Positions 1 through 50,748 of a stretch of 50,748 nucleotides of DNA are shown in pieces. This DNA is from an uncultured Thermoplasmatales archaeon (GTDB lineage: Archaea; Thermoplasmatota; E2; DHVEG-1). How positions within the stretch are numbered: position 1 is the stretch's first letter; every line of letters begins with the position of its first letter. A model generated the notes under the pieces. The model was not told where the DNA came from and did not search any database. It saw only the letters and a program-made list of their open reading frames with translations. The stretch is from assembly GCA_964601295.1 (NCBI GenBank), contig CAZRMY010000001.1, forward strand, positions 1-50,748. The letters run 5' to 3'. The translations under genes were made by a program, and so were the position numbers.

Positions 1-1131
1 ACCCGCATTCTCGATCGTTATCATACCACTCACTTCTGCACCAGGTTCAATATCAGTCCAGCTGAGATCAGCAGTTCCGTCAAGATCGGGTATCTTCGGT
101 ATTTCTTCAAAGGTTGCCATAATTGTTTTATCTGAATCCATGATTATCGTCTCGGGGTTTGCATCACCAGTTAAATCTCCACTCCATCCGATGAATTCCC
201 ATCCTTCATCAGGTATTGCTGTAAGTTCAACTGTTGTTCCTTCCTCATAAGTTCCACCGGATGGATTCAACTCGACAGTGCCATTACCAACGGGGTTAAT
301 AGTCAGATTGTAGTACACAATTTCTTCGAATGTGGCGGTAACTGCTTTATTTGAATTCATTATAATGGTTTCCGGGTTGATATCCCCTGAGAGATCACCG
401 CCCCATTGGACGAATTTTGCATCAACATCTGGAATCGCAGTCAATGTAACCTCTGTTCCACTACCATAAACACCGCCTGCAGGATCCAGTGTTACTGTTC
501 CAGGTCCAATTGGATCAACTGATAAGAAATATACCTCACCAACTTGTATAGATCCATTATTTCTATCTGGAAGAAAACCCATTTGGCCTCCTGCTGGACT
601 ATATTTCGTAACCATAGCCGGCGGATAAGATGCAAGTATTTTTAGCGGATAGATTCCATTAGGAGCTGTTGGCGAAATATCAACAATTAATTGACATAAT
701 AACTCTTCTTGAGTAGTTGAATACGGACCCGTTCCTATCCAAATTGCTCCTGCAGTCATATTCCCTAAAACATCCTCACCAGTTGGATTATATCCAGCTG
801 GTTGTCCATAACCATCGGAGAAATCAACACTCCAACTTGTAATAATATCTGGATCATAATTGATCACTATCTGCCACGCACCTAGCTGAAGCTCTCCAAT
901 ATCAAACTCACCGGTAATATTAATTACAACACACGTATCTCCTGCATCAACTTTTACATCATCAATAGTCATATAACCTGTGAAACCAAGAGCTGTTTGA
1001 TCTCTATTTTTTTGATTTGGTTTTTCAATATCGTTAACAAGAGCGGCTGCGCTTGGGATAATCAAAACCAAGACAACAGCAAGTGTTATAGCTGCCTTTA
1101 AAAATTGTTTCATTTCATTCACTTTCTTCAT
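1..1131 (-). CDS. Secreted surface protein, C-terminus cut by the window edge: signal peptide + cohesin-like domain + at least two divergent InlB-B-repeat-like modules
   Basis: Not in the ORF track because the frame runs off position 1. Reverse-complement reading from ATG 1131..1129 (second in-frame ATG at 1113) gives MKKVNEMKQFLKAAITLAVVLVLIIPSAAA.., 377 codons with no stop. Cohesin-like signature at about nt 538..978: DDVKVDAGDTCVVINITGEF..GAWQIVINYDPDII..LLCQLIVDISPTAPNGIYPL. Two ~65-aa units at nt 322..525 and 106..315: G(P/N)GTV.L.P.GG.Y..GT.V.LTAIPD..(F)..W.GDL.GD.NPETIIM.S.K...ATFEE. GGGGG motif 8 nt upstream of the ATG; TTTATATA-like box near 1172..1185. Confidence 0.6.
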   Translation of the reverse strand, partial: MKKVNEMKQFLKAAITLAVVLVLIIPSAAALVNDIEKPNQKNRDQTALGFTGYMTIDDVKVDAGDTCVVINITGEFDIGELQLGAWQIVINYDPDIITSWSVDFSDGYGQPAGYNPTGEDVLGNMTAGAIWIGTGPYSTTQEELLCQLIVDISPTAPNGIYPLKILASYPPAMVTKYSPAGGQMGFLPDRNNGSIQVGEVYFLSVDPIGPGTVTLDPAGGVYGSGTEVTLTAIPDVDAKFVQWGGDLSGDINPETIIMNSNKAVTATFEEIVYYNLTINPVGNGTVELNPSGGTYEEGTTVELTAIPDEGWEFIGWSGDLTGDANPETIIMDSDKTIMATFEEIPKIPDLDGTADLSWTDIEPGAEVSGMITIENAG

Positions 1132-1257
1132 ATATATTACCCCCTTATAGCATCCTAAGAATTTCCCCCAGTGAACCTAATTATATAAATAACTGTTAAT
1201 AAATAATATGGAACAACTATCGAATAAAAATTATAGCAAATTCAAAAAAAGGAGGAT

Positions 1258-2367
1258 TTAGATCTTCATAACAATAGTGAGCACATCTTCATCTTGTAAT
1301 ATATGATCTAAACCCACATTCTGTCCGGGATGCTTTGCTGAAGCACCCCACACGACCGCATACCGAAACTTCTGTTGAAAATCACGATGCAATTGTTTAC
1401 ATGCGTCTTCAACTGTACTATTTTTCTTTAAAATTAATGGCTCAGAATAATCAGCTTTGTTACCCACAGGTTTCATATACACCCGGATTAAACCCAGATT
1501 TGTGAAAAGCTTTTGTTTTAAAAGTTCAATACCTTTTCCATTTAATGCAGAAATAGGGATAACATCAACACCCTGCTGACGTATACTGTCACATACATTA
1601 TTCAGTTGGGTTGTAGACACCAGTTCCATTTTGTTTACCACCACTAACGCAGAAACGTACTTACAATTCTTAGAAAAAACATCAATCAGTTGCTCTTCAG
1701 TAATATCCTGTCGAATCGTAATATCTGCGTTAATCACAAACTCTGATGCAATTGTTTTTGCTAGTTCTTTGGAAAGATACGATAACTGAACGGTTGATTT
1801 AACGGTAATACCTCCGCGTTTCCGCAACGATATCACAACATCAGGAGATTTTTCATTCAACCGTAACCCTGCATCATACAACTCCTGTTTCATCACCTCA
1901 AGCTGTTCTACATGGTTAGCATCTATCATTAACAAAATCAAATCAACCGAACGAACTGCTGATAAAATTTCACGCCCACGTCCACGACCACGCGCCGCAC
2001 CAGTAATCATACCCGGTAAATCCAACAGCTGAATATCCGCACCCTTATATTTCAACATACCAGGAATAACATCCAACGTCGTAAAATCATACACACCTGT
2101 CTTACTTGCTGCATCCGTCAACTGATTCAATAATGTACTTTTCCCAATACTTGGGAAACCGACAATCCCAACAGTTGCATCACCTGATTTCTTAACCGAA
2201 AACCCTTTCCCCTTACCGCCTTTTTTACTCTGCTTTTCTGCTTCACCACGTAACCGCGCAAGCTTTGCCTTCAACTTTCCAATATGATGTTCAGTAGCTT
2301 TATTCTTCTGAGTGTTAAAAATCTCATCTTCAATCTCTTTAATCTGCTGCTCAATTGCTGTATCCAT
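1258..2367 (-). CDS. DRG/Obg-family GTP-binding protein with C-terminal TGS domain
   Basis: G1 GIVGFPSIGKSTLLN, G3 DLPG, G4-like VVNKMEL, and a C-terminal TGS-like block (RVYMKP..ILKKNSTVEDAC..LH). The track start at 2379 is GTG. I prefer the ATG at 2367 (MDTAIEQQIKEIEDEI), which matches the usual DRG N-terminus. Confidence 0.8.
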   Translation of the reverse strand: MDTAIEQQIKEIEDEIFNTQKNKATEHHIGKLKAKLARLRGEAEKQSKKGGKGKGFSVKKSGDATVGIVGFPSIGKSTLLNQLTDAASKTGVYDFTTLDVIPGMLKYKGADIQLLDLPGMITGAARGRGRGREILSAVRSVDLILLMIDANHVEQLEVMKQELYDAGLRLNEKSPDVVISLRKRGGITVKSTVQLSYLSKELAKTIASEFVINADITIRQDITEEQLIDVFSKNCKYVSALVVVNKMELVSTTQLNNVCDSIRQQGVDVIPISALNGKGIELLKQKLFTNLGLIRVYMKPVGNKADYSEPLILKKNSTVEDACKQLHRDFQQKFRYAVVWGASAKHPGQNVGLDHILQDEDVLTIVMKI

Positions 2368-2417
2368 GTTATCATTCACATTTCATCGCAAAGATACATA
2401 CCATCTACCACTATACT

Positions 2418-3356
2418 TTAATCTGGTGTAATAACTGTTCCGGTTTTCCCATTAAAGGCATTCCACCCCTGTGCAATATCAGAGATAACCACCTTCTTCC
2501 CACCCGCTTTCAAAAAACGAATCGCCGCAAGAATCTTGGGGCCCATGCTTCCCTCAGGGAAATGACCTTCTTCATAAAATCGTTCAATCTCAGATACTGT
2601 CACTCGATTTAGTGGCTGTTGCTCGGGCGTAGTATATTTAAGATACACCTTTTCTACATTTGTCAAAATCATCAGCACTTCAGCGTTTACTGCCTCTGCT
2701 AAATGTTCAGAGGCTAGATCTTTATCGATTACCGCCTCGACTCCATCTAACCCCCATCCAGGTTTCTGGATAACCGGCATACCACCACCGCCAGCTGCAA
2801 TCACAATGACCCCTTGATCCATGAGCTGTTTCATCAATTTTCCGTCCACAATATACCGTGGATCCGGAGACGGTACCATAATACGCCAGCCACCTGACCG
2901 CTTTTGCATTACATATCCTTCTTTTTGCATCTGATGAGCTGTTTGTTCATCATAATACGGGCCAACTGGTTTAGTTGCATCTTGTAACGCAGGATCATCA
3001 GCATCCACAATAACCTGTGTAATTAAAGCAATAACCGACCGATGTACCCCCTCTCTTTTCAACATATTATGCAGATTCTGCTGGATCATATACCCAATTA
3101 AACCTTCACTTTGCGCGACACACACACCTAATGGCATCGGCGGGGTAACCTCTTTTGCAGCATCATTCTGTAACAAAATCGCTCCGACCTGCGGCCCGTT
3201 CCCATGGGTAAGCGCGACATCCCAACCATGTTTAATAATCTTTACAACAGACGTTAATGACTCACGTGTATTCTCAAACTGTTCATAAATCGTACCCATC
3301 TGACCTTTTTTAATCAACGCATTTCCACCTAATGCGATAACCACTCGTTTTGCCAT
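2418..3356 (-). CDS. arcC: Carbamate kinase
   Basis: Full-length match to carbamate kinase hallmarks: MAKRVVIALGGNAL, THGNGPQVG, RGWR-like GGWRIMVPSPDP, IAAGGGGMPV, AVIDKDLAS, GHFPEGSMGPK. ATG confirmed at 3356. Confidence 0.85.
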   Translation of the reverse strand: MAKRVVIALGGNALIKKGQMGTIYEQFENTRESLTSVVKIIKHGWDVALTHGNGPQVGAILLQNDAAKEVTPPMPLGVCVAQSEGLIGYMIQQNLHNMLKREGVHRSVIALITQVIVDADDPALQDATKPVGPYYDEQTAHQMQKEGYVMQKRSGGWRIMVPSPDPRYIVDGKLMKQLMDQGVIVIAAGGGGMPVIQKPGWGLDGVEAVIDKDLASEHLAEAVNAEVLMILTNVEKVYLKYTTPEQQPLNRVTVSEIERFYEEGHFPEGSMGPKILAAIRFLKAGGKKVVISDIAQGWNAFNGKTGTVITPD

Positions 3357-3452
3357 AACAAACCGCCCTGAAACATGCTTACAGTATTAAAAAACATAGC
3401 CTCACCAAACACGAATGCGTATACATCAAATAAGGCACCATATCACATGTCA

Positions 3453-3956
3453 CTAGCGTTTATAGCCGATATCCTGCAAAAACTTCGTACGTTTCTTCAC
3501 ATCATCAGCATTTTCAACACCCTTGGGCACAAACCCGTCAATCACACCTAAAATACCTCTGCCTTTGTCTTTGCCAAAACGCTCCTCAGCAACCATTACT
3601 TTACAGGGGTTTGCGGTGGCACAAAAAACCTGGCATACCTCCGGGACCTGCTTAATCGCATTTAACACATTCACCGGAAAACACTCCCGCATAAACACAA
3701 AAAAAGTATGACCCGCACCAACCCGCTGTGCATTACGTACCGCCAAATCAATCAATGTATCATCATTTCCATCTTTTCTAATCTTACACGGACCACTCGC
3801 CTCACAAAACGCAATACCAAAACGAGCCTGTGGCACCGCATTAACCATCGCCTCATACAAATCCTCAACAGATTTAATAAAATGAGACTGCCCTAACACA
3901 ATATTAACATCATCAGATTTCTCAATGTCCACAACATCTAACATGCCATCGCTCAT
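3453..3956 (-). CDS. Adenosine-specific kinase family protein (DUF355/PF04008-like)
   Basis: 167 aa. Blocks GQSHFIKSVEDLYEAM, FGIAFCEASGP and VFCATANP recalled from this small archaeal family. Assignment is from memory only. Confidence 0.55.
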   Translation of the reverse strand: MSDGMLDVVDIEKSDDVNIVLGQSHFIKSVEDLYEAMVNAVPQARFGIAFCEASGPCKIRKDGNDDTLIDLAVRNAQRVGAGHTFFVFMRECFPVNVLNAIKQVPEVCQVFCATANPCKVMVAEERFGKDKGRGILGVIDGFVPKGVENADDVKKRTKFLQDIGYKR

Positions 3957-4060
3957 AGATCTACTCCCCTATGTTATTTCTAAACGTTATCAACAAAGAT
4001 ACCACCAACACCTATAAAAAAATTTGTATTACAACAGCTATCCCGCTGTGACAAAACATG

Positions 4061-5584
4061 TTACCATGAAGGCTGATTCTGACGAAACTCAAAAAACACT
4101 ACAATAGGCAACACATCACTATCTAACTGCACCCCCTCACCATCAAAAGCAATCACCTCAACCTCATAAACCCCATGTGAAACATTAAATACATCAAATG
4201 CACCTACACACCCGTCACTCAAATTCTCATCAACAACCATATTTTCCCCGCTAATAATCAAATTCCGTGTATAAAACTCCACATAATCAACATTCTCACG
4301 CACATCGGCTTTAATCACCAACCGATCATTCAGCACAAGCGAAACATCAAGCAAATCGAATAAATACACATACGCCCATGATACATTCAAAAAATACACA
4401 TACCCTATCCGAATATTGGAAATATTAATCAATCTGCTCACTGACACATTCACCGATTCAGACCACACACTCTCCAACCCCTGCTCATCTCTAGTTTTCA
4501 CCCGAATACTATAATTACCCGTAGCCCAAGCATGCATACGCGACACAGAGTCACCTGAGGGAACATACTCCGTCCATCCACTATCCGTTCCATCACCCCA
4601 ATCAAACAAATACGCAACACCATCCCCATCAGGATCCGTGGTATTCGCAGTATACGTTTGACTCACCTGCGTCTTCACAATTGATGGCCCCCACAAAACA
4701 GGTTTCACCGGAGCACGATTAGACTGATTTGACGTGGTAAACACAAAAACCTCCCGAGTCCACTCACCACTCTTTGAATCAGTGACATTCACAAACCACA
4801 GATACTGTCTATCAAGCTCAAGCTGCTCAATGACACACTGCTTTGTTCCGTTATGCTCAAACACACCTGAACTATTACCCACATCCGGACACGTCTCAAT
4901 AGACCACGAAAAAAGATCCCCCTCAGGATCCTCAATCATCACCTCTAGAACACCAATATCAATACCTACATCTTCAGCATCATACACCGGCTGCTCATCA
5001 TACATCACGGGAGGATAATTCTTAGACACATTCACAAACACCGCCCCATTAAACACGGTCACACTAACCTGCCCACCCGTCTCATCAGATACCTTAACAT
5101 CCTGTAACACCAACGAAGACATACCAATAACGTCACGAGCGACAAAGCCAATCGTACAAAACACCCCCGGCTTGCTCACCGTAGAAGTAGCAGGTACTGT
5201 TAACCCATACACATCAGCAATCCATCCATCTGAATTATTGATAACACCGGGATTAAAAAACGTATTCTGCGCATCAGCAAACAAATCCCCTTCCTCAACA
5301 TACACTGCTTCAACCAATAACGGATCAAAAACAAACTGATCAAATGACACTCCATTAATTGGTACCGCGGGACTCACATACACATCAACCGTAAAGGAAC
5401 TGTTTACTAACACTGTTTGATTCCCTGGTTCAACTTCTACAATAGTCTCCTGCAGATTACTGTAAAAAATCTTTGTCACACGCGAATCAACACCAGAATT
5501 AAAAAATACCGAAAAACTAACTAACATTATAACAACAACTAAAGCTGGTGACAATAAGATTCTCGCTTGGTGTATCTTCTCCAA
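4061..5584 (-). CDS. Secreted/anchored surface protein: signal anchor + cohesin-like domain + FN3-like 'DPEGD..IETCPDVG' module + PKD-like 'DPDGD..DWGDG' module + unassigned C-terminal region
   Basis: The start codon is TTG (5584..5582), with GGGGG 9 nt upstream. Cohesin-like block at aa ~48-185 (nt 5030..5443): FTVDVYVSPAVPINGVSFDQFVFDPLLVE..GVFCTIGFVARD. FN3-like module at nt 4733..5017. PKD-like module at nt 4436..4720. Confidence 0.65.
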   Translation of the reverse strand: MEKIHQARILLSPALVVVIMLVSFSVFFNSGVDSRVTKIFYSNLQETIVEVEPGNQTVLVNSSFTVDVYVSPAVPINGVSFDQFVFDPLLVEAVYVEEGDLFADAQNTFFNPGVINNSDGWIADVYGLTVPATSTVSKPGVFCTIGFVARDVIGMSSLVLQDVKVSDETGGQVSVTVFNGAVFVNVSKNYPPVMYDEQPVYDAEDVGIDIGVLEVMIEDPEGDLFSWSIETCPDVGNSSGVFEHNGTKQCVIEQLELDRQYLWFVNVTDSKSGEWTREVFVFTTSNQSNRAPVKPVLWGPSIVKTQVSQTYTANTTDPDGDGVAYLFDWGDGTDSGWTEYVPSGDSVSRMHAWATGNYSIRVKTRDEQGLESVWSESVNVSVSRLINISNIRIGYVYFLNVSWAYVYLFDLLDVSLVLNDRLVIKADVRENVDYVEFYTRNLIISGENMVVDENLSDGCVGAFDVFNVSHGVYEVEVIAFDGEGVQLDSDVLPIVVFFEFRQNQPSW

Positions 5585-5660
5585 ATATACCTACCCCCAA
5601 TTTTTGATATCTTATTACGATTTAGATTTTATAAAGATTTCGCTAATATAAATCTTGTCA

Positions 5661-5704
5661 TGCAAAAAATATATTAAAAAATATAAGGGGATTTAATTTT
5701 CCCC
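5661..5704 (-). terminator. Putative terminator of the giant gene: GGGGA-N8-TCCCC hairpin followed by two T6 runs (minus-strand sense)
   Basis: Plus strand has gggga (5687..5691) / tcccc (5700..5704), plus A6 runs at 5664..5669 and 5676..5681. These lie 16-60 nt downstream of the TAA at 5720..5722. Archaeal termination is typically oligo-T dependent. Confidence 0.45.
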
Positions 5705-5719
5705 AATACACCTATTGCT

Positions 5720-8700
5720 TTATTTTTTTGGAGGTTTACGTTCTAAATAGAGATAACCCGCCTTAAAGAGTACAACGACTACAATGACTATAGCTGCCAC
5801 TATCGCTAGAATTATCCAATACCATGATGTTTCTTCAGGTTCGCTTATCTCTGTTATTTCGCTTCCAATAATTGCAAATGATGATGTCCCGGGTGATATC
5901 GCTTGATAATAAACATACGTTTCATCTTCATTTAAGATGGTTGTTTCTAGTTCAATCCATTCTCCGTTATGATAGCGCATGAGTGTTACTGTTTCTTTAT
6001 CAATGTTGTTTTCCGTAAACCAACTTTGTGGTACTTTGAATTTGATTTTTAATGATTGAATATCGCTTTCGTTAACTGATTCATTACCAGCGATAACATC
6101 GATTTCAAGATAGGAATATACATGTTTATCGGCCTCTTCCGGAACTTGGTTGTCTGTATCTGTTACTTTTTCGATGGTTACTTTTACATCTGTTAGATCT
6201 GTATTTGCAGTGAACTCGATGCTGTCTACGCCAGTTCCCTCGGCGTCGTCTGATGCTGCTTCTTTGCTTTCACCGGTGGTGACATTACCCACCATTGCGA
6301 CGCCAATTACTTTAAATGAGTACACCGTTGATTGGGTGGTTTGAGAGGCAGAATCTGTAGCATCAATTGAGTATGTGATAGTTTTTCCAGTGGTAAATGG
6401 TCCTATGGTTGCAGTATACGTGTTGCCATTTGATATGCTCATAGTGGTTGTGTGTTCTGATCCATCATCATAGTAGAGATTTACAGATAGTAGGTTAGTG
6501 TCATCGGTTACTGTGGCATAAATGGTTATGGTGTCCTCTTTGGTTACTTTTGTTGGGGTGTGATATATGGATGATATGGTAGGTGGGTTGTCTTGTGTTG
6601 CTTCAGATATTGTGACTTCTGCGGTATCTGTTGCTGTTGAATCGGTATCATCGGTGACGGTCAATGTTGCTGTGTAGGTATCTGCAGAGCTATAGGAGTG
6701 CGTCGGGTTTTGCTCGGTTGAGCTGGATGCGTCACCAAAGTCCCAGCTGTATGAATACGGTGATGTTCCTCCACTTGCTGAGCCAGTGAACTCTATTGAA
6801 CTTCCGACGGTGCCCTCATATGGACCATTTGCATTGGCAGTTAATCCAAAGGTACCGTCTTGGGTGCCTTGTTGACCGTTGTTATTCGTTGTTTGGGTTT
6901 CGTCAGTGGTAAAAGTAGAATCAGTTGAATTCACGGAGCTTCCTGCTCTATCATAAGATATTACTCTGTAGTGATAGGTAGTACTTGCGGAAAGGCTGGT
7001 GAGGGTAATAGCATGTGAGGTAGCATAGGATCCTGTTTTGGTGTTTCCATAGGAACTGGTTGTCCCATACTCAACAGTTGCATTTGTTGTTTCATTGGTA
7101 GTCCAGGAGATAACCGCTGAGTTTTCATCAACACTATCTGATGAAGGACCAACCGTTATATTTGGAGCAGTGTTATCAACGGTTACATTAATTGAATACG
7201 AATTATTAATAGCAGTACTGTTTATCACATAGAGTCTAAGTATGTATTCTGTTTCTGCTACTAATGAGGTGTTCCAAGTGGCTAGAACACTTGAGCTAAC
7301 GGGAGAAGTTGAGTTTGAGATATGTGTCCACGTGGATCCATTGTCAGATGAATGGTTGACCCAATATTTGCTAAATGCTGGGCCAGAAGCAGTACCAGTA
7401 ATTGAGATAGTCTGCCGCACATACTCGTTATTTGAAGGCGCGGTAATTGATGCATTCATCGCAGCACTTACAATTGTGGTATATGCATCCCCTGATGCAT
7501 CATAGTCATTTTCGACATTTCCTGCATTATCGGTGGCAATTGATCTGAAATAGTAAGTGTTGCCGATGGAGCCATTGGTAAATTGGGAATATCCGTTTGC
7601 ATTTTGTCCTGTGAGCCATGTTGTCCAGGTTCCCTCAGAACCATTTTTTGTCTGTATAATGCAACTTGCTACATCACTTGAGGCATCTGATGATGTCCAG
7701 CTTACATTAACAGGTATACTATTATATTGAGATAGCGTGGTAATTTCTGAGGTCGGTCGTACTGTATCGATTAATATATGAGTAGTTTTTATTGACTCGG
7801 TGTTAGTTGCATTATCTTTGGAGAAGTATTTCAGTGTCCTATTGCCCTGTGAGGTAAATGAGATTGCGGTAGAATATTCATCTTCTGCTGTTTGTGTTGG
7901 ATCACTTCCATCTTTTGTATAATACGTTTTATATATGCCGCTGGTGTCATCCGTCGCATTTAATGTAACAGTTACAGGGGTAGTTGTTTGCCATCCTGAA
8001 GGGCCATCGTCAGAGGTTGATGGATCAGTGGTATCTACTCGTAAGGTTTCTGTATGGGTGTTTTCTATATTGGGTGTTGTGTTTTTATCATAAGAATAGA
8101 ATTTGATTGTCCATATGTCATCTCCTAGTTCATTTTCCCCGCCGATTGTAAATGGAGCAGCATACTGGGTTCTGTTTACATTAGAGTTGTTTGTTGGGTC
8201 GCTTCCATCGGTGGTATAATATGTTTTATTCACTCCTTTTCCATTGTCTGTTGGTGTAAATGTTACTGTTACGTCTGAGGTTTGCCATCCTGAGAGTATA
8301 TTATCTGTTGTTGTAGGTGGTTTATCATCAACGGAAATTCCGGTTTGACTGGTGACTGTCTGGTTTTCATTTGGCGGTGTAGCGGTATCTATAGCGGTCA
8401 CTGCGTAGTAGAAGGTTGTTCCATCTGTTGCGGTGGTATCATCATAGGTGGTTGTAGATCGGGTGGTAATGGTGGTTAAGAGTTGTACATTGCTAGAGGT
8501 TACATTGGTGAATGTGCTGCCTCTGCGGTATACTTTGTATCCTGCGAAATCTGGTGCGTTGGATTGATTCCATGAGAGAGTTATTGTGCTTTCAGCGTTT
8601 GCTTTATCTGTTGCACTGACCCCTTCTATTGCATTTGGTGGTGTGGTATCTGCGCCAGAGGAGGTGCTAAAGGTTTTATCAACTGAAGTACGTATATTCC

Positions 8701-11700
8701 CTGCTCTGTCTTGGGATTTTACCTGGTAGTGGTATGTGGTTCCAGATGAAAGACCTGTTAGTGTTCTAGTATGGGAGGTAACTTTTGTGGAGTTAGTACT
8801 GGTTGTTCCATAATCTGTTGTTGTTCCATATTCAATAGTGCTCGTGGATGATTCATCTGTGGTCCATGTAATCGTGGCACTGGTTTGAGTGATACCACTA
8901 CTTTGCACGTTAGATATAGAAGGCGCTGTTGTATCAAGATTGATAGTGTCACTGACGGCTGTTGCGGAGTTCCCAGCAAGATCTTTAACCTGGAAGTTAA
9001 CGGTTTTTGTTCCGCTACCTGATGAAAGCTGCCAATTTGCTTTTTCTTCGTTGTATGATTCCCAGCTTGACCAGTTGCTTCCGGAGTTGTTGAATCGCAT
9101 TTTCATATTGTAGGTATCAGATGCACTTAACGTAAGGGTGGCATTAGTGCTATTTGTATATGGTTGATCTGAGTTAATTGATATATCAAGGTTTGTAGGC
9201 GTGGTCGTGTCAAGTGTGATGTTATCTGAGTTCACATCTGATATTTTTCCTGCTCTATCTTTTACTTTAATATATACTGTTTTTATACCATTTGAAGAGG
9301 TAAGAGACCATTCTTTTGAGGTATTGTATTCTACCCAAGTTCGACCACTGAAGGTCATCTCATTAGCGATCATCATGTATTCGACCCCACTTGTAGCATC
9401 CTCTGCACTAATAGATAATGTTACACTTTGATCGTTTGAATAGGTAGCTGGTGTGTCACCTTTGCCGGTGATGGTGAGAGTGACCGATGATGGCTTGGTG
9501 GTATCAAGGGTTATACCATCACTTACCGCAGTTGCTATATTTCCTGCGGTATCTTTGACTTGATAGTATACGGTTTTTGATCCATCAGTAGAGGTTAATG
9601 TCCAATCGCGTGTACTCTGGAAATCCTCCCAGTCGGTATAATTTCCACCAGCGTTTTTAAATTGCATTTTTTTACTAGAGTTATCTGTTGCTGAAATTGT
9701 GGTCAAACTTACAGAGGTAGTGTTGGTATATTGATCATTATTTTCTATCTCAAAACTAACCCCCGTTGGTGCAGCGGTATCTATCACAATCGTTTGCGTA
9801 GTATCAGATTCATTTGCCTGGTTACCCGTTGCTTCGTCAGATACTTTTATTCGATAGGTACCATCAGATAATATATTAGTGTTGTCGTCTTTGCCATTCC
9901 ACGTCGCAGTATAGGTACCAGAGCCGAAGCTTGTTTCAGAGAGTGAAATTCCTGTTTTTTCCAAAACACTCGTGGCATTATAGATATTAAGATACAAATC
10001 CTGTCCTCCATCTGCACTGACCGTTATAAGCGTGGTATCTTTTGTTCCATCAGAATTTGGGCTAAATGGATCATTAGAAGCAGATATTTCACTTACTCCA
10101 CTTGCGGTGAGTGCTCCAACAGTTTCATTCTCAAAATCAGTGTAATTACATGAGGCGGTGGTATGTACATTACTTGCTTCATCCAAGAGCACCCAGGTGC
10201 CGCTAATATTTGCGCCTATGCGTAAATATCCAAGCATATATGGACCATCTGTCTCAGATGAATATATATTGTTTCCCTCGAAATACAGCGTGACAGTTTT
10301 TTCGCCAACTGTCCATAGTGTATTATGATTACTGTTGTTGCTATCGGAGGTAATCCATGTTGAACCACTACTTGAGTACAAATCTCCGTATACATCAAAG
10401 TTTGAGCTTGCAGACGTCACGTTAATAGTCATCGATATTGCCAGATATTCGTATTCATCATCTGCATCTGAATTTATGAATGATGATGAATAGTTACCCA
10501 TTATATAACCCGCAGCAGCACTAGTATTATGTTCAAAGTCAGTATAGGCATACGCAGCAGCAGTGGTGAACACATTCGTTGCCCGGGTTATCTCACCAAT
10601 ATCAGTTTTTGATACCGCAACATAAGATACAGTGTAGGGTCCATTAAGTTTCTTTGCATAAATCTTCAAGCCGTCAAATGAAAAATTGACCGGTCTTTCA
10701 CCAGTTGTATAACTTGTCGCAGGTATTTTTTTGCCGGTGATAAACGTACCATTTGGATCTACAAGTGCTGCAGATACAGAATATGAACCTGCTGTGTTAA
10801 ATGTGATGTTTGCGGATATATTAAGATAATCATATCCTTCATGTGATCCGGGACTATCATACACGCCTCCAAAGGTGACCTCACCTATTGATACGCTTGC
10901 TCCAAACTCATCGTAGCTATAGATGTTAACTAAATCAAATTCCCCAGAATCAATGAGATTCATGTCACTTGCTCTTCTCATCTCAATATATATTTTTTCC
11001 GGATCTTTCCCTGAAGCATTGATAAGACTCCCATCAAATGATAAGTTTACTTCAGTCTCCCCGTTTACCGTTGTTGTATTCTGACTCCAAGCAATATCTG
11101 TGTAATCACCAGCGAGCAACACTCCACTGTACTGGTATTCATTACTTATCGCGGAATATGTACTAATATTTACCTTTAAGTTACCATTGCTACTTGTATC
11201 ATTGGTACCGTTAATATGTCCTACTGGAGCAGAAAAATCGGTTGCATCGTAATCACTACTTGTTGTATATCTATCAATCGTATCGATCAAACTATCTGTA
11301 CCTACTTTTCGTAGTTCTAATCTCACATGATATGGTCCATCGAGTCCCTTGTCATAAATGTCTCCTCCATCAAAAAGCAGATTAAATGTTTGTACACCAC
11401 TTGGATTTACAGTTATCTCAGTTGTATTAAATGATATCCACTGCCAGCTATATCCTAATTCTTGATGTAGATCACCATTTATTTTGTATTTACCAGAAAC
11501 AGTTGAATTTACAGTTACATTTATTTTAAGATCACCATTTGAGATCTCATCTTCTGCTCCATCGATCATATCAACAAATTCAATTCCCGCACTCGCAAAA
11601 TCCGATGCATCATAATCATTTGTTTGATACTGCTCGATTATGTCGTATTGTCTCCATTCACCGGTGTTTGAACATAACTCTATTCGTATGTCATACGGTC

Positions 11701-14700
11701 CATCTATCCCTTTGTTTCTAATCTGTGCCCCATCAAACGTTATATTATACAATTGCACCCCATTGCCATTATGCGTGATGGTTTCTCCTTGCCAGTCTAT
11801 CCACTGCCATGAGCCTGGAGATTCCTTGTGAAGATCACATTGCAACCAGTATTCGTTACTACTACCTGTTGTAGAGTTTACTGCAACCGTGAGTTGAAGT
11901 CCGCTGTATGATGCTTCAGAGCCCACGCCCTGATCAAAGGGGTAGGTGTCATCATCAACCAGTGTGACAGTTGATCTCTGGAACTCATCGTGATTATATG
12001 AGCTGGTGCTATAGTCATCTATTGAATCAATCATCGTCCAGGTTGTCTCATTCATTATTTGTATACGCACTGTATATGGTCCATTAAATGCGCTGTCGTA
12101 TATGCGTTCTCCGTCAAATTTGAGTTTAACGACTTGTTCGCCGGTGCCATCAAGCTCGATTTGTTGCCCTTTCCATGTGATCCAGTGCCAGTCATAACCA
12201 CTTCTTTTCTCTAGATCTCCATGCATCCAATAGGTACCATCGCTAGCGCTATCAACGGTTACATTTAATTCAAGATAATTATATAAATCATCTTCGTCTT
12301 CAACTGTATCGTTACCCCAGTCTTCAACACTCACCAGTGTTACATCAGGTGTAGCAAACTCAGAGTAGCTATACTCATCTGTGGTATACTGCTCAATCAT
12401 ATCTTGCTCGGTCCACGTAGCAACATCTCTTAACTCAAGCCGGATATGATATGGCCCATCAATTTCACTATTTTGTATGGTCTGACCGCTAAATACTATC
12501 GTTATATTCCTTTCTTCATTTGCATCGAATTCATCATTTCCGTTGTTACTCTGCCAGGATATCCATTCCCAGTTCCAATTTGTTTGTTTGTGTAGATCTG
12601 CGCCAAGCCAATAGTAGCCTGATGTACTACAATTGACCGTCACATTAACTTGTAAATCACCGGCACCTGTTTTATAGTCAGACACGCTCATAATCTCAGC
12701 GCCAGATTGTTGAAATTCATCATAACTATACCCAGTTATTTGGTATGGTTCATAGCTATCGATCATTCTACCGTCTTGTCTAAGTTCAATTCTGGCTTTA
12801 TATGGTGAGTTTAACCCTTTGTTTCGTATCTTTACTCCATCAAAATGTAGTATCGCTAGGTCATCTGTTGCTTCTAGATACGTATAGGTTTCTGTGTTAT
12901 CGATCCACTGCCAGCCACTTGTATCTGAATACAACTCTCCTTCCAACCGATAATATCCGTCTGATCCAACGTTAATTGATACATTAACATCCAGATAATC
13001 ATATTTATCATCGTTATCGGTGTCGTTACCCCAGTTAGTAATACCACTGGTATTAATTGATGCAGCTGCTGCATCAAAATTATCATAACTGTACGCTGAA
13101 GTCTCATAGTCACTGATACTATCAAGTAATTTCCAGGTATCCGTATTGCGTAACTCAAGCCGTAAACTATATGGGCCATTAAGACCGCTATTTCTCATGA
13201 TTTCTCCCTCGAAGCGAATATTTATTGTTGATTCGCCGCTAGGGATACTTGTCCAGTTGTTTGTCCAGGAGATCCATTCCTCATTATAATTTGATTGTTT
13301 CCGAAGATCGGCGGTGAGCTCACAATTAACATACCCGCTCTCATCGGAGTTAACCGGTACATCAATTGAAAGATAATTATAGTTTCCATCTCCATCTGTA
13401 TCAACACCTGTGTCACTGATCTCGCTTTCATTAAATTCAATTGTTGAACCAATAAAATCAGATGATTGATACCCGCTGGATGTTGTTCCATCATATTTAG
13501 CTACACGTCTTCCTTCATCTAGATTTTCTACTTCCAGATGAATATTATATGGTCCATCACATTCAGATGAGCTTATTTGTTCTCCATTAAATTGGAGTAT
13601 AATTTGCTCTTCTGAATCACTTGAACTTACCGTTTTATATTCGTTTGTCCACCCGATCCAGTACCAATTGTTATTGGACTCCTTACTCAAATCACACCAG
13701 ATCTCATAATTTCCCGGATCTGAAAATGTAATATTTGCTGTAATGTTTAGGTATTCATAATCGGGACCACCAGTGTTGTTGTACCCCTCATCTGAAACGG
13801 ATTCAATAGTTACGCCACCAGAGCTAAAATCTGAAGTGTTATATGTATTAATTGATTCATTGTTAAAATGATCTAAATCTGACCATTCACCGGCTCTTCT
13901 AACCCATACATCTATATCAAATCGTGTACCTGTTGCAAATGTACTTTGCATGCTCTGACTAAGACTTTGAATACCACTAAGTATTTCAATTGAATCAAAG
14001 TATAACTGAATCTCTTGAGGATCTGAATCTTGGATTAGCTGCATATTCTCCCATTGACCCGCAATAAAATTCCAGTCGTTACTACTTTCTTTATGTAAAT
14101 CCCCTCCAATAGAGTATGTCCCAGTTTCATTTACCTGAAGAGTTACATTAACTACAACATTTCCATCACTTGCTCTCTGATAATCATCATGATCATCGGT
14201 GAAGTAAATCGGCCGAATATCTCCTAATCCGGTGAAATCATAGAAATCTGTTTCATAGTTGTCTAAGTTATCTAGCATATTCCAGTTTGAGTCCATTATT
14301 TCAAAGGAAATAGTATATGGTCCGTTGTAACCTGCTGTCTGGATACCTGATATATCAAAAGATAAGGTTACATCCTGTTCACCTGCAGATGAAAAAGTAA
14401 TTTCTTCTTCCGTGTCTGCAATCCAAATCCAGTTATCCCATCCACCTTGATTTATTACTTTATGTAGGCTCCCGTGCACATGATATGAACCTGTTTCACT
14501 TGAGTTTATTCTGAGAGTTGTATATAGATATTGGCTATCATTTGAGTCACTTGGGTAGGAGTTATTCTCGATAAATCGTACTGATGGTTGTTCAAAATCA
14601 CCCAGTGAGTATGAGTTATCTGTGGTAAAATCAAGGTAGTCAAGTTCTGAGCCACCTAATTGTCTGAGCCATAAATTAACACCATAATACCCTTCTTGAC

Positions 14701-17700
14701 CACTGTTTCCGATTTGACTAGCGCTGAAACAAATCGTTACATTATATAAACCCGTAGTGGCAGGTGTGAACTCTTCACTTTCCCAGGTGATCCAGTTCCA
14801 ACTTGTACTTGTTTCCTTGTATAACTCACCGGAGACTTCATATGTTGAGCCAACCTCACTGATATCCACAGGTACCGTCACCTGCAAATAATCATAATAT
14901 CCGTTATTGTCCTCGTCATATCCTTGATCTGAGTGGCTGCCTTCAAATATTGCCCCGGGTGTTGAAAAATCAGTATAGCTATGTGCATCAGTTGTGTATT
15001 CATTGCTAATCCAGTCATTGTTGTTATGCAGGCTCACATACAGATTATATGGTCCATTGTATCCTGCGCTATAGATGCTTTCACCGGATAAAGTTATATT
15101 TACTTCAGTTATGCCACTGTTGAGATATGTTTCATTGCTATCCCAGGTAATCCAGTACCAATCACTGCTATGAATATCACCTTTTATCTCGTAAGTTCCT
15201 TCGTAACCATCAGATACATTTATGTTTACCCCAATTTCTAAGTCTCCATCTACTGGGCCATGATCGGAGATATTTACAATTACCGCCCCAGGTCGTGCAA
15301 ATTGATCGTAATCGTAATTAAGATCAGTATCTGGGTCATAATTAGTAATCCAAGTGTCAGTGCCATATTCACGATGTAAATTAAAGTTTATGTTATACGG
15401 GCCATTATATCCACTATTGTAGATATCAGATCCTTCTAACCTTATTGGAACTAGTATGGAGGTATTTGGTTCATTTTCGCCGCCTTCGGAAATAGTTATT
15501 GTTCCGCTATTATTCCACGATATACCTTGCCAATCATACCAACCTCCAGACTGCAGCACTTCTTTGTATAGATTTGCATCAACTCTGTAATCGCCACAGA
15601 CCGAGGCATTAATTGTGGCATTAGCAACTAGCCCTACATACCCATTTGGACCATCTAGGGTATGATGTGAAAAAACATCTTCAAAACAAACTGCGGGTGT
15701 TGAAAAATTATTTTTGTTATACGTGCGTGTAGTAGTATAATCAAGATCATCTAGTGAATTCCAGCTTGTTGAATAAAACAGTCCGATCCATGAGTGCCAG
15801 TTCCCTTCTTGTGCCTGACTTGCTTTTATTTGTTCTCCATCAAAATATATTTGTACCATATGAGAACCTGCTCCTAAAGAGCTTTGAGTATCATTGAATG
15901 TTATCCAGTTATTATTTGAATCTTCTAATCCAGCTTCAACTCTATACGTGCCTGCTGAGGTAACATTTACCGTGACGTTATACACTAAGAAATCATAGTC
16001 ACCGGGTGTTCCCAGTGGAAAATCTTCAACGCTTTCAATGATGCTCCCCTCGGTTATACCGATGCCTTTTGATGTAAACACTTGATCGCCTGATGGGGCT
16101 GTAGCTGTCAGCTTGATATCGTACCAATCTCCATCATCTGCGGTGGATGGTATGGTAAATGAGAACCATCCATGTCCATCTGTTGTATCTGTAAATGAAC
16201 CGCTGCTAAGAGTGTGTTCGCCCATCCAATCCCATGTTACAATTTTCCATGAATAGTCTGCGTTAGCAACCTCTGTTGAATTACTGATGTAACTTAAGGT
16301 GTATGTTCCATTACCTGTTGAACCGGGTCGATAATTGTTTTTATCTATATCAAATTCGAGAGAAAGTGAACTGATCTGAATATCCCAGATATCGTCACGC
16401 GCCACCGGAGTCGAATAGCTTTCATTTTCAACCCACATCCTGAACATATATTCTCCTGTTGAAAACCCTATCGTGTTAATTACAAACTCATGCTGACCAT
16501 ATGAATCCGTGGTATTTGTGAGTGTAGCATAATATTCTTCCCCAAGATGATCTCCATCTGACACATATTCTTTAAAGATCTCAAGTGTACAGTTTGAATT
16601 GGGCAGTCCAGCAGAGGTAATCTCAATGTTAATGTCTTCACCAGCTGCGTACTGCCAGTTATCAATGTCACGTTCCAGGTATGCGCATTGGCTCCAACGC
16701 GGTAGCAGGGTTATATTCCTGTTAAATGTTTCATTTACATCAAGATATACTAATTCCCAATGGCCATCATAATTATTGTCAGATGGATTGATTTGTAACT
16801 CATATACACCTGCTTTTGCATTTATGCTATATTCCCCGGTACTCTCATTTACCGATGTAGTATTTTCTGACATGGTTATTTCATCCCATAGCCATATGTC
16901 TGCATCAAGTGGATTTCCATGGGCATCAGTAATATATCCTGTTATGGTACAGTTTTCAGGTGGCGGTGGACTAAAGTCGTTATAATTATATTTATTGGTC
17001 ATTGTTTGTATTTCGTCAAGTTCACTACCGGTTTGGCTTCTGACTCGTATGTTTACCCATATGGAGGCGTTACATCCCTTAGCGTAGATTGCTCCTCCAT
17101 CAAAACTCAGATTAACATATTGTTCGTCGTAATCAACAAATGTAACTCCTTTTCTTACTCCACCAATATATGGATCACCATCATATGAAAAATCACATGT
17201 CCCAATGTCTCCTTCAAACTCATAGTAGCCTAATGTTCCAACATCGACCTGCAATCCTATTTGTAGATACTCATAGAGCCCGTCATTATTTTCATCAAGC
17301 CCTGAATCAAGTATGGTTCCAGTGAAAAAGATATCTGGTTTGGTGAAATCAGAATATTCATAGCTTTCGGTTACTTTTTGTGCACTATCAAACCAGACAT
17401 AGCTAGAATTTCGCAGATAAGAAACATCATAGACGATGGTATAGGGGCCGTCTATTTTTTTACGGTATATTCGTTCTGCATCAAACGATAACTCAATTGT
17501 TCTTGATCCTGATGAGAGAGTTTTTTGTGTGTCGGTGTTTGTTATCATAACCCCGTTTGAACTGCATAGTTTAGCTTCAACTTTGTAAGATCCTGATTGT
17601 GATACATTAACCTTAACTTTTGTTATGAAATAATCATAGTCTCCGTCAGCATCTGAGTCGTAGGGATTTTCATAGAAGTACCCTTCATTAAATTCAGCGA

Positions 17701-20700
17701 GGGGCTCGGAGGTACCTACTGCAAATATGATTGGTTCGGTAAAACTGGTATCGTTCCAATTTGGGTCATTGTTAGGGATAGATCGTACTGTTGTTTGATT
17801 TAGTTCAGTTGTAGTAAGCATCCACTGGCGTCTATTTTTAAATGAGTACGTTTGTGGGATTCGTACAGTGTAGTTCATGTTAAAAGCGGGGTTGCCGTAG
17901 TATCCCTCAATTTGTATACTATGTATAGTATCGTTTGTGTCTATTTCTTCGTTTGGCGTCATGCTCATGTTTGCGTATATGGTTATTGGATCCGTTGAAG
18001 TTGTATCACCAATAATCCCGCTGATTTCAACAGTTGTAAACTGTGGTTGTATATATGTGTCATCTATTTGATAGTAGGAGAAGGGGATTCGTGCGAGAAG
18101 CATGTTTTCTTCGAAATATCCACTTTGAGTGAAAGATGCATTGATAGAGCTTTTTAGAGTGTCTGCTTCATCAGCATCGATTTGTCCATTGAGGTCGCTG
18201 TCTGTCATTATTCGGATGATTTGGGGGTTGCCTGTTATTGTCCGTGATAATTGTGCGTAGGACAAATTCGTGTTGACAATGTTTAGATTCACATGGATAT
18301 CGTCAGGATCAGTAGCTGTTAATGATATATTGTGTTCAAGTGTTTCATTTGCAGCTACGGTTACTTCGATCACGTTGTTTATATAGCCGCCGATACCTAG
18401 TGGTGGTCCTTCTCGTGTTTCGCCAATGATTTTTGCTAATGTTATGAGATAGAAGGTACCTGCATAGGTTGATGTATTGTAATATCCTGTTTCATCGGTG
18501 CTTGGCATGTCGAAGAAATCTTTTTCGCTTTCATATGGATGCAGAGGATCATACAGTATCAGTTGTACATCCTCAAGGGGTGTACTCTCTGATTTTATGA
18601 ATCCTTCGATAAACGCATTCGATGGTGGCTTTGTTTCCATGTACAATGTTCCAAGATCTATATCTTGGTTAGAGATCGCTGTTTCAATCTCTGTAGCATT
18701 TGTGAAATATCCATCTTTAGCGAAAAATACTTCAAAATCATCTGCATCTCCAGCTATGCAGCCAACTGAGAAATTCCCGTTTTCATCGGTTTCTGTCTGG
18801 TTTTCAAAATAATTTGGTCCTTCAATTGCTACAGTTACATTTGAGATAGGCTCATTTGTGTCAATATCACGGATAGTGCCATTTACATGGGCAGTAATAT
18901 CCCAGATTTTTTCAAGCTCTAATCTTTCAATATCCACAATGCCTTCATATTCCATCATTGTAATAAGATTCCTTATGCCTTCTTGTCTTTCATAGTTGGT
19001 TACATAGCCTTCTGCAGAACACACAAAGCATAGTTCACCATCAGCTGCTTCAGAGACTGATTGATTTATACTAAAATGTAGTTCAAATTGCCCGTTTTGA
19101 GCTGTTTCTGTGCTGTTTAAAATCGTTGTAGGGTTATCCCTTGGATACGCAGCGCTCACGGTTGCATATGGTATCGCAAGATCTGATCTTTCCATATAGA
19201 CTGATCCTGTGACGGTAATGTTTACTTCTCCCTCTATACCGTCCCCTCCAGGGTCGTCTCCACCTGAGGCTATGGAAAAGTTTAAATTTTCAACATGTGT
19301 GTAATCCTCACTGATGCTGATACTATTCCATACAGATGGAAACACCATTTCCTTAGATGCCATTAGATCATAATCGCCCGTTGGCAGATCTGTAAAATTG
19401 TAATACCCTTCCCCATCGGAGATCGTATTATTCATATAACCAGTTGCATTGTTAATTATCTCTATTTCGGCACCATTAATTCGTTCACCGTTGTCCTCCC
19501 ATTTCACATAGCCAGATACTGATGAGTTACCAGATTCATCACCTTGCTGTCCCCCGCCATCTGTTTCGGTAGTAAAACTCCATATCTCGCTGCTATTACT
19601 TTCGTCATGTGTATCCCATGCAACAATCCTCCAATAATATGTAGTATCGCTATCCAATGGCATTAGAGTATAGCTTGTGCTTGTATGATTTTGAGCGATT
19701 TGACCAGGTGGATTGCTGCTTCCAAAATAAATATCAAAGGTTACATCATCACCATCTGGATCATCACATGACCAGCTAATAGCAGTATCCGTGGGTCTAT
19801 CCACCGATCCATCAGGAGGCGTCTCACCATTCGGCCGATTAGGTGGATTATTTCCCCCAGCAGAGGTGGTGGCAAACCAGAATGTTTCATTAGTCCAATT
19901 ACCACTGCCGTAATCGCTGCAGTTTACATACCAATAATACGTTGTATCATATGCTAATGATCCTGTTATATCACAGTATTTAGTCCCATTTTCATCATTT
20001 GATGTAATATTGCTCCCAATATTTGGACTGGTTTCAATAGACCAATTGAGCAAATCTCCCTCAGAATCATTTATAGAAACATACAAGTGGGATATATCAA
20101 TAGGCACCCCTGTTGTTTGATTATTTGGATAGGGGTTCGTAAACTCTGGTGAATTATTACTGCTACCACCGGTGCTATCTGTTTCAGTAGTAAACCAAAA
20201 TGTTTCATTGGTCCAATTACCACTACCGTAATCGCTGCAGTTTACATACCAATAATAGGTTGTATCATACGCTAATGGACCAACAGTGCATGATTTAGTA
20301 CCGTTAGTTTCATCAGAACCAAAATCACTACCAATATCAGGCGATGTCGTGATATACCAGTCAAAATGATCCCCTTCAGGATCCTCAATCAACACGCTTA
20401 AAGAAGAAAGACTTTGTGAAACATCCGTAGAGGTGTTACTGGGATCCGCTGAGGTAACATCAGGCTCATAGTTATGCTCATGGTCATCTTGACCTTCTAT
20501 GGTAATCTCTGCTGCGGCGATATCCGCATCATTATCCCACAAGGGGTTCGGCGCATCTCCTCCGTTATCCTCAAAAATATAAATGGTGTTCCCTACAGAA
20601 ACGTTAAGCAGGGCATCTTGATTCTCTCCAGCATTGTGTGAATCTTCTGAGTCCGTTAAATTAAAGAACCCCCAGAAACAGCCATCATCGGGTTGATTCT

Positions 20701-21046
20701 CATCCCCCCAGGGGCCATATGTAACATTATCATACACAGGGAAAAAGATAGTTTCATCAGTATTATTATTTGTTACATACAAGCAATACGGTGGTTCTGC
20801 GGGTCCAAACAGGTTATCTAGTGAAACATTCACAAACACGATGTCATCGATATCAAAGCCCGATGATTGTACCATACCGCCCTGATCTTCAAAAAACGTT
20901 ATCATGTAATCACCAGACGGCCCCTCTGCATGGATCCGTGGTAACATGGTCACAAAAGATGCTATCATCAGTAATCCTACAATATAACAGCTTAAAATTT
21001 TCCTATATATCTCTCTCTTTTTACTAAATGTTTTTTGCATTTGCAT
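5720..21046 (-). CDS. Giant (~5,100 aa) multi-domain cell-surface protein (adhesin/S-layer-associated-like), membrane anchored at the C-terminus
   Basis: Uninterrupted ORF. Signal-like N-terminus: KKREIYRKILSCYIVGLLMIASFVTMLPRIHAEG. Three FN3-like modules (nt ~19565..20470). Four carboxypeptidase-regulatory-like beta-sandwiches. One canonical EF-hand loop, DSDLNGQIDADE (18167..18202). About 18 tandem ~123-aa repeats. FlgD-Ig-like block (DPFSPNSDGTKD). Three ~96-aa Ig-like repeats. FN3 units (TWTTDESSTSTIEYGTT..YHYQV). Two CHB_HEX_C-like units (YYTTDGSDPT / YYTKDGSDPT). PKD domain (YSWDFGDASSSTEQNPTHSY). PGF-pre-PGF-like block (LMRYHNGEWIELET..YYQAISPGTSSFAIIG). Then a TM helix and a KKPPKK tail. 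The track start (21094) is GTG; I prefer ATG 21046 or 21040, with GGTGG just upstream. Confidence 0.85.
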   Translation of the reverse strand: MQMQKTFSKKREIYRKILSCYIVGLLMIASFVTMLPRIHAEGPSGDYMITFFEDQGGMVQSSGFDIDDIVFVNVSLDNLFGPAEPPYCLYVTNNNTDETIFFPVYDNVTYGPWGDENQPDDGCFWGFFNLTDSEDSHNAGENQDALLNVSVGNTIYIFEDNGGDAPNPLWDNDADIAAAEITIEGQDDHEHNYEPDVTSADPSNTSTDVSQSLSSLSVLIEDPEGDHFDWYITTSPDIGSDFGSDETNGTKSCTVGPLAYDTTYYWYVNCSDYGSGNWTNETFWFTTETDSTGGSSNNSPEFTNPYPNNQTTGVPIDISHLYVSINDSEGDLLNWSIETSPNIGSNITSNDENGTKYCDITGSLAYDTTYYWYVNCSDYGSGNWTNETFWFATTSAGGNNPPNRPNGETPPDGSVDRPTDTAISWSCDDPDGDDVTFDIYFGSSNPPGQIAQNHTSTSYTLMPLDSDTTYYWRIVAWDTHDESNSSEIWSFTTETDGGGQQGDESGNSSVSGYVKWEDNGERINGAEIEIINNATGYMNNTISDGEGYYNFTDLPTGDYDLMASKEMVFPSVWNSISISEDYTHVENLNFSIASGGDDPGGDGIEGEVNITVTGSVYMERSDLAIPYATVSAAYPRDNPTTILNSTETAQNGQFELHFSINQSVSEAADGELCFVCSAEGYVTNYERQEGIRNLITMMEYEGIVDIERLELEKIWDITAHVNGTIRDIDTNEPISNVTVAIEGPNYFENQTETDENGNFSVGCIAGDADDFEVFFAKDGYFTNATEIETAISNQDIDLGTLYMETKPPSNAFIEGFIKSESTPLEDVQLILYDPLHPYESEKDFFDMPSTDETGYYNTSTYAGTFYLITLAKIIGETREGPPLGIGGYINNVIEVTVAANETLEHNISLTATDPDDIHVNLNIVNTNLSYAQLSRTITGNPQIIRIMTDSDLNGQIDADEADTLKSSINASFTQSGYFEENMLLARIPFSYYQIDDTYIQPQFTTVEISGIIGDTTSTDPITIYANMSMTPNEEIDTNDTIHSIQIEGYYGNPAFNMNYTVRIPQTYSFKNRRQWMLTTTELNQTTVRSIPNNDPNWNDTSFTEPIIFAVGTSEPLAEFNEGYFYENPYDSDADGDYDYFITKVKVNVSQSGSYKVEAKLCSSNGVMITNTDTQKTLSSGSRTIELSFDAERIYRKKIDGPYTIVYDVSYLRNSSYVWFDSAQKVTESYEYSDFTKPDIFFTGTILDSGLDENNDGLYEYLQIGLQVDVGTLGYYEFEGDIGTCDFSYDGDPYIGGVRKGVTFVDYDEQYVNLSFDGGAIYAKGCNASIWVNIRVRSQTGSELDEIQTMTNKYNYNDFSPPPPENCTITGYITDAHGNPLDADIWLWDEITMSENTTSVNESTGEYSINAKAGVYELQINPSDNNYDGHWELVYLDVNETFNRNITLLPRWSQCAYLERDIDNWQYAAGEDINIEITSAGLPNSNCTLEIFKEYVSDGDHLGEEYYATLTNTTDSYGQHEFVINTIGFSTGEYMFRMWVENESYSTPVARDDIWDIQISSLSLEFDIDKNNYRPGSTGNGTYTLSYISNSTEVANADYSWKIVTWDWMGEHTLSSGSFTDTTDGHGWFSFTIPSTADDGDWYDIKLTATAPSGDQVFTSKGIGITEGSIIESVEDFPLGTPGDYDFLVYNVTVNVTSAGTYRVEAGLEDSNNNWITFNDTQSSLGAGSHMVQIYFDGEQIKASQAQEGNWHSWIGLFYSTSWNSLDDLDYTTTRTYNKNNFSTPAVCFEDVFSHHTLDGPNGYVGLVANATINASVCGDYRVDANLYKEVLQSGGWYDWQGISWNNSGTITISEGGENEPNTSILVPIRLEGSDIYNSGYNGPYNINFNLHREYGTDTWITNYDPDTDLNYDYDQFARPGAVIVNISDHGPVDGDLEIGVNINVSDGYEGTYEIKGDIHSSDWYWITWDSNETYLNSGITEVNITLSGESIYSAGYNGPYNLYVSLHNNNDWISNEYTTDAHSYTDFSTPGAIFEGSHSDQGYDEDNNGYYDYLQVTVPVDISEVGSTYEVSGELYKETSTSWNWITWESEEFTPATTGLYNVTICFSASQIGNSGQEGYYGVNLWLRQLGGSELDYLDFTTDNSYSLGDFEQPSVRFIENNSYPSDSNDSQYLYTTLRINSSETGSYHVHGSLHKVINQGGWDNWIWIADTEEEITFSSAGEQDVTLSFDISGIQTAGYNGPYTISFEIMDSNWNMLDNLDNYETDFYDFTGLGDIRPIYFTDDHDDYQRASDGNVVVNVTLQVNETGTYSIGGDLHKESSNDWNFIAGQWENMQLIQDSDPQEIQLYFDSIEILSGIQSLSQSMQSTFATGTRFDIDVWVRRAGEWSDLDHFNNESINTYNTSDFSSGGVTIESVSDEGYNNTGGPDYEYLNITANITFSDPGNYEIWCDLSKESNNNWYWIGWTNEYKTVSSSDSEEQIILQFNGEQISSSECDGPYNIHLEVENLDEGRRVAKYDGTTSSGYQSSDFIGSTIEFNESEISDTGVDTDGDGNYNYLSIDVPVNSDESGYVNCELTADLRKQSNYNEEWISWTNNWTSIPSGESTINIRFEGEIMRNSGLNGPYSLRLELRNTDTWKLLDSISDYETSAYSYDNFDAAAASINTSGITNWGNDTDNDDKYDYLDVNVSINVGSDGYYRLEGELYSDTSGWQWIDNTETYTYLEATDDLAILHFDGVKIRNKGLNSPYKARIELRQDGRMIDSYEPYQITGYSYDEFQQSGAEIMSVSDYKTGAGDLQVNVTVNCSTSGYYWLGADLHKQTNWNWEWISWQSNNGNDEFDANEERNITIVFSGQTIQNSEIDGPYHIRLELRDVATWTEQDMIEQYTTDEYSYSEFATPDVTLVSVEDWGNDTVEDEDDLYNYLELNVTVDSASDGTYWMHGDLEKRSGYDWHWITWKGQQIELDGTGEQVVKLKFDGERIYDSAFNGPYTVRIQIMNETTWTMIDSIDDYSTSSYNHDEFQRSTVTLVDDDTYPFDQGVGSEASYSGLQLTVAVNSTTGSSNEYWLQCDLHKESPGSWQWIDWQGETITHNGNGVQLYNITFDGAQIRNKGIDGPYDIRIELCSNTGEWRQYDIIEQYQTNDYDASDFASAGIEFVDMIDGAEDEISNGDLKINVTVNSTVSGKYKINGDLHQELGYSWQWISFNTTEITVNPSGVQTFNLLFDGGDIYDKGLDGPYHVRLELRKVGTDSLIDTIDRYTTSSDYDATDFSAPVGHINGTNDTSSNGNLKVNISTYSAISNEYQYSGVLLAGDYTDIAWSQNTTTVNGETEVNLSFDGSLINASGKDPEKIYIEMRRASDMNLIDSGEFDLVNIYSYDEFGASVSIGEVTFGGVYDSPGSHEGYDYLNISANITFNTAGSYSVSAALVDPNGTFITGKKIPATSYTTGERPVNFSFDGLKIYAKKLNGPYTVSYVAVSKTDIGEITRATNVFTTAAAYAYTDFEHNTSAAAGYIMGNYSSSFINSDADDEYEYLAISMTINVTSASSNFDVYGDLYSSSGSTWITSDSNNSNHNTLWTVGEKTVTLYFEGNNIYSSETDGPYMLGYLRIGANISGTWVLLDEASNVHTTASCNYTDFENETVGALTASGVSEISASNDPFSPNSDGTKDTTLITVSADGGQDLYLNIYNATSVLEKTGISLSETSFGSGTYTATWNGKDDNTNILSDGTYRIKVSDEATGNQANESDTTQTIVIDTAAPTGVSFEIENNDQYTNTTSVSLTTISATDNSSKKMQFKNAGGNYTDWEDFQSTRDWTLTSTDGSKTVYYQVKDTAGNIATAVSDGITLDTTKPSSVTLTITGKGDTPATYSNDQSVTLSISAEDATSGVEYMMIANEMTFSGRTWVEYNTSKEWSLTSSNGIKTVYIKVKDRAGKISDVNSDNITLDTTTPTNLDISINSDQPYTNSTNATLTLSASDTYNMKMRFNNSGSNWSSWESYNEEKANWQLSSGSGTKTVNFQVKDLAGNSATAVSDTINLDTTAPSISNVQSSGITQTSATITWTTDESSTSTIEYGTTTDYGTTSTNSTKVTSHTRTLTGLSSGTTYHYQVKSQDRAGNIRTSVDKTFSTSSGADTTPPNAIEGVSATDKANAESTITLSWNQSNAPDFAGYKVYRRGSTFTNVTSSNVQLLTTITTRSTTTYDDTTATDGTTFYYAVTAIDTATPPNENQTVTSQTGISVDDKPPTTTDNILSGWQTSDVTVTFTPTDNGKGVNKTYYTTDGSDPTNNSNVNRTQYAAPFTIGGENELGDDIWTIKFYSYDKNTTPNIENTHTETLRVDTTDPSTSDDGPSGWQTTTPVTVTLNATDDTSGIYKTYYTKDGSDPTQTAEDEYSTAISFTSQGNRTLKYFSKDNATNTESIKTTHILIDTVRPTSEITTLSQYNSIPVNVSWTSSDASSDVASCIIQTKNGSEGTWTTWLTGQNANGYSQFTNGSIGNTYYFRSIATDNAGNVENDYDASGDAYTTIVSAAMNASITAPSNNEYVRQTISITGTASGPAFSKYWVNHSSDNGSTWTHISNSTSPVSSSVLATWNTSLVAETEYILRLYVINSTAINNSYSINVTVDNTAPNITVGPSSDSVDENSAVISWTTNETTNATVEYGTTSSYGNTKTGSYATSHAITLTSLSASTTYHYRVISYDRAGSSVNSTDSTFTTDETQTTNNNGQQGTQDGTFGLTANANGPYEGTVGSSIEFTGSASGGTSPYSYSWDFGDASSSTEQNPTHSYSSADTYTATLTVTDDTDSTATDTAEVTISEATQDNPPTISSIYHTPTKVTKEDTITIYATVTDDTNLLSVNLYYDDGSEHTTTMSISNGNTYTATIGPFTTGKTITYSIDATDSASQTTQSTVYSFKVIGVAMVGNVTTGESKEAASDDAEGTGVDSIEFTANTDLTDVKVTIEKVTDTDNQVPEEADKHVYSYLEIDVIAGNESVNESDIQSLKIKFKVPQSWFTENNIDKETVTLMRYHNGEWIELETTILNEDETYVYYQAISPGTSSFAIIGSEITEISEPEETSWYWIILAIVAAIVIVVVVLFKAGYLYLERKPPKK
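8925..9785 (-). repeat. Three tandem ~96-aa Ig-like repeats in the giant gene
   Basis: Each unit reads DT(A/T)(A/K/T)P..V...I(N/E)..(Q/P)YTN(S/T)T...L.L.A.D...M.F.N.G.NW..WE.....W.L.S..G.KTV..QVKD.AGN....VSD.I.LDT. Three consecutive copies were read from the translation. Confidence 0.7.
10133..16042 (-). repeat. 16 tandem copies of an unclassified ~123-aa protein repeat inside the giant gene (coding repeat, diverged)
   Basis: Unit boundaries read from the translation at recurrent aromatic-x-x-[DE]-F ends: NKNNF, YDYDQF, YTDF, LGDF, FYDF, NTSDF, QSSDF, YSYDNF, YSYDEF, YSYSEF, YNHDEF, YDASDF, YDATDF, YSYDEF, YAYTDF, CNYTDF. 5,910 nt / 16 = ~123 aa per unit. Confidence 0.75.
16973..17692 (-). 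repeat. First two copies of the same ~123-aa repeat, separated from the main array by an inserted block (16043..16972)
   Basis: Units starting SDADGDYDYFITKVKVNV.. and ENNDGLYEYLQIGLQVDV.., ending YEYSDF and YNYNDF. The insert begins SPPPPENCTITGYITDAHGNPL (CarboxypepD_reg-like). Confidence 0.65.
19874..20281 (-). repeat. Tandem duplicated FN3-like module with a ~90-nt near-identical patch (19874..19963 vs 20192..20281, offset 318 nt)
   Basis: By-eye alignment of the two patches shows ~7 mismatches in ~90 nt. Both encode LAYDTTYYWYVNCSDYGSGNWTNETFWF. The rest of the two 106-aa units is much more diverged. Confidence 0.7.
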
Positions 21047-21063
21047 CCACCTTTTTCCCTCAA

Positions 21064-21078
21064 AGCTCAATTTGAGCT
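21064..21078. promoter_or_regulatory. Perfect 15-bp palindrome (7+1+7) AGCTCAATTTGAGCT in the leader/promoter region of the giant gene
   Basis: Checked base by base: agctcaa-t-ttgagct. It lies 18-32 nt upstream of ATG 21046, inside the 367-bp divergent intergenic region shared with the C25 gene at 21414. Confidence 0.35.
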
Positions 21079-21413
21079 GTTGTGTAAAACACACAATGCT
21101 AGTGATTAGCGGAAGGATGAATAAATTATACGATTATATATCTTTCTATATGTTTGAAAAAATGCTTTTTTTATTTTAATAAACATATTTTTATTTTACA
21201 ATGTCTCTCTGTTTTACATATTTAGGTGTTTATGTAGGTGATGATACGCTATTTGTACATGGTCATACTATTGTTTTTTTAGGAGGTGTTATTTTGTCAT
21301 CTGGGCTTTTTTCCAGCTAATCTTTATATATTGCAATTTGAAAACACTATGCACGATAACAAATAACGTGATATTAAATATCACGGAAATGGAAAGTAAA
21401 GGTTGGAAAAGAA

Positions 21414-24400
21414 ATGAAACCACGCCGAAGCTCATGTTCAAATAATACTATCCGTTTTTTTTCCGTAATTTTGATAAGTGCAATGTTTTTAAACATTGGA
21501 TTTAGTGCAATTTCAACCTTAGCACAAACACCTACCTCCACCCAACAATATACCATCTCGTTTTCCGAACCTGTTCTTTCTGAAACAAAAATCGCCAACC
21601 AAGTATTCACCCAGATCACTATCGATGATTGTATAACTCACGGGCAGACTGGCACACCAGCACTCCCTATGAAAACCATCCATGTTCTCATACCATACCA
21701 CACAAAGGTTGAACATGTGGATGCCACGCCGCTTTCCTCAAAATCGTTACCACTCAATGTGATGGATAAACCAATCATGCCACAGCAGGACCTACAACCC
21801 CTTAGTTTTACTATAGAACGACCGAAATTGCAGATGCTATCTGAGGTTTACAATTCAAAACAGCCTGTCAACCCACAATTGATCACCACTCATCATTTAA
21901 CATATTGCCGAGGATTTCCAATTTTAACCCTACAGGTACATCCAGTACAATATACACCGGGCTTAGGAACATTAGAATATTATCCAAAAATACAGATCAC
22001 GGTCCATACTACTCATCAAACTAATTATGCTGCTAACTCACCGTTACTTCGAATGAATCCTGCAGACATGTCGTTAGTAGAAAATCTTGTGATAAACCCT
22101 GAGACGCTCTCCACATATGATACTCAAGATTACCGGTTCTTATCCTCAAATGGGTTATGCAACCCTGCAGAAAATTATAGGTATGTTGTGATCACAGATG
22201 AGACATTGAACAATGCAACTGGTGAGTTATACAACTGGTCAGATTTACTTGTGCATAGAGCACAGCATAATAACCTCTCTACCACACTTGTCACTGTTGA
22301 AGAAATAAACTGTTGTCAATCATACTGGAATGACACCGAGCTGTATAATGACACGGCAGCGCATATTCGTGGATTTATCAGAGATGCATATCTGAACTGG
22401 GGTACAGAATATGTTGTGCTAGGTGGTGATAGTGATGTTGTTGCTGCTCGCATGTTTTATGTAACTGATGCTGATGGATATGCTTACCCGGATATGCCTT
22501 GTGACCTCTATTATAGTAATCTCGATGGTACCTGGCGCGATACTACTAATGATGTATGGGGCGGGGGAAAAAACAGTGATGCCAATGATTATCACGCGGA
22601 AGTATTTGTCGGTCGTATGACAGTAAGCACCGCTGCAGAATTATCCAATTTTATCGAGAAAATCATATGGTATGACACACAAGCATCAGATGAGTTCCTT
22701 AACAAGGCTGTTTTTTTCGGTGGGAATCTTGGCTGGTCTGTCACCTCAGCAGACTACATGGAAGAAATACGAACTGGAGAAGATCCACATTTCTACACAT
22801 GCACGGGATTCACCGAATACAATACTTTGCATTCTGCATATCAGTTCAATGTTTCACAATGCGTGTATTATGATCAGGGAGGAAATATTCCAACTGATTA
22901 TAAAACCATAATAAATAACAATAACGCCTGTCTGATAAACCATTTGAGCCACGGCTCGCCTACGACAGCATTAGATATGCCATTGTATCAACTTGCAAGT
23001 CTTACCAACACCAATTATTTTTTCAGCTATTCCGGACAGTGCCTATCTGGAAGGTTTACATCTGGTGATACCGCTGAGAAAAAAATTACCGCGCAATCCA
23101 ATGGACATGGCGCCTTTGCAGTCATATGGAATACGGGATACGGCTGGGCAGATACCGTTAACACAAATGGTCCTAATCAATATTTACAACGACATTTCTG
23201 GGATTATTTGTTCACACATGATACCACTGATTGGGCGTTGGGTAACGCTCATTATTACGCCAAAGATTGTATAGCCGATTATGCAGATTCAGGTGTTCAT
23301 TTTGCCTGGTGTTACAACTGGTATAGTACGCATTTATTTGGTGATCCCGCACAACTGCTTCGAGTGGCCGCCTCAGATGAAGCTATCGTTATTGACAATG
23401 AACTACCACTTGATGAAACACGTAATCTTTCAAGCGGTATAGTTGATTTATCGGTGAATGTGTCTGATCCCGAAAACGATCTTATGGACATACATTTGTA
23501 TACCAACAACTCAGGAACATGGTCCTTAATTGGGGAGAACCTCTCAGTATCAAACGGAAGGATCACCCAAAGAGTTTTTGTTTCCTCAGATAACCCGGTT
23601 TTCTGGTGGAAAGTAACCGCTTATGATAAACAAGGCTCAAGCGGATGGACCAACGCTACATATCATTTTTCATTATTGTTATACAATGAAACCCCTTCAA
23701 ATCAAGCTACCAATGTTTCAATATCTCTAAGAAATATTACTATCCAGGTGTATACTGATAATACTAGTCGATTCAACTGGACTATATCCACAACACCACA
23801 TATCGGCAATTGCACAGTTATCAATCAAACAGCGTTACATATCTCTTGCCCTCTAGCAAATTTAACCTATGCTACAACCTATAACTGGTCATTAAATATT
23901 TCTCACTACAACCACCGTAGTTGGACTAATCATACCTACTCTTTTACCACCGAGAATGCACCTGTAAATTACCCGCCACTATGCCGTAATAACTCGCCAC
24001 ATAATCAGACAACACTTGTTTCAATCGGCACTACTGCTTTGCAAATCTATATTATTGATGGGGAAAATGATGCTTTCAACTGGTCCATTGAAACATCCCC
24101 TGATATCGGCAGCAGCCACCATAACGATAGTACCAATGGCTTAAAAATCTGTAACATAACGGATTTGGACTATGAGACTACCTATACCTGGTATGTCAAC
24201 ATCACCGATACCACCACAGGTCTACAATCGAATTACTCCTATTGGTTTACCACTGAAGAAGCACCAGCTCCAAAGCCGGATCCACAACCTAAACCACGTC
24301 ACACCTATACTCCCACCATACCATCAAACACCGCTCCGCAAATCCCCCAAATAGTGGATGGTACAGAAACTGGTTACATAGATACATCATACACCATTAT

Positions 24401-25052
24401 TGTGACCACTACTGATTCAGATGAGGACGACGTTCAATACCTGGTTAACTGGGATGATGAATCAAATACTCTTTGGACTGAATTAACGCCCTCTGGCACA
24501 AACACTTCAGTAGCACATACCTGGAATGCTACCGGTGTATACAATGTAACCGTCAAAGCAAAAGATGAACACAGCACCGAAAGCAGCTGGAGTGACCCAT
24601 TCACGGTGACAATAAAAAAATCTCAGGTACCTCAGATTCCTACCGAGTCTCATCAAAAACCATCCGTAGATATTAACCAGACATCAAATGATACATTTTG
24701 CCAGTTTAATGCCTTAAATCTCACAGGCAACATGACAGAAAATGTCACCTATATCTGGGATTTTGGAGACGGAACACTGGGCACGGGCATTCAACCCGAT
24801 CATCAATATGACACCTCGGGTCTTTACCATGTAACATTAAAAACCGTAAACTTAAATGGAGATGTTATCGATGAAGTAACCTTCACTGTTACCATCAATC
24901 CGACATCTTCTCCTGCAACATACGATCCTCTTACAAGTTCATCACCAAAGGAACATGATATATTTACTGCTCCATTGTTCTATGTGTGTATTGTATTGGG
25001 TATCCTTTGTTTTACGTATGGTGGATTATGGATTCGACGTTGGAACACATAA
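21414..25052 (+). CDS. Secreted, C-terminally membrane-anchored gingipain-like (peptidase C25 family) protein with three FN3-like modules, a PKD-like module and a PKD domain
   Basis: Signal-like N-terminus. C25 propeptide-like GQTGTPALPMKTIHVLIP. C25 core: YRYVVITDE..IRGFIRDAY..YVVLGGDSDVV..CDLYYSNLDG..VFVGRM..IEKIIWYD. Candidate catalytic His in INHLSHGSP and Cys in YSGQCLSGRF. FN3-like modules at nt ~23390..24262. PKD-like module at 24327..24620. PKD domain (YIWDFGDGTLGTGIQPDHQYDTSGLYHVTL). TM helix FYVCIVLGILCFTYGGLWI. Confidence 0.8.
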   Translation: MKPRRSSCSNNTIRFFSVILISAMFLNIGFSAISTLAQTPTSTQQYTISFSEPVLSETKIANQVFTQITIDDCITHGQTGTPALPMKTIHVLIPYHTKVEHVDATPLSSKSLPLNVMDKPIMPQQDLQPLSFTIERPKLQMLSEVYNSKQPVNPQLITTHHLTYCRGFPILTLQVHPVQYTPGLGTLEYYPKIQITVHTTHQTNYAANSPLLRMNPADMSLVENLVINPETLSTYDTQDYRFLSSNGLCNPAENYRYVVITDETLNNATGELYNWSDLLVHRAQHNNLSTTLVTVEEINCCQSYWNDTELYNDTAAHIRGFIRDAYLNWGTEYVVLGGDSDVVAARMFYVTDADGYAYPDMPCDLYYSNLDGTWRDTTNDVWGGGKNSDANDYHAEVFVGRMTVSTAAELSNFIEKIIWYDTQASDEFLNKAVFFGGNLGWSVTSADYMEEIRTGEDPHFYTCTGFTEYNTLHSAYQFNVSQCVYYDQGGNIPTDYKTIINNNNACLINHLSHGSPTTALDMPLYQLASLTNTNYFFSYSGQCLSGRFTSGDTAEKKITAQSNGHGAFAVIWNTGYGWADTVNTNGPNQYLQRHFWDYLFTHDTTDWALGNAHYYAKDCIADYADSGVHFAWCYNWYSTHLFGDPAQLLRVAASDEAIVIDNELPLDETRNLSSGIVDLSVNVSDPENDLMDIHLYTNNSGTWSLIGENLSVSNGRITQRVFVSSDNPVFWWKVTAYDKQGSSGWTNATYHFSLLLYNETPSNQATNVSISLRNITIQVYTDNTSRFNWTISTTPHIGNCTVINQTALHISCPLANLTYATTYNWSLNISHYNHRSWTNHTYSFTTENAPVNYPPLCRNNSPHNQTTLVSIGTTALQIYIIDGENDAFNWSIETSPDIGSSHHNDSTNGLKICNITDLDYETTYTWYVNITDTTTGLQSNYSYWFTTEEAPAPKPDPQPKPRHTYTPTIPSNTAPQIPQIVDGTETGYIDTSYTIIVTTTDSDEDDVQYLVNWDDESNTLWTELTPSGTNTSVAHTWNATGVYNVTVKAKDEHSTESSWSDPFTVTIKKSQVPQIPTESHQKPSVDINQTSNDTFCQFNALNLTGNMTENVTYIWDFGDGTLGTGIQPDHQYDTSGLYHVTLKTVNLNGDVIDEVTFTVTINPTSSPATYDPLTSSSPKEHDIFTAPLFYVCIVLGILCFTYGGLWIRRWNT

Positions 25053-25056
25053 ACTG

Positions 25057-25064
25057 AAAAAAAA
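25057..25064 (-). terminator. Oligo-T (T8 on minus strand) terminator after the L7Ae-S28e-L24e operon
   Basis: A8 on the plus strand at 25057..25064, 17 nt downstream of the rpl24e stop. Confidence 0.45.
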
Positions 25065-25080
25065 TTGGGATTACTGGTAA

Positions 25081-25266
25081 TTAACTACTTTTTGAGTATT
25101 TTTTACTCCATCGAACTCGCCGTGGAATACGTTTAAGTTTCAACATATTTTTCTGACATTTGTTTTTACAGAAGTAAAAAACAGCACCATCTTTTTTGAC
25201 ATACAGTTTGCCGGTACCCGGTTCAATTTCGTTGCCACAAAATGAACATGTTCTCCGCTCAACCAT
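25081..25266 (-). CDS. rpl24e: 50S ribosomal protein L24e
   Basis: [40 protein letters not shown]: zinc-ribbon L24e signature, 61 aa. Confidence 0.92.
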
Positions 25267-25294
25267 TATTTCTTACACCTCATGAATTGATTTA

Positions 25295-25504
25295 CTACCG
25301 TGGTCCTCCGAGTCTTTTTGCTTCGCGTTGTGTCTCACTGAGCATGAGGATATCACCAAGGCGAACAGGCCCCATCACGTTACGGGTGATAATTTTGCCT
25401 TTGTCTCGTCCGTCGAGTACGCGGACTTTGACCTGAGATGCTTCACCTGCCATGCCGGTTCGATCGATGATTTCAACTACTTCGCATGGTGTTCCTTCGA
25501 TCAT
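25295..25504 (-). CDS. rps28e: 30S ribosomal protein S28e
   Basis: [52 protein letters not shown]: classic S28e, 69 aa. Confidence 0.92.
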
Positions 25505-25508
25505 GATT

Positions 25509-25880
25509 CTAACCTTGTTTCTGTACAGCGTTGATTTTTTTGACCATATTTTCGATGCTGTCTTTGTCTTTTCCTACGTTCATAATGGCTATAGCCGTGG
25601 TGGGAACTGTTAGGCCAGCTGCGGCACCAAGTTCCTGTTTACTTGACACATAAGTATAGGGTATCTTTTTTTCTTCGCATAGAAGTGGCATGTGTGCGAG
25701 GATTTCTTCAGGTGTTACGTCTTCGGCCATGACAAGGAGTTTTGCTTGCCCTCGTTCGACTTGTTTGGTGGCTTCGTTGGCACCCTTGCTTATTTTTCCG
25801 GAATCTCGAGCTTTTTCTACGAGTTCATAGGCTAAATCCTGCATTTCTTTTGATGCTTTGAATCGTACATACATTGCCAT
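25509..25880 (-). CDS. rpl7ae: 50S ribosomal protein L7Ae (K-turn binding protein)
   Basis: [79 protein letters not shown]. Lies 4 nt upstream of rps28e. The alternative start at M3 (25874) would suit a leaderless transcript from the TATA-like box at 25896..25906. Confidence 0.92.
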
Positions 25881-25968
25881 TGTGTCTTTTAGCCTCCTTT
25901 ATAGAGCTTTCATCGACCCAGTATGATAGGTTTGATGGGTAAGACGTACACGTTGGAATAGAGGCCCC

Positions 25969-25983
25969 CTATAAAAAGCTTTT
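25969..25983 (-). promoter_or_regulatory. Candidate BRE/TATA (AAAAGC-TTTTTATAG, minus-strand sense) for the rpl7ae operon
   Basis: Plus strand ctataaaaagctttt. This would give a ~65-nt leader. A second TATA-like box (CTCTATAAAGG, 25896..25906) is an alternative. Confidence 0.3.
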
Positions 25984-26000
25984 TAGGATGCGTGGCTGAG

Positions 26001-27119
26001 TTAAAGGGGTAATGGAATGCGTTCTACTTCAAGTTTGTCTGCGGTAGGGTATTCCTCTGTGAGATAGCAGTGGTGACCATGTTGTGTCAGCTGTGCGGCG
26101 ATGGTTTGTAGTATCCAGGGTGCAAGTTCAATGCGTTGTTGGACTGTATTGATAGTTATTAGGTGTTTTTTTATATGGTATGTTTTTTTGAGGTAGGCGC
26201 TAAGTTTTGTTAGAGATGTGTTTTGATTAGGTAGTATTATTCCTTTGATGATGGTTCCGTCCTGGGTGATAATGTCGTAGGGTTGTGCCGTATTGTGTGC
26301 GCGGCGGAGGATTCGATTTTTAAGTTGTACACCGTCTTTAAAGGATACTGAGCAGTAGTGCACACCGATATCAAGGGTGCTTTCTTGTACATGCTGGAGC
26401 ACGTGGTAGGCGGTTTCTTGGCTATGTTTTACTGCGGCTGATAGCTCGCTTTTGGTCGTATATCCTTTATTTATAAGGTTTGTTTGGTTGGTTTCTGAGA
26501 ATTCAAGTTCATTGAGATTCACATAATGTATGCCTTGATTGTTTGCCCATGTTATAAGCTGTATGAGGTCTTTTTCTTTGTGAGGTAGCGCGGGTATTTC
26601 TATAGCTACGTCAACATCTTGTTTCAGGGTTTCCTGCAGTGGTTTTTTTTGAGGGCTTTTGTTCATTTGGATCCAGAAATGTGGGTGAGGATGAAAGCGT
26701 ATTTCGTCGAGTCCGCTGTGGATTAAATCCGGTATATATTGAGTGTTGGTTGTACCGTGTGTGTAAAGATGGATGTGAAATGATTCGCCAAAATAGTTTT
26801 TGAGATGTTGTATATATGTTTGGGTGCGTTGCCAGACAACTAGAGGGTCTCCACCAGTGATGCCTACACCGGTTGCGTCTATCAACTGCGCTTCTTGGTA
26901 GAGTATATCGATATCTTGTTCACTGGTGAGTTCCCATTCATCTGCAAAGATACGATCGGTGTTTTTTTTGCTGATGCTCAATGGGCAGTAGTAGCAGTTT
27001 ACAGTGCATAAACCTGTTATGAGGATAACCATTTTGCTTCCGTGGGCACACATTTTGCAGGCGGGTGAAAGTGGTGGTGTGTAGGTGCTTTGATTATGCC
27101 ATTTGTTGATTGTTTTCAT
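26001..27119 (-). CDS. Radical SAM domain protein of unknown function (COG2108-like by recollection)
   Basis: CxxxCxxC cluster motif, GLCTVNCYYCP, preceded by an extra Cys pair, ACKMCAHG. GGDPL glycine-rich SAM motif. 372 aa. Confidence 0.7.
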   Translation of the reverse strand: MKTINKWHNQSTYTPPLSPACKMCAHGSKMVILITGLCTVNCYYCPLSISKKNTDRIFADEWELTSEQDIDILYQEAQLIDATGVGITGGDPLVVWQRTQTYIQHLKNYFGESFHIHLYTHGTTNTQYIPDLIHSGLDEIRFHPHPHFWIQMNKSPQKKPLQETLKQDVDVAIEIPALPHKEKDLIQLITWANNQGIHYVNLNELEFSETNQTNLINKGYTTKSELSAAVKHSQETAYHVLQHVQESTLDIGVHYCSVSFKDGVQLKNRILRRAHNTAQPYDIITQDGTIIKGIILPNQNTSLTKLSAYLKKTYHIKKHLITINTVQQRIELAPWILQTIAAQLTQHGHHCYLTEEYPTADKLEVERIPLPL

Positions 27120-27377
27120 GGACGAGCAGTGAGGGAGAGTATGTCTGCTATTTTAAAAACCCTTGTTAATTTTGTTTAAGTGTTGTTAAAACATGTTTTT
27201 TTAATCATTTTTTTAGATAAATTTATATAGGTGTTATGGATTCGGCGGGTGCGGTGAGGAAGGGCTACCCTTTTCATGTATTTATCCCCTGAAACCCTTC
27301 TTCCCCCCTTTGATTTTAGGCCTGTAGTGTTTATCAGTACTGGCTATTTTGTATATGAAAAAGTTGGGTGTATGATG

Positions 27378-27452
27378 TGGGCCCGGAGAGATTTGAACTC
27401 TCGACCTCCCGGTTATCAGCCGGGTGCTCCAACCAATCTAAGCTACGAGCCC
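27378..27452 (-). tRNA. tRNA-Ile (anticodon GAU), CCA not encoded
   Basis: The reverse complement folds as a cloverleaf: GGGCUCG/CGGGCCC acceptor (one G-U), GCUU/GAGC D stem, CCCGG-CUGAUAA-CCGGG anticodon arm, GAGAG-UUCAAAU-CUCUC T arm, discriminator A followed by CAU. 75 nt. T5 run just downstream. Confidence 0.9.
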
Positions 27453-27622
27453 GAAATTTTTGGTGGTGGTAATACAGTTGTGCTATTTAACTTTTTTAAC
27501 CTTCCATGTGCGCTCTTTTTCTTTGTTCGTACAACTTTTAATAAGTTATATTTATATATACTGCACACTAATTAATATTGTTAAGGAGGTACATCTAGTA
27601 GGGTAGATGTGGAACAGGTAGT

Positions 27623-29071
27623 ATGGGCTTTGAAGGTTCTACGAGTAGATGGCTGATTGGGAGTGCAAGTATCGCTTCAGTTTTAATATTGATAGGAGCG
27701 TCTATAGTTCCACATGTTTTCGTAGATGATTCTGAGACCAGCAATACCGTTGATTTGGATGACGAGTGGGATATTATTATCCCAGATGATTATGCAAGTA
27801 TTATGGAGGCGTTTGATCATGCAATTTCAGGTGATCGTATTTTTGTGCGTAATGGCACACATCCTGTCCGCTCTCGTCTGTGGCGGTCAACCAGTGTTTC
27901 TAAACAGAATATCACCTTATGGGGCGCGGGATCACGTTCTACGATTATTGATGTGATGGGTACTCCTCTGTATTTTTCTGGTGATGCAGTCGTTTTACGC
28001 GGGTTTACCCTTCGAGGTAATAATGAAAACGGTTCGTTGTTGGTGTTATCCTACTGTCATGATTGTATGGTTGAGGATGTCTTTTTTGATATCTATGATT
28101 GGATGGATGGCAGAGAGTATGGCATTAAATGTTATGGTCTGGTTAATTTCATCTTTCGTAATAACCAAGTTTGCAATGGGGAGTATGGTTTAACTTTAGA
28201 TGGATGCCAGCATAGCTTATTTGAGCAGAATCATTTTGAACGCATAGATTACGCAGTGCGGCTTGATGAAGGATACACCAAGGACTCGCGGTTGTTACGA
28301 CCGCGGTATATTACAAAAGTACTGACCCGCAATAATATTTTTAAAAACAATTCATTCTTTAAAAATTACCAAGGTATCGCAGATTTTTATAGTATTGAAA
28401 ATCATTATATAGGAAATATTTTTGATTCCAACTGGGGTGCAGGGTTACATATCTCCAACTGCATAACCTGTACAATAGAAAAAAATAGTTTCCATAATGA
28501 TGGCTTGGAACTTGCTGGATTAGATGAAGAAGATTATCTGCATACCATCCAAGATAACATTGTGAATGATAAGCCATTGTATTACTATGTAGATGAATAT
28601 GATTTAACTGTCCCAGCCGATGCAGGATGTATCATCCTGATCAAATGTTCTCGAGCGCAGGTTCAGGGGCAAAAAATTTATAATACCACTGTTGGAGTGT
28701 TACTAGCTTTTTGTCGACATTGCATTATTTCAGAAAATGAATTTGGATACAATGATTGCGGTGTGTATCTTATGCGATCATATGAAAATACTATTAAAAA
28801 AAATAATCTCATCGGTAATACCGCTAACGCCCGTTTTGTTTGCACAAAATTTGTTAACTCCCATCGGAATAATTGGAAACAGAATTACTGGGAGAAACCA
28901 CTGGGTATACGCCCTCTGTTAAAACGTTTGCCCGTACGCATCCCCGGTCGTATATATTTAGAACGCAGATCACTTCTGTTTAACAGACTTAGATTTCGTT
29001 TATTTGGCATACCTGTGGGAAACTATGATATACGCCCCATAAAAACACCCTACTCAATACCAGTTGGGTAA
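27623..29071 (+). CDS. Membrane-anchored right-handed parallel beta-helix repeat protein (NosD/CASH-like)
   Basis: N-terminal TM (WLIGSASIASVLILIGASIV). Recurring ~22-aa beta-helix turns: NNIFKNNSFFKNYQGI, IEKNSFHNDG, ISENEFGYNDCGVYLMRSYENTIKKNNLIGN. Basic C-terminal tail. Confidence 0.55.
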   Translation: MGFEGSTSRWLIGSASIASVLILIGASIVPHVFVDDSETSNTVDLDDEWDIIIPDDYASIMEAFDHAISGDRIFVRNGTHPVRSRLWRSTSVSKQNITLWGAGSRSTIIDVMGTPLYFSGDAVVLRGFTLRGNNENGSLLVLSYCHDCMVEDVFFDIYDWMDGREYGIKCYGLVNFIFRNNQVCNGEYGLTLDGCQHSLFEQNHFERIDYAVRLDEGYTKDSRLLRPRYITKVLTRNNIFKNNSFFKNYQGIADFYSIENHYIGNIFDSNWGAGLHISNCITCTIEKNSFHNDGLELAGLDEEDYLHTIQDNIVNDKPLYYYVDEYDLTVPADAGCIILIKCSRAQVQGQKIYNTTVGVLLAFCRHCIISENEFGYNDCGVYLMRSYENTIKKNNLIGNTANARFVCTKFVNSHRNNWKQNYWEKPLGIRPLLKRLPVRIPGRIYLERRSLLFNRLRFRLFGIPVGNYDIRPIKTPYSIPVG

Positions 29072-29137
29072 CCCTGCTTTTTAACTATTGTGAGAATCGA
29101 CACTTTAATAGATTATTAATTAATTGCAGGTGAGAAC

Positions 29138-30655
29138 ATGGAACTGCAGAAAATTATCAGTGAACTATCACAGCATGAAAAAAAAGTTTTACTCACACTT
29201 GAAAAACTTGGTGGAAAATCCACACCAGCAGAGATATTACAGCACGGGGATTTTACAAAACAAGTCGCTGTGATGAATGCTACATCCTGGTTACAGTCAA
29301 AGAAATTAGTAACCGTTGAAGAGCACATATCTAAGACATATGTATTAGGTAAAGAAGGTAAACAGTTTTTACAACAGGGGTTCCCTGAAAAACGTGCGTT
29401 ACGTGTTATTGCTGACCACTCTGGCTCGGCAACCTTTAGCCAGATCGGAAAAGCTCTGGATAAATCTGAAATCTCAGTTGCTATTGGATGGTTAAAACGA
29501 TATGGCTGGGTGACTATATCAAAAGATAAAGATACTGTTTTTAACTTAACGGATAAAGGTAAAAAAGCGCTTTCAAAAACTACTCCTGAAGAACAGGTGC
29601 TTAAGAATATAGATGCTGAAGCATTTGATCAATTAAATATCCCGGCGTTACACAATGTTTTATCACGAAAAAATGTGGTTAAAGAAAAAGAACGAATCTC
29701 CAGTACAATTACTCTCACGGATCTAGGAAAAAATGTGGTTAAAGAAGGCTTAGAGCTTCGTGAAGAGCTAACCCAGTTAACTAGTGAGTCCATTAAGAAT
29801 CGTAAATGGGAAGAAATGTCTATCAGACCGTATGATATTCATGCGTTTGCACCTAATATATATGGCGGTAAACCACATCCGTTGGTATATTTAATTGATG
29901 AAATTCGGCAGATTTTTTTAGAAATGGGTTTTGAAGAAATTGAAGGTCATTACGTTGAATCCGGTTTCTGGAATATGGATGCGTTATTTATCCCGCAAGA
30001 TCATCCCGCTCGGGAAATGCAGGATACCTTGTATTGTTCGCATCCTGCAAAAATGCCGATAAAGGAGACTAAGTTTGTAGAAAAAATCGCTGAGGTCCAT
30101 GAATCAGGTGGTTCAACGGGGTCCTCTGGATGGGGGTATTCTTTTTCCCGTGAGGAAGGTAAGCGTACATTGCTGAGGACGCATACCACGGTTAATACGT
30201 TACGATATCTGTATCATAACCCCAAACCTCCATGTAAGGTTTTCTCTGTTGGTCGGGTGTTTCGTAAGGAAAATATTGATACAACGCATCTTCCTGAGTT
30301 TTATCAGATTGAGGGTATAGTGCATGAAGAAGGTGCAAATTTCCGTCAGCTGTTAGGATTGCTTAAGGAGTTTTATCATAGGATGGGTTTTGAGAAAATA
30401 CGTTTTCGCCCTGGTTACTTTCCGTATACTGAACCAAGTATGGAAGTTGAGGTGTTCTGGAATGACCGATGGATGGAGCTTGGTGGATCAGGTATTTTCC
30501 GTCCTGAGGTTACTCAGCCAGTAGGGGTTACTGAACCGGTGCTTGCTTGGGGGTTAGGGTTAGAACGACTGGCGATGCTTCGGTATGATTTGACGGATAT
30601 GCGTGCGTTGTATACCAGTGATTTAGCATGGTTACGTAAACAGCCTTTGATATAA
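29138..30655 (+). CDS. pheS: Phenylalanine--tRNA ligase alpha subunit (archaeal/eukaryotic type)
   Basis: N-terminal winged-helix repeats. Class II motifs FIPQDHPAREMQDT, LLRTHTT, FRKE..D.THL.EFYQIEG, GLGLERLAM. AGGTGA 5 nt upstream of the ATG. Confidence 0.9.
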   Translation: MELQKIISELSQHEKKVLLTLEKLGGKSTPAEILQHGDFTKQVAVMNATSWLQSKKLVTVEEHISKTYVLGKEGKQFLQQGFPEKRALRVIADHSGSATFSQIGKALDKSEISVAIGWLKRYGWVTISKDKDTVFNLTDKGKKALSKTTPEEQVLKNIDAEAFDQLNIPALHNVLSRKNVVKEKERISSTITLTDLGKNVVKEGLELREELTQLTSESIKNRKWEEMSIRPYDIHAFAPNIYGGKPHPLVYLIDEIRQIFLEMGFEEIEGHYVESGFWNMDALFIPQDHPAREMQDTLYCSHPAKMPIKETKFVEKIAEVHESGGSTGSSGWGYSFSREEGKRTLLRTHTTVNTLRYLYHNPKPPCKVFSVGRVFRKENIDTTHLPEFYQIEGIVHEEGANFRQLLGLLKEFYHRMGFEKIRFRPGYFPYTEPSMEVEVFWNDRWMELGGSGIFRPEVTQPVGVTEPVLAWGLGLERLAMLRYDLTDMRALYTSDLAWLRKQPLI

Positions 30656-30702
30656 TCTTGCCGTGGTTAAATTACAATAGGACAAGGTTTTAGAGGTAGT
30701 TC

Positions 30703-30709
30703 TTTTTTT
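30703..30709 (+). terminator. T7 run downstream of pheS (overlaps the stop codon of the convergent heliorhodopsin gene)
   Basis: ttttttt at 30703..30709, 48 nt after the pheS stop. Confidence 0.35.
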
Positions 30710-31502
30710 ATATTGGACGGAGCGTGCCAGCGTAGACCTGCCATGCAAGTGCAGATTTTGCGACAAGACTTAGGATAATATATGCCCGTTCGCCGTAAAG
30801 GTAGTCCCGCCATTTACCGATTTTTTTGTACTGCAGAACCATATTAATGGCAAATATGTTGAAGAAGATCGCAATGGATATGAAGATATAATAGACAAAG
30901 TCAGGTATGCTGCCTTCTGAGGCAATAGTTGCTCCTCCGAGATACAGGGCTATGACTACCCATGGTATGACACCTGCGAATACTCCAAAATAGTAACTTG
31001 TCCAGTTGGTTTTTTGTGTGGTCTGGTTGTGTAGCTCCATCATTAAACCAAATAGGTTCATGCAGGCGTTGATAGCAAAAATTGGGATAAGCGTTCCTAG
31101 ATCGTAGATCCCAACAAGCATGGCGATTACTACGATCATAACTGATGAGCTAAACGCATATTCGAACCATCGTGCGTAGTTGATATGTCTTTTTAGGTTT
31201 TTTACATACCAGGGGTATCCCCATGGAGACGAAAGTGAGAAGTGTGCGATAGCTGAAATAAGGAGGAACAGCGCAACTAATGGTGCAATGGTGATTTCGG
31301 CAAGAGTACTTGTTGTAAGACCAAGGCTTTGAGTCGCGGTATTGTATTCAAGGTAAGATAATGTGATTGGCAGATGAAAATCTGTGCTGAGATACAGCAT
31401 GAGACTAAACTGTATAAAATGAAAGCATCCCATGATAAAGTTGAATATACGTAAACGGTGAAAGACCAGCGGTTTTTCCATTGTCTGTTGAATGGAGGCC
31501 AT
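30708..31502 (-). CDS. Heliorhodopsin (7-TM retinal protein, inverted-topology rhodopsin family)
   Basis: 264 aa with seven hydrophobic segments. Family blocks recalled from HeR 48C12/TaHeR: FHFIQ (His28), SAIAHF (His87), RWFEYAFSSSVMIV (counterion Glu114), VLQYKKIGKWRDYLYGERAYIILSLVAKSALAWQVYAGTLRP (Schiff-base Lys249, codon AAA at 30756..30758). Confidence 0.88.
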   Translation of the reverse strand: MASIQQTMEKPLVFHRLRIFNFIMGCFHFIQFSLMLYLSTDFHLPITLSYLEYNTATQSLGLTTSTLAEITIAPLVALFLLISAIAHFSLSSPWGYPWYVKNLKRHINYARWFEYAFSSSVMIVVIAMLVGIYDLGTLIPIFAINACMNLFGLMMELHNQTTQKTNWTSYYFGVFAGVIPWVVIALYLGGATIASEGSIPDFVYYIFISIAIFFNIFAINMVLQYKKIGKWRDYLYGERAYIILSLVAKSALAWQVYAGTLRPI

Positions 31503-31523
31503 AATAGGGGATAGTATATGCAG

Positions 31524-31556
31524 GTAAAATATTTTTTGCGATAAAGCTTTATATAT
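31524..31556. promoter_or_regulatory. Back-to-back promoter region between the heliorhodopsin gene and the divergent membrane-protein gene
   Basis: On the plus strand, AAAGC-TTTATATA (31543..31555) lies ~26 nt before ATG 31579, consistent with a leaderless transcript. On the minus strand, AAAAAATATTTTA (31524..31536) lies ~25 nt before the heliorhodopsin ATG. Confidence 0.35.
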
Positions 31557-32556
31557 GTTATATTATATTTTTTTGTATATGCTATGTAAAAGTAGAGTAG
31601 GTCTTACAACACTTCTCGTGCTTTTGTTCATTATAAACATGAGTGTATTAACTGTTCAAGCACGTCCCTATCTTTTTACCACTGATTCATCACTTTCATT
31701 ATCTGCGTCTCCAACAGACCTTGGGTTAATATCCCCTGGAACAGGTGAAGCAGACAGCACATTAACAATTACCTATGCCTACGGACGGTTTGCTCGACCA
31801 GCGGGATTTCCTCTACCAAATAGAAAAACACCTACATCGATTATGCTTGCAGTTGAAAGTAGCCCTACTTGGTGTGAAGTTACCATAGATGCTCTTGAAT
31901 TCAGTGCGCAAATAGGTAGTTTCGTTCAATCAGGATCGGTTGACTTTACCGCTAATATCTCAGCACAAATCCCCGCTGCAGATACCCTTGCAAATCAACA
32001 AGGAATTATTGTGGTAAATGTCTCTGCTGCACAAAATGGTAATATTTTATCTTCCACTCAGCAAATCGAGCTCACCGTAACATCTGGTTTTATCCCAGCT
32101 ATTGATTACACGATATCAAACACGACATTTGAGTTGCACCCAAATGAACAACAAATAACTACACTACAAATAGAAAATACAGGTAATACACCGCTTTATG
32201 TTGAAGCTAAGGTTGATCATACACATACTGAAATTTTCGATATTACTATACCTGAACCGCAAATGCTCGATGTTGATCAGGATGCATCCATATCTGTTAC
32301 CATTTCTGCTCGAGACAATGAGAACCTCAGCAGTCAACGTTTACATGTTAATGTAAGTCTGGATTATTTTGCTGTTGAAAATCATTCTGCTGCTGGTGCC
32401 TCTGAAAAAATACCGTTAACCATTGAATTTATGGTAACTGCTGAAGATGAAGCTGATCTTATTGATCTTGCTCCTTTTGTTATTGGTATCTTTGGTGCTT
32501 TCTTAGTGTTATATCTACTATTTTGGATTGTATCTCGCAGACGCCGGCAGGCCTAA
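31555..32556 (+). CDS. Hypothetical type-I membrane-anchored surface protein (two Ig/CARDB-like beta-sandwich regions, C-terminal TM + RRRRQA)
   Basis: Signal-like GLTTLLVLLFIINMSVLTVQA. LHPNEQQITTLQIENTGNTPLYVEAKV resembles CARDB/NEW3-type strands. C-terminal TM FVIGIFGAFLVLYLLFWIV. The true start may be ATG 31579. T6 run at 32610..32615 downstream. Confidence 0.55.
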   Translation: MLYYIFLYMLCKSRVGLTTLLVLLFIINMSVLTVQARPYLFTTDSSLSLSASPTDLGLISPGTGEADSTLTITYAYGRFARPAGFPLPNRKTPTSIMLAVESSPTWCEVTIDALEFSAQIGSFVQSGSVDFTANISAQIPAADTLANQQGIIVVNVSAAQNGNILSSTQQIELTVTSGFIPAIDYTISNTTFELHPNEQQITTLQIENTGNTPLYVEAKVDHTHTEIFDITIPEPQMLDVDQDASISVTISARDNENLSSQRLHVNVSLDYFAVENHSAAGASEKIPLTIEFMVTAEDEADLIDLAPFVIGIFGAFLVLYLLFWIVSRRRRQA

Positions 32557-32690
32557 AAATTGCCGGTGGATACACAACAAAATGACTGATAAAAGGTTTT
32601 CTGTCAATATTTTTTCCGTTCTTATGATACTATACATCTTATCATAAAAAATTCTTGAAATTTGTTATATTTAGAAGTACCAAATAAAAT

Positions 32691-32699
32691 TTTTATATA
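32691..32699 (+). promoter_or_regulatory. TATA box (TTTTATATA) for the papain-propeller gene pair
   Basis: Centre is ~41 nt upstream of ATG 32736. This predicts a ~15-nt leader carrying GGGGG (32726..32730). Confidence 0.4.
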
Positions 32700-32735
32700 C
32701 CAAGCTCTTTATGTTTACACAATTAGGGGGTAAAT

Positions 32736-34352
32736 ATGACGGAAAGGATATCAACTTTTATTATAATAGTGCTACTATTAACTAGTTTTCTACCAGCTAG
32801 CATTACTGCGTATCATTCATCTGAGCAACCACTACCACTCACTAGCACATCACATACGGTAGGACCAGAAACAGACTCTGAGCCGCTACCATATGTTATG
32901 AAAGAATCGTATTGTGATGCCGTACCTATAGATACTACCTCTAAACCACTAGCAGTGGATACTCCGGAGTATTTCAGCTGGAAAGAGTATGCAGATCAAG
33001 ATTGGACTTCACCGGTTAGAGATCAAGGATTTTGTGGAAGCTGTTGGTGTTTTGCAGCACTCGCGGTTGTAGAAAGCGCGATCAACATTCAAGAGAACTG
33101 CTCCTATTTAGATTATGATCTCTCTGAACAATATGTACTCTCTTGTCTTCCTAAAGCAGGATCCTGTATGGGCGGGATGGCCTATCGGGCGTTAAAATAT
33201 ATCATCAATGAATCTGCTGATGGCAACTACTGCAATGGTATCATACCTGAAGCATGCATGCGCTACCAAGCACGAGACGATGTCCCGTGTAGTGATAAAT
33301 GTCCAGATTGGCAGGACCGGCGTATCCCATTAGTTAGTTATGCTCGGTGGAACGCAGAACCAGAAGATCGTGAGCTTATAAAAACTGAGATCATGCAATC
33401 AGGACCGGTAGCAGTTGCTATGTATGTTAACCGAGATTTTCTCAGCTGGCATATGACCAGTCATGACCCTGCGGATTATTATCCGTTTCAGGAGGAACAT
33501 TCAACTAATCATCAAGTGCTGATGCTTGGATGGAAGGATGACCCTGCGATTGGAAATGGGGGGTATTGGATTTGTAAAAACAGTTGGGGGCCAGGATATG
33601 GCTACGGCGGCTTTTTCAATATTGAATATGGTAGTCTACATATCGATGACTCAAATATTTTATCTGTAGAATATGACCCTCTAAGTTTTAATTGTCCGCC
33701 CGTTGCAGAAGGGAATGGACTGTATGAAACACATAGTGGAGCGGAACTCACTTTTGATGCTACCAATAGTTTTGATGTTGATAGTGACATTGTTTCATAT
33801 CATTGGACTTTCGGTGACGGTAACGAAGCATCCGGAACAATAGTAACCTACAGCTACGACACAGAAGGCATCTATCCCGTAACCCTTACGGTTACTGATG
33901 AACAAGGGAAAACAGGCGAGTATACAACCGCAGCATTTGTCGACTGTGTTAATCATCCGCCAGCAAAGCCCACTATCCAAGGACCACACATATTAACCAA
34001 CTTTACTTTCTATAATTTCACCTTTAGCTCAAATGATCCTGAAGGAGATAACATCTATTATTACATTGATTGGGATGAAGCAGAAATAGATGAATGGATA
34101 GGCCCCTATGATTCTGGAGAAGACGTAATATTACCCCACAGTTGGATGCAGCGTGGATTCTACACCATTAGAGTAAAAACAAAGGATATTTACGGCTATG
34201 AAAGCGATTGGGCGACAACTCGAGTGATACTCCCGCGAAACCAAGGGCTTTTTCAAAATACTTTTCAACAACTCATACCAGCATTCAAGAAATATCTTCC
34301 AGTAGATGCTCTCTCTTTAAGTCATAACCCATTTGAACTACGTATAACATAA
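32736..34352 (+). CDS. Secreted papain-family (C1) cysteine peptidase with PKD domain and PKD-like C-terminal module
   Basis: Signal peptide. Catalytic blocks RDQGFCGSCWCFAALAVVESA (Gln/Cys), STNHQVLMLGW (His), YWICKNSWGPGYGYGGF (Asn-Ser-Trp). PKD domain (YHWTFGDGNEASGTIVTYSYDTEGIYPVTLTVTDEQG). PKD-like module at 33951..34242. Confidence 0.88.
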   Translation: MTERISTFIIIVLLLTSFLPASITAYHSSEQPLPLTSTSHTVGPETDSEPLPYVMKESYCDAVPIDTTSKPLAVDTPEYFSWKEYADQDWTSPVRDQGFCGSCWCFAALAVVESAINIQENCSYLDYDLSEQYVLSCLPKAGSCMGGMAYRALKYIINESADGNYCNGIIPEACMRYQARDDVPCSDKCPDWQDRRIPLVSYARWNAEPEDRELIKTEIMQSGPVAVAMYVNRDFLSWHMTSHDPADYYPFQEEHSTNHQVLMLGWKDDPAIGNGGYWICKNSWGPGYGYGGFFNIEYGSLHIDDSNILSVEYDPLSFNCPPVAEGNGLYETHSGAELTFDATNSFDVDSDIVSYHWTFGDGNEASGTIVTYSYDTEGIYPVTLTVTDEQGKTGEYTTAAFVDCVNHPPAKPTIQGPHILTNFTFYNFTFSSNDPEGDNIYYYIDWDEAEIDEWIGPYDSGEDVILPHSWMQRGFYTIRVKTKDIYGYESDWATTRVILPRNQGLFQNTFQQLIPAFKKYLPVDALSLSHNPFELRIT

Positions 34353-34369
34353 AAATAATAAGTCAAGAG

Positions 34370-36373
34370 ATGAGGTATACTATGAGGAAAAAAACAAGCC
34401 ACATAATTACAACTTTAGTCATCGTGTTAACAGTAATGACCACGGGCGTTTCTGCATTTATTAACCATCAACAAACACCCACATATCATCCAATTATACA
34501 TACCAATTATAGTGATGGGATTGATGATATAGGCTGGTATACCAGTATCGCAGTAGATGATACCAACTTGCCACATATCAGCTATTACCACTACACCCGT
34601 GGTAATTTGAAATATGCGAGCTATAATGGAGTAGAATGGAGTACCGAAGTTATTGATAAAGAAGGTGACGTAGGACGATACACGTCTCTGGTGTTTGATA
34701 GTGAAGGGAACCCCCATATCAGCTACTACGATAAAACAAACGGTGATCTCAAATATGCATATCACAACGGATCGGACTGGGTAACCACCTGCGTTGACTC
34801 TAATGGAAACGCGGGTTTATTCACAGCTATTACTACTGATTCAAATAATAACCCGCATATTAGTTACGTTGAATATGGCACTCATGAGTTACGATACGCC
34901 TATCGCGATGAAAACACCTGGGTTATCGACCATGTAGACGACGATGTCGGCTGTGGAGAATACTTCAGTGATACTACCTCTATTCAACTTGACTCCGAGG
35001 ACTATCCGCATATATCCTATCTAAGCAGACCAAATTTTGATCTCAAATACGCATACTATAACGGCACCAATTGGATAAAAACAATAATTGATACATCTAA
35101 CAACATTGGTCAATACTCTTCGTTGCAATTAGATACCTGTGGCCAACCACATATCAGTTATGGTGACTGGACCAATTTTGATCTCAAATATGCGTATTAC
35201 AATCAAAGTGGATGGACTATTGAAACAGTAGACGCCCCAGGTGACGTACGCAAATGGACGTCTCTAGTTCTCATTAACGATTTCCCCTCAATAGTTTATT
35301 ATGATTACTTTGATGGTGACCTTAAAAAAGCATCCTTTGATGGAGGTAACTGGCAGCGTACAATACTTGATGCAGAAGGAGCGGTAGGATGTTTCAACTC
35401 CGCAATTGTAGACACTTTAAAAAACTTGCATATAAGTTATTACAGCTGGAGTAATAAGAGCCTGAAATATGCACAGGTCCACGATGATATTGTTACAATT
35501 CACACAATAGAAAACCCAGTAACAGAGGATCAACTTGACCAACAACAATACAACTGCTGCGGATACTCCTACGGCATTTTTGATACCATGCCCATTGCAC
35601 AGGGGTTCATACCTACAAATTCTCTTCTCACTCGAGTTGAACTTATGCTGCTCAGACATGATGTACCCGGGCCGCTCACTGTATCAATTCGAGAAAACCT
35701 TGATGGAAAGGATTTAACCAACTGTACACTCACCTCAGAACAAATTGCAGAAGATATGTCCTGGAAACTATTTGATTTCTCAGATATTACCGTTGAACCC
35801 GGCACCACCTATTATATCGTCTGTACATCCTCGGATACCCATGATAACAGCATGTACTGGTGGTATTTTGATATCAATAATCCCTATACTCTTGCAGATG
35901 CATGGATAAAGAGCGGTAATTGGAAAAAACTCACTGACTCTTCCTTCCCAGGAATCGACCTCGGATTCAAAACATATGGACGTGCATCTTATGCGCCTAG
36001 TAAACCCGATATCACCGGACCAACCAACCCAAAAGTACGAGAGGAATGTGAATACCAGCTCAAATCTTATGATGAAGATAATCACTCCCTGTATTATACC
36101 ATTAAATATGGCGATGGCTATAATGAAACCATAGGTCCATACATATCTGGTGAAGAGATAACAATAACACACAGCTGGGAAAAAAGAGGAACCTATTTGT
36201 TACAAGTACAAGCCGTTGACTCCACAAAAGCAGAAAGCGACTGGGGAACCCTTGAAATAACTGTTCCCAAAAATATCCCCGACTTTATCCACCGGGATAC
36301 ACCATACAATAGGTATATCACTCACTTGATATCTATGATCCACCAGCTTATTAACCTAAGCAGGTTCTCCTAG
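34370..36373 (+). CDS. Secreted/anchored 7-bladed beta-propeller protein (unnamed 'PHISY..DLKYA' repeat) + unassigned middle domain + PKD-like C-terminal module
   Basis: Seven ~46-aa repeats: D..(G/N).PHISY......DLKYAY.NG..W....(V/I)D..G..G.Y(T/S)SL. The first strand (GWYTSIAV) precedes repeat 1, as in a velcro closure. PKD-like module at 35989..36274. The start may be ATG 34382 (GAGGT 6 nt upstream). Lies 17 nt after the papain gene. Confidence 0.65.
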   Translation: MRYTMRKKTSHIITTLVIVLTVMTTGVSAFINHQQTPTYHPIIHTNYSDGIDDIGWYTSIAVDDTNLPHISYYHYTRGNLKYASYNGVEWSTEVIDKEGDVGRYTSLVFDSEGNPHISYYDKTNGDLKYAYHNGSDWVTTCVDSNGNAGLFTAITTDSNNNPHISYVEYGTHELRYAYRDENTWVIDHVDDDVGCGEYFSDTTSIQLDSEDYPHISYLSRPNFDLKYAYYNGTNWIKTIIDTSNNIGQYSSLQLDTCGQPHISYGDWTNFDLKYAYYNQSGWTIETVDAPGDVRKWTSLVLINDFPSIVYYDYFDGDLKKASFDGGNWQRTILDAEGAVGCFNSAIVDTLKNLHISYYSWSNKSLKYAQVHDDIVTIHTIENPVTEDQLDQQQYNCCGYSYGIFDTMPIAQGFIPTNSLLTRVELMLLRHDVPGPLTVSIRENLDGKDLTNCTLTSEQIAEDMSWKLFDFSDITVEPGTTYYIVCTSSDTHDNSMYWWYFDINNPYTLADAWIKSGNWKKLTDSSFPGIDLGFKTYGRASYAPSKPDITGPTNPKVREECEYQLKSYDEDNHSLYYTIKYGDGYNETIGPYISGEEITITHSWEKRGTYLLQVQAVDSTKAESDWGTLEITVPKNIPDFIHRDTPYNRYITHLISMIHQLINLSRFS

Positions 36374-36408
36374 GATAAAGGAAAATAAAAAGAAAAGTTG
36401 AGAAAACG

Positions 36409-38904
36409 TTAGGAGTAGCCGCCTATCATCAAGCTAGGATCACCGAGTAACTCCCATTGTTCAACGGTTTTTTGATCAATGCCATCCCATCCGTAATCAT
36501 GACGCCAATAATCAAGTTCAAAGGTTTTATGATGGGAGATATAGCTGGTGATAGACTGGCTATATGCCATGCCAAGGATATGTTGGTCTTCCTCGCCGTA
36601 TTGTCTGAAAAACTCGGTGTTAATCCATCCATCACCGGTTCCAATAGTGCACACATCTCCTTCTGAACCCCAGCCATAACCTGTGTTACCCATGGTGGCA
36701 ATAGCACCAGTGTCAGGAAGTTTTACCATATACCATCCCCAGCATTCTGGGATAGGAGTGCCATAGGTGAACATCCAGTTTTGAATAAAACGATTTAACA
36801 ATGTTGGAATCAATGATACACTAAACATACTGTTATGACAACCGCCGACGCACACGACAGGAAGTTTATCGGTGTTACCTAATTTTCTCATCGGGAACAC
36901 GGGAAGTCGGATGAATGGGAAATATGCGGACGCCTGGGTTACCACGAGTCCTGCTACTTGCCCGTACCGGCGGTTTCCTGGGATACCGGGGTAGTGATCA
37001 CCCCACCATCCTGGGCTTCCATGACCCGAGAAATATGCTAATCCGTATCCGTTGCTGAATTCTTCAATGACATCAGATTGATCAACCCATTTTCCATTAG
37101 AGGTGAACACCACATTTTTTTCGTAATCCTCAGGCATATATACCAGCGCCCCTCCACGGCCTTTGAGCAGTTTTTCACCAACGACCCATTCTCCCTCGTA
37201 ATAGGTTTCTGTGTTAGATCGATTTGCAGAAAACACGGTGGTTCCTTCATCATTTTCAACCCAGACTGATAAATCAGTTATGTTACCGTATGGCTTGGGA
37301 TCGTAGGATTTACCGCGGATGGTTAACACGCCACCGATATACGATATATTAGCCCACCAATATAGGTCATTACAGTAGGCTTCTCCCCCCGTTGGGGTAT
37401 ACGTATAGTCTGTGTTTCCTAGGGTGTTACCATTGGATACTGATACGATTTCTGTGATAGGTGGTGCAGGATATCCCTCTTCTAATGCTTCATTTAAATG
37501 ATCATCGTGATTAAAGGTGATATTCGTCGGGGCACTCTCGTCTAGAGTCACCTGGATTTCATCAATTGGTCCGGTTTCATCTTCAGGGTTTGTACTCTGC
37601 GCGTAAATCGTATACATTCCATCTGGTAAACTGGTGGTATCCCATTGGATATCCCAATCTCGTTGATCAAGAAATCCATCTCCTGAAATAACAATAATTC
37701 GTTTAAACCAACTGGGATCTGCCACAGTGCTTTCGTACTGTATGATTTTGTCAACAACATTTTCCGCCTCCCGTTTATTTCGGCAGGCCAGCCGTCCGAC
37801 TGCGACATCAGGGTACAGATCCAGGTCATCTCTTAGATCTCCAGACCATTCAGCAAACACGCCGTTACCGTTACTATCCCAACTGGAGAAATTCCCGCCG
37901 TTGTCGTAGATATCAGCATAATACAGGTCACTCATATATCCTGGTTCACCACTGGTGAAATTATAACTGGGTTGTCCATCATATTGAAAGTTTGAATAAC
38001 GCACAGGCAGATGCCACGCAGAGGATCCATGATTAATATCATCCTTAGGCTTTGCATATACCATTGATTTTAAACCCCCAACTAATAACACATAGGTAAT
38101 CCCATGGGTTTCAATCGCATCTTTGATGAAATATTTAATTTGTTCAGGTTTATCTACACCAGTGTACGTATCATAAATATCTTCAGTAGTCATCATCATT
38201 GCTGTCATCCCCATATCGTTTTTATGATCAACTAAACGCTGTACTTCTGAAGAAAACGTGGAGGGTGTAATTACTACTAAATTATATGTTGATGTGGCTG
38301 GGAAAAATGACTTCTGCGGTTCAACATATGATAATGTTATATCAAATGTCTCAGCGATTATCGTCTCACCTGTTGCAGGGTTATATCGTACGGGAAACAA
38401 ATTCACAGTAACATGAGTGGCACGTTTTCCTTCACCGTTTAAACCACATCCTATATGCATACCATACCAGTCATGCGGATATATCATATCATTATCATAT
38501 ATGGAGCTGTCTTTAACACATTGAGATATTAAACTATCTTGCGATGATAGAGGTCTTGGAGCAGGTGCTGGACGAATGTGCTTTGTCAGTGTTTGTCCTT
38601 GAAAGCTGTGAGTTACCACTTCGGCTTGGACATGGGTAACCCCAAATGGCAGCTCGTAATGTTTTATTATTTTGGGAAGCATAGGCTGCCCGGGGTTCAT
38701 CAAATATGCGTCATAACCTGCTAATTGTACAGATAGATACTCGTTATCGTAATCCACGAAACCAACTAATCTTGTATCCATTCCAACCTTATCCTCTATT
38801 ATTCGATTAGTAGGAAGGAAAGTATTTTTCTGCTGTGTTGCAAGAGTACCAAACCCGCTGAGCACTAACATGCTTAATATTGGGATAACAAACCATTTTC
38901 TCAT
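36409..38904 (-). CDS. Secreted gingipain-like (peptidase C25 family) protein
   Basis: Signal peptide. Propeptide-like NPGQPMLPKIIKHYELP. Core: YNLVVITPS..IKYFIKDAIE..YVLLVGG..SDLYYADIYD..DVAVGRLACRN..VDKIIQYE. Candidate His in LAYFSGHGSPGWW and Cys in VVCVGGCHNSMF. GGGGG 10 nt upstream of the ATG. Confidence 0.8.
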   Translation of the reverse strand: MRKWFVIPILSMLVLSGFGTLATQQKNTFLPTNRIIEDKVGMDTRLVGFVDYDNEYLSVQLAGYDAYLMNPGQPMLPKIIKHYELPFGVTHVQAEVVTHSFQGQTLTKHIRPAPAPRPLSSQDSLISQCVKDSSIYDNDMIYPHDWYGMHIGCGLNGEGKRATHVTVNLFPVRYNPATGETIIAETFDITLSYVEPQKSFFPATSTYNLVVITPSTFSSEVQRLVDHKNDMGMTAMMMTTEDIYDTYTGVDKPEQIKYFIKDAIETHGITYVLLVGGLKSMVYAKPKDDINHGSSAWHLPVRYSNFQYDGQPSYNFTSGEPGYMSDLYYADIYDNGGNFSSWDSNGNGVFAEWSGDLRDDLDLYPDVAVGRLACRNKREAENVVDKIIQYESTVADPSWFKRIIVISGDGFLDQRDWDIQWDTTSLPDGMYTIYAQSTNPEDETGPIDEIQVTLDESAPTNITFNHDDHLNEALEEGYPAPPITEIVSVSNGNTLGNTDYTYTPTGGEAYCNDLYWWANISYIGGVLTIRGKSYDPKPYGNITDLSVWVENDEGTTVFSANRSNTETYYEGEWVVGEKLLKGRGGALVYMPEDYEKNVVFTSNGKWVDQSDVIEEFSNGYGLAYFSGHGSPGWWGDHYPGIPGNRRYGQVAGLVVTQASAYFPFIRLPVFPMRKLGNTDKLPVVCVGGCHNSMFSVSLIPTLLNRFIQNWMFTYGTPIPECWGWYMVKLPDTGAIATMGNTGYGWGSEGDVCTIGTGDGWINTEFFRQYGEEDQHILGMAYSQSITSYISHHKTFELDYWRHDYGWDGIDQKTVEQWELLGDPSLMIGGYS

Positions 38905-39375
38905 TATTATGTCGCCCCCTTTACATTATAAACTATTATTATCTATTTAGTATAAAAATTTTGAGTTTACTAAATGAACCATTTTTTCAAAATAATATCA
39001 TCAAAGAATCTTTAATTCTTAACTCACTGTTCACAAAGGTAGCGTTGTTACCCCAGTTTTTTCTGCTGTAGTTGCTCCTGTGAATAAAATTTTCTTTGAC
39101 ACTTTGGGCAGGTAATTGGTGATTCTTGGGAGCTTCGGACCCATCGATGACCACAGAACGGACAATTCTCTTTTTTTATGAGTATTCCCCCACTTGTTTA
39201 AAGGTAAATTATACCCTCTGTTATTAATTTTTCTAATATTTTGTTCAAAGCAGAGCGTATTCAATTCGATAATAAATATTAAATATCATATATATTATAT
39301 TAAGTGAAAAATGGTAAGTGCTGTAAACAAACATTTATATATTAAAAAACCAAAAATAATATCGGTCGTTGCACT

Positions 39376-42222
39376 ATGAACTATTTACGACGAGAGATAA
39401 GAGTCATCATCCTAGCTTTCTTCTTAATTGTCAGTACGATGAGTCTTTTCAGTTTCAACCCTTCAAGTTCTGCGCAATCTAGTAGCAGCTCAACGAAACT
39501 CTACTTCCATGGTACTGTAGAAGAAATGGGTATGGCCTACATGTACCAAAAACCACCTGAAGCACAAAACGATACTATGTGGCCACCTCGATTGACTGAC
39601 ACTGATGATGTTATTCTTTGGCTTTCTTCAGCTTTCTTTAGCAATTTTTTTGAGGATATAGATGAAAATTTCTCAGGTTTTGAAGATTTTTTAAATATCA
39701 GTCCTTTTGCTGTAACCGGTCTTTATGAATATGCTGGTGAAGAACCATTGTATGTAAACGGCGATATCGTTTTTGATCTTTATTTTTATAGCCCTATAAC
39801 CTCCAAGCTCCTCAATAAGGACGACGTCAAAATCAGTATCAGCTATCTTACTATTGATTTATCATCAGATTTTGGCTTTTCATATGTAGAAGTAAAAAAC
39901 TTCACAACTACAATTAATCCCAGGATTCTTGGGGACAAAATAACCGGCATGCAAATCATACTTGAAGATGTTGATTTTGAACTCCCCGAGTTTAGTATGG
40001 GCCTTCAATTTACCGTAGAAATCCGTCCCAGTGACAAACTAATCACGCGACTTATTGATCAGTTTGTCTCGGAAGATAGACTTATTGAACGATGGGAAAG
40101 CCGGGTAGAACGATGGCAGGACAGTCCTTTAGATATACTCCAAAATATTAGTGCAATAGCCGATGAATTTCTTACCCTTTGGGAAGAGTTTAATCTTTCT
40201 AAAGAAGATTTTACTGAAGTGATAAATGCTTTTAGCTCATCCTCATTTGTATACAACTCTGCACAGCATCCTTCATCTGTCTCTTTACCCATCCAGTTAC
40301 CTGGAGAACCAACAGATAACGATGTTATCTACTATTTGCATGAAGAAAGTATGGACATTGAGTTGCCGACAAATGAAAAAAATAACAAGCAACCTTTAAG
40401 TGAAGATAAATTACAATGGGCTGCCCCCAGTCTTAGCCGAAGTAAACTTCTCGATGAAGTTACTGCCACTCTTTATTTGAACGCAAATACGCTCCTTAAT
40501 ATCCGTGATATCACAGTTGCTTGTGAACTACTTGATAAAGACACAGTTATAGCTACATCGCCTCATCAACTCAAATTTGATACTATTTTAAGCCCACCTG
40601 AGCCAATAATGTTTACCTTCAGCGATCTCAATGATTATGAACTTGAATATGACCACAGCCTTACTCTAGCAGTCTACCTTGCTAATGACTCGAAAATGGG
40701 CCTACAAAATCTTGGGCGTAAAGTCAAACTTCATTATGATACGGTAGACACTCCTTCGGCACTTTATGTGAGCTTTGAGGATACTGAGAATATCCAAATC
40801 GATTCTATTGCATCTGATCCTGCTGACGAAGAAATTATACCTGGAGATACCGTAACATACACACTTGAGATATCCAGTGAAAAAGCAGATACTATACACA
40901 TTGACGCAGAATCCCTTGAAAGTGAAGGCTCCTGGTCAGTAGCTGTTGAACCTGAAACAGTTACCCTACCCGCAGGCGGAACCGCGAATATAACCATCAG
41001 TGTTACATCGGAAGCCACCTCCACAGAAGCCTATGATGTCGACTACACTGACCTTCTTTTCACCATTGCGGGGAAAACAGGGCGAATCACACATACCACG
41101 ACTGTTGATGTAACCTCTGATGCTATACATTACGACGTGCAAATCGTGACATATACTGATCATCGTGATATCAAAAAAGGTGAAAACAATTCATTTTTCT
41201 TTATCATTCTAAACAATAACACCGGTGTAAAAGGGGAAACTGATAGCTATACTATTATTGCTACTTCACAGAATGACTGGCGGCTTGAATACAATGAAGA
41301 ATACGAAGATCTTGCTATTGGGGAAACCTCACCTGATGAAGAAATAATCGTTAAAGCATTCGTCCCAGAAGAAACAAATGAAACACAGGATACCATCACC
41401 GTTAAAATAATATCACAAAACAACCCAGACACCATGGCTATAGTCAATGTTACCGTCAACGTTGAACCACCATCAATTTTAGAATCAATCTATCAATTCT
41501 TTGAATCACTCGGCGAAGAACTCGGACTCGATGAAACCTTCGGTGACAACGCACCAATCGCCCTTGCAGCAATATGTATGATTATCATCTTTTTCATCAT
41601 AATACTCATCGCGCTTATCGCAACACAACGACATGTCGAACTCATCTGCTTAAACCGGGCACAAGAAATCACACCTGATCAACATGCTACATATACTATA
41701 ACACTTAAAAACCCACGGAAGAAAAAACCACAACACTACAAACTCTCCGTGGAAACCAAAAACCATAACACAGACCACTGGACAACCGATCTGACCACTA
41801 CCACTATAACCATCCCACCATCAGAAACCAAAGATATAACTTTTACAGTAACACCCACTGAACATGTAGAAAAAGACGAATGGATCGAAGCAATACTTCT
41901 CGTAGAAACACCCGGGAAACGTCGAATAGAAACCATCAGCACCATGACCACCATATGCGAAGGCGAAACACATCTCAGCCTCACTGATGTGTTCACATGG
42001 CCCCGTACCTTCAGCAAAGGCGACCGCATTATCACCTCATTTAAAGTACATAACAAAGGTAACCTTACCGCACGCAACGTCACCATCTTTTTATATATAA
42101 ATGGCAAGCAAAAGAATAAAGTAGAAGATATTACTATTCCCCCAGGCGCATACGCAGAGATCCGTATGCCATGGATTGCTGTCAAAGGCAAAAACGAGCT
42201 AGAATTAAAAATCGCTGAATAA
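39376..42222 (+). CDS. Large membrane protein with NEW3/CARDB-like Ig domains on both sides of a central TM helix (COG1470-like)
   Basis: Signal-like N-terminus. ~450-aa unassigned region. NEW3/CARDB-like segments (IIPGDTVTYTLEISS..VTLPAGGTANITISVTS). TM APIALAAICMIIIFFIIILIALIA. Three more Ig-like segments, the last CARDB-like (GDRIITSFKVHNKGNLTARNVTIFLYING). ATTTATATAT box ~36 nt upstream of the ATG. Confidence 0.55.
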   Translation: MNYLRREIRVIILAFFLIVSTMSLFSFNPSSSAQSSSSSTKLYFHGTVEEMGMAYMYQKPPEAQNDTMWPPRLTDTDDVILWLSSAFFSNFFEDIDENFSGFEDFLNISPFAVTGLYEYAGEEPLYVNGDIVFDLYFYSPITSKLLNKDDVKISISYLTIDLSSDFGFSYVEVKNFTTTINPRILGDKITGMQIILEDVDFELPEFSMGLQFTVEIRPSDKLITRLIDQFVSEDRLIERWESRVERWQDSPLDILQNISAIADEFLTLWEEFNLSKEDFTEVINAFSSSSFVYNSAQHPSSVSLPIQLPGEPTDNDVIYYLHEESMDIELPTNEKNNKQPLSEDKLQWAAPSLSRSKLLDEVTATLYLNANTLLNIRDITVACELLDKDTVIATSPHQLKFDTILSPPEPIMFTFSDLNDYELEYDHSLTLAVYLANDSKMGLQNLGRKVKLHYDTVDTPSALYVSFEDTENIQIDSIASDPADEEIIPGDTVTYTLEISSEKADTIHIDAESLESEGSWSVAVEPETVTLPAGGTANITISVTSEATSTEAYDVDYTDLLFTIAGKTGRITHTTTVDVTSDAIHYDVQIVTYTDHRDIKKGENNSFFFIILNNNTGVKGETDSYTIIATSQNDWRLEYNEEYEDLAIGETSPDEEIIVKAFVPEETNETQDTITVKIISQNNPDTMAIVNVTVNVEPPSILESIYQFFESLGEELGLDETFGDNAPIALAAICMIIIFFIIILIALIATQRHVELICLNRAQEITPDQHATYTITLKNPRKKKPQHYKLSVETKNHNTDHWTTDLTTTTITIPPSETKDITFTVTPTEHVEKDEWIEAILLVETPGKRRIETISTMTTICEGETHLSLTDVFTWPRTFSKGDRIITSFKVHNKGNLTARNVTIFLYINGKQKNKVEDITIPPGAYAEIRMPWIAVKGKNELELKIAE

Positions 42223-42263
42223 AACAATTGACTCCCTAATAGCAATCTCACATACAATATCGG

Positions 42264-43163
42264 GTGGTATGTTTTTTGACCGATGAAAACGCTCAAAAGA
42301 AAAAAGAAGAACTCGAGCAACTCCGTAACGCCGAGAAAAAATTCCAACAACTCATTGTAAAACGTAACGAACTCAATGATATCGCCCGCGTGCTCCGTGA
42401 AGAGAGAGATATGCTTAACGCTAAACGCAAAGAACTCAGAGAAGACATGAAAAAAAACAAAAAAGAACGCGACGATATTGTCGCAAAAATGCGGAAACAC
42501 AAAGAACTCCGCAACCAGTACCAACAACAAGCCAAAGACCTCATTAGCAAAAAACAAAAACAACGCGGCAACGTCATACCAAGCCTCCCACTCAAAGCCG
42601 AAGAACTCAAAGCAGATATCCAAATGCTTGAATACCGCCAAGAAACCACACCGCTCACCCCGCAAGAGGAAAACAAACTCATAGAATCCATCAGAGATAA
42701 ACGAAAAGAATACCAACAAACTCTGAAACAACTCGAAAAACAACAAAGCATCCAAATCGATCTCACAGATACTGATCAAGCTATAACCGAATTATTCAAA
42801 AAAGCAGACGAAGAACATGAACTCGTCCAAAAATACTACCAAGAAAGCCAGAAAAAACATGAAGAATACATGAAACAAGTCCAAGAAATCTCCGTTTCAA
42901 TCAATGAATCCAATAAAAAACATGAACAATACATTGAAGTACGCAATGAAGCACAAAACTACCATAACAAAGCAACAGATATGAAATCCAAAGTCCTTTC
43001 TATCAAACAAGAAAGACGACATCGCTATAAAGAAGCCAAAAGCATCATTAAAGAACAAAATGTTAAAGCCCGCAATCTCACCGCAGATAAGAAAAAACTT
43101 GACAAACACGCCGAAGACTCTGTAGATGAATTGAAAAAAGGCAGAAAAATTACTTTGTCCTAA
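42264..43163 (+). CDS. Archaeal coiled-coil protein (COG1340-like), function unknown
   Basis: K/E/Q-rich heptad-like sequence throughout. Central EYRQETTPLTPQEENKLIESI block recalled from COG1340 proteins. The start is GTG 42264 or TTG 42276; there is no in-frame ATG nearby. Confidence 0.6.
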   Translation: MVCFLTDENAQKKKEELEQLRNAEKKFQQLIVKRNELNDIARVLREERDMLNAKRKELREDMKKNKKERDDIVAKMRKHKELRNQYQQQAKDLISKKQKQRGNVIPSLPLKAEELKADIQMLEYRQETTPLTPQEENKLIESIRDKRKEYQQTLKQLEKQQSIQIDLTDTDQAITELFKKADEEHELVQKYYQESQKKHEEYMKQVQEISVSINESNKKHEQYIEVRNEAQNYHNKATDMKSKVLSIKQERRHRYKEAKSIIKEQNVKARNLTADKKKLDKHAEDSVDELKKGRKITLS

Positions 43164-43249
43164 AACTTTCAGAGTCTCGGCATTCACCGTATTTTTAAAC
43201 AACAGCTTTAAATAGCTAACGCTAAATCCAGCCCCGTGAGGGCAGATTA

Positions 43250-44299
43250 ATGACACAAATTGGAATTGTAAGCTATGGAGCCTATATACCGCGTCTACGT
43301 ATAAAAACCGAAGAAACTGCGCTTGTTTGGGGAAAAGATGGCGCAACAATTAGCCGAGGGTTAGGTATACTGGAAAAAACTGTGCCCTCAATTGACCAGG
43401 ACACCGCGACCATCAGCGTTGAAGCCGCGCGATCAGCGCTTAAACGTTGTACAATTTCACCTGCAGATATCGGCGCGATATACATCGGAAGTGAATCACA
43501 TCCGTATGCTGTTAAACCTACGGGGACTATTGTGGGTGAAGCAATAGCTGCAACACCAGATTTAATGGTAGCAGATTTTGAATTTGCTTGTAAAGCGGGT
43601 ACCGCTGCGATACAAGTGTGTACTGCTCTGGTCAAATCAGATATGATCAAGTATGGTCTTGCAATCGGTGCAGATACTTCTCAAGCAGCACCAGGGGATG
43701 CATTAGAGTTTTCTGCTTCAGGAGGGGGAGCTGCATTTATCATTGGCAAACAAAATGTTATCGCAGAGATTAATCACACTTATTCATATACCACCGATAC
43801 TCCTGATTTCTGGCGACGGGAAGGACGTAAATATCCTGAGCATGGAGGACGATTTACCGGTGCACCCGCGTATTTCAAACATATTTCCAGTTGCGCGCAA
43901 AAACTCATGGAAAAAGCAGGGGGCACTCCTTCAGATTACCAATATGCAATATTTCATCAGCCAAACGGGAAATTCCCTGTGAATGTTGCTAAGAAACTTG
44001 GATTCTCCAAGGATCAAATCAAACAGGGGCTTCTCTGTCCATATATAGGAAACACGTATTCAGGTGCAGTTCCTATTGGTCTTGCCTCAGTATTAGATGT
44101 AGCTAAACCAGGAGATAGAATTTTTATTACCAGCTATGGTTCTGGTGCGGGGAGCGATGGTTTTGATATCACTGTTACCGATGAGATAACTAAGCTTGCT
44201 CGCGTTAATGCACCAACAGTCTCTGAACTTGTAGAAAACAAAGAATATGTCGATTATGGGACATATGCAAAATATCGTGATTTATTATATTGGGAGTGA
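43250..44299 (+). CDS. Hydroxymethylglutaryl-CoA synthase (archaeal type)
   Basis: 349 aa. [35 protein letters not shown] (active-site Cys), [15 protein letters not shown]. First gene of the thiolase/DUF35 trio. Confidence 0.88.
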
Positions 44300-44306
44300 T
44301 ACTAAA

Positions 44307-45473
44307 ATGAGAGATGTTGCGGTTGTTGGGGTTGGTATGACCCAATTTGGTGAATTATGGGATAAATCATTCAGACAACTTACTGCAGAAGCAGGAGCGA
44401 AAGCCATCTTAGATGCAGGCGTTGAAGGAAAAGAAATTGATGCTATGTATATTGGTACTATGAGCGCTGGTAGATTTGTAGGCCAAGAACATGTGGGCGC
44501 ACTTGTTGCAGATGCCAGTGGATTTGCCCATGAACACATTCCAGCAACTCGAGTGGAAGGCGCATGTGCATCAGGTGGACTTGCAATACGTGAAGGCTAT
44601 ATGTCAATAGCTGCTGGAGTTAATGATGTTGTGGTAGTTGGGGGTATTGAAAAAATGAATGATGTTGGTGGCACAGCAGCCACAGAAACCTTGGTTACTG
44701 CAGCGGATCAAGAATGGGAGGCATTTTTTGGTGCTACCTTCCCAGCTATTTATGCGATGATGGCAACCCGACATATGCATGAATATGGGACGACTCGTAA
44801 ACAACTCGCTCAGGTGGCGGTAAAAAACCATGCAAACGGTGCATTAAACCCTCACGCACAATTCAGACGAACACTCCCTCTTGAAACAGTATTAAATTCT
44901 ACGACCGTTGCTTACCCGTTAACCCTTCTTGATTGCTCACCAGTCAGCGATGGTGCTGCAGCAGTAGTGCTCTGCGCAGCTGATAAAGCCAAAAAATATT
45001 CAGATAAACCGCTTAAGATACTAGGATCTGGGCAGGCATCAGATACCTTAGCACTCCATGCACGAGATAATATAACAACTATTGATGCTACTGTACAAGC
45101 CGCTCAGATGGCATATAAACAAGCAGATATTAAACCATCAGACATACACCTTGCTGAAGTCCATGACTGCTTCACCATAGCAGAAATTGTAGCAATTGAA
45201 GACCTCGGGTTTGTCAAAAAAGGCGAAGGCGGAAAAGCAGTTGAACAACATATAACAACCTTAGACGGTACACTACCTGTTAACCCAAGTGGTGGTTTGA
45301 AAGCCAAAGGTCATCCTGTGGGCGCCACTGGCGTTGCTCAAATAGTTGAAATAGCCTATCAACTCAGAGAAGAAGCAGAGAAACGCCAGGTAAAAGATGC
45401 AACCATTGGTTTAGCACACAACGTTGGCGGATCGGGTGCCACCTGTACCGTTCACATCCTGGAGGCGATGTAA
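44307..45473 (+). CDS. Acetyl-CoA C-acetyltransferase (archaeal thiolase)
   Basis: [24 protein letters not shown] (nucleophile Cys), EVHDCFT, NPSGGL.AKGHP.GATG. I moved the start from the track's 44247 (which overlaps HMGCS) to ATG 44307, 7 nt after the HMGCS stop and preceded by GGGAG. Confidence 0.88.
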
Positions 45474-45475
45474 TC

Positions 45476-45895
45476 ATGCCAAGTGGAGTAGCACGATTCT
45501 GGCGAGAAATTCCCCAACGATATAATCTCATAGCTAACAAATGTGGTGCGTGTAATCGTATTTATTTTCCTCCACGGGAATCATGTCCATATTGCCGGCG
45601 TAAAAGTATCGGTAACATGATGGAAACCAAGCTGAGCGGAAAAGGAGAAATTTTTTCCTATACGATAATTCATGTGGCCCCTAAAAACTTTGAAAAACAG
45701 GTCCCATACGCAGTAGCGATTATCCGTTTAGATGAAGGCCCGCGGTTAACCGCTCAGATAGTCGATACTCCGTTAGAGGAAATAAAAATTGGTATGCGTG
45801 TCGAGTCAACATTCCGCCGTATCCAGGATGAAGGATATACCGGCGCGATATACTATGGTTATAAATTCAAAAAGAGCGCTGAAAACAAACCCTAA
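45476..45895 (+). CDS. DUF35 OB-fold/zinc-ribbon protein (scaffold subunit of the archaeal thiolase/HMG-CoA synthase complex)
   Basis: CGACNRIYFPPRESCPYC zinc ribbon followed by an OB-fold-like GEIFSYTIIHV..AVAIIRLDEGPRLTAQI. Starts 2 nt after the thiolase stop. Confidence 0.85.
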   Translation: MPSGVARFWREIPQRYNLIANKCGACNRIYFPPRESCPYCRRKSIGNMMETKLSGKGEIFSYTIIHVAPKNFEKQVPYAVAIIRLDEGPRLTAQIVDTPLEEIKIGMRVESTFRRIQDEGYTGAIYYGYKFKKSAENKP

Positions 45896-45908
45896 TAAAG
45901 ATTTATTT

Positions 45909-48479
45909 TTATATATCTAAAATTGTTTGGTATATACCGCCACCATAACTGCCTGCATACAACACTATCCCTTCTTTTTTATCACTTACTGCTACAGATG
46001 AGATATGTGTAACACGCATACCAGTAGGAGGGATCAACTCCCAACTCATCCCACCATCATCACTGAGATACACGCCTTCACCCCAAGTACCAGCAAACAA
46101 CACGGAACTCTCATTTTCTCTACCTAAAATTTCCAATGCCCGAACTGGTACATTTGGCATACCGGAATTAATAGAAAACCAGGTTTCACCCAAATTTATA
46201 CTCTTAAAAACACCATACTCCGTGTCAGCAATATAAATACTATCTGGGTTATCAGAATCACATACTATATCCATAATATGACCATCAGAAAAACTAACAT
46301 CGACCTCGACCCATGTTACACCGCCATTAGTGCTTTTAAATACACCATTACCATAAGTTCCGGCAAAAATCACCTCAGAATCTAAAGGATGTACCATCAG
46401 TGAAACCACATGAATCCCCTCACTTGTTAACCCTGTTTCACTCCATGTAAACCCCCCATCAATTGATTTATACACACCATTTAACGTTCCAATATACACG
46501 ATATTATCATTTAACTGATCAACAGCGATTTCTTCTACACACCTATCAAACATATCATCCAACCCAGCAACAAGATATAACCAGGATTCACCACCGTCCT
46601 CGCTTCTAAAAAACCCGCCTCCATTATTATAAGAACCAAGATATATAACGTCAGGATCACCGGGATGAAACGCAATCGCACTTATATCACCCAAGGGGAT
46701 ATCCGGGGGTACCCATCCCTGCCACTCACTCCCGCCTGTATTGCTCTTGTATAATGCACAATATCCAAACATTGCCCCACAGAAAATATTATTTGTATCA
46801 AAAGGAGAAACCATAACCTCAGTGATCAATGTAATCGGAAGACCCATCACCTCCCAGGAGACTCCTGCATCAATAGAAGAATATACCACATCAAAATGCG
46901 ACGCAAACAACCGTTCCCGATCACCTGCACTAATCTCTAAACCTATCACCCATCTATCTACCGGTTCACCAGCACTATCAAAATGATATACCGGTAGCTC
47001 TCCCAATCCACTCCACTCATCCCCACCGGTTACAGATTGAAACACCCCATCTCGAGTTCCCACGTATACATGCAAGGCATCATCATGAGTAACAACAATT
47101 GAGGACACCTGTAAAGAGGTTAGCCCCATGTTCTTCTCACTCCAACTACCACCATTTACACTCTGAAAAACACCATTAGACAAAGTTGCACAATACACCA
47201 CCGCGCACTCGACATTATTAATACGAGAAACACCTGCCGAAATATCTAACACTGCTACATCTGTAAGCCCCTCATTCATCCATGACCAGGAAGTACCGCC
47301 ATTTATACTCAGATATATCCCTGATCCTTGTACACGACCATATACTATCTCAGAATCTAATGGATCAACAATTACTTGTCTTACACCGGGGTTAACAAGA
47401 TAGTGTAACAATGACTGCCAGGTGGCACCACCATCATAGCTCACATACAAAAAATACCCATGCAATAAATCCAGGCCACAGGCATACACCGTCTGGTTGT
47501 TATTTGGATCAATCGTTATATCAATAAATTTACACGCAGAAAAATAAGGGTCCAAATGCTCTGCCTGCAATGCGATCCAACTATTCCCTCCATCATAACT
47601 TTTCAAGAGTTCATTGCCAACCCCTGCATAAAGTATCTCTGGTTTATTTGGATCTAACATCGCGGCATAACAAGCACCAGATACAAGCATTTCCCACGTA
47701 TCACCCGTATTCTGACTTTTGAATAATCCTTCTGGTAACCCACTTCCACCATTGTTACCCACATAGACTAGTTCACAATTCGTAGGATCGCTCAACAAAA
47801 CTTCTGGCCCTCCTCCTTCAAATGGCCCATATGACACCCATTCACCAGGTGGATTACAACACCAGCGAACTGGTGAGGGACTCTCAGGGATAAATACATA
47901 ATTTATCAACCAAACAACATCATCAATAGACACAGAAAAATCCCCACCGGCATCACCCAAACATAACGGATCCGGCGGCATACCTCCATTAAAAATATAG
48001 TTTATCAGAAACACAATATCACTAACATTTATCATGCCATCCCGGTTAACATCTCCACAGTCAGATTCAAAAGCATTTGATGTCAAAACAAAATCATATG
48101 TCGTGTTCTCACCAATACTTAGCAGTACCCACTCAGAAAGATATCCCAGTTTACTTACCGTGACATTTTTTAAACAATAACAGAGGGGGATATTAGTAAT
48201 ACTATAAAATCCCGATGAATCCGTAACATCTTCCTCGTACGTACCATGAAATGAAACACGAACACGGGCATCACCTATAGGGTTTAATGCGGTATCCATC
48301 ACAAAACCGGAGAGAGTGCCATTAAAACTATAGCCGTTTAAATAAACTAGTTCTGTTTCTATATCAGAACGGTTTTTATGAATAATGCAAACTTCCATAC
48401 TCATGCAAATCTGCGATGCCAAAAGTATGCAGCAAATCGTTATCACTACTACATTAAACCTCTTCCATGTTTGTATCAT
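45909..48479 (-). CDS. Secreted dockerin-bearing double beta-propeller protein with 13 BNR/Asp-box motifs (GH74/sortilin-Vps10-like fold)
   Basis: Signal anchor. CarboxypepD_reg-like block (GFVMDTALNPIGDARVRV..SGFYSITNIP). Dockerin at nt ~47890..48060 (GDVNRDGMINVSDIVFLINYIF..GDAGGDFSVSIDDVVWLINYVF). 13 S-x-(D/N)-G-G-x-(T/S/E)-W motifs. The track start (48503) is TTG; I prefer ATG 48479, preceded by GGGGGAGG with a 5-nt spacer. Confidence 0.75.
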   Translation of the reverse strand: MIQTWKRFNVVVITICCILLASQICMSMEVCIIHKNRSDIETELVYLNGYSFNGTLSGFVMDTALNPIGDARVRVSFHGTYEEDVTDSSGFYSITNIPLCYCLKNVTVSKLGYLSEWVLLSIGENTTYDFVLTSNAFESDCGDVNRDGMINVSDIVFLINYIFNGGMPPDPLCLGDAGGDFSVSIDDVVWLINYVFIPESPSPVRWCCNPPGEWVSYGPFEGGGPEVLLSDPTNCELVYVGNNGGSGLPEGLFKSQNTGDTWEMLVSGACYAAMLDPNKPEILYAGVGNELLKSYDGGNSWIALQAEHLDPYFSACKFIDITIDPNNNQTVYACGLDLLHGYFLYVSYDGGATWQSLLHYLVNPGVRQVIVDPLDSEIVYGRVQGSGIYLSINGGTSWSWMNEGLTDVAVLDISAGVSRINNVECAVVYCATLSNGVFQSVNGGSWSEKNMGLTSLQVSSIVVTHDDALHVYVGTRDGVFQSVTGGDEWSGLGELPVYHFDSAGEPVDRWVIGLEISAGDRERLFASHFDVVYSSIDAGVSWEVMGLPITLITEVMVSPFDTNNIFCGAMFGYCALYKSNTGGSEWQGWVPPDIPLGDISAIAFHPGDPDVIYLGSYNNGGGFFRSEDGGESWLYLVAGLDDMFDRCVEEIAVDQLNDNIVYIGTLNGVYKSIDGGFTWSETGLTSEGIHVVSLMVHPLDSEVIFAGTYGNGVFKSTNGGVTWVEVDVSFSDGHIMDIVCDSDNPDSIYIADTEYGVFKSINLGETWFSINSGMPNVPVRALEILGRENESSVLFAGTWGEGVYLSDDGGMSWELIPPTGMRVTHISSVAVSDKKEGIVLYAGSYGGGIYQTILDI

Positions 48480-48643
48480 GTATTCCTCCCCCGTTTCATC
48501 CAATTTTTGAATACTATATTATATTTAGATATTTAAATTTTTATTACAACTCTCGAAAATTGAAAAATTGACTAATCTATTAAATTAAAAAATATTAAAA
48601 AAAGAGAGAGTGGAGGGTAGTAAGTGACTAGGTTTCACTGTTT

Positions 48644-50748
48644 TTATGCATCGATAGGCACTGGAGAGGACCACTCTGGGCTATACACTATGAGGAGCGG
48701 GTCACCGAAGATGCATTGAACGGTGGTAACTTGCATTGATGAGCTACCATACATTGACATTGGATCTTTTGTGGTGAAATCTCTGAAATGAAGCCATACT
48801 TGTTTGGAATACGCAGGTCCTATCGGTTCTCCGTCTAGGAGTGTGTCTTTAAAGAATTCGTCGTCCTGGATGTCTGCTTCTGGGCAAAGCCCTGATCCTG
48901 CGTTACCATAGTATATAACAGCTCCATGGTCAAGATAGACCATTGGACCATATCCTTCTGCTGTGGTACATGACATGTAGAATACCGCATTGCTCATGAG
49001 GTTTTCATGGAGTTGATCAACCCATTTGTAGTGAATGATATCATAGAGTTGTGGTGGTTCTGCGTTGTACCAGGTGAATCCTCCATCTCGAGCGGTTTTT
49101 ATACTGTCATAGTCGTAACCACGCCAGGCATCCGACCAGATTTCTTCAGGATATGCACAGTATTCCTGTTGATATGGCTGTGCTGATATACCGCTTCCAC
49201 CGGTTCCATGCCCTGAGTAGTACATGATACTAGCACCTTCGTTCATTCGTTGATTATGTGCCTCCCAGAGACAGTGACCTTCGTAGGTTCTACCATGTGA
49301 ACCGAACGCTTTTTTGAGTATACGTGAGGAATACGCTGATGGTCGATCACCATTGTTAAGTGTCCATTGTCCTCCATCTGGGAAGTTCATCAGTTGTGTG
49401 GTGGTAATATCTCTATTTGGATTTGCGTAGATTAACGCAGGGTAGAGTACGTTACGTACAACCATTGCGGAGGTGTATGCGGGCGTGTTACCGGGTATAT
49501 GTCCAGCATATGAGAGATTCCCCATCATCACAGAATGCGCTTCAAGATGAATATCATCTCGTGGTGCAACAAAGACATATCCCTCTTGTCCTTCTAAATC
49601 AAGGCCATAGCTGTTACACCAGTTATAGATATCATCATGGAGTTGTTCATTCCAATATCTTTTTGCATCGAGACCAAATGGTGGGAATTCTTTGTTTTTG
49701 ATGATATTAATAAGCATCTCAAGTTTACTTGGTATAGGCTCACCTGCTACCGGTAAATGACCTGTTGAGCGTGACCCATGATAGTAATCTCCTTCTCCCA
49801 GCCGCCAGGTGTCAATCCGTTCAGCCATACCCGCAGGATTACCACTGGCTTCTCCGATGTTTAACACTGGTGAGCCATGATAGGCTGCAAGCATAGCTGC
49901 GGGTGCATAATAGCCATCACCTGTTGCAATAGAGGTTATCGTAATATAATTCTCTGAAGCGTCATACTCTTTGATATAGCTAATGATATCCTGCATGGTG
50001 GTGAGATCTGCTTCTAGAGTCGGTAGATCATCACGTACATCTGCACCAATTTCACCGTTTTCAACAAATATGACCTTACTAACACCCAACGTTGACAATG
50101 CATCTTGGGTTGCTGAAGGCACGCTATCCTTGTTAACATACAAAAGCGGTGCGTGTTCCAATGATGCGATAACTGCAGCGTTTGAAGCAGACATAACCGC
50201 ATTGCTACGATCGCTTGTTATCTTTCGAATTTCACCGGTTATATCGTATTTGATTTTATCTGGTCCTTCAACATTTCGTGGCACTACTATTGCCGTCCAC
50301 ATACCTTCATCGGGATGTAACACTTCAGCGGTCCATTCAGTATGTGGCTCAGGAATCCATTTAGTCCATGGATCAAAACCCGTGAATGATAGCCCATTCC
50401 ATTCATGGATTGGGTTTACCGGTCCAATCCAATGTGGATAAGCCACTTCACGATAATGGCCCATTGGATCAATGAGAAACACCATAAGATCTGTTGGTTC
50501 ATCTGTCTGGACTTTAACCGTTAAAACTGAATTTTGATCATTAACTCGTAGGCGATATCTATCTCCACCATATTTGGTGACACGTAAGAACCAGTTGCCT
50601 GCACCTGATGAAGCAGAGGCGCCGTACACACCCATGCAAGGAACAGGGTAGAACATATCTGTGAAACCGCCATGTCCATGATCAGGCCACCAATCCGTTG
50701 CAACAGTCATATATTTTGGTATTAGTGAATCCAATGCGGGTTCAATCC
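48644..50748 (-). CDS. Clan CD (C25-like) cysteine peptidase-domain protein with CWB2-like (cell wall binding repeat 2-like) inserts; N-terminus cut by the window edge
   Basis: The frame stays open upstream of the track's TTG (50734) to the window end (..IEPALDSLIPKY..). CWB2-like block AAVIASLEHAPLLYVNKDSVPSATQDALSTLGVSKVIFVENGEIG. Candidate catalytic His in IMYYSGHGTGGSG and Cys in AVFYMSCTTAEGYG. Confidence 0.5.
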   Translation of the reverse strand, partial: IEPALDSLIPKYMTVATDWWPDHGHGGFTDMFYPVPCMGVYGASASSGAGNWFLRVTKYGGDRYRLRVNDQNSVLTVKVQTDEPTDLMVFLIDPMGHYREVAYPHWIGPVNPIHEWNGLSFTGFDPWTKWIPEPHTEWTAEVLHPDEGMWTAIVVPRNVEGPDKIKYDITGEIRKITSDRSNAVMSASNAAVIASLEHAPLLYVNKDSVPSATQDALSTLGVSKVIFVENGEIGADVRDDLPTLEADLTTMQDIISYIKEYDASENYITITSIATGDGYYAPAAMLAAYHGSPVLNIGEASGNPAGMAERIDTWRLGEGDYYHGSRSTGHLPVAGEPIPSKLEMLINIIKNKEFPPFGLDAKRYWNEQLHDDIYNWCNSYGLDLEGQEGYVFVAPRDDIHLEAHSVMMGNLSYAGHIPGNTPAYTSAMVVRNVLYPALIYANPNRDITTTQLMNFPDGGQWTLNNGDRPSAYSSRILKKAFGSHGRTYEGHCLWEAHNQRMNEGASIMYYSGHGTGGSGISAQPYQQEYCAYPEEIWSDAWRGYDYDSIKTARDGGFTWYNAEPPQLYDIIHYKWVDQLHENLMSNAVFYMSCTTAEGYGPMVYLDHGAVIYYGNAGSGLCPEADIQDDEFFKDTLLDGEPIGPAYSKQVWLHFRDFTTKDPMSMYGSSSMQVTTVQCIFGDPLLIVYSPEWSSPVPIDA

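Follow-up and report, generated by a model that had tools for sequence, protein, structure and literature searches.

Cohesin and dockerin modules of a Thermoplasmatota contig as probable parts of a genome-wide, non-cellulosomal docking system

The stretch of archaeal DNA analysed here (50,748 nucleotides, hereafter referred to as the window) encodes two proteins with cohesin-like segments, P0001 and P0002, and one protein with a dockerin-like segment, P0003. A dockerin consists of a pair of calcium-binding EF-hand loops and two helices. The questions raised by this locus are whether the three modules are genuine, and whether they serve each other or a wider set of proteins. The earlier note on this DNA had viewed the window as the parts list of a surface assembly, an interpretation that our analysis partly supports.

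Cohesin and dockerin modules of the window

The P0003 gene (45909..48503, minus strand) encodes, in this order, a signal or anchor, an X-module-like beta-sandwich, a four-cysteine dockerin and a GH74-like double propeller. The dockerin (47856..48059, minus strand; residues 149-216) is organised as Cys, repeat 1, Cys, repeat 2 and PSPVRWCC, and its two-segment core, CGDVNRDGMINVSDIVFLINYIF...CLGDAGGDFSVSIDDVVWLINYVF, spans the residues 149-203 (nucleotides 47895..48059). It matched Pfam Dockerin_1 (PF00404) with 29.8 bits (E 7e-7; 34.2 bits in a second search), above the cut-off of 22.9 bits, which confirms the earlier claim of one clear two-segment dockerin lying between a CarboxypepD_reg-like domain and a propeller with 13 Asp boxes. 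It also matched the profile of the other dockerins of the genome (E 1.6e-25), and it kept all 14 invariant positions of an 18-member alignment, including C1, C34, C68 and C69. Its loop 2 has a Gly at calcium position 3, without the usual Asn or Asp, and the positions expected to face the cohesin are IDD and VV, the majority being VSD and AV; this dockerin could have a different partner or a weaker calcium binding. It is unusually placed, N-terminal to its cargo, and the same dockerin-propeller order occurs in the orthologue from the Thermoplasmatota archaeon CSMAG_2286 (44% identity). The CarboxypepD_reg-like beta-sandwich (48081..48317, minus strand; residues 63-141; PF13620, 37.3 bits) directly precedes the dockerin, i.e. 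at the position of an X module, and the residues 55-168 of P0003 align with the chains comprising the X module and the type II dockerin of C. thermocellum CipA (2b59_B, 3kcp_A and 5g5d_B; E 2e-5 to 1.5e-4).

The gene for the secreted cohesin carrier P0001 (1..1131, minus strand) is truncated at its 3' end by the contig end. P0001 comprises a signal-like N-terminus (hydrophobic segment at residues 6-24), a type B cohesin (541..981, minus strand; residues about 51-197), two Flg_new_2 repeats (Pfam, 118.6 bits) and the beginning of a C-terminal Ig-plus-tail module, its last 39 residues resembling the start of the C-terminal module common to the paralogues C54, C87, C16 and C53 (E 7.9e-13). The cohesin scored below the Pfam Cohesin cut-off (13-14 bits, E 0.06-0.11, versus 24.1 bits). 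It matched with E 1.7e-11 the profile of five paralogue cohesins (C150, C34, C80, C10 and C53), four of which are clearly above the Pfam cut-off, C53 being borderline, and shares 33% identity with the cohesin of C53 (E 9e-20). The best 46 matches of its AlphaFold2 model (pLDDT 84.7, pTM 0.82) in a Foldseek search of the PDB were all solved cohesins (E 6e-9 to 1.5e-4, TM up to 0.8). Judged from its homologues and its modelled fold, this segment is a genuine cohesin despite its sub-cut-off Pfam score.

The second carrier, P0002 (4061..5584, minus strand), belongs to a different cohesin subfamily. It has an N-terminal hydrophobic anchor or signal (residues 4-22), a type A cohesin (5033..5443, minus strand; residues 48-184) and PKD/Ig domains (PKD_4, 28 bits in Pfam), and the translated protein shows no C-terminal membrane segment. 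The cohesin had no match to Pfam Cohesin (cut-off 24.1 bits), and the four best hits of a PDB sequence search were cohesins (E 0.03-0.1). It matched over its full length (E 3.4e-31) a profile restricted to the three cohesins of contig C16 that pass Pfam Cohesin, and its identity to the five C16 and C47 cohesins ranges from 41 to 57% (57% and 49% for the C47 pair). Among 1.84 billion representative proteins it has 1299 homologues, and 39 of the 40 near outside homologues scanned matched Pfam Cohesin. Its relatives thus indicate that this segment is also a genuine cohesin, despite the lack of a direct Pfam match. The Pfam Cohesin model had been chosen beforehand as the check distinguishing cohesins from generic Ig-like domains. 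Both segments formally fail it, but this failure is misleading because transitive homology and fold both give cohesins, contradicting the Ig-like reading. Altogether, Pfam, paralogue profiles and fold show that the three co-occurring modules are real.

Distribution of the modules in this and other genomes

The source genome is a 224-contig bin (90% complete, estimated contamination 2%), so that the following counts are approximate. Dockerin matches occur in 37 reading frames, with a full module in 35 of them distributed over 23 contigs. They form a class with four cysteines and an invariant PV..CC tail; 32 of the 35 lie at the C-terminus (no more than 30 residues from the end), 31 have a CC or CxC after the module, and three, including that of P0003, are internal. 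The 17 cohesin modules (6 of type A and 11 of type B) occur in 14 reading frames, among which are giant scaffoldins (one frame of at least 5176 amino acids with three cohesins, another of 2057 amino acids with two). Five proteins are cohesin-dockerin fusions, and a second type of dockerin lies 19-36 amino acids upstream of four of the six type A cohesins. Certain copies, such as C14 and C175, may represent duplicates created by the assembly. The window accounts for one of the 35 full dockerins and two of the 17 cohesins, and does not by itself make up the parts list.

The dockerin-bearing cargo includes ten peptidases (C25, C1, C11, M14, M28 and S8), along with beta-helix/NosD proteins, RHS, CBM96, Laminin_G and propellers. 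A Pfam scan of the 25 larger dockerin proteins revealed no glycoside hydrolase domain, in agreement with the non-cellulosomal nature claimed earlier, and the scanned part of the C16 scaffoldin showed no CBM of the classical cellulose-binding kind. The C-terminal tail shared by the carriers had no NCBIfam match, nor any Pfam hit in the full C53, C54 and C87 proteins.

The matches of the window and of the genome to the cohesin and dockerin models are beyond chance; the same Pfam searches found Dockerin_1 in two of 14 control genomes and Cohesin in two to four of them, depending on the E-value limit. Among 40 relatives, 11 have a dockerin, 11 a cohesin and eight both (Fisher p 2.7e-4). A second Thermoplasmatota genome, an independently assembled MAG, is equally rich, with 29 matches to the dockerin model and 13 to Pfam Cohesin, 6 modules of type A and 18 of type B, and an orthologue of P0003 that kept its dockerin. 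The unit made of the second dockerin type and a type A cohesin recurs in the second archaeal genome, one copy passing Pfam Dockerin_1. The closest relatives of the four-cysteine module are found in Zixibacteria and Ignavibacteria. Five bacterial genomes rich in this module have 6-10 Pfam cohesins each, of which 1-3 match the type B model, an assignment relying on weak matches (28-36 bits) in only these five genomes, and none matches the type A model.

A proposed docking system and its alternatives

From the modules and distribution described above, and by analogy with the known binding behaviour of the family, we propose, with a probability of about 0.68, that this sediment-type Thermoplasmatota archaeon has a genome-wide, non-cellulosomal system of cohesin-dockerin docking, three parts of which lie in the window, with P0003 as a cargo and both P0001 and P0002 as carriers. 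Secreted cargo proteins would carry a dockerin stiffened by four cysteines, which would plug non-covalently into the cohesin beta-sandwiches of the carriers, namely giant multi-cohesin scaffoldins, small cohesin-plus-dockerin adaptors, and single-cohesin proteins with an N-terminal signal or anchor and the shared C-terminal tail. This would yield cell-associated assemblies with a high content of peptidases from the six families found, which would suit an organism living on detrital protein. The probable role of this kit is to attach secreted proteases and binding proteins, instead of cellulases, to surface carriers. The cohesins and dockerins of Archaeoglobus have been shown to bind (reviewed in PMC9012536).

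Within this docking system, the most likely partner of P0003 is a type B cohesin, that of P0001 being one of eleven, because type B-like cohesins accompany the four-cysteine dockerin across genomes. This co-occurrence suggests a pairing with the cohesin subtype of P0001, not with that of P0002. Type A cohesins travel with the second dockerin type fused just upstream in scaffoldins, and P0002 may receive the scaffoldins' own dockerins instead. The earlier proposal had the propeller protein docking onto the cohesin proteins; its P0002 half is the less likely one, because in the bacterial genomes this class of dockerin is accompanied, of the two subfamilies, by type B only. A local docking, whereby P0003 would specifically bind P0001 and/or P0002 in a cell-bound complex beside the peptidases of the window, would fit with the occurrence of three real modules on one contig and with the co-occurrence of the P0001 subtype with the P0003 dockerin class. 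We regard it as rather unlikely, since the numbers of cohesins and dockerins in the genome give a partner within the window low prior odds, the P0003 gene lies 40-47 kb from the two cohesin genes with housekeeping genes in between, and the type A subtype of P0002 was not found in the bacteria possessing this dockerin class. Furthermore, the neighbouring peptidases of the window carry no dockerin, the contig having a single Pfam dockerin match, which speaks against the complex envisaged next to them.

It is quite unlikely that there is no working pair at all, the four-cysteine dockerin being a C-terminal tag stabilised by calcium or metal ions, with a role in export, in attachment to the envelope or to glycans, or simply in stability, and the cohesin-like segments being Ig-like spacers. 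The mostly C-terminal position of the dockerins and their invariant tail do look like a sorting signal, both window cohesins fail Pfam and, to our knowledge, most non-cellulosomal dockerins have never been assayed for binding. However, the three internal copies, that of P0003 being conserved in an orthologue of 44% identity, argue against an obligatory C-terminal signal, the two modules co-occur in the relatives, in the second archaeal genome and in bacterial genomes, and five proteins of the genome fuse them. That the dockerin proteins come from bacterial contigs misbinned into the archaeal genome is hardly credible. The closest relatives of the module are indeed bacterial, and the dockerin/cohesin contigs stand somewhat apart on one axis of tetranucleotide composition, but GC content is uniform, these contigs lie no farther from the bin centroid and the estimated contamination is low. 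In addition, the window contig joins the same dockerin class to archaeal genes (DRG GTPase, L7Ae, archaeal-type PheRS, adenosine-specific kinase and heliorhodopsin), and these modules recur in the independently assembled MAG, along with the orthologue of P0003.

The P0003 propeller and comparison with known systems

The propeller of P0003 (45912..47846, minus strand; residues 220-864) is a double seven-bladed BNR/Asp-box propeller with 13 Asp boxes, six of which are strict SxDxGxxW. Its AlphaFold2 model has 14 blades (pLDDT about 90), the N-terminal 217 residues of P0003 being of low confidence. The best 25 Foldseek matches were all GH74 enzymes (E 3e-31 to 9e-25, 16-18% identity), and the family profile matched GH74 chains with E 1e-38 to 1e-50 versus 7e-15 for sortilin, which upholds the fold proposed earlier. 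From these matches, from the NCBIfam 'F510_1955 family glycosylhydrolase' score (163 bits) and from the place of D538 (SHFDVVY), within one residue of that aligned with the second catalytic Asp of GH74 (marked by the PDB mutant title D465N), P0003 might be regarded as an active GH74-type glycosidase displayed on the surface through its dockerin, like C. thermocellum Xgh74A on the cellulosome. We find this very unlikely, because the first catalytic Asp, which we take to be the D of RTDIGG (a numbering that fits the PDB mutant title D60A), aligns with an Asn in P0003 (N251 in YVGNNGG), as in the orthologue. Moreover, the 43-sequence alignment of the propeller family contains no near-invariant acidic residue and no conserved acidic pair, the NCBIfam score is below the cut-off of 175, the identity to GH74 is low, and the dockerin is borne by no other glycoside hydrolase among the scanned dockerin proteins of the genome. 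The propeller appears to be GH74-like without the first catalytic Asp, and is probably a binder rather than a hydrolase. It shares with the GH74 xyloglucanases (such as 5fkq, 2cn2, 6p2l and 1sqj) the two seven-bladed Asp-box propellers, but apparently not the first Asp, nor, in the family alignment, a conserved acidic pair.

Compared with the clostridial cellulosome, the proposed system has the same plug-and-socket logic, multi-cohesin scaffoldins, a beta-sandwich right before the dockerin as in CipA, and a dockerin joined to a GH74-like double propeller as in Xgh74A. It differs by its archaeal host, the lack of glycoside hydrolase cargo in the scanned dockerin proteins, the lack of SLH or sortase anchoring, and the N-terminal position of the P0003 dockerin ahead of a propeller apparently missing the first catalytic Asp.

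Non-cellulosomal cohesin-dockerin proteins are known in other archaea, namely AF2375/AF2376 of Archaeoglobus fulgidus (Peer et al. 2009, as cited in PMC9012536) and expanded sets in ANME-1/ANME-2 (Chadwick et al. 2022, PMC9012536). As in the present genome, these are secreted proteins with a cohesin and/or a dockerin, sometimes both together, in organisms without cellulose metabolism, and ANME also have scaffoldin-like proteins with several cohesins (PMC9012536). In contrast, the present phylum is Thermoplasmatota, the cargo consists mostly of peptidases instead of the ABC-transporter binding proteins common in ANME (PMC9012536), the scaffoldins have repeated dockerin-cohesin units, and the four-cysteine dockerin is of a class shared with FCB-group bacteria. 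The Thermoprofundales genomics papers retrieved by our literature search did not mention dockerins.

No published function for the four-cysteine dockerins of FCB-group bacteria was found in the literature searched. These bacteria differ from the present archaeon by the absence of type A cohesins and of the second dockerin type. The dockerins of Zixibacteria, Ignavibacteria and other FCB-group sediment bacteria, known from sequences only, are 55-70% identical to ours over about 70 residues, with the same CGD...C..D...PV..CC layout and extreme C-terminal position, and they occur in many copies per genome with cohesins alongside.

Divergent cohesins in the window

The earlier note had proposed that a dockerin-bearing propeller protein could dock on two proteins of the window with cohesin-like segments, and had taken the Pfam Cohesin model as an arbiter between cohesins and generic Ig-like domains. 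The two segments immediately follow the N-terminal hydrophobic segments of their proteins, P0001 (1..1131, minus strand; cohesin at residues ~51-197, 541..981) and P0002 (4061..5584, minus strand; cohesin at residues 48-184, 5033..5443). Neither passed the Pfam model (PF00963; cut-off 24.1 bits), P0001 reaching 13.2-14 bits and P0002 giving no match even at E-values up to 10; Pfam and NCBIfam scans of the segments directly yielded nothing above cut-off. Single-sequence PDB searches returned weak matches only, but these were cohesins.

Other cohesins of the genome do pass the Pfam threshold, and they define two subfamilies, type A and type B. The three Pfam-positive cohesins of contig C16 (type A), and no others, were combined into a profile that matched the P0002 domain over its full length (E 3.4e-31) and, in the whole genome, otherwise matched the cohesins of contig C47 only; P0002 shares 41-57% identity with these five C16 and C47 modules. 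The P0002 cohesin region retrieved only itself in a word-indexed homologue search, and no close relatives in the species genomes. When 1.84 billion representative proteins were searched exhaustively, 1299 homologues emerged, many present in 2-5 copies per protein, and 39 of 40 near homologues matched Pfam Cohesin (best E 1e-38). As for type B, a profile of five paralogous cohesins (four exceed the Pfam cut-off clearly, the C53 one is borderline) matched the P0001 domain with an E-value of 1.7e-11. The P0001 domain is the one for which a fold model was made; this AlphaFold2 model (pLDDT 84.7, pTM 0.82) displays the jelly-roll beta-sandwich of cohesins, and its best 46 PDB matches are solved cohesins. 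The homology evidence is stronger for P0002 than for P0001. Together, the profile, homologue and fold data show that both segments are real, divergent cohesins missed by the Pfam model, so that the cohesin identity put forward earlier stands, even though the Pfam check went against it. As genuine cohesins, both window copies included, escape this model, Pfam-only censuses undercount such systems.

The dockerin and the propeller of P0003

The dockerin was found where the earlier note had placed it, within P0003 (45909..48503, minus strand), and it passed the Pfam Dockerin_1 model (PF00404) with 29.8 bits for a cut-off of 22.9 (34.2 bits in the whole-genome scan). A dockerin has two ~22-residue repeats, each comprising a calcium loop (D-x-N/D-x-D-G-x-x-x-x-x-D) and then a helix. 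Both repeats occur in P0003: repeat 1 (DVNRDGMINVSD) is canonical, and repeat 2 (DAGGDFSVSIDD) retains positions 1, 5 and 12, with a Gly at calcium position 3. AlphaFold2 placed the helices at residues 160-172 and 193-204 with low confidence, its model of P0003 being unreliable over residues 33-217.

The dockerins of this genome form one distinctive class, with a Cys right before each repeat, a Pro-rich linker and an invariant P-V-x-x-C-C motif, and all 14 invariant positions of the class are retained in the window copy. The module ends at most 30 residues from the stop codon in 32 of 35 cases; the three internal ones include that of P0003, which lies between an upstream CarboxypepD_reg-like sandwich (residues 63-141) and a downstream propeller with 13 Asp boxes. 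Since residues 55-168 align to the X-module and type II dockerin of CipA (E 2e-5), the sandwich preceding the dockerin may act as an X module. The window dockerin also departs from most of its class at residues that are expected on the cohesin-facing side and, given these deviations and the Gly at position 3 of loop 2, its partner or its affinity may be atypical. Directly upstream of the P0003 gene lies a gene (48644..50746, minus strand) for a secreted protein of at least 700 residues, which had no match in Pfam and NCBIfam and has a paralogue of 48% identity on contig C15 (13790..17629).

The high-confidence model of the propeller shows 14 blades that form two propellers, and the best 25 fold matches are GH74 enzymes (Foldseek; E 3e-31 to 9e-25; TM ~0.6-0.66, normalised to target), the next class appearing from ~1e-18. 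A profile of 43 family members matched GH74 chains with E-values of 1e-38 to 1e-50, so that P0003 combines the double seven-bladed propeller with the family-level sequence similarity typical of GH74. The same profile matched the dispase autolysis-inducing protein (7e-23), Ycf48 (1.5e-15) and sortilin (7e-15). A sortilin/Vps10 identity would agree with the Pfam Sortilin-Vps10 model, which matches the propeller as repeats (88.6 bits, 5 stretches); it was rejected because sortilins have one ten-bladed propeller and a 10CC module, as compared to 14 blades in two propellers, and because their score is far below the 1e-50 of GH74. A Ycf48-like identity was rejected on the blade number and the much weaker score.

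The aspartate of the RTDIGG motif is, we assume, the first catalytic Asp of GH74, a numbering consistent with the PDB mutant title D60A, and the PDB mutant title D465N marks the second one. In the profile alignment the motif falls on the family consensus 't-n-g-g-G', its Asp corresponding to N251 of P0003 (YVGNNGG) and to an Asn in the orthologue too; the second catalytic Asp aligns one residue off D538, and the family alignment contains no near-invariant acidic residue. By this alignment, the first catalytic Asp appears to be missing. The propeller is GH74-like in fold and probably no canonical GH74 hydrolase, a binding role appearing more likely.

A putative docking kit in the genome and its distribution

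The modules noticed earlier are real and their interpretation as a non-cellulosomal surface assembly can be kept in part, but the window is not its parts list: the genome holds 35 full dockerins and 17 cohesin modules. Our own profiles matched dockerins in 37 reading frames, the 35 full two-repeat modules being spread over 23 contigs, and cohesins as six type A modules in three proteins and eleven type B modules in eleven reading frames. The dockerin count is approximate: contigs C14 (7979..8140) and C175 (18..179) carry near-identical copies, one of which belongs to a very short reading frame at the end of its contig, and strain variation or duplication in the assembly may explain the pair.

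The cohesin carriers take four forms. Two giant scaffoldins, both outside the window, carry three cohesins (C16 reading frame, at least 5176 residues) and two cohesins (C47, 2057 residues). Small proteins consist of a signal, a type B cohesin and a dockerin (C80, C150, C34), and two C25 peptidases (C10) have a type B cohesin and a dockerin each. In a paralogous set, the signal and the type B cohesin are followed by Flg_new_2 repeats and an Ig domain, and an amphipathic tail ('...SLATP...ERFPLLE') forms the C-terminus; P0001 is a member of this set, and its truncated end matches the start of the C-terminal module (E 7.9e-13). This C-terminal module (Ig-like domain, '...SD[YW]..L.V.[LT]P[KR]N', amphipathic helix ERFPLLE) is common to 12 reading frames, four cohesin carriers among them, on contigs C54, C87, C16, C53, C137, C82, C56, C68, C103 and C15 and in the window (1..117, minus strand). 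It has no NCBIfam model, Pfam scans of the C53, C54 and C87 proteins gave no match there, and its role may be that of a hitherto unrecognised anchor or sorting tail. The tails of two other window proteins (32736..34352 and 34370..36373) look similar to it by eye only.

Scanned with Pfam, the 25 larger dockerin proteins yielded peptidases of the C25 (one fused to a PAD_porph deiminase), C1, C11, M14, M28 and S8 families; counting the two C10 proteins, which are C25 paralogues too (BLAST), there are ten peptidases among the dockerin proteins. The C25-gingipain/PAD_porph fusion (C4, 15606..22196, minus strand) ends with the same four-cysteine dockerin and belongs to the putative docking system. 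The other cargo includes NosD/beta-helix proteins, an RHS protein, CBM96+PKD and DUF7901+GEVED proteins, Laminin_G, a PQQ-like propeller and Ig-rich giants. The kit resembles a cellulosome in its scaffoldins with several cohesins. It differs from it in that Pfam found no glycoside hydrolase catalytic domain in the 25 larger dockerin proteins, and in that residues 1-3000 of the C16 scaffoldin, the part surveyed, contain Laminin_G, DUF2341 and FG-GAP domains and no classical cellulose-binding CBM.

Archaeal non-cellulosomal cohesins and dockerins are established, with binding shown in Archaeoglobus, and ANME archaea possess expanded cohesin and dockerin sets with scaffoldin-like proteins (PMC9012536). 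The Thermoprofundales genomics literature that we retrieved contained no mention of dockerins. The present kit is distinguished by its peptidase-rich cargo, a dockerin class common to archaea and bacteria, dockerin-cohesin repeat units in giant archaeal scaffoldins and a GH74-like propeller whose dockerin is on the N-terminal side.

Among 40 relatives (24 of the same family), the dockerin matches number 0-5 per genome, versus 37 here, and cohesins occur in 11, together with dockerins in eight (Fisher p 2.7e-4, not corrected for phylogeny). Used as a query, the window dockerin matched 36 places in its own genome and no dockerin in these 40 relatives. Its nearest module relatives are bacterial, in MAGs of Zixibacteria, Ignavibacteria, the 'FCB group' and Phycisphaeraceae (55-70% identity; loci L067-L146), where the module occurs in many copies per genome with the same terminal position and the same PV..CC tail; our literature search found no published link between dockerins and Zixibacteria or Ignavibacteria. 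The dockerin-propeller protein has its closest homologue (44% identity) in 'Thermoplasmatota archaeon CSMAG_2286', with the order signal peptide, four-cysteine dockerin, CC, propeller. This 1.5 Mb genome holds 29 Dockerin_1 and 13 Pfam Cohesin matches and, by our own profiles, six type A and 18 type B modules. The kit is patchy in the phylum, yet recurrent in independent assemblies.

This recurrence, the uniform GC and the archaeal genes of the window contig (DRG-type GTPase, L7Ae, PheRS alpha chain, adenosine-specific kinase and heliorhodopsin) argue against bin contamination, which we judged unlikely; the bin (2.06 Mb, 224 contigs) is 90% complete with an estimated contamination of 2%. The window, 50,748 bases long, makes up one of these contigs, C1, entirely. 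The DRG-type GTPase is 62-65% identical to proteins of Thermoplasmatales and 'Methanobacteriota' MAGs. We infer that the host is a benthic member of the Thermoplasmatota similar to Thermoprofundales/MBG-D, which are reported to encode extracellular C11, C25, M14 and M28 peptidases (PMC6461988).

Proposed pairing of the modules and a possible surface assembly

The four-cysteine dockerin abounds in five bacterial genomes, each with 6-10 Pfam cohesins; there, the type B model was matched full length by 1-3 cohesins per genome (28-36 bits) and the type A model by none. A second dockerin type ('NWDxNxD...DL..VS..Y / DVDNNG...DL..VS.HYxE') stands 19-36 residues upstream of four of the six type A cohesins (C16 reading-frame residues 3163-3217 and 3966-4020; C47 residues 716-770 and 1450-1505), forming repeated dockerin-cohesin units inside the giant scaffoldins. 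The same arrangement occurs in the second archaeal genome (L165, L166; 58-65% identity), where one copy passes Pfam Dockerin_1; in the genome of the window this dockerin type is undetected by Pfam, and none of the three bacterial genomes searched for it has it. We considered it as a cargo tag and rejected this role, because it was found only inside the two scaffoldins.

The simplest reading, to be taken tentatively, is that there are two orthogonal dockerin-cohesin pairs, the co-occurrence of the modules speaking indirectly for their binding. If so, the window dockerin would dock on a type B cohesin, and P0001 would be one of eleven candidate partners. P0002, a lone, N-terminally anchored type A cohesin with no upstream dockerin, may possibly receive the scaffoldins' own dockerins instead.

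By extension, we suggest, with a probability of about 0.3 for the reading as a whole, that a protease-centred counterpart of the cellulosome, which may be called a 'proteolysome', arose in two Thermoplasmatota lineages, with two such plug-socket pairs. One pair would unite the cysteine-clasped dockerin with type B cohesins and would be common to, and probably exchanged with, Zixibacteria and Ignavibacteria of the same sediments. The other would involve the second dockerin type, which precedes type A cohesins in the same protein and through which the giant scaffoldins could form polymers or bind single cohesins anchored in the membrane, such as P0002. The assembly would keep enzymes of the gingipain, clostripain, papain, subtilisin and carboxypeptidase types on the cell surface.

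Mineralisation of buried protein has been ascribed to benthic Thermoplasmatota, which would accomplish it with secreted C25, C11, M14 and M28 peptidases (PMC6461988). Finding the same peptidase families with dockerins, and many cohesins, in one genome offers cellulosome-style tethering as a testable answer to how a slow-growing cell retains its enzymes and their products nearby. A proteolysome, if real, would physically underlie the breakdown of detrital protein by these abundant benthic archaea, and the four-cysteine dockerin class of unrelated sediment bacteria points to a shared, possibly exchanged, cross-domain toolkit for surface assembly.

The window encodes numerous secreted proteins, including a 5124-residue surface protein, two C25 peptidases, one C1 peptidase and NosD-like proteins; its own peptidases bear no dockerin. 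The 5124-residue protein (5720..21094, minus strand), whose gene adjoins the type A cohesin gene on the upstream side, has membrane segments at both termini and many CarboxypepD_reg, PKD, fn3 and unassigned repeats, dockerin and cohesin being absent. Three consecutive genes (43250..45895, plus strand), HMG-CoA-synthase-like, thiolase and ChsH2-type (rubredoxin-like zinc-ribbon and OB-fold domains), show the arrangement of the archaeal acetoacetyl-CoA thiolase/HMGCS complex, with which the mevalonate pathway begins. The heliorhodopsin gene (30708..31502, minus strand; PF18761, E 2.6e-98; closest solved structure 6is6, E 1.9e-93) has surface-protein genes around it.

Follow-up and report, generated by a model that had tools for sequence, protein, structure and literature searches.

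The 50,748-nucleotide window analysed here, whose source is an MBG-D/Thermoprofundales-type member of the Thermoplasmatota, carries four open reading frames for cysteine peptidases, which we call P1 to P4 and which are spread over 29 kb (Table 1). The nearest relatives all fall within the Thermoplasmatota, with the MBG-D SAG AB-540-F20 and SG8-52-1 among them. P1, P3 and P4 are clan-CD/C25-type proteins and P2 is of the C1 type; their catalytic residues align, and export signals are predicted. The reading that best explains these data, to which we give a probability of about 80%, is that they are four independently transcribed, exported cysteine peptidases encoded by neighbouring genes that form neither an operon nor a conserved cluster.

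Under this reading, each of the four would be transcribed on its own and exported via Sec. P1 and P3, both of the C25 family, would be zymogens in which a caspase-like fold bears the His/Cys dyad and is preceded by a prodomain of the inhibitory type. P2 is a papain-family (C1A) enzyme, and P4 a strongly diverged relative in the C25 structural family, to which N-terminal PPC domains are added in the full-length form. Following export and the presumed removal of prodomains, external proteins would be cut to peptides for import by the cell, giving the enzymes a putative nutritional role. P1 would be tethered through a C-terminal transmembrane helix, while P2, P3 and P4, having no anchor, would probably be released or else retained by their PKD, PPC or CWB2-like modules.

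Table 1 Predicted features of the four peptidases and of selected neighbouring genes.
Feature	Position	Strand	Basis
P1, C25 (gingipain-family) pre-pro-peptidase, 1212 aa	21414..25052	+	Pfam; family profile against Kgp/RgpB and prodomains; codons checked
P1 prodomain	21558-22022	+	Propeptide_C25
P1 catalytic domain	22182-23351	+	Peptidase_C25
P1 His513	22950-22952	+	HLSHGS motif
P1 Cys543	23040-23042	+	GQCLSG motif
P1 Ig-like modules (between catalytic and 4xed-like domains in layout order)		+	
P1 4xed-like domain	24324-24596	+	
P1 PKD	24660-24893	+	Pfam
P1 C-terminal TM anchor	24960-25016	+	Hydrophobic segments
PheRS-alpha	29138-30655		Pfam
P2, C1A papain-family peptidase, 538 aa, no C-terminal anchor	32736..34352	+	Pfam; 1jqp alignment; codons checked
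P2 catalytic domain	32964-33635	+	Peptidase_C1
P2 Gln97	33024-33026	+	
P2 Cys103	33042-33044	+	
P2 His259	33510-33512	+	
P2 Asn282	33579-33581	+	
P2 PKD	33693-33923	+	Pfam
P2 4xed-like domain	33948-34238	+	
Secreted 667-aa repeat protein, P2-P3 interval, C-terminal 4xed/PKD-like domain	34370..36373	+	
P3, C25 pre-pro-peptidase, 831 aa, no C-terminal anchor	36409..38904	-	Pfam; RgpB alignment; orthologues
P3 prodomain	38290-38703	-	Propeptide_C25
P3 catalytic domain	36424-38277	-	Pfam Peptidase_C25, two stretches
P3 insert, ~157 aa, splitting catalytic domain	37105-37575	-	
P3 His628	37021-37023	-	FSGHGS motif
P3 Cys689	36838-36840	-	GGCHNS motif
HMG-CoA synthase/thiolase/DUF35 housekeeping operon	43250..45895	+	Pfam; includes ORF 45476-45895
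Secreted 864-aa non-peptidase: CarboxypepD_reg, one type I dockerin, BNR/sortilin-type repeats	45909..48503	-	Pfam
P4, divergent C25-like (clan CD) protein, C-terminal 700 aa of ~1200	48644..50748	-	AF2; Foldseek; family conservation
P4 beta-sandwich	50222-50746	-	
P4 CWB2-like alpha/beta subdomain	49847-50215	-	
P4 His/Cys-bearing subdomain	48677-49609	-	
P4 His513	49208-49210	-	SGHGTGG motif
P4 Cys593	48968-48970	-	MSCTTAEG motif
P4 C-terminal end, FGDPLL motif		-	

P1 and P3 have the domains of C25 zymogens and P2 those of a papain-family enzyme

An initial annotation of this DNA had assigned a full gingipain-like core to P1 and P3, with candidate His and Cys residues that proved to be correct. 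Pfam Peptidase_C25 matched P1 at 3.3e-42 over profile positions 1-371 of 374, alongside Propeptide_C25 and PKD, and matched P3 at 2e-51 in two stretches, again together with Propeptide_C25. In a profile of the P1 family, His513 falls on the His within AHGSE of Kgp and Cys543 on the second Cys of Kgp GNCCITAQFD; both residues are invariant across 26 archaeal and bacterial homologues. The profile also matched the gingipain prodomain (5mun, 6.6e-26; 4ief_A, 1.4e-11). In P3, His628 and Cys689 align to RgpB positions 211 and 244 and are invariant in 16 orthologues, and the AF2 model was poor (pLDDT 48). P3 orthologues, named 'peptidase C25', are found in many MAGs across the Thermoplasmatota and are 58-71% identical over the full 831 aa. 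This degree of conservation is unusually high for a scavenging enzyme and could indicate a more specific role.

P2, as initially annotated, belongs to the papain family (Peptidase_C1, 2e-36, with a PKD domain), and Pfam found no I29-type propeptide in it. Among solved structures it comes closest to cathepsin C, or dipeptidyl peptidase I (1jqp, 3pdf). The catalytic domain can be aligned with it at 2.2e-32, so that CGSCW, NHQV and NSWG of P2 line up with CGSCY, NHAV and NSWG of 1jqp. Gln97, Cys103, His259 and Asn282 occupy the positions of papain Gln19, Cys25, His159 and Asn175. Unlike cathepsin C, P2 has no exclusion domain and carries a PKD and a 4xed-like domain at its C-terminus. Paralogues of P2 are multi-copy in the Thermoplasmatota, the best being ~50% identical. 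The initial annotation had allowed for dyads that fail to align with the C25 and C1 active sites; in P1, P2 and P3 the residues do align.

A heuristic scan for hydrophobic segments identified signal-like N-terminal segments in P1, P2 and P3. Because the P4 reading frame crosses the end of the window, no more than the last 700 aa of the protein can be read and its N-terminus lies outside; full-length P4 relatives with well-called starts possess signal-like N-terminal segments by the same kind of heuristic. The proposal that all four carry signal peptides or anchors thus stood directly for three of them and, for P4, by way of its relatives. The scan found a C-terminal membrane anchor in P1 only, and the idea that the peptidases as a group are cell-attached was not sustained.

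The peptidase genes probably lie in a region that gathers surface-protein genes

The four genes are located on both strands and are interspersed with genes for L7Ae, a radical-SAM protein, tRNA-Ile, PheRS-alpha and heliorhodopsin and with the HMG-CoA synthase (HMGCS)/thiolase/DUF35 operon. This operon is part of a conserved backbone that joins PheRS-alpha to P4, and the order is the same in a syntenic relative, L004 (P4-family gene, DUF35, thiolase, HMGCS, a 297-aa gene, a 935-aa gene, PheRS). The equivalent backbone of L004 has neither the C1 nor the P3-type C25 gene, and the 864-aa dockerin protein is missing from it. At three further loci (L001-L003), P3 orthologues lie in unrelated neighbourhoods with no peptidase neighbours, and the juxtaposition of genes seen in the window was not met in the relatives examined. 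The stretch containing heliorhodopsin, C1 and C25 (P3) is a variable insertion, whereas P4 is part of the conserved backbone beside PheRS and the HMGCS/thiolase operon. We attribute the adjacency of the peptidase genes to a chromosome region that gathers surface-protein genes, rather than to an operon or a conserved cluster.

The initial annotation had instead proposed a concentrated extracellular proteolysis locus, its adhesin, cohesin and dockerin parts suggesting a cell-attached degradative surface. Spelled out as a rival reading, a single dedicated and functional gene cluster would encode P1 to P4 and adhesin, cohesin and dockerin proteins that work jointly in a cellulosome-like way. Several features lend themselves to such an account: 45 kb hold the four peptidase genes and at least seven further exported or surface proteins, the 864-aa protein contains a type I dockerin (score 29.8 bits, above the 22.9-bit cut-off), C-terminal TM anchors are found in a 5124-aa and a 333-aa protein as well as in P1, and some P1 homologues elsewhere bear dockerin or cohesin domains (PF00404, PF00963). 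In addition, a C25 gene lies within 10 kb of a C1 gene in 19 of 80 C1 loci, and three C25-type genes adjoin one another in L006. However, Pfam detected no cohesin among the window proteins scanned and no dockerin in P1 to P4, the sole dockerin being in a BNR/sortilin-repeat protein (NCBIfam F510_1955-like, below cut-off). The 667-aa repeat protein has a signal-like N-terminus and only a weak PKD match, with no peptidase signature in Pfam. Since P2, P3 and P4 are also anchorless, and the genes occupy two strands, are separated by a tRNA and by housekeeping genes and show an arrangement that is not conserved in relatives, we regard a dedicated degradative surface as unlikely. Counting against our own reading, C25 genes do recur beside C1 or P4-family genes more often than never (the 19 C1 loci and L006), so that clustering may have a selective or mechanistic cause.

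Some of the C25-type proteins, especially P3 and P4, might serve not nutrition but the processing or maturation of surface proteins that the cell itself makes, by analogy with PorU, a sortase of the C25 family that belongs to the type IX secretion system of bacteria. PorU models are the best NCBIfam matches of P3, the window encodes an abundance of very large surface proteins, which would need processing, P3 is highly conserved over its full length, and P4-family genes hold a conserved place next to PheRS and HMGCS/thiolase. The PorU match is, however, partial (2.1e-19), far under the cut-off (68.7 bits against 420) and confined to the N-terminal catalytic subdomain, and by eye no shared C-terminal sorting motif was evident among the surface proteins of the window. 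Archaea are not known to have type IX secretion, and P3 has no T9SS context. The gingipain-type prodomains of P1 and P3 indicate zymogen proteases, a further difference between P3 and PorU. Together with the abundance of gingipain-type activity and C25 transcripts in the sediments that these archaea inhabit (PMC6461988, PMC6752024), this makes a processing role quite improbable.

P4 is predicted to be a divergent C25-like enzyme

P4 has no Pfam or NCBIfam match, none of the curated peptidase models matches its sequence significantly, and its family is annotated as 'hypothetical' or 'PPC domain-containing'. Its AF2 model (pLDDT 93.4, pTM 0.94) gave RgpB (1.4e-8) and Kgp (3.1e-8) as top Foldseek matches, then separases and CHAT proteases, all of clan CD. 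In the model, His513 comes directly after a hydrophobic strand (507-511) and Cys593 after another (587-591), which is the clan CD arrangement. Among aligned family rows, the His is retained in 22 of 24 and the Cys in 21 of 23. One closer member of the family reaches Pfam C25 right at the cut-off, and distant relatives exceed the threshold over profile positions 118-374 and have their His and Cys columns in common with P4. Profile comparison by hhalign linked the P4 and P1 families with 93% probability, in an alignment ending in FGDPxL; a narrow profile-profile comparison of the P4 and P3 families found nothing. Because the fold matches RgpB and Kgp, relatives pass Pfam C25 and the His and Cys columns are shared, we predict P4 to be a divergent C25-like enzyme.

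Of the features described earlier for P4, it does carry both motifs of the clan-CD-like pair, which most family members keep, and the CWB2 likeness is real but weak. Residues ~178-300 match Clostridioides difficile Cwp6 (5j72) at 3.9e-4 by sequence and Cwp8/Cwp6 at ~5e-4 by fold, and Pfam CW_binding_2 is touched by 2 of 24 family members (E = 0.077). In contrast to the CWB2 triplet of C. difficile Cwp6, Cwp8 and SlpA, the part of P4 in the window has a single unit, which, since it occupies the same position, may simply be the N-terminal alpha/beta subdomain of gingipains. That P4 or other members are pseudo-peptidases, surface binding or structural proteins that kept the fold and lost activity, is the least likely of the alternatives: three family members lack the His and/or Cys (His to Gln in P0017 and P0025, Cys to Leu in P0023, Cys to Thr in P0025), P4 escapes curated peptidase models, and binding-type modules are present (PPC in full-length relatives, the beta-sandwich, the CWB2-like domain), yet the window copy keeps both residues, in GHG and SC contexts conserved by most of the family and each directly following a hydrophobic strand, along with the C-terminal FGDP motif.

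Comparison with gingipains and published MBG-D peptidases

With RgpB and Kgp, the gingipains of Porphyromonas gingivalis (MEROPS C25, clan CD; 1cvr, 4rbm, prodomains 4ief_A and 5mun), P1 and P3 share a prodomain followed by a catalytic unit made of two subdomains, the His of GHG together with the catalytic Cys, and a GDPxL motif at the end. P4 resembles them in fold and in strand-His/strand-Cys topology, although it is only ~11% identical in structural alignment. The present proteins differ in having an archaeal host, which is not known to have type IX secretion, and in lacking the T9SS C-terminal domain. Their tails are PKD/4xed-like modules, plus the TM anchor in P1. P3 differs further in the insert between its subdomains, and P4 in a helical insert and the N-terminal PPC domains of full-length relatives, with no prodomain detected in its window part.

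Thermoprofundales are known to have several extracellular C25 and C01A peptidases that are expressed (PMC6461988, PMC6752024, PMC9585477), with more than one such gene per genome (PMC6461988), and sediment activity has been published for them (PMC6461988, PMC6752024). The link to protein-degrading sediment archaea drawn in the initial annotation agrees with this literature: C25 peptidases of MBG-D/Thermoprofundales genomes such as Thermoplasmatales archaeon SCGC AB-540-F20 (an MBG-D single-cell genome; 70%), SG8-52-1 and M9B2D are orthologues of P3, with 66-70% identity, whereas P1 is much more divergent, its best relative being only 48% identical. The four-peptidase set is thus a fresh example of an already published kind, to which P4 adds a modest gain in annotation, as a predicted gingipain-like family that databases at present leave unnamed.

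Two C25 enzymes and a papain-type enzyme

The initial annotation described P1 and P3 as carrying a full gingipain-like core with a candidate catalytic histidine and cysteine, and P2 as an unambiguous papain-family enzyme. Profile searches bore out all three assignments. P1 matched the whole Peptidase_C25 catalytic profile (Pfam PF01364; 145.5 bits, cut-off 23; E = 3.3e-42), with residues 257-646 corresponding to profile positions 1-371 of 374, and its prodomain matched Propeptide_C25 (36.1 bits). A profile of the P1 family likewise found both the gingipain prodomains (Kgp 5mun, 6.6e-26; RgpB, 1.4e-11) and the catalytic domains (Kgp, 2.5e-14; RgpB, 8.5e-13). It placed H513 on the histidine of the Kgp AHGSE motif and C543 on the second cysteine of GNCCITAQFD, a placement also obtained in a local alignment against RgpB 192-254; both residues are invariant across 26 archaeal and bacterial homologues.

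P3 matched Propeptide_C25 and Peptidase_C25 (175.9 bits, 2e-51), the latter in two stretches parted by an insert of ~157 aa. A profile of 16 orthologues aligned FSGHGS (H628) with YTGHGS of RgpB (position 211) and GGCHNS (C689) with VACVNG (position 244), and H628 and C689 are invariant in these orthologues. We take the catalytic pairs to be His211/Cys244 in RgpB and His444/Cys477 in Kgp, so that the histidine and cysteine of both P1 and P3 fall on C25 active-site positions. A plain pairwise alignment with RgpB chose C685 of P3 as the nucleophile; this position is not conserved, and profile alignment and family conservation point instead to C689. When the P1 and P3 families were compared using hhalign, the prodomain and first subdomain aligned, together with just an NTGYGW segment in the second half, a restriction attributable to the P3 insert. 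AF2 modelled P3 poorly when given 16 close orthologues (pLDDT 48.2), and the model was for this reason left out of the fold search. Judged by their sequences, P1 and P3 are predicted to be canonical C25 enzymes.

P2 matched Peptidase_C1 (Pfam PF00112; 126.6 bits, cut-off 20.7; E = 2e-36). Its closest solved relative is cathepsin C (2.2e-32), on whose catalytic motifs CGSCW, NHQV and NSWG fall and whose catalytic residues are matched by Q97, C103, H259 and N282. No Inhibitor_I29 propeptide was found in P2 using Pfam, and only ~50 aa separate the signal segment from the catalytic domain; an I29-type propeptide is not obligatory in the C1A family, to which the alignment assigns P2. Its paralogues are multi-copy: one MAG has at least six loci, and a complete 1.79-Mb chromosome has three.

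Features of the peptidase region and its flank
Feature	Coordinates	Strand	Remarks
5124-aa surface protein	5720-21094	-	
P1, C25 family	21414-25052	+	1212 aa; ORF listing and translation
L7Ae	25509-25880		within ~29 kb peptidase stretch
Radical-SAM gene			within ~29 kb peptidase stretch
tRNA-Ile	27377-27452		only RNA gene found
NosD-type beta-helix protein	27623-29071	+	secreted
PheRS-alpha	29138-30655		
Heliorhodopsin	30708-31502	-	Pfam 2.6e-98
P2, papain type	32736-34352	+	538 aa; ORF listing and translation
667-aa secreted protein	34370-36373	+	between C1 and C25 genes
P3, C25 family	36409-38904	-	831 aa; ORF listing and translation
DUF7121 coiled-coil protein			within ~29 kb peptidase stretch
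HMG-CoA synthase/thiolase/DUF35 operon			within ~29 kb peptidase stretch
BNR/sortilin-repeat protein with dockerin	45909-48503		
P4, divergent gene	48644-50748	-	leaves window end; C-terminal 700 aa present

P4 represents a divergent family on a predicted gingipain fold

P4 itself matched nothing in Pfam or NCBIfam, even at E <= 1, and PDB searches with the single sequence and with a family profile found no peptidases, returning only collagenase-type PPC domains and a weak CWB2 match (Cwp6 at 3.9e-4, with the single sequence). The family comprises at least 127 proteins, typically 1200-1225 aa long with N-terminal PPC domains, which databases name ‘hypothetical’ or ‘PPC domain-containing’. Where taxa are named, all are Thermoplasmatota, Thermoplasmata or Thermoplasmatales, the remainder being unnamed metagenome sequences; an exhaustive search of 1.84 billion cluster representatives with the P4 profile retrieved only 233 at E <= 1e-3. 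Almost all family members retain His513 (SGHGTGG) and Cys593 (MSCTTAEG).

An AlphaFold model based on a 121-sequence alignment was very confident (pLDDT 93.4, pTM 0.94). Foldseek ranked RgpB (1.4e-8) and Kgp (3.1e-8) at the top of its PDB matches, followed by separases and CRISPR-associated CHAT proteases, all of clan CD, and then by CWB2 proteins. His513 comes directly after a hydrophobic strand (507-511), as Cys593 does after the next (587-591), a layout that, as modelled, is the clan CD arrangement. The CWB2 likeness, originally described as inserts, held up weakly in the Cwp6 match and in the fold matches, with the qualification that this part (residues ~178-300) occupies the place of the gingipain N-terminal alpha/beta subdomain. 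The architecture of these ~1200-aa proteins can be described as a putative signal peptide, PPC domains, a beta-sandwich, the CWB2-like subdomain and a caspase-like subdomain bearing the His/Cys pair.

A link to C25 at the level of sequence profiles was seen only through intermediates. The family member P0099 scored 23.1 bits against Pfam C25 (cut-off 23; profile positions 181-373), and the P4 profile retrieved the more distant relatives P0363, P0368, P0382, P0449, P0458 and P0374 (E 1e-55 to 1e-11), which lie above the C25 cut-off (up to 47.8 bits; profile 118-374) and have the His and Cys columns in common with P4. With these intermediates included, hhalign aligned the P4 profile to the P1 family at 93% probability (E = 2.9e-7) over a stretch ending in FGDPxL; between the P4 and P3 families it matched signal peptides only. 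The model fold, the His/Cys topology and the links via intermediates together lead us to predict that P4 is a divergent C25-like peptidase. The distant clan CD likeness originally suspected is in this way upheld in fold, His/Cys order and connection to C25, although P4 has no direct sequence match to that family.

In a subclade of the P4 family Gln stands in place of His, Leu or Thr in place of Cys, or both: P0017, P0023 and P0025 have lost one or both catalytic residues and retained the rest of the protein. By sequence, this subclade, which includes the gene at locus L005 of a relative, probably consists of pseudo-peptidase paralogues.

It is conceivable, though on balance unlikely, that the family is an unrecognised, deeply diverged gingipain branch that merits its own subfamily or family and has a specific conserved role, for instance in maturing surface proteins or through a novel cleavage specificity, instead of simply adding to the scavenging proteases. 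What suggests such a role is the naming confined to Thermoplasmatota, the small number of representatives, the fixed PheRS/mevalonate-operon neighbourhood and the occasional inactivated paralogues.

Export, anchoring and associated surface proteins

P1-P3 begin with a basic n-region that leads into a hydrophobic 19-mer (KD 1.9-2.3, a heuristic measure). The P4 start lies beyond the window; by the same heuristic, 13 of the 21 full-length relatives have such a segment, these being the ones with a well-called start codon. The proposal that the enzymes are attached to the cell by anchors applies to P1 alone, which ends in a transmembrane helix and basic tail; no C-terminal transmembrane helix is present in P2, P3 or P4.

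Nor did the proposed association of cohesin and dockerin parts with the peptidases stand: a scan of eleven exported or surface proteins, the 5124-aa protein included, revealed no cohesin, none of the enzymes carries a dockerin, and the sole dockerin belongs to the BNR/sortilin-repeat protein, a non-peptidase. For these reasons a ‘cell-attached degradative surface’ stays speculation.

The 5124-aa protein begins with a signal anchor and closes with a transmembrane helix and basic tail, contains CarboxypepD_reg, PKD, fn3 and CHB_HEX_C domains along with long internal repeats that match no Pfam family, and has in common with the middle of P1 a short ‘W.I.TSP.IGS…TYYWYVN’ module. The 667-aa protein contains ~7 ‘HISYY…LKYA’-type repeats, propeller-like by eye, and no Pfam family except for a weak C-terminal PKD/4xed-like domain. 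A domain of ~95 aa matching PDB 4xed, itself a domain of an M14 carboxypeptidase, occurs in P1 (24324-24596), in P2 (33948-34238) and probably at the C-terminus of the 667-aa protein. We take 4xed to come from the MBG-D single-cell genome AB-540-F20, and the domain seems to be a tail module typical of exported enzymes in this lineage.

Gene organization and synteny

We compared the region with six loci of related genomes: L001-L003, which carry P3 orthologues, L004, L005 and L006. A backbone of PheRS-alpha, a ~940-aa membrane protein, DUF7121, HMG-CoA synthase, thiolase, DUF35 and a P4-family gene is conserved in the window (spanning 29138-30655, 39376-45895 and 48644-50748), L004 and L006. 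L004, on a 564-kb contig, has the P4-family gene, DUF35, thiolase, HMGCS, a 297-aa protein, a 935-aa protein and PheRS. It thereby represents the window backbone without the stretch from heliorhodopsin through a 333-aa protein, the C1 gene and the 667-aa gene to the C25 gene P3, and without the dockerin protein. In the window this stretch forms an insertion of ~8.7 kb (30.7-39.3 kb), and the dockerin/BNR gene makes a second break.

The inserted heliorhodopsin, absent from L004, matches the solved heliorhodopsin 6is6 at 1.9e-93. It is flanked by PheRS-alpha and by surface-protein and peptidase genes, and the window ORFs scanned included no crt or phr genes. In Thermoprofundales, heliorhodopsin has been reported from subgroup E only, invariably in clusters with genes for carotenoids and DNA repair (PMC9585477).

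A mobile-element or plasmid origin of the cluster was set aside: C25 genes have been reported on putative plasmids (PMC9585477), but the backbone consists of chromosomal housekeeping genes (PheRS, L7Ae, the HMGCS operon). A dedicated proteolysis locus, as first proposed, is not supported. Peptidase and interleaved housekeeping genes lie on both strands, and the four-peptidase arrangement is absent from L001-L005. P3 orthologues in L001-L003 have no peptidase neighbours, and the P4-family gene of L005 is adjoined only by a NosD protein. On the other side, two C25-type genes stand immediately upstream of the P4-family gene and PheRS in L006, and of 80 genome loci that carry a C1 homologue, 19 have a C25-type gene in the flanks (<=10 kb). 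Co-location thus recurs loosely, as expected of a variable region that collects surface-protein genes on a conserved backbone; it is not a conserved cluster or operon. What stands of the initial annotation is the presence of four peptidase-family genes with catalytic residues, and not the dedicated, cell-attached locus.

Secreted NosD/right-handed beta-helix proteins recur beside C25-type or P4-family genes in L002, L003 and L005. In L002 and L003 a NosD-type protein of 1005 aa is encoded upstream of the P3 orthologue, and in L005 one of 691 aa precedes the P4-family gene. A scan of the region for tandem repeats turned up none.

Comparison with known sediment archaea

MBG-D/Thermoprofundales are believed to use extracellular C25 and C1 peptidases to consume detrital protein, which counts substantially in the carbon turnover of sediments, and the window makes no conceptual addition to this picture. 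The link between secreted gingipain-type peptidases and sediment archaea, which the initial annotation called established, is confirmed by the literature: several expressed extracellular C25 and C01A peptidases occur per Thermoprofundales MAG (Zhou et al., PMC6461988), in White Oak River sediment 41-45% of the peptidase genes that bear a signal peptide belong to C25 (Steen et al., PMC6752024), and Liu et al. sum up the same C25/C01A view (PMC9585477).

Standard HMM annotation overlooks the whole gingipain-like P4 family, and archaeal ‘C25’ counts in sediment metagenomes are therefore probably underestimates; the catalytic residues and domain borders defined here are usable for expression constructs. 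P3 orthologues are 70% identical in the MBG-D single-cell genome SCGC AB-540-F20 and 66% in SG8-52-1. The enzymes of the window fit the known MBG-D/Thermoprofundales picture, the sole new element being the unannotated P4 family on its predicted gingipain fold.

Follow-up and report, generated by a model that had tools for sequence, protein, structure and literature searches.

The stretch of DNA analyzed here (the window, 50,748 nucleotides, a single contig of the genome) carries a heliorhodopsin (HeR) gene that is arranged back-to-back with the gene of a predicted membrane-anchored surface protein, referred to below as the partner. The features of this locus are the following:

29138..30655, plus strand: gene for archaeal phenylalanyl-tRNA synthetase alpha (pheS); it converges on the HeR gene, with a gap of 52 bp, and serves as taxonomic marker
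30708..31502, minus strand: heliorhodopsin gene, 264 aa with ATG start and seven TM helices; H28, H87, E114 as counterion, K249 as Schiff-base lysine
30756..30758, minus strand: AAA codon of Lys249, the predicted retinal-binding lysine, aligned with K241 of 48C12 and K238 of TaHeR
31523..31554, no strand assigned: core of a conserved bidirectional promoter, about 32 bp, kept in 7/7 aligned HeR-partner intergenic regions
31523-31538, minus strand: HeR-side element CAAAAAATATTTTACC, upstream of the start codon (ATG) of HeR at a distance of about 20 nt
31539-31554, plus strand: partner-side BRE/TATA-like element CGATAAAGCTTTATAT, one half of the promoter core
31579..32556, plus strand: partner, the divergent conserved neighbour, 325 aa from the ATG at 31579 (start given by the ORF finder: 31555)
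32736..34352, plus strand: papain-family C1 peptidase with PKD domain, co-directional with the partner and separated from its 3' end by 179 bp; context only

The HeR product matches the Pfam profile PF18761 (Heliorhodopsin) over positions 1-242 of 242 with 328.6 bits (E=2.6e-98; cutoff 26.7 bits) and the NCBIfam HeR equivalog NF038020 end to end with 352.9 bits (cutoff 100 bits). In the PDB, the top matches are heliorhodopsins throughout, namely 6is6 (E=1.9e-93), 48C12 6su3 (1e-58) and 6uh3, and the first non-rhodopsin match follows only at E=0.13, so that, as far as sequence comparison goes, the match to the family is far above chance. A homologue search recovered more than 7,800 HeR clusters; its scoring was limited to 8,000 candidates, those with the largest number of words in common with the query. 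Residue 111 is the first of the motif RWFEYAFSSSVMIV, and residue 245 is the first of SLVAKSALAWQ. Both the TM3 glutamate and the TM7 lysine align with their counterparts and the matching profiles are HeR profiles, and the sequence-only reading, which had described a 264-aa heliorhodopsin with seven TM helices and had named E114, K249 (AAA at 30756-30758) and H28/H87 as diagnostic, is borne out: these residues correspond to E107, K241 and H23/H80 of 48C12.

A comparison with the key positions of HeR 48C12 (PDB 6SU3, 6SU4, 6UH3; actinobacterial, bacterial host; 45% identity) revealed identity at 34 of the 36 structurally important residues that PMC7049168 lists, those of the Schiff-base cavity and of the E149/R104 region among them. 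The two exceptions, N149 and M221, which replace I142 and Q213 of 48C12, agree with TaHeR. The counterion and the stabilising serines (E114, S83, S118 and S245) align to E107, S76, S111 and S237 of 48C12, and H28, H87, N21, Y99, N108, R111, Y115, E238 and E156 to H23, H80, N16, Y92, N101, R104, Y108, E230 and E149. The E108D mutant structure 7CLJ departs from 6IS6 exactly in the counterion column of the alignment. K249 is invariant in 121/121 homologues, and each of the 17 core residues with polar or charged side chains that were examined (N21, H28, S83, H87, Y99, N108, R111, W112, E114, Y115, S118, E156, Q224, E238, S245, K249 and W254) is invariant among the aligned residues of the 121 homologues, with at most three gapped sequences per position, which shows selection for a retinal-binding protein. 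Seven TM helices are indicated by hydropathy and by full-length alignment to solved HeR structures, and the N-side loops contain 10 lysines and arginines versus 1 in the opposite loops. Following the positive-inside rule, an inverted topology with cytoplasmic N-terminus is predicted. The sequence is also compatible with the pattern of the lateral fenestration, with the aromatic Y170 and F214, with G177 and A218, and with the small V178 and A211 in place of I170 and F203 of 48C12.

The closest structural reference is TaHeR of Thermoplasmatales archaeon SG8-52-1 (PDB 6IS6, 7U55; E108D 7CLJ), with 61% identity over 257 aligned residues and identical residues at H23, H82, E108, S112, S234 and K238. 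The window HeR differs in an extracellular E-F loop that is five residues longer (GGATIASEG versus ISAES), in V178 at the fenestration, where TaHeR has F172, and in its position in the NJ tree, which sets it in a separate sub-clade, sister to the TaHeR-containing Thermoplasmatota clade; this sub-clade carries the conserved divergent partner gene. The protein itself is a genuine but ordinary TaHeR-type archaeal heliorhodopsin that adds little to the family.

The product of 30708-31502 is, in our view, very probably a functional heliorhodopsin of the TaHeR type from an uncultured member of the Thermoplasmatota, which likely acts as a non-pumping photoreceptor with a chromophore from outside. By analogy to TaHeR and 48C12, it would bind all-trans retinal at Lys249 and should have a slow photocycle, and it would most likely signal by protein-protein contact instead of serving as an energy-conserving pump. 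It is also conceivable, but in our view improbable, that the protein is a light-harvesting or ion-transporting rhodopsin with an outside carotenoid as second antenna and thus contributes to energy conservation and not to sensing. The extracellular half is hydrophobic like that of 48C12 and TaHeR, judged by homology, and a 2019 study by Shihoya et al. is said to have found no ion transport by TaHeR, both of which count against such a role. What speaks for it are Y170, F214, V174, A218 and G177. If the position numbers of a 2025 preprint are applied, by inference, to 48C12 numbering, these residues would agree with the carotenoid-site pattern given there (aromatic residues at 162 and 206, small ones at 166 and 210, G169); the preprint argues that HeRs are two-antenna light harvesters and not sensors (10.1101/2025.11.27.691015). 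Furthermore, viral HeRs are reported to transport protons (PMC9448325), but according to the same preprint the transporting viral subfamily is devoid of the carotenoid site (10.1101/2025.11.27.691015).

Concerning the host, the PheS protein is 66-67% identical to those of Thermoplasmata and Thermoplasmatales SG8-52-3 / M8B2D MAGs, which by this marker places the organism in the Thermoplasmatota with SG8-52-type sediment MAGs as nearest relatives. An L7Ae gene and an HMGS/thiolase/DUF35 trio on the contig are consistent with an archaeon. The region lies between genes of PKD-containing C25 and C1 peptidases, and the archaeal host and the protease-rich neighbourhood proposed from the sequence alone were both recovered. 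The same applies to the description of the HeR gene as monocistronic and convergent with pheS: it forms its own transcription unit without a co-directional neighbour. The adjacency of pheS and HeR was rejected as a conserved feature, as no related locus has pheS beside HeR. An association of C25/C1 peptidases with HeR is seen in the window and in four further loci (L001, L089, L050, L057), but in just 3/80 genome-derived loci, and the C1 peptidase at 32736..34352 is not conserved beside the HeR-partner pair in other loci.

HeRs have been known from peptidase-rich sedimentary Thermoprofundales (PMC9585477). In detail, the HeRs of Thermoprofundales (MBG-D) subgroup E and the Znf-HeRs of Thermoplasmatales also come from sedimentary Thermoplasmatota rich in peptidases such as C25 gingipain and clostripain (PMC9585477, PMC8612252). 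Their gene clusters have been reported with crt and photolyase/UvdE genes, and some of the proteins with an N-terminal zinc ribbon (PMC9585477, PMC8612252), whereas the window HeR has neither crt nor photolyase/UvdE neighbours and no N-terminal extension (residue 17 is the first of its HeR domain).

Domains of carotenoid or retinal synthesis (crt, blh) are absent from all ORFs of at least 90 aa on the whole 50.7-kb contig, which extends the earlier observation that no such gene lies within 20 kb of HeR. As no gene of a carotenoid or retinal pathway is present on the contig, the chromophore probably comes from outside and would enter through the fenestration, as has been proposed for TaHeR. The two hosts are similar in phylum and lifestyle; the TaHeR host has been reported without retinal synthesis, comparable to the lack of a nearby pathway here, and uptake of outside retinal via the lateral fenestration has been discussed (PMC9385722). 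A light sensor had been regarded as ecologically puzzling if the host is a sediment archaeon, but as a novelty this does not hold, because TaHeR originates from SG8-52-1, a host reported without retinal synthesis, and already raises the same question (PMC9385722, PMC9585477). The novelty of the window HeR is limited for the same reason, since TaHeR, the structural archetype, already comes from such a Thermoplasmatales archaeon.

The absence of a chromophore pathway on the contig and the sediment MAGs as nearest named relatives of the host might also fit a relic gene in a dark-sediment organism, or a light-independent role as apoprotein membrane scaffold or retinoid/lipid sensor. We regard this as very improbable, as the ORF is intact, the promoter is conserved and the invariance of K249 and the Schiff-base network among the aligned residues of the 121 homologues points to continued selection on retinal binding. 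In addition, HeR-bearing Thermoprofundales have been reported for the most part from sunlit surface habitats (PMC9585477), and a GC content of 42.1% for the HeR gene versus 40.5% for the contig shows no apparent anomaly.

The sequence-only reading had found no obvious partner nearby and thereby overlooked the divergent gene at 31579-32556, which is paired with HeR in 8/8 contigs of the HeR sub-clade. Its product combines an ARPY-containing helix, which is either a signal or an anchor, with a pair of Ig-like beta-sandwich domains; a TM helix at the C-terminus leads into a cytoplasmic tail of about five residues (C-terminus ...DLAPFVIGIF...RRRRQA). The AlphaFold2 model has a pLDDT of 91.7. No Pfam profile scored above its cutoff (best Cep192_D3, 24 bits versus 27), the same was true for NCBIfam, and among the archaeosortase sorting signals (PGF-CTERM, PVV-CTERM and similar) the best match was PVV_CTERM with 13.9 bits versus a cutoff of 27. 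A Foldseek search against the PDB yielded only generic tandem Ig-like, ASH or PapD-like matches (CEP192 SPD-2, hydin, integrin alpha calf domains, CfaB pilin). As the TM-scores do not exceed 0.43, no specific function can be inferred from the fold.

This gene is divergent to HeR with a spacer of 52-94 bp in all eight independent contigs of the monophyletic HeR sub-clade to which the window belongs, and the flanking genes on both sides of the pair differ among the eight contigs. The halves of the conserved promoter core may be read as archaeal BRE/TATA elements; a diverged copy of the core occurs in one locus (L095). HeR is transcribed by itself, and its predicted promoter is short, bidirectional and common to HeR and the gene of the divergent single-pass surface protein. 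The divergences of HeR and partner co-vary (Mantel r=0.52, p about 0.04). HeRs with 72-75% identity from other archaeal MAGs are without the partner, which speaks against a link of the two. A partner profile search of the other 79 genome HeR loci gave no match, a metagenome pattern scan yielded 2 loci only, and a word-based homologue search recovered the query alone. As a separate observation, signal-peptide-type genes seemed to be enriched among the immediate neighbours of archaeal HeRs in raw counts (22/63 versus 65/377, p=0.002; predictor and ORF calling were crude). This enrichment was not robust and disappeared after collapse to 10 independent HeR clusters (6/20 versus 23/113, p=0.25).

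Adjacency of this kind is probably inherited synteny without functional coupling, with HeR inserted by chance, in the ancestor of one lineage, beside the gene of an independent surface protein that has a promoter of its own. The pairing is restricted to one monophyletic HeR sub-clade, and the fold search yielded generic Ig-like matches alone. HeR is missing beside the gene in three members of the partner family that are more remote (L087, L096, L097), and the partner-side half of the promoter is also found upstream of such genes. One of these loci (L097) resembles another one (L092) minus HeR: in L097 the divergent neighbour of the partner gene is a nitroreductase, with 53% identity to the nitroreductase that comes after HeR in L092. 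Because of these three members, a functional link of HeR and partner is possible but unproven. On the other hand, the pair and its short spacer have remained intact in all eight contigs despite reshuffled flanks on both sides, and the partner has diverged to 32-55% identity, which implies that the adjacency was kept over a long evolutionary time.

Since the pairing is kept throughout the HeR sub-clade of the window, the two-Ig surface protein stands out locally as the foremost candidate for a protein that is co-regulated with HeR or interacts with it, a role that we can propose only tentatively. Somewhat less likely still is the idea that 31579-32556 encodes an accessory protein devoted to this sub-clade of archaeal HeRs, acting as extracellular or membrane partner. 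Such an accessory would dock on the exposed face or the TM surface of HeR; it might capture retinal or xanthophyll from outside and hand it over at the fenestration or, alternatively, couple the photo-activation of HeR to a process at the cell surface. With its short cytoplasmic tail the protein has no evident route for signalling inward.

A photoreceptor next to a membrane-anchored neighbour, with possible interaction of TM helices, is reminiscent of sensory rhodopsin II and HtrII of haloarchaea. Htr proteins have two TM helices and cytoplasmic HAMP and methyl-accepting domains and are co-transcribed with the rhodopsin. The partner, in contrast, has one C-terminal TM helix, and with a tail this short it cannot signal like Htr; neither HAMP nor MCP-signal nor another cytoplasmic domain was found in it. 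HeR-partner pairs with experimental evidence are AbHeR and glutamine synthetase, TfHeR and photolyase, and OcHeR and the OmrDE ABC transporter (PMC9529153, PMC9769723, PMC11109279). They share with our proposal the concept of HeR as a regulatory photoreceptor that binds the product of an adjoining gene, but those partners are co-directional, encoded in the same operon and equipped with cytoplasmic or ATPase parts, whereas the candidate in the window is divergent, almost wholly extracellular and single-pass. The ten published groups of HeR neighbours (GS, NAD+ synthetase, photolyase, MerR, TerC, ABC transporter, SDR, alpha/beta hydrolase, DUF2177 and DUF2238; PMC11109279) are not represented in any ORF of the window.

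The sole new point of this analysis is that the closest relatives of the window HeR always lie back-to-back with the gene of an uncharacterised cell-surface protein, and published analyses of HeR gene context have been restricted to operon partners on the same strand (Bulzu 2021; Cho 2024). Partner loci without HeR and related HeRs without partner provide natural controls, and a pair that is kept in 8/8 contigs despite completely reshuffled flanks offers a candidate for the working partner of these HeRs that is cheap to test. If the surface protein is indeed a dedicated accessory, it would be the first HeR partner facing the extracellular side and also the first one to be proposed for archaeal HeRs of the TaHeR type.

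The heliorhodopsin (HeR) gene was found where the sequence-only reading had placed it, with the motifs, the four residues and the lysine codon it had cited:

30708..31502, minus strand, HeR open reading frame with ATG start, 264 aa
30756..30758, minus strand, AAA codon of HeR residue K249

The product contains RWFEYAFSSSVMIV from residue 111 and SLVAKSALAWQ from residue 245, with H, H, E and K at positions 28, 87, 114 and 249. It matches the Pfam family Heliorhodopsin (PF18761) over the complete profile (1-242 of 242, E=2.6e-98, 328.6 bits at a gathering score of 26.7) as well as the NCBIfam equivalog "heliorhodopsin HeR" (352.9 bits, cutoff 100). A search against all PDB sequences returned six significant matches, all six heliorhodopsins, led by 6IS6 (E=1.9e-93) and followed by the entries of the actinobacterial HeR 48C12 (about 1e-58); the first match after these was an unrelated protein with E=0.13. 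The entry 6IS6 represents TaHeR from Thermoplasmatales archaeon SG8-52-1, the archaeal member on whose crystal structure the definition of the family rests, and the identity amounts to 61% to TaHeR and 45% to 48C12. Both the lysine and the glutamate could be aligned and no other 7-TM family gave a better match. At the sequence level, the full-length family matches and the exclusively heliorhodopsin PDB matches confirm that the identification was correct.

The core residues of HeRs have been listed by Kovalev et al. (PMC7049168) in 48C12 numbering and comprise the Schiff-base stabilizers (S237, E107, S111, S76), the Schiff-base cavity (H23, H80, N101, Y108, N16, E230, R104, Y92), the E149 region (E149, Q216, Y226, W105, Q213) and, in addition, P40, P172 and the Q26/S242/W246 cluster. 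Mapped through the HMMER alignment of the PDB search, in which the numbering is that of native 48C12 with E107 and K241 in the expected places, 34 of the 36 core positions examined are identical to 48C12. The two other positions, N149 and M221, have the same residues in TaHeR, and Met is often found in place of Q213 (PMC7049168). The E114 column is independently marked as that of the TaHeR counterion E108, as the sole difference between PDB 7CLJ and 6IS6 is an E to D exchange in this column. Furthermore, 17 polar or charged core residues, K249 and E114 among them, were checked in an alignment of this HeR with its 120 best homologues; none of them varies among the aligned residues, and no position has more than three gapped sequences. 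A light-independent or relic role therefore seems very improbable, since it would hardly go along with an invariant lysine and cavity network. Lysine and arginine residues are distributed 10 to 1 between the loops on the N-terminal side and the opposite loops, which is the positive-inside signature of a predicted inverted, N-in topology. These comparisons show that every sequence feature of a retinal-binding HeR is present and strongly conserved.

By analogy with TaHeR and 48C12, the protein would insert N-in, attach all-trans retinal to K249, use E114 as counterion, probably dimerize and pass through a slow photocycle. It probably acts as a photoreceptor that regulates another protein through contact, for which HeR-glutamine synthetase, HeR-photolyase and HeR-ABC transporter are experimental precedents (PMC9529153, PMC9769723, PMC11109279). 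A preprint (10.1101/2025.11.27.691015) describes HeRs as two-antenna light harvesters, and Y170, F214, G177 and A218 fit its proposed pattern of a lateral fenestration and carotenoid site, assuming that its numbering equals that of 48C12. In addition, I170 and F203, which are reported to narrow the fenestration opening in 48C12, are replaced by the smaller V178 and A211. Even so, we regard a light-harvesting role of this HeR as improbable, and the contact-regulating photoreceptor is the mechanism we propose.

The contig, complete at 50,748 bp, combines archaeal housekeeping genes (L7Ae, archaeal-type PheS and a trio of mevalonate-pathway type) with many genes for surface proteins, among them two C25 (gingipain-family) peptidases, a C1 papain-family peptidase with PKD, NosD/beta-helix and BNR/dockerin proteins and a giant protein:

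5720-21094, minus strand, giant open reading frame with GTG start, 5,124 aa, with PKD, CarboxypepD_reg, fn3, CHB_HEX_C and DUF4785 domains and a C-terminal TM anchor
43250-45895, plus strand, gene trio for HMG-CoA synthase-like protein, thiolase and DUF35/OB-fold protein

The giant product is presumably a huge cell-surface protein. The arrangement of the trio is typical of the archaeal mevalonate-pathway entry complex and supports an archaeal host. The best named relatives of PheS (66-67% identity) come from Thermoplasmata/Thermoplasmatota MAGs, including Thermoplasmatales archaeon SG8-52-3 and Thermoplasmata M8B2D. As further observations on the contig, a truncated ORF with divergent InlB B-repeat (Flg_new_2) domains lies at its left edge (1-1176, minus strand), and a 696-aa ORF at 48644-50734 (minus strand) has no Pfam match whatever. 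In a neighbour-joining tree the HeR falls into a small monophyletic sub-clade, whose sister group consists of HeRs from MAGs labelled Bathyarchaeia, Hadarchaeota and "Thermococci"; the two groups together form the sister of the TaHeR-containing Thermoplasmatota clade. The sister-group HeRs from genome-derived loci (L002-L007) are 72-75% identical to the HeR studied here. Their labels suggest either horizontal transfer among sediment archaea or binning and label noise.

The claim that no retinal-synthesis gene lies nearby holds for the whole contig, as none of its ORFs of at least 90 aa contains a carotenoid or retinal-synthesis domain. A light sensor in a sediment-type, protein-degrading host had been called ecologically puzzling, but this situation is already documented. 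The TaHeR host is reported to be unable to make retinal, and binding of outside retinal via the fenestration is a recorded proposal (PMC9385722). Thermoprofundales (MBG-D) are rich in extracellular gingipain and clostripain peptidases, and HeR occurs in one of their subgroups, the majority of whose MAGs originate from sunlit surface habitats (PMC9585477). Based on these reports, a HeR in a protein-degrading, sediment-type Thermoplasmatota member without nearby retinal genes is a known situation. Going by the genes present on the contig and by what is proposed for TaHeR, the chromophore is probably taken up from outside via the fenestration. In contrast to the loci of Thermoprofundales subgroup E, crt, photolyase and UvdE genes are all missing from the locus; the HeR also lacks a zinc-ribbon extension.

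The HeR had also been described as encoded among surface proteases. C25 and C1 peptidase genes are indeed present on the contig, and in other HeR-bearing contigs C25 peptidase genes are found beside HeR as a co-directional downstream pair (L089:6001-10218), on each side of HeR (L050 and L057, around 8600-12260) or about 8 kb away (one gene, L001). The HeRs of L050 and L057 are only about 61% identical to the one studied here. In a crude test on raw counts, signal-peptide-type proteins were enriched among the immediate neighbours of archaeal HeRs (22/63 vs 65/377, p=0.002), but the difference lost significance once related loci had been merged into 10 independent HeR clusters (6/20 vs 23/113, p=0.25). 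Since such genes are abundant in these genomes, we do not regard an association between HeR and surface proteases as established.

The gene geometry bears out the monocistronic arrangement: the HeR gene and pheS converge, their stop codons lying 52 bp apart, and HeR forms a transcription unit by itself. In none of the related loci examined does pheS lie beside HeR. The sequence-only reading, which saw no obvious soluble partner nearby, overlooked the divergent gene on the other side. A gene for a protein of 317-333 aa with no Pfam family is arranged head-to-head with HeR at a distance of 52-94 bp in all sub-clade contigs retrieved (the present one, L001, L081, L082, L086, in which HeR is cut by the contig end, L089, L092 and L095). 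These partners are homologous (phmmer E 2e-72 to 3e-42; profile E 1e-82 to 1e-105), and the genes flanking the pair differ on both sides between contigs: C1 peptidase, HMGL-like, pyridine-nucleotide oxidoreductase, rhodanese, MscS channel and others on the partner side, and pheS, radical SAM, FKBP, C25 peptidases, nitroreductase and others on the HeR 3' side. Also seen in related contigs were a UbiA-family prenyltransferase gene within 2-3 kb of HeR (L089:3020-3934, L092:6405-7406) and serpin genes near HeR (L082, L089, L092). Within the sub-clade, pairwise identity is 74-88% for the HeRs vs only 32-55% for the partners, and both co-vary (Mantel r=0.52, p about 0.04), which is consistent with joint inheritance.

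The spacer between both genes contains a conserved element:

31523-31554, between HeR and partner gene, conserved intergenic core of about 32 bp in seven aligned spacers

In HeR orientation the core reads ATATAAAG-N-TTTATCG(C)AAAAAWTATTTTACC; it is conserved in all seven spacers, and L095 has a diverged copy. We interpret it as two putative back-to-back archaeal BRE/TATA elements. The partner's own BRE/TATA-like element (31539-31554) runs directly up to the first ATG of the ORF (31555), and alignment of the homologues begins at the second Met; the partner therefore probably starts at 31579 and comprises 325 aa. A start there would fit a leaderless or near-leaderless mRNA.

When 1.84 billion representative proteins were searched exhaustively with HMMER, only 63 relatives of the partner came up, nearly all 300-335 aa long and matching over the full length, which indicates a narrow and compact family. 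In every member the N-terminus is hydrophobic and ends with an (A/S)-R-x-Y motif, and basic residues follow a TM helix at the C-terminus. The AlphaFold2 model (32-sequence alignment, mean pLDDT 91.7, pTM 0.73) consists of an N-terminal helix, two beta-sandwich domains and the C-terminal TM helix. Foldseek against the PDB gave only generic tandem Ig-like, ASH or PapD-like matches with TM-scores of at most 0.43, such as the CEP192 SPD-2 domain, hydin, integrin alpha calf domains and the CfaB pilin. No NCBIfam model reached its cutoff, and the PVV-CTERM sorting signal scored 13.9 bits vs a cutoff of 27. The distant members P0287 and P0291 end in ...IPGFEII... or ...ISGFEII..., similar to a PGF-CTERM archaeosortase signal, in place of which the partner studied here has ...DLAPFVIGIF.... 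The partner is best described as a predicted surface protein of type I that crosses the membrane once, with two Ig-like domains outside and a tail of about five residues in the cytoplasm. A transducer like Htr of haloarchaeal sensory rhodopsins was rejected because of the single pass and this short tail, and the partner belongs to none of the ten published groups of same-operon HeR neighbours (PMC11109279).

A partner profile search of the other 79 genome-derived HeR loci, including the sister HeRs of 72-75% identity, found nothing. Among family members looked up beyond the original loci, P0247 (L095) is paired with HeR, and P0249 (L096), P0253 (L097) and P0260 (L087) are not. In L097 (734-3112) the gene transcribed divergently from the partner-like one encodes a nitroreductase, 53% identical to the one directly after HeR in L092 (2436-5668); both look like one locus without and with HeR, which indicates gain or loss of HeR next to the partner. 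As HeR-less loci carry partner-like genes and also the partner-side half of the promoter motif, the partner family exists independently of HeR. Either the pair has a single origin or some lineages lost HeR, and the pair has been kept since. This distribution is compatible with plain synteny that has no function as well as with a functional link. We consider plain synteny somewhat probable, and a functional link between HeR and partner rather unlikely.

Earlier studies of HeR context scored co-directional neighbours only (PMC8612252, PMC11109279). The HeR described here adds one more protein to a well-known family and comes from the lineage of the archaeal archetype; those of its aspects that had been called unresolved are shared by the family as a whole. 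The conserved divergent pair of HeR and Ig-like surface protein, for which we found no description in the HeR papers examined, is a modest new lead.
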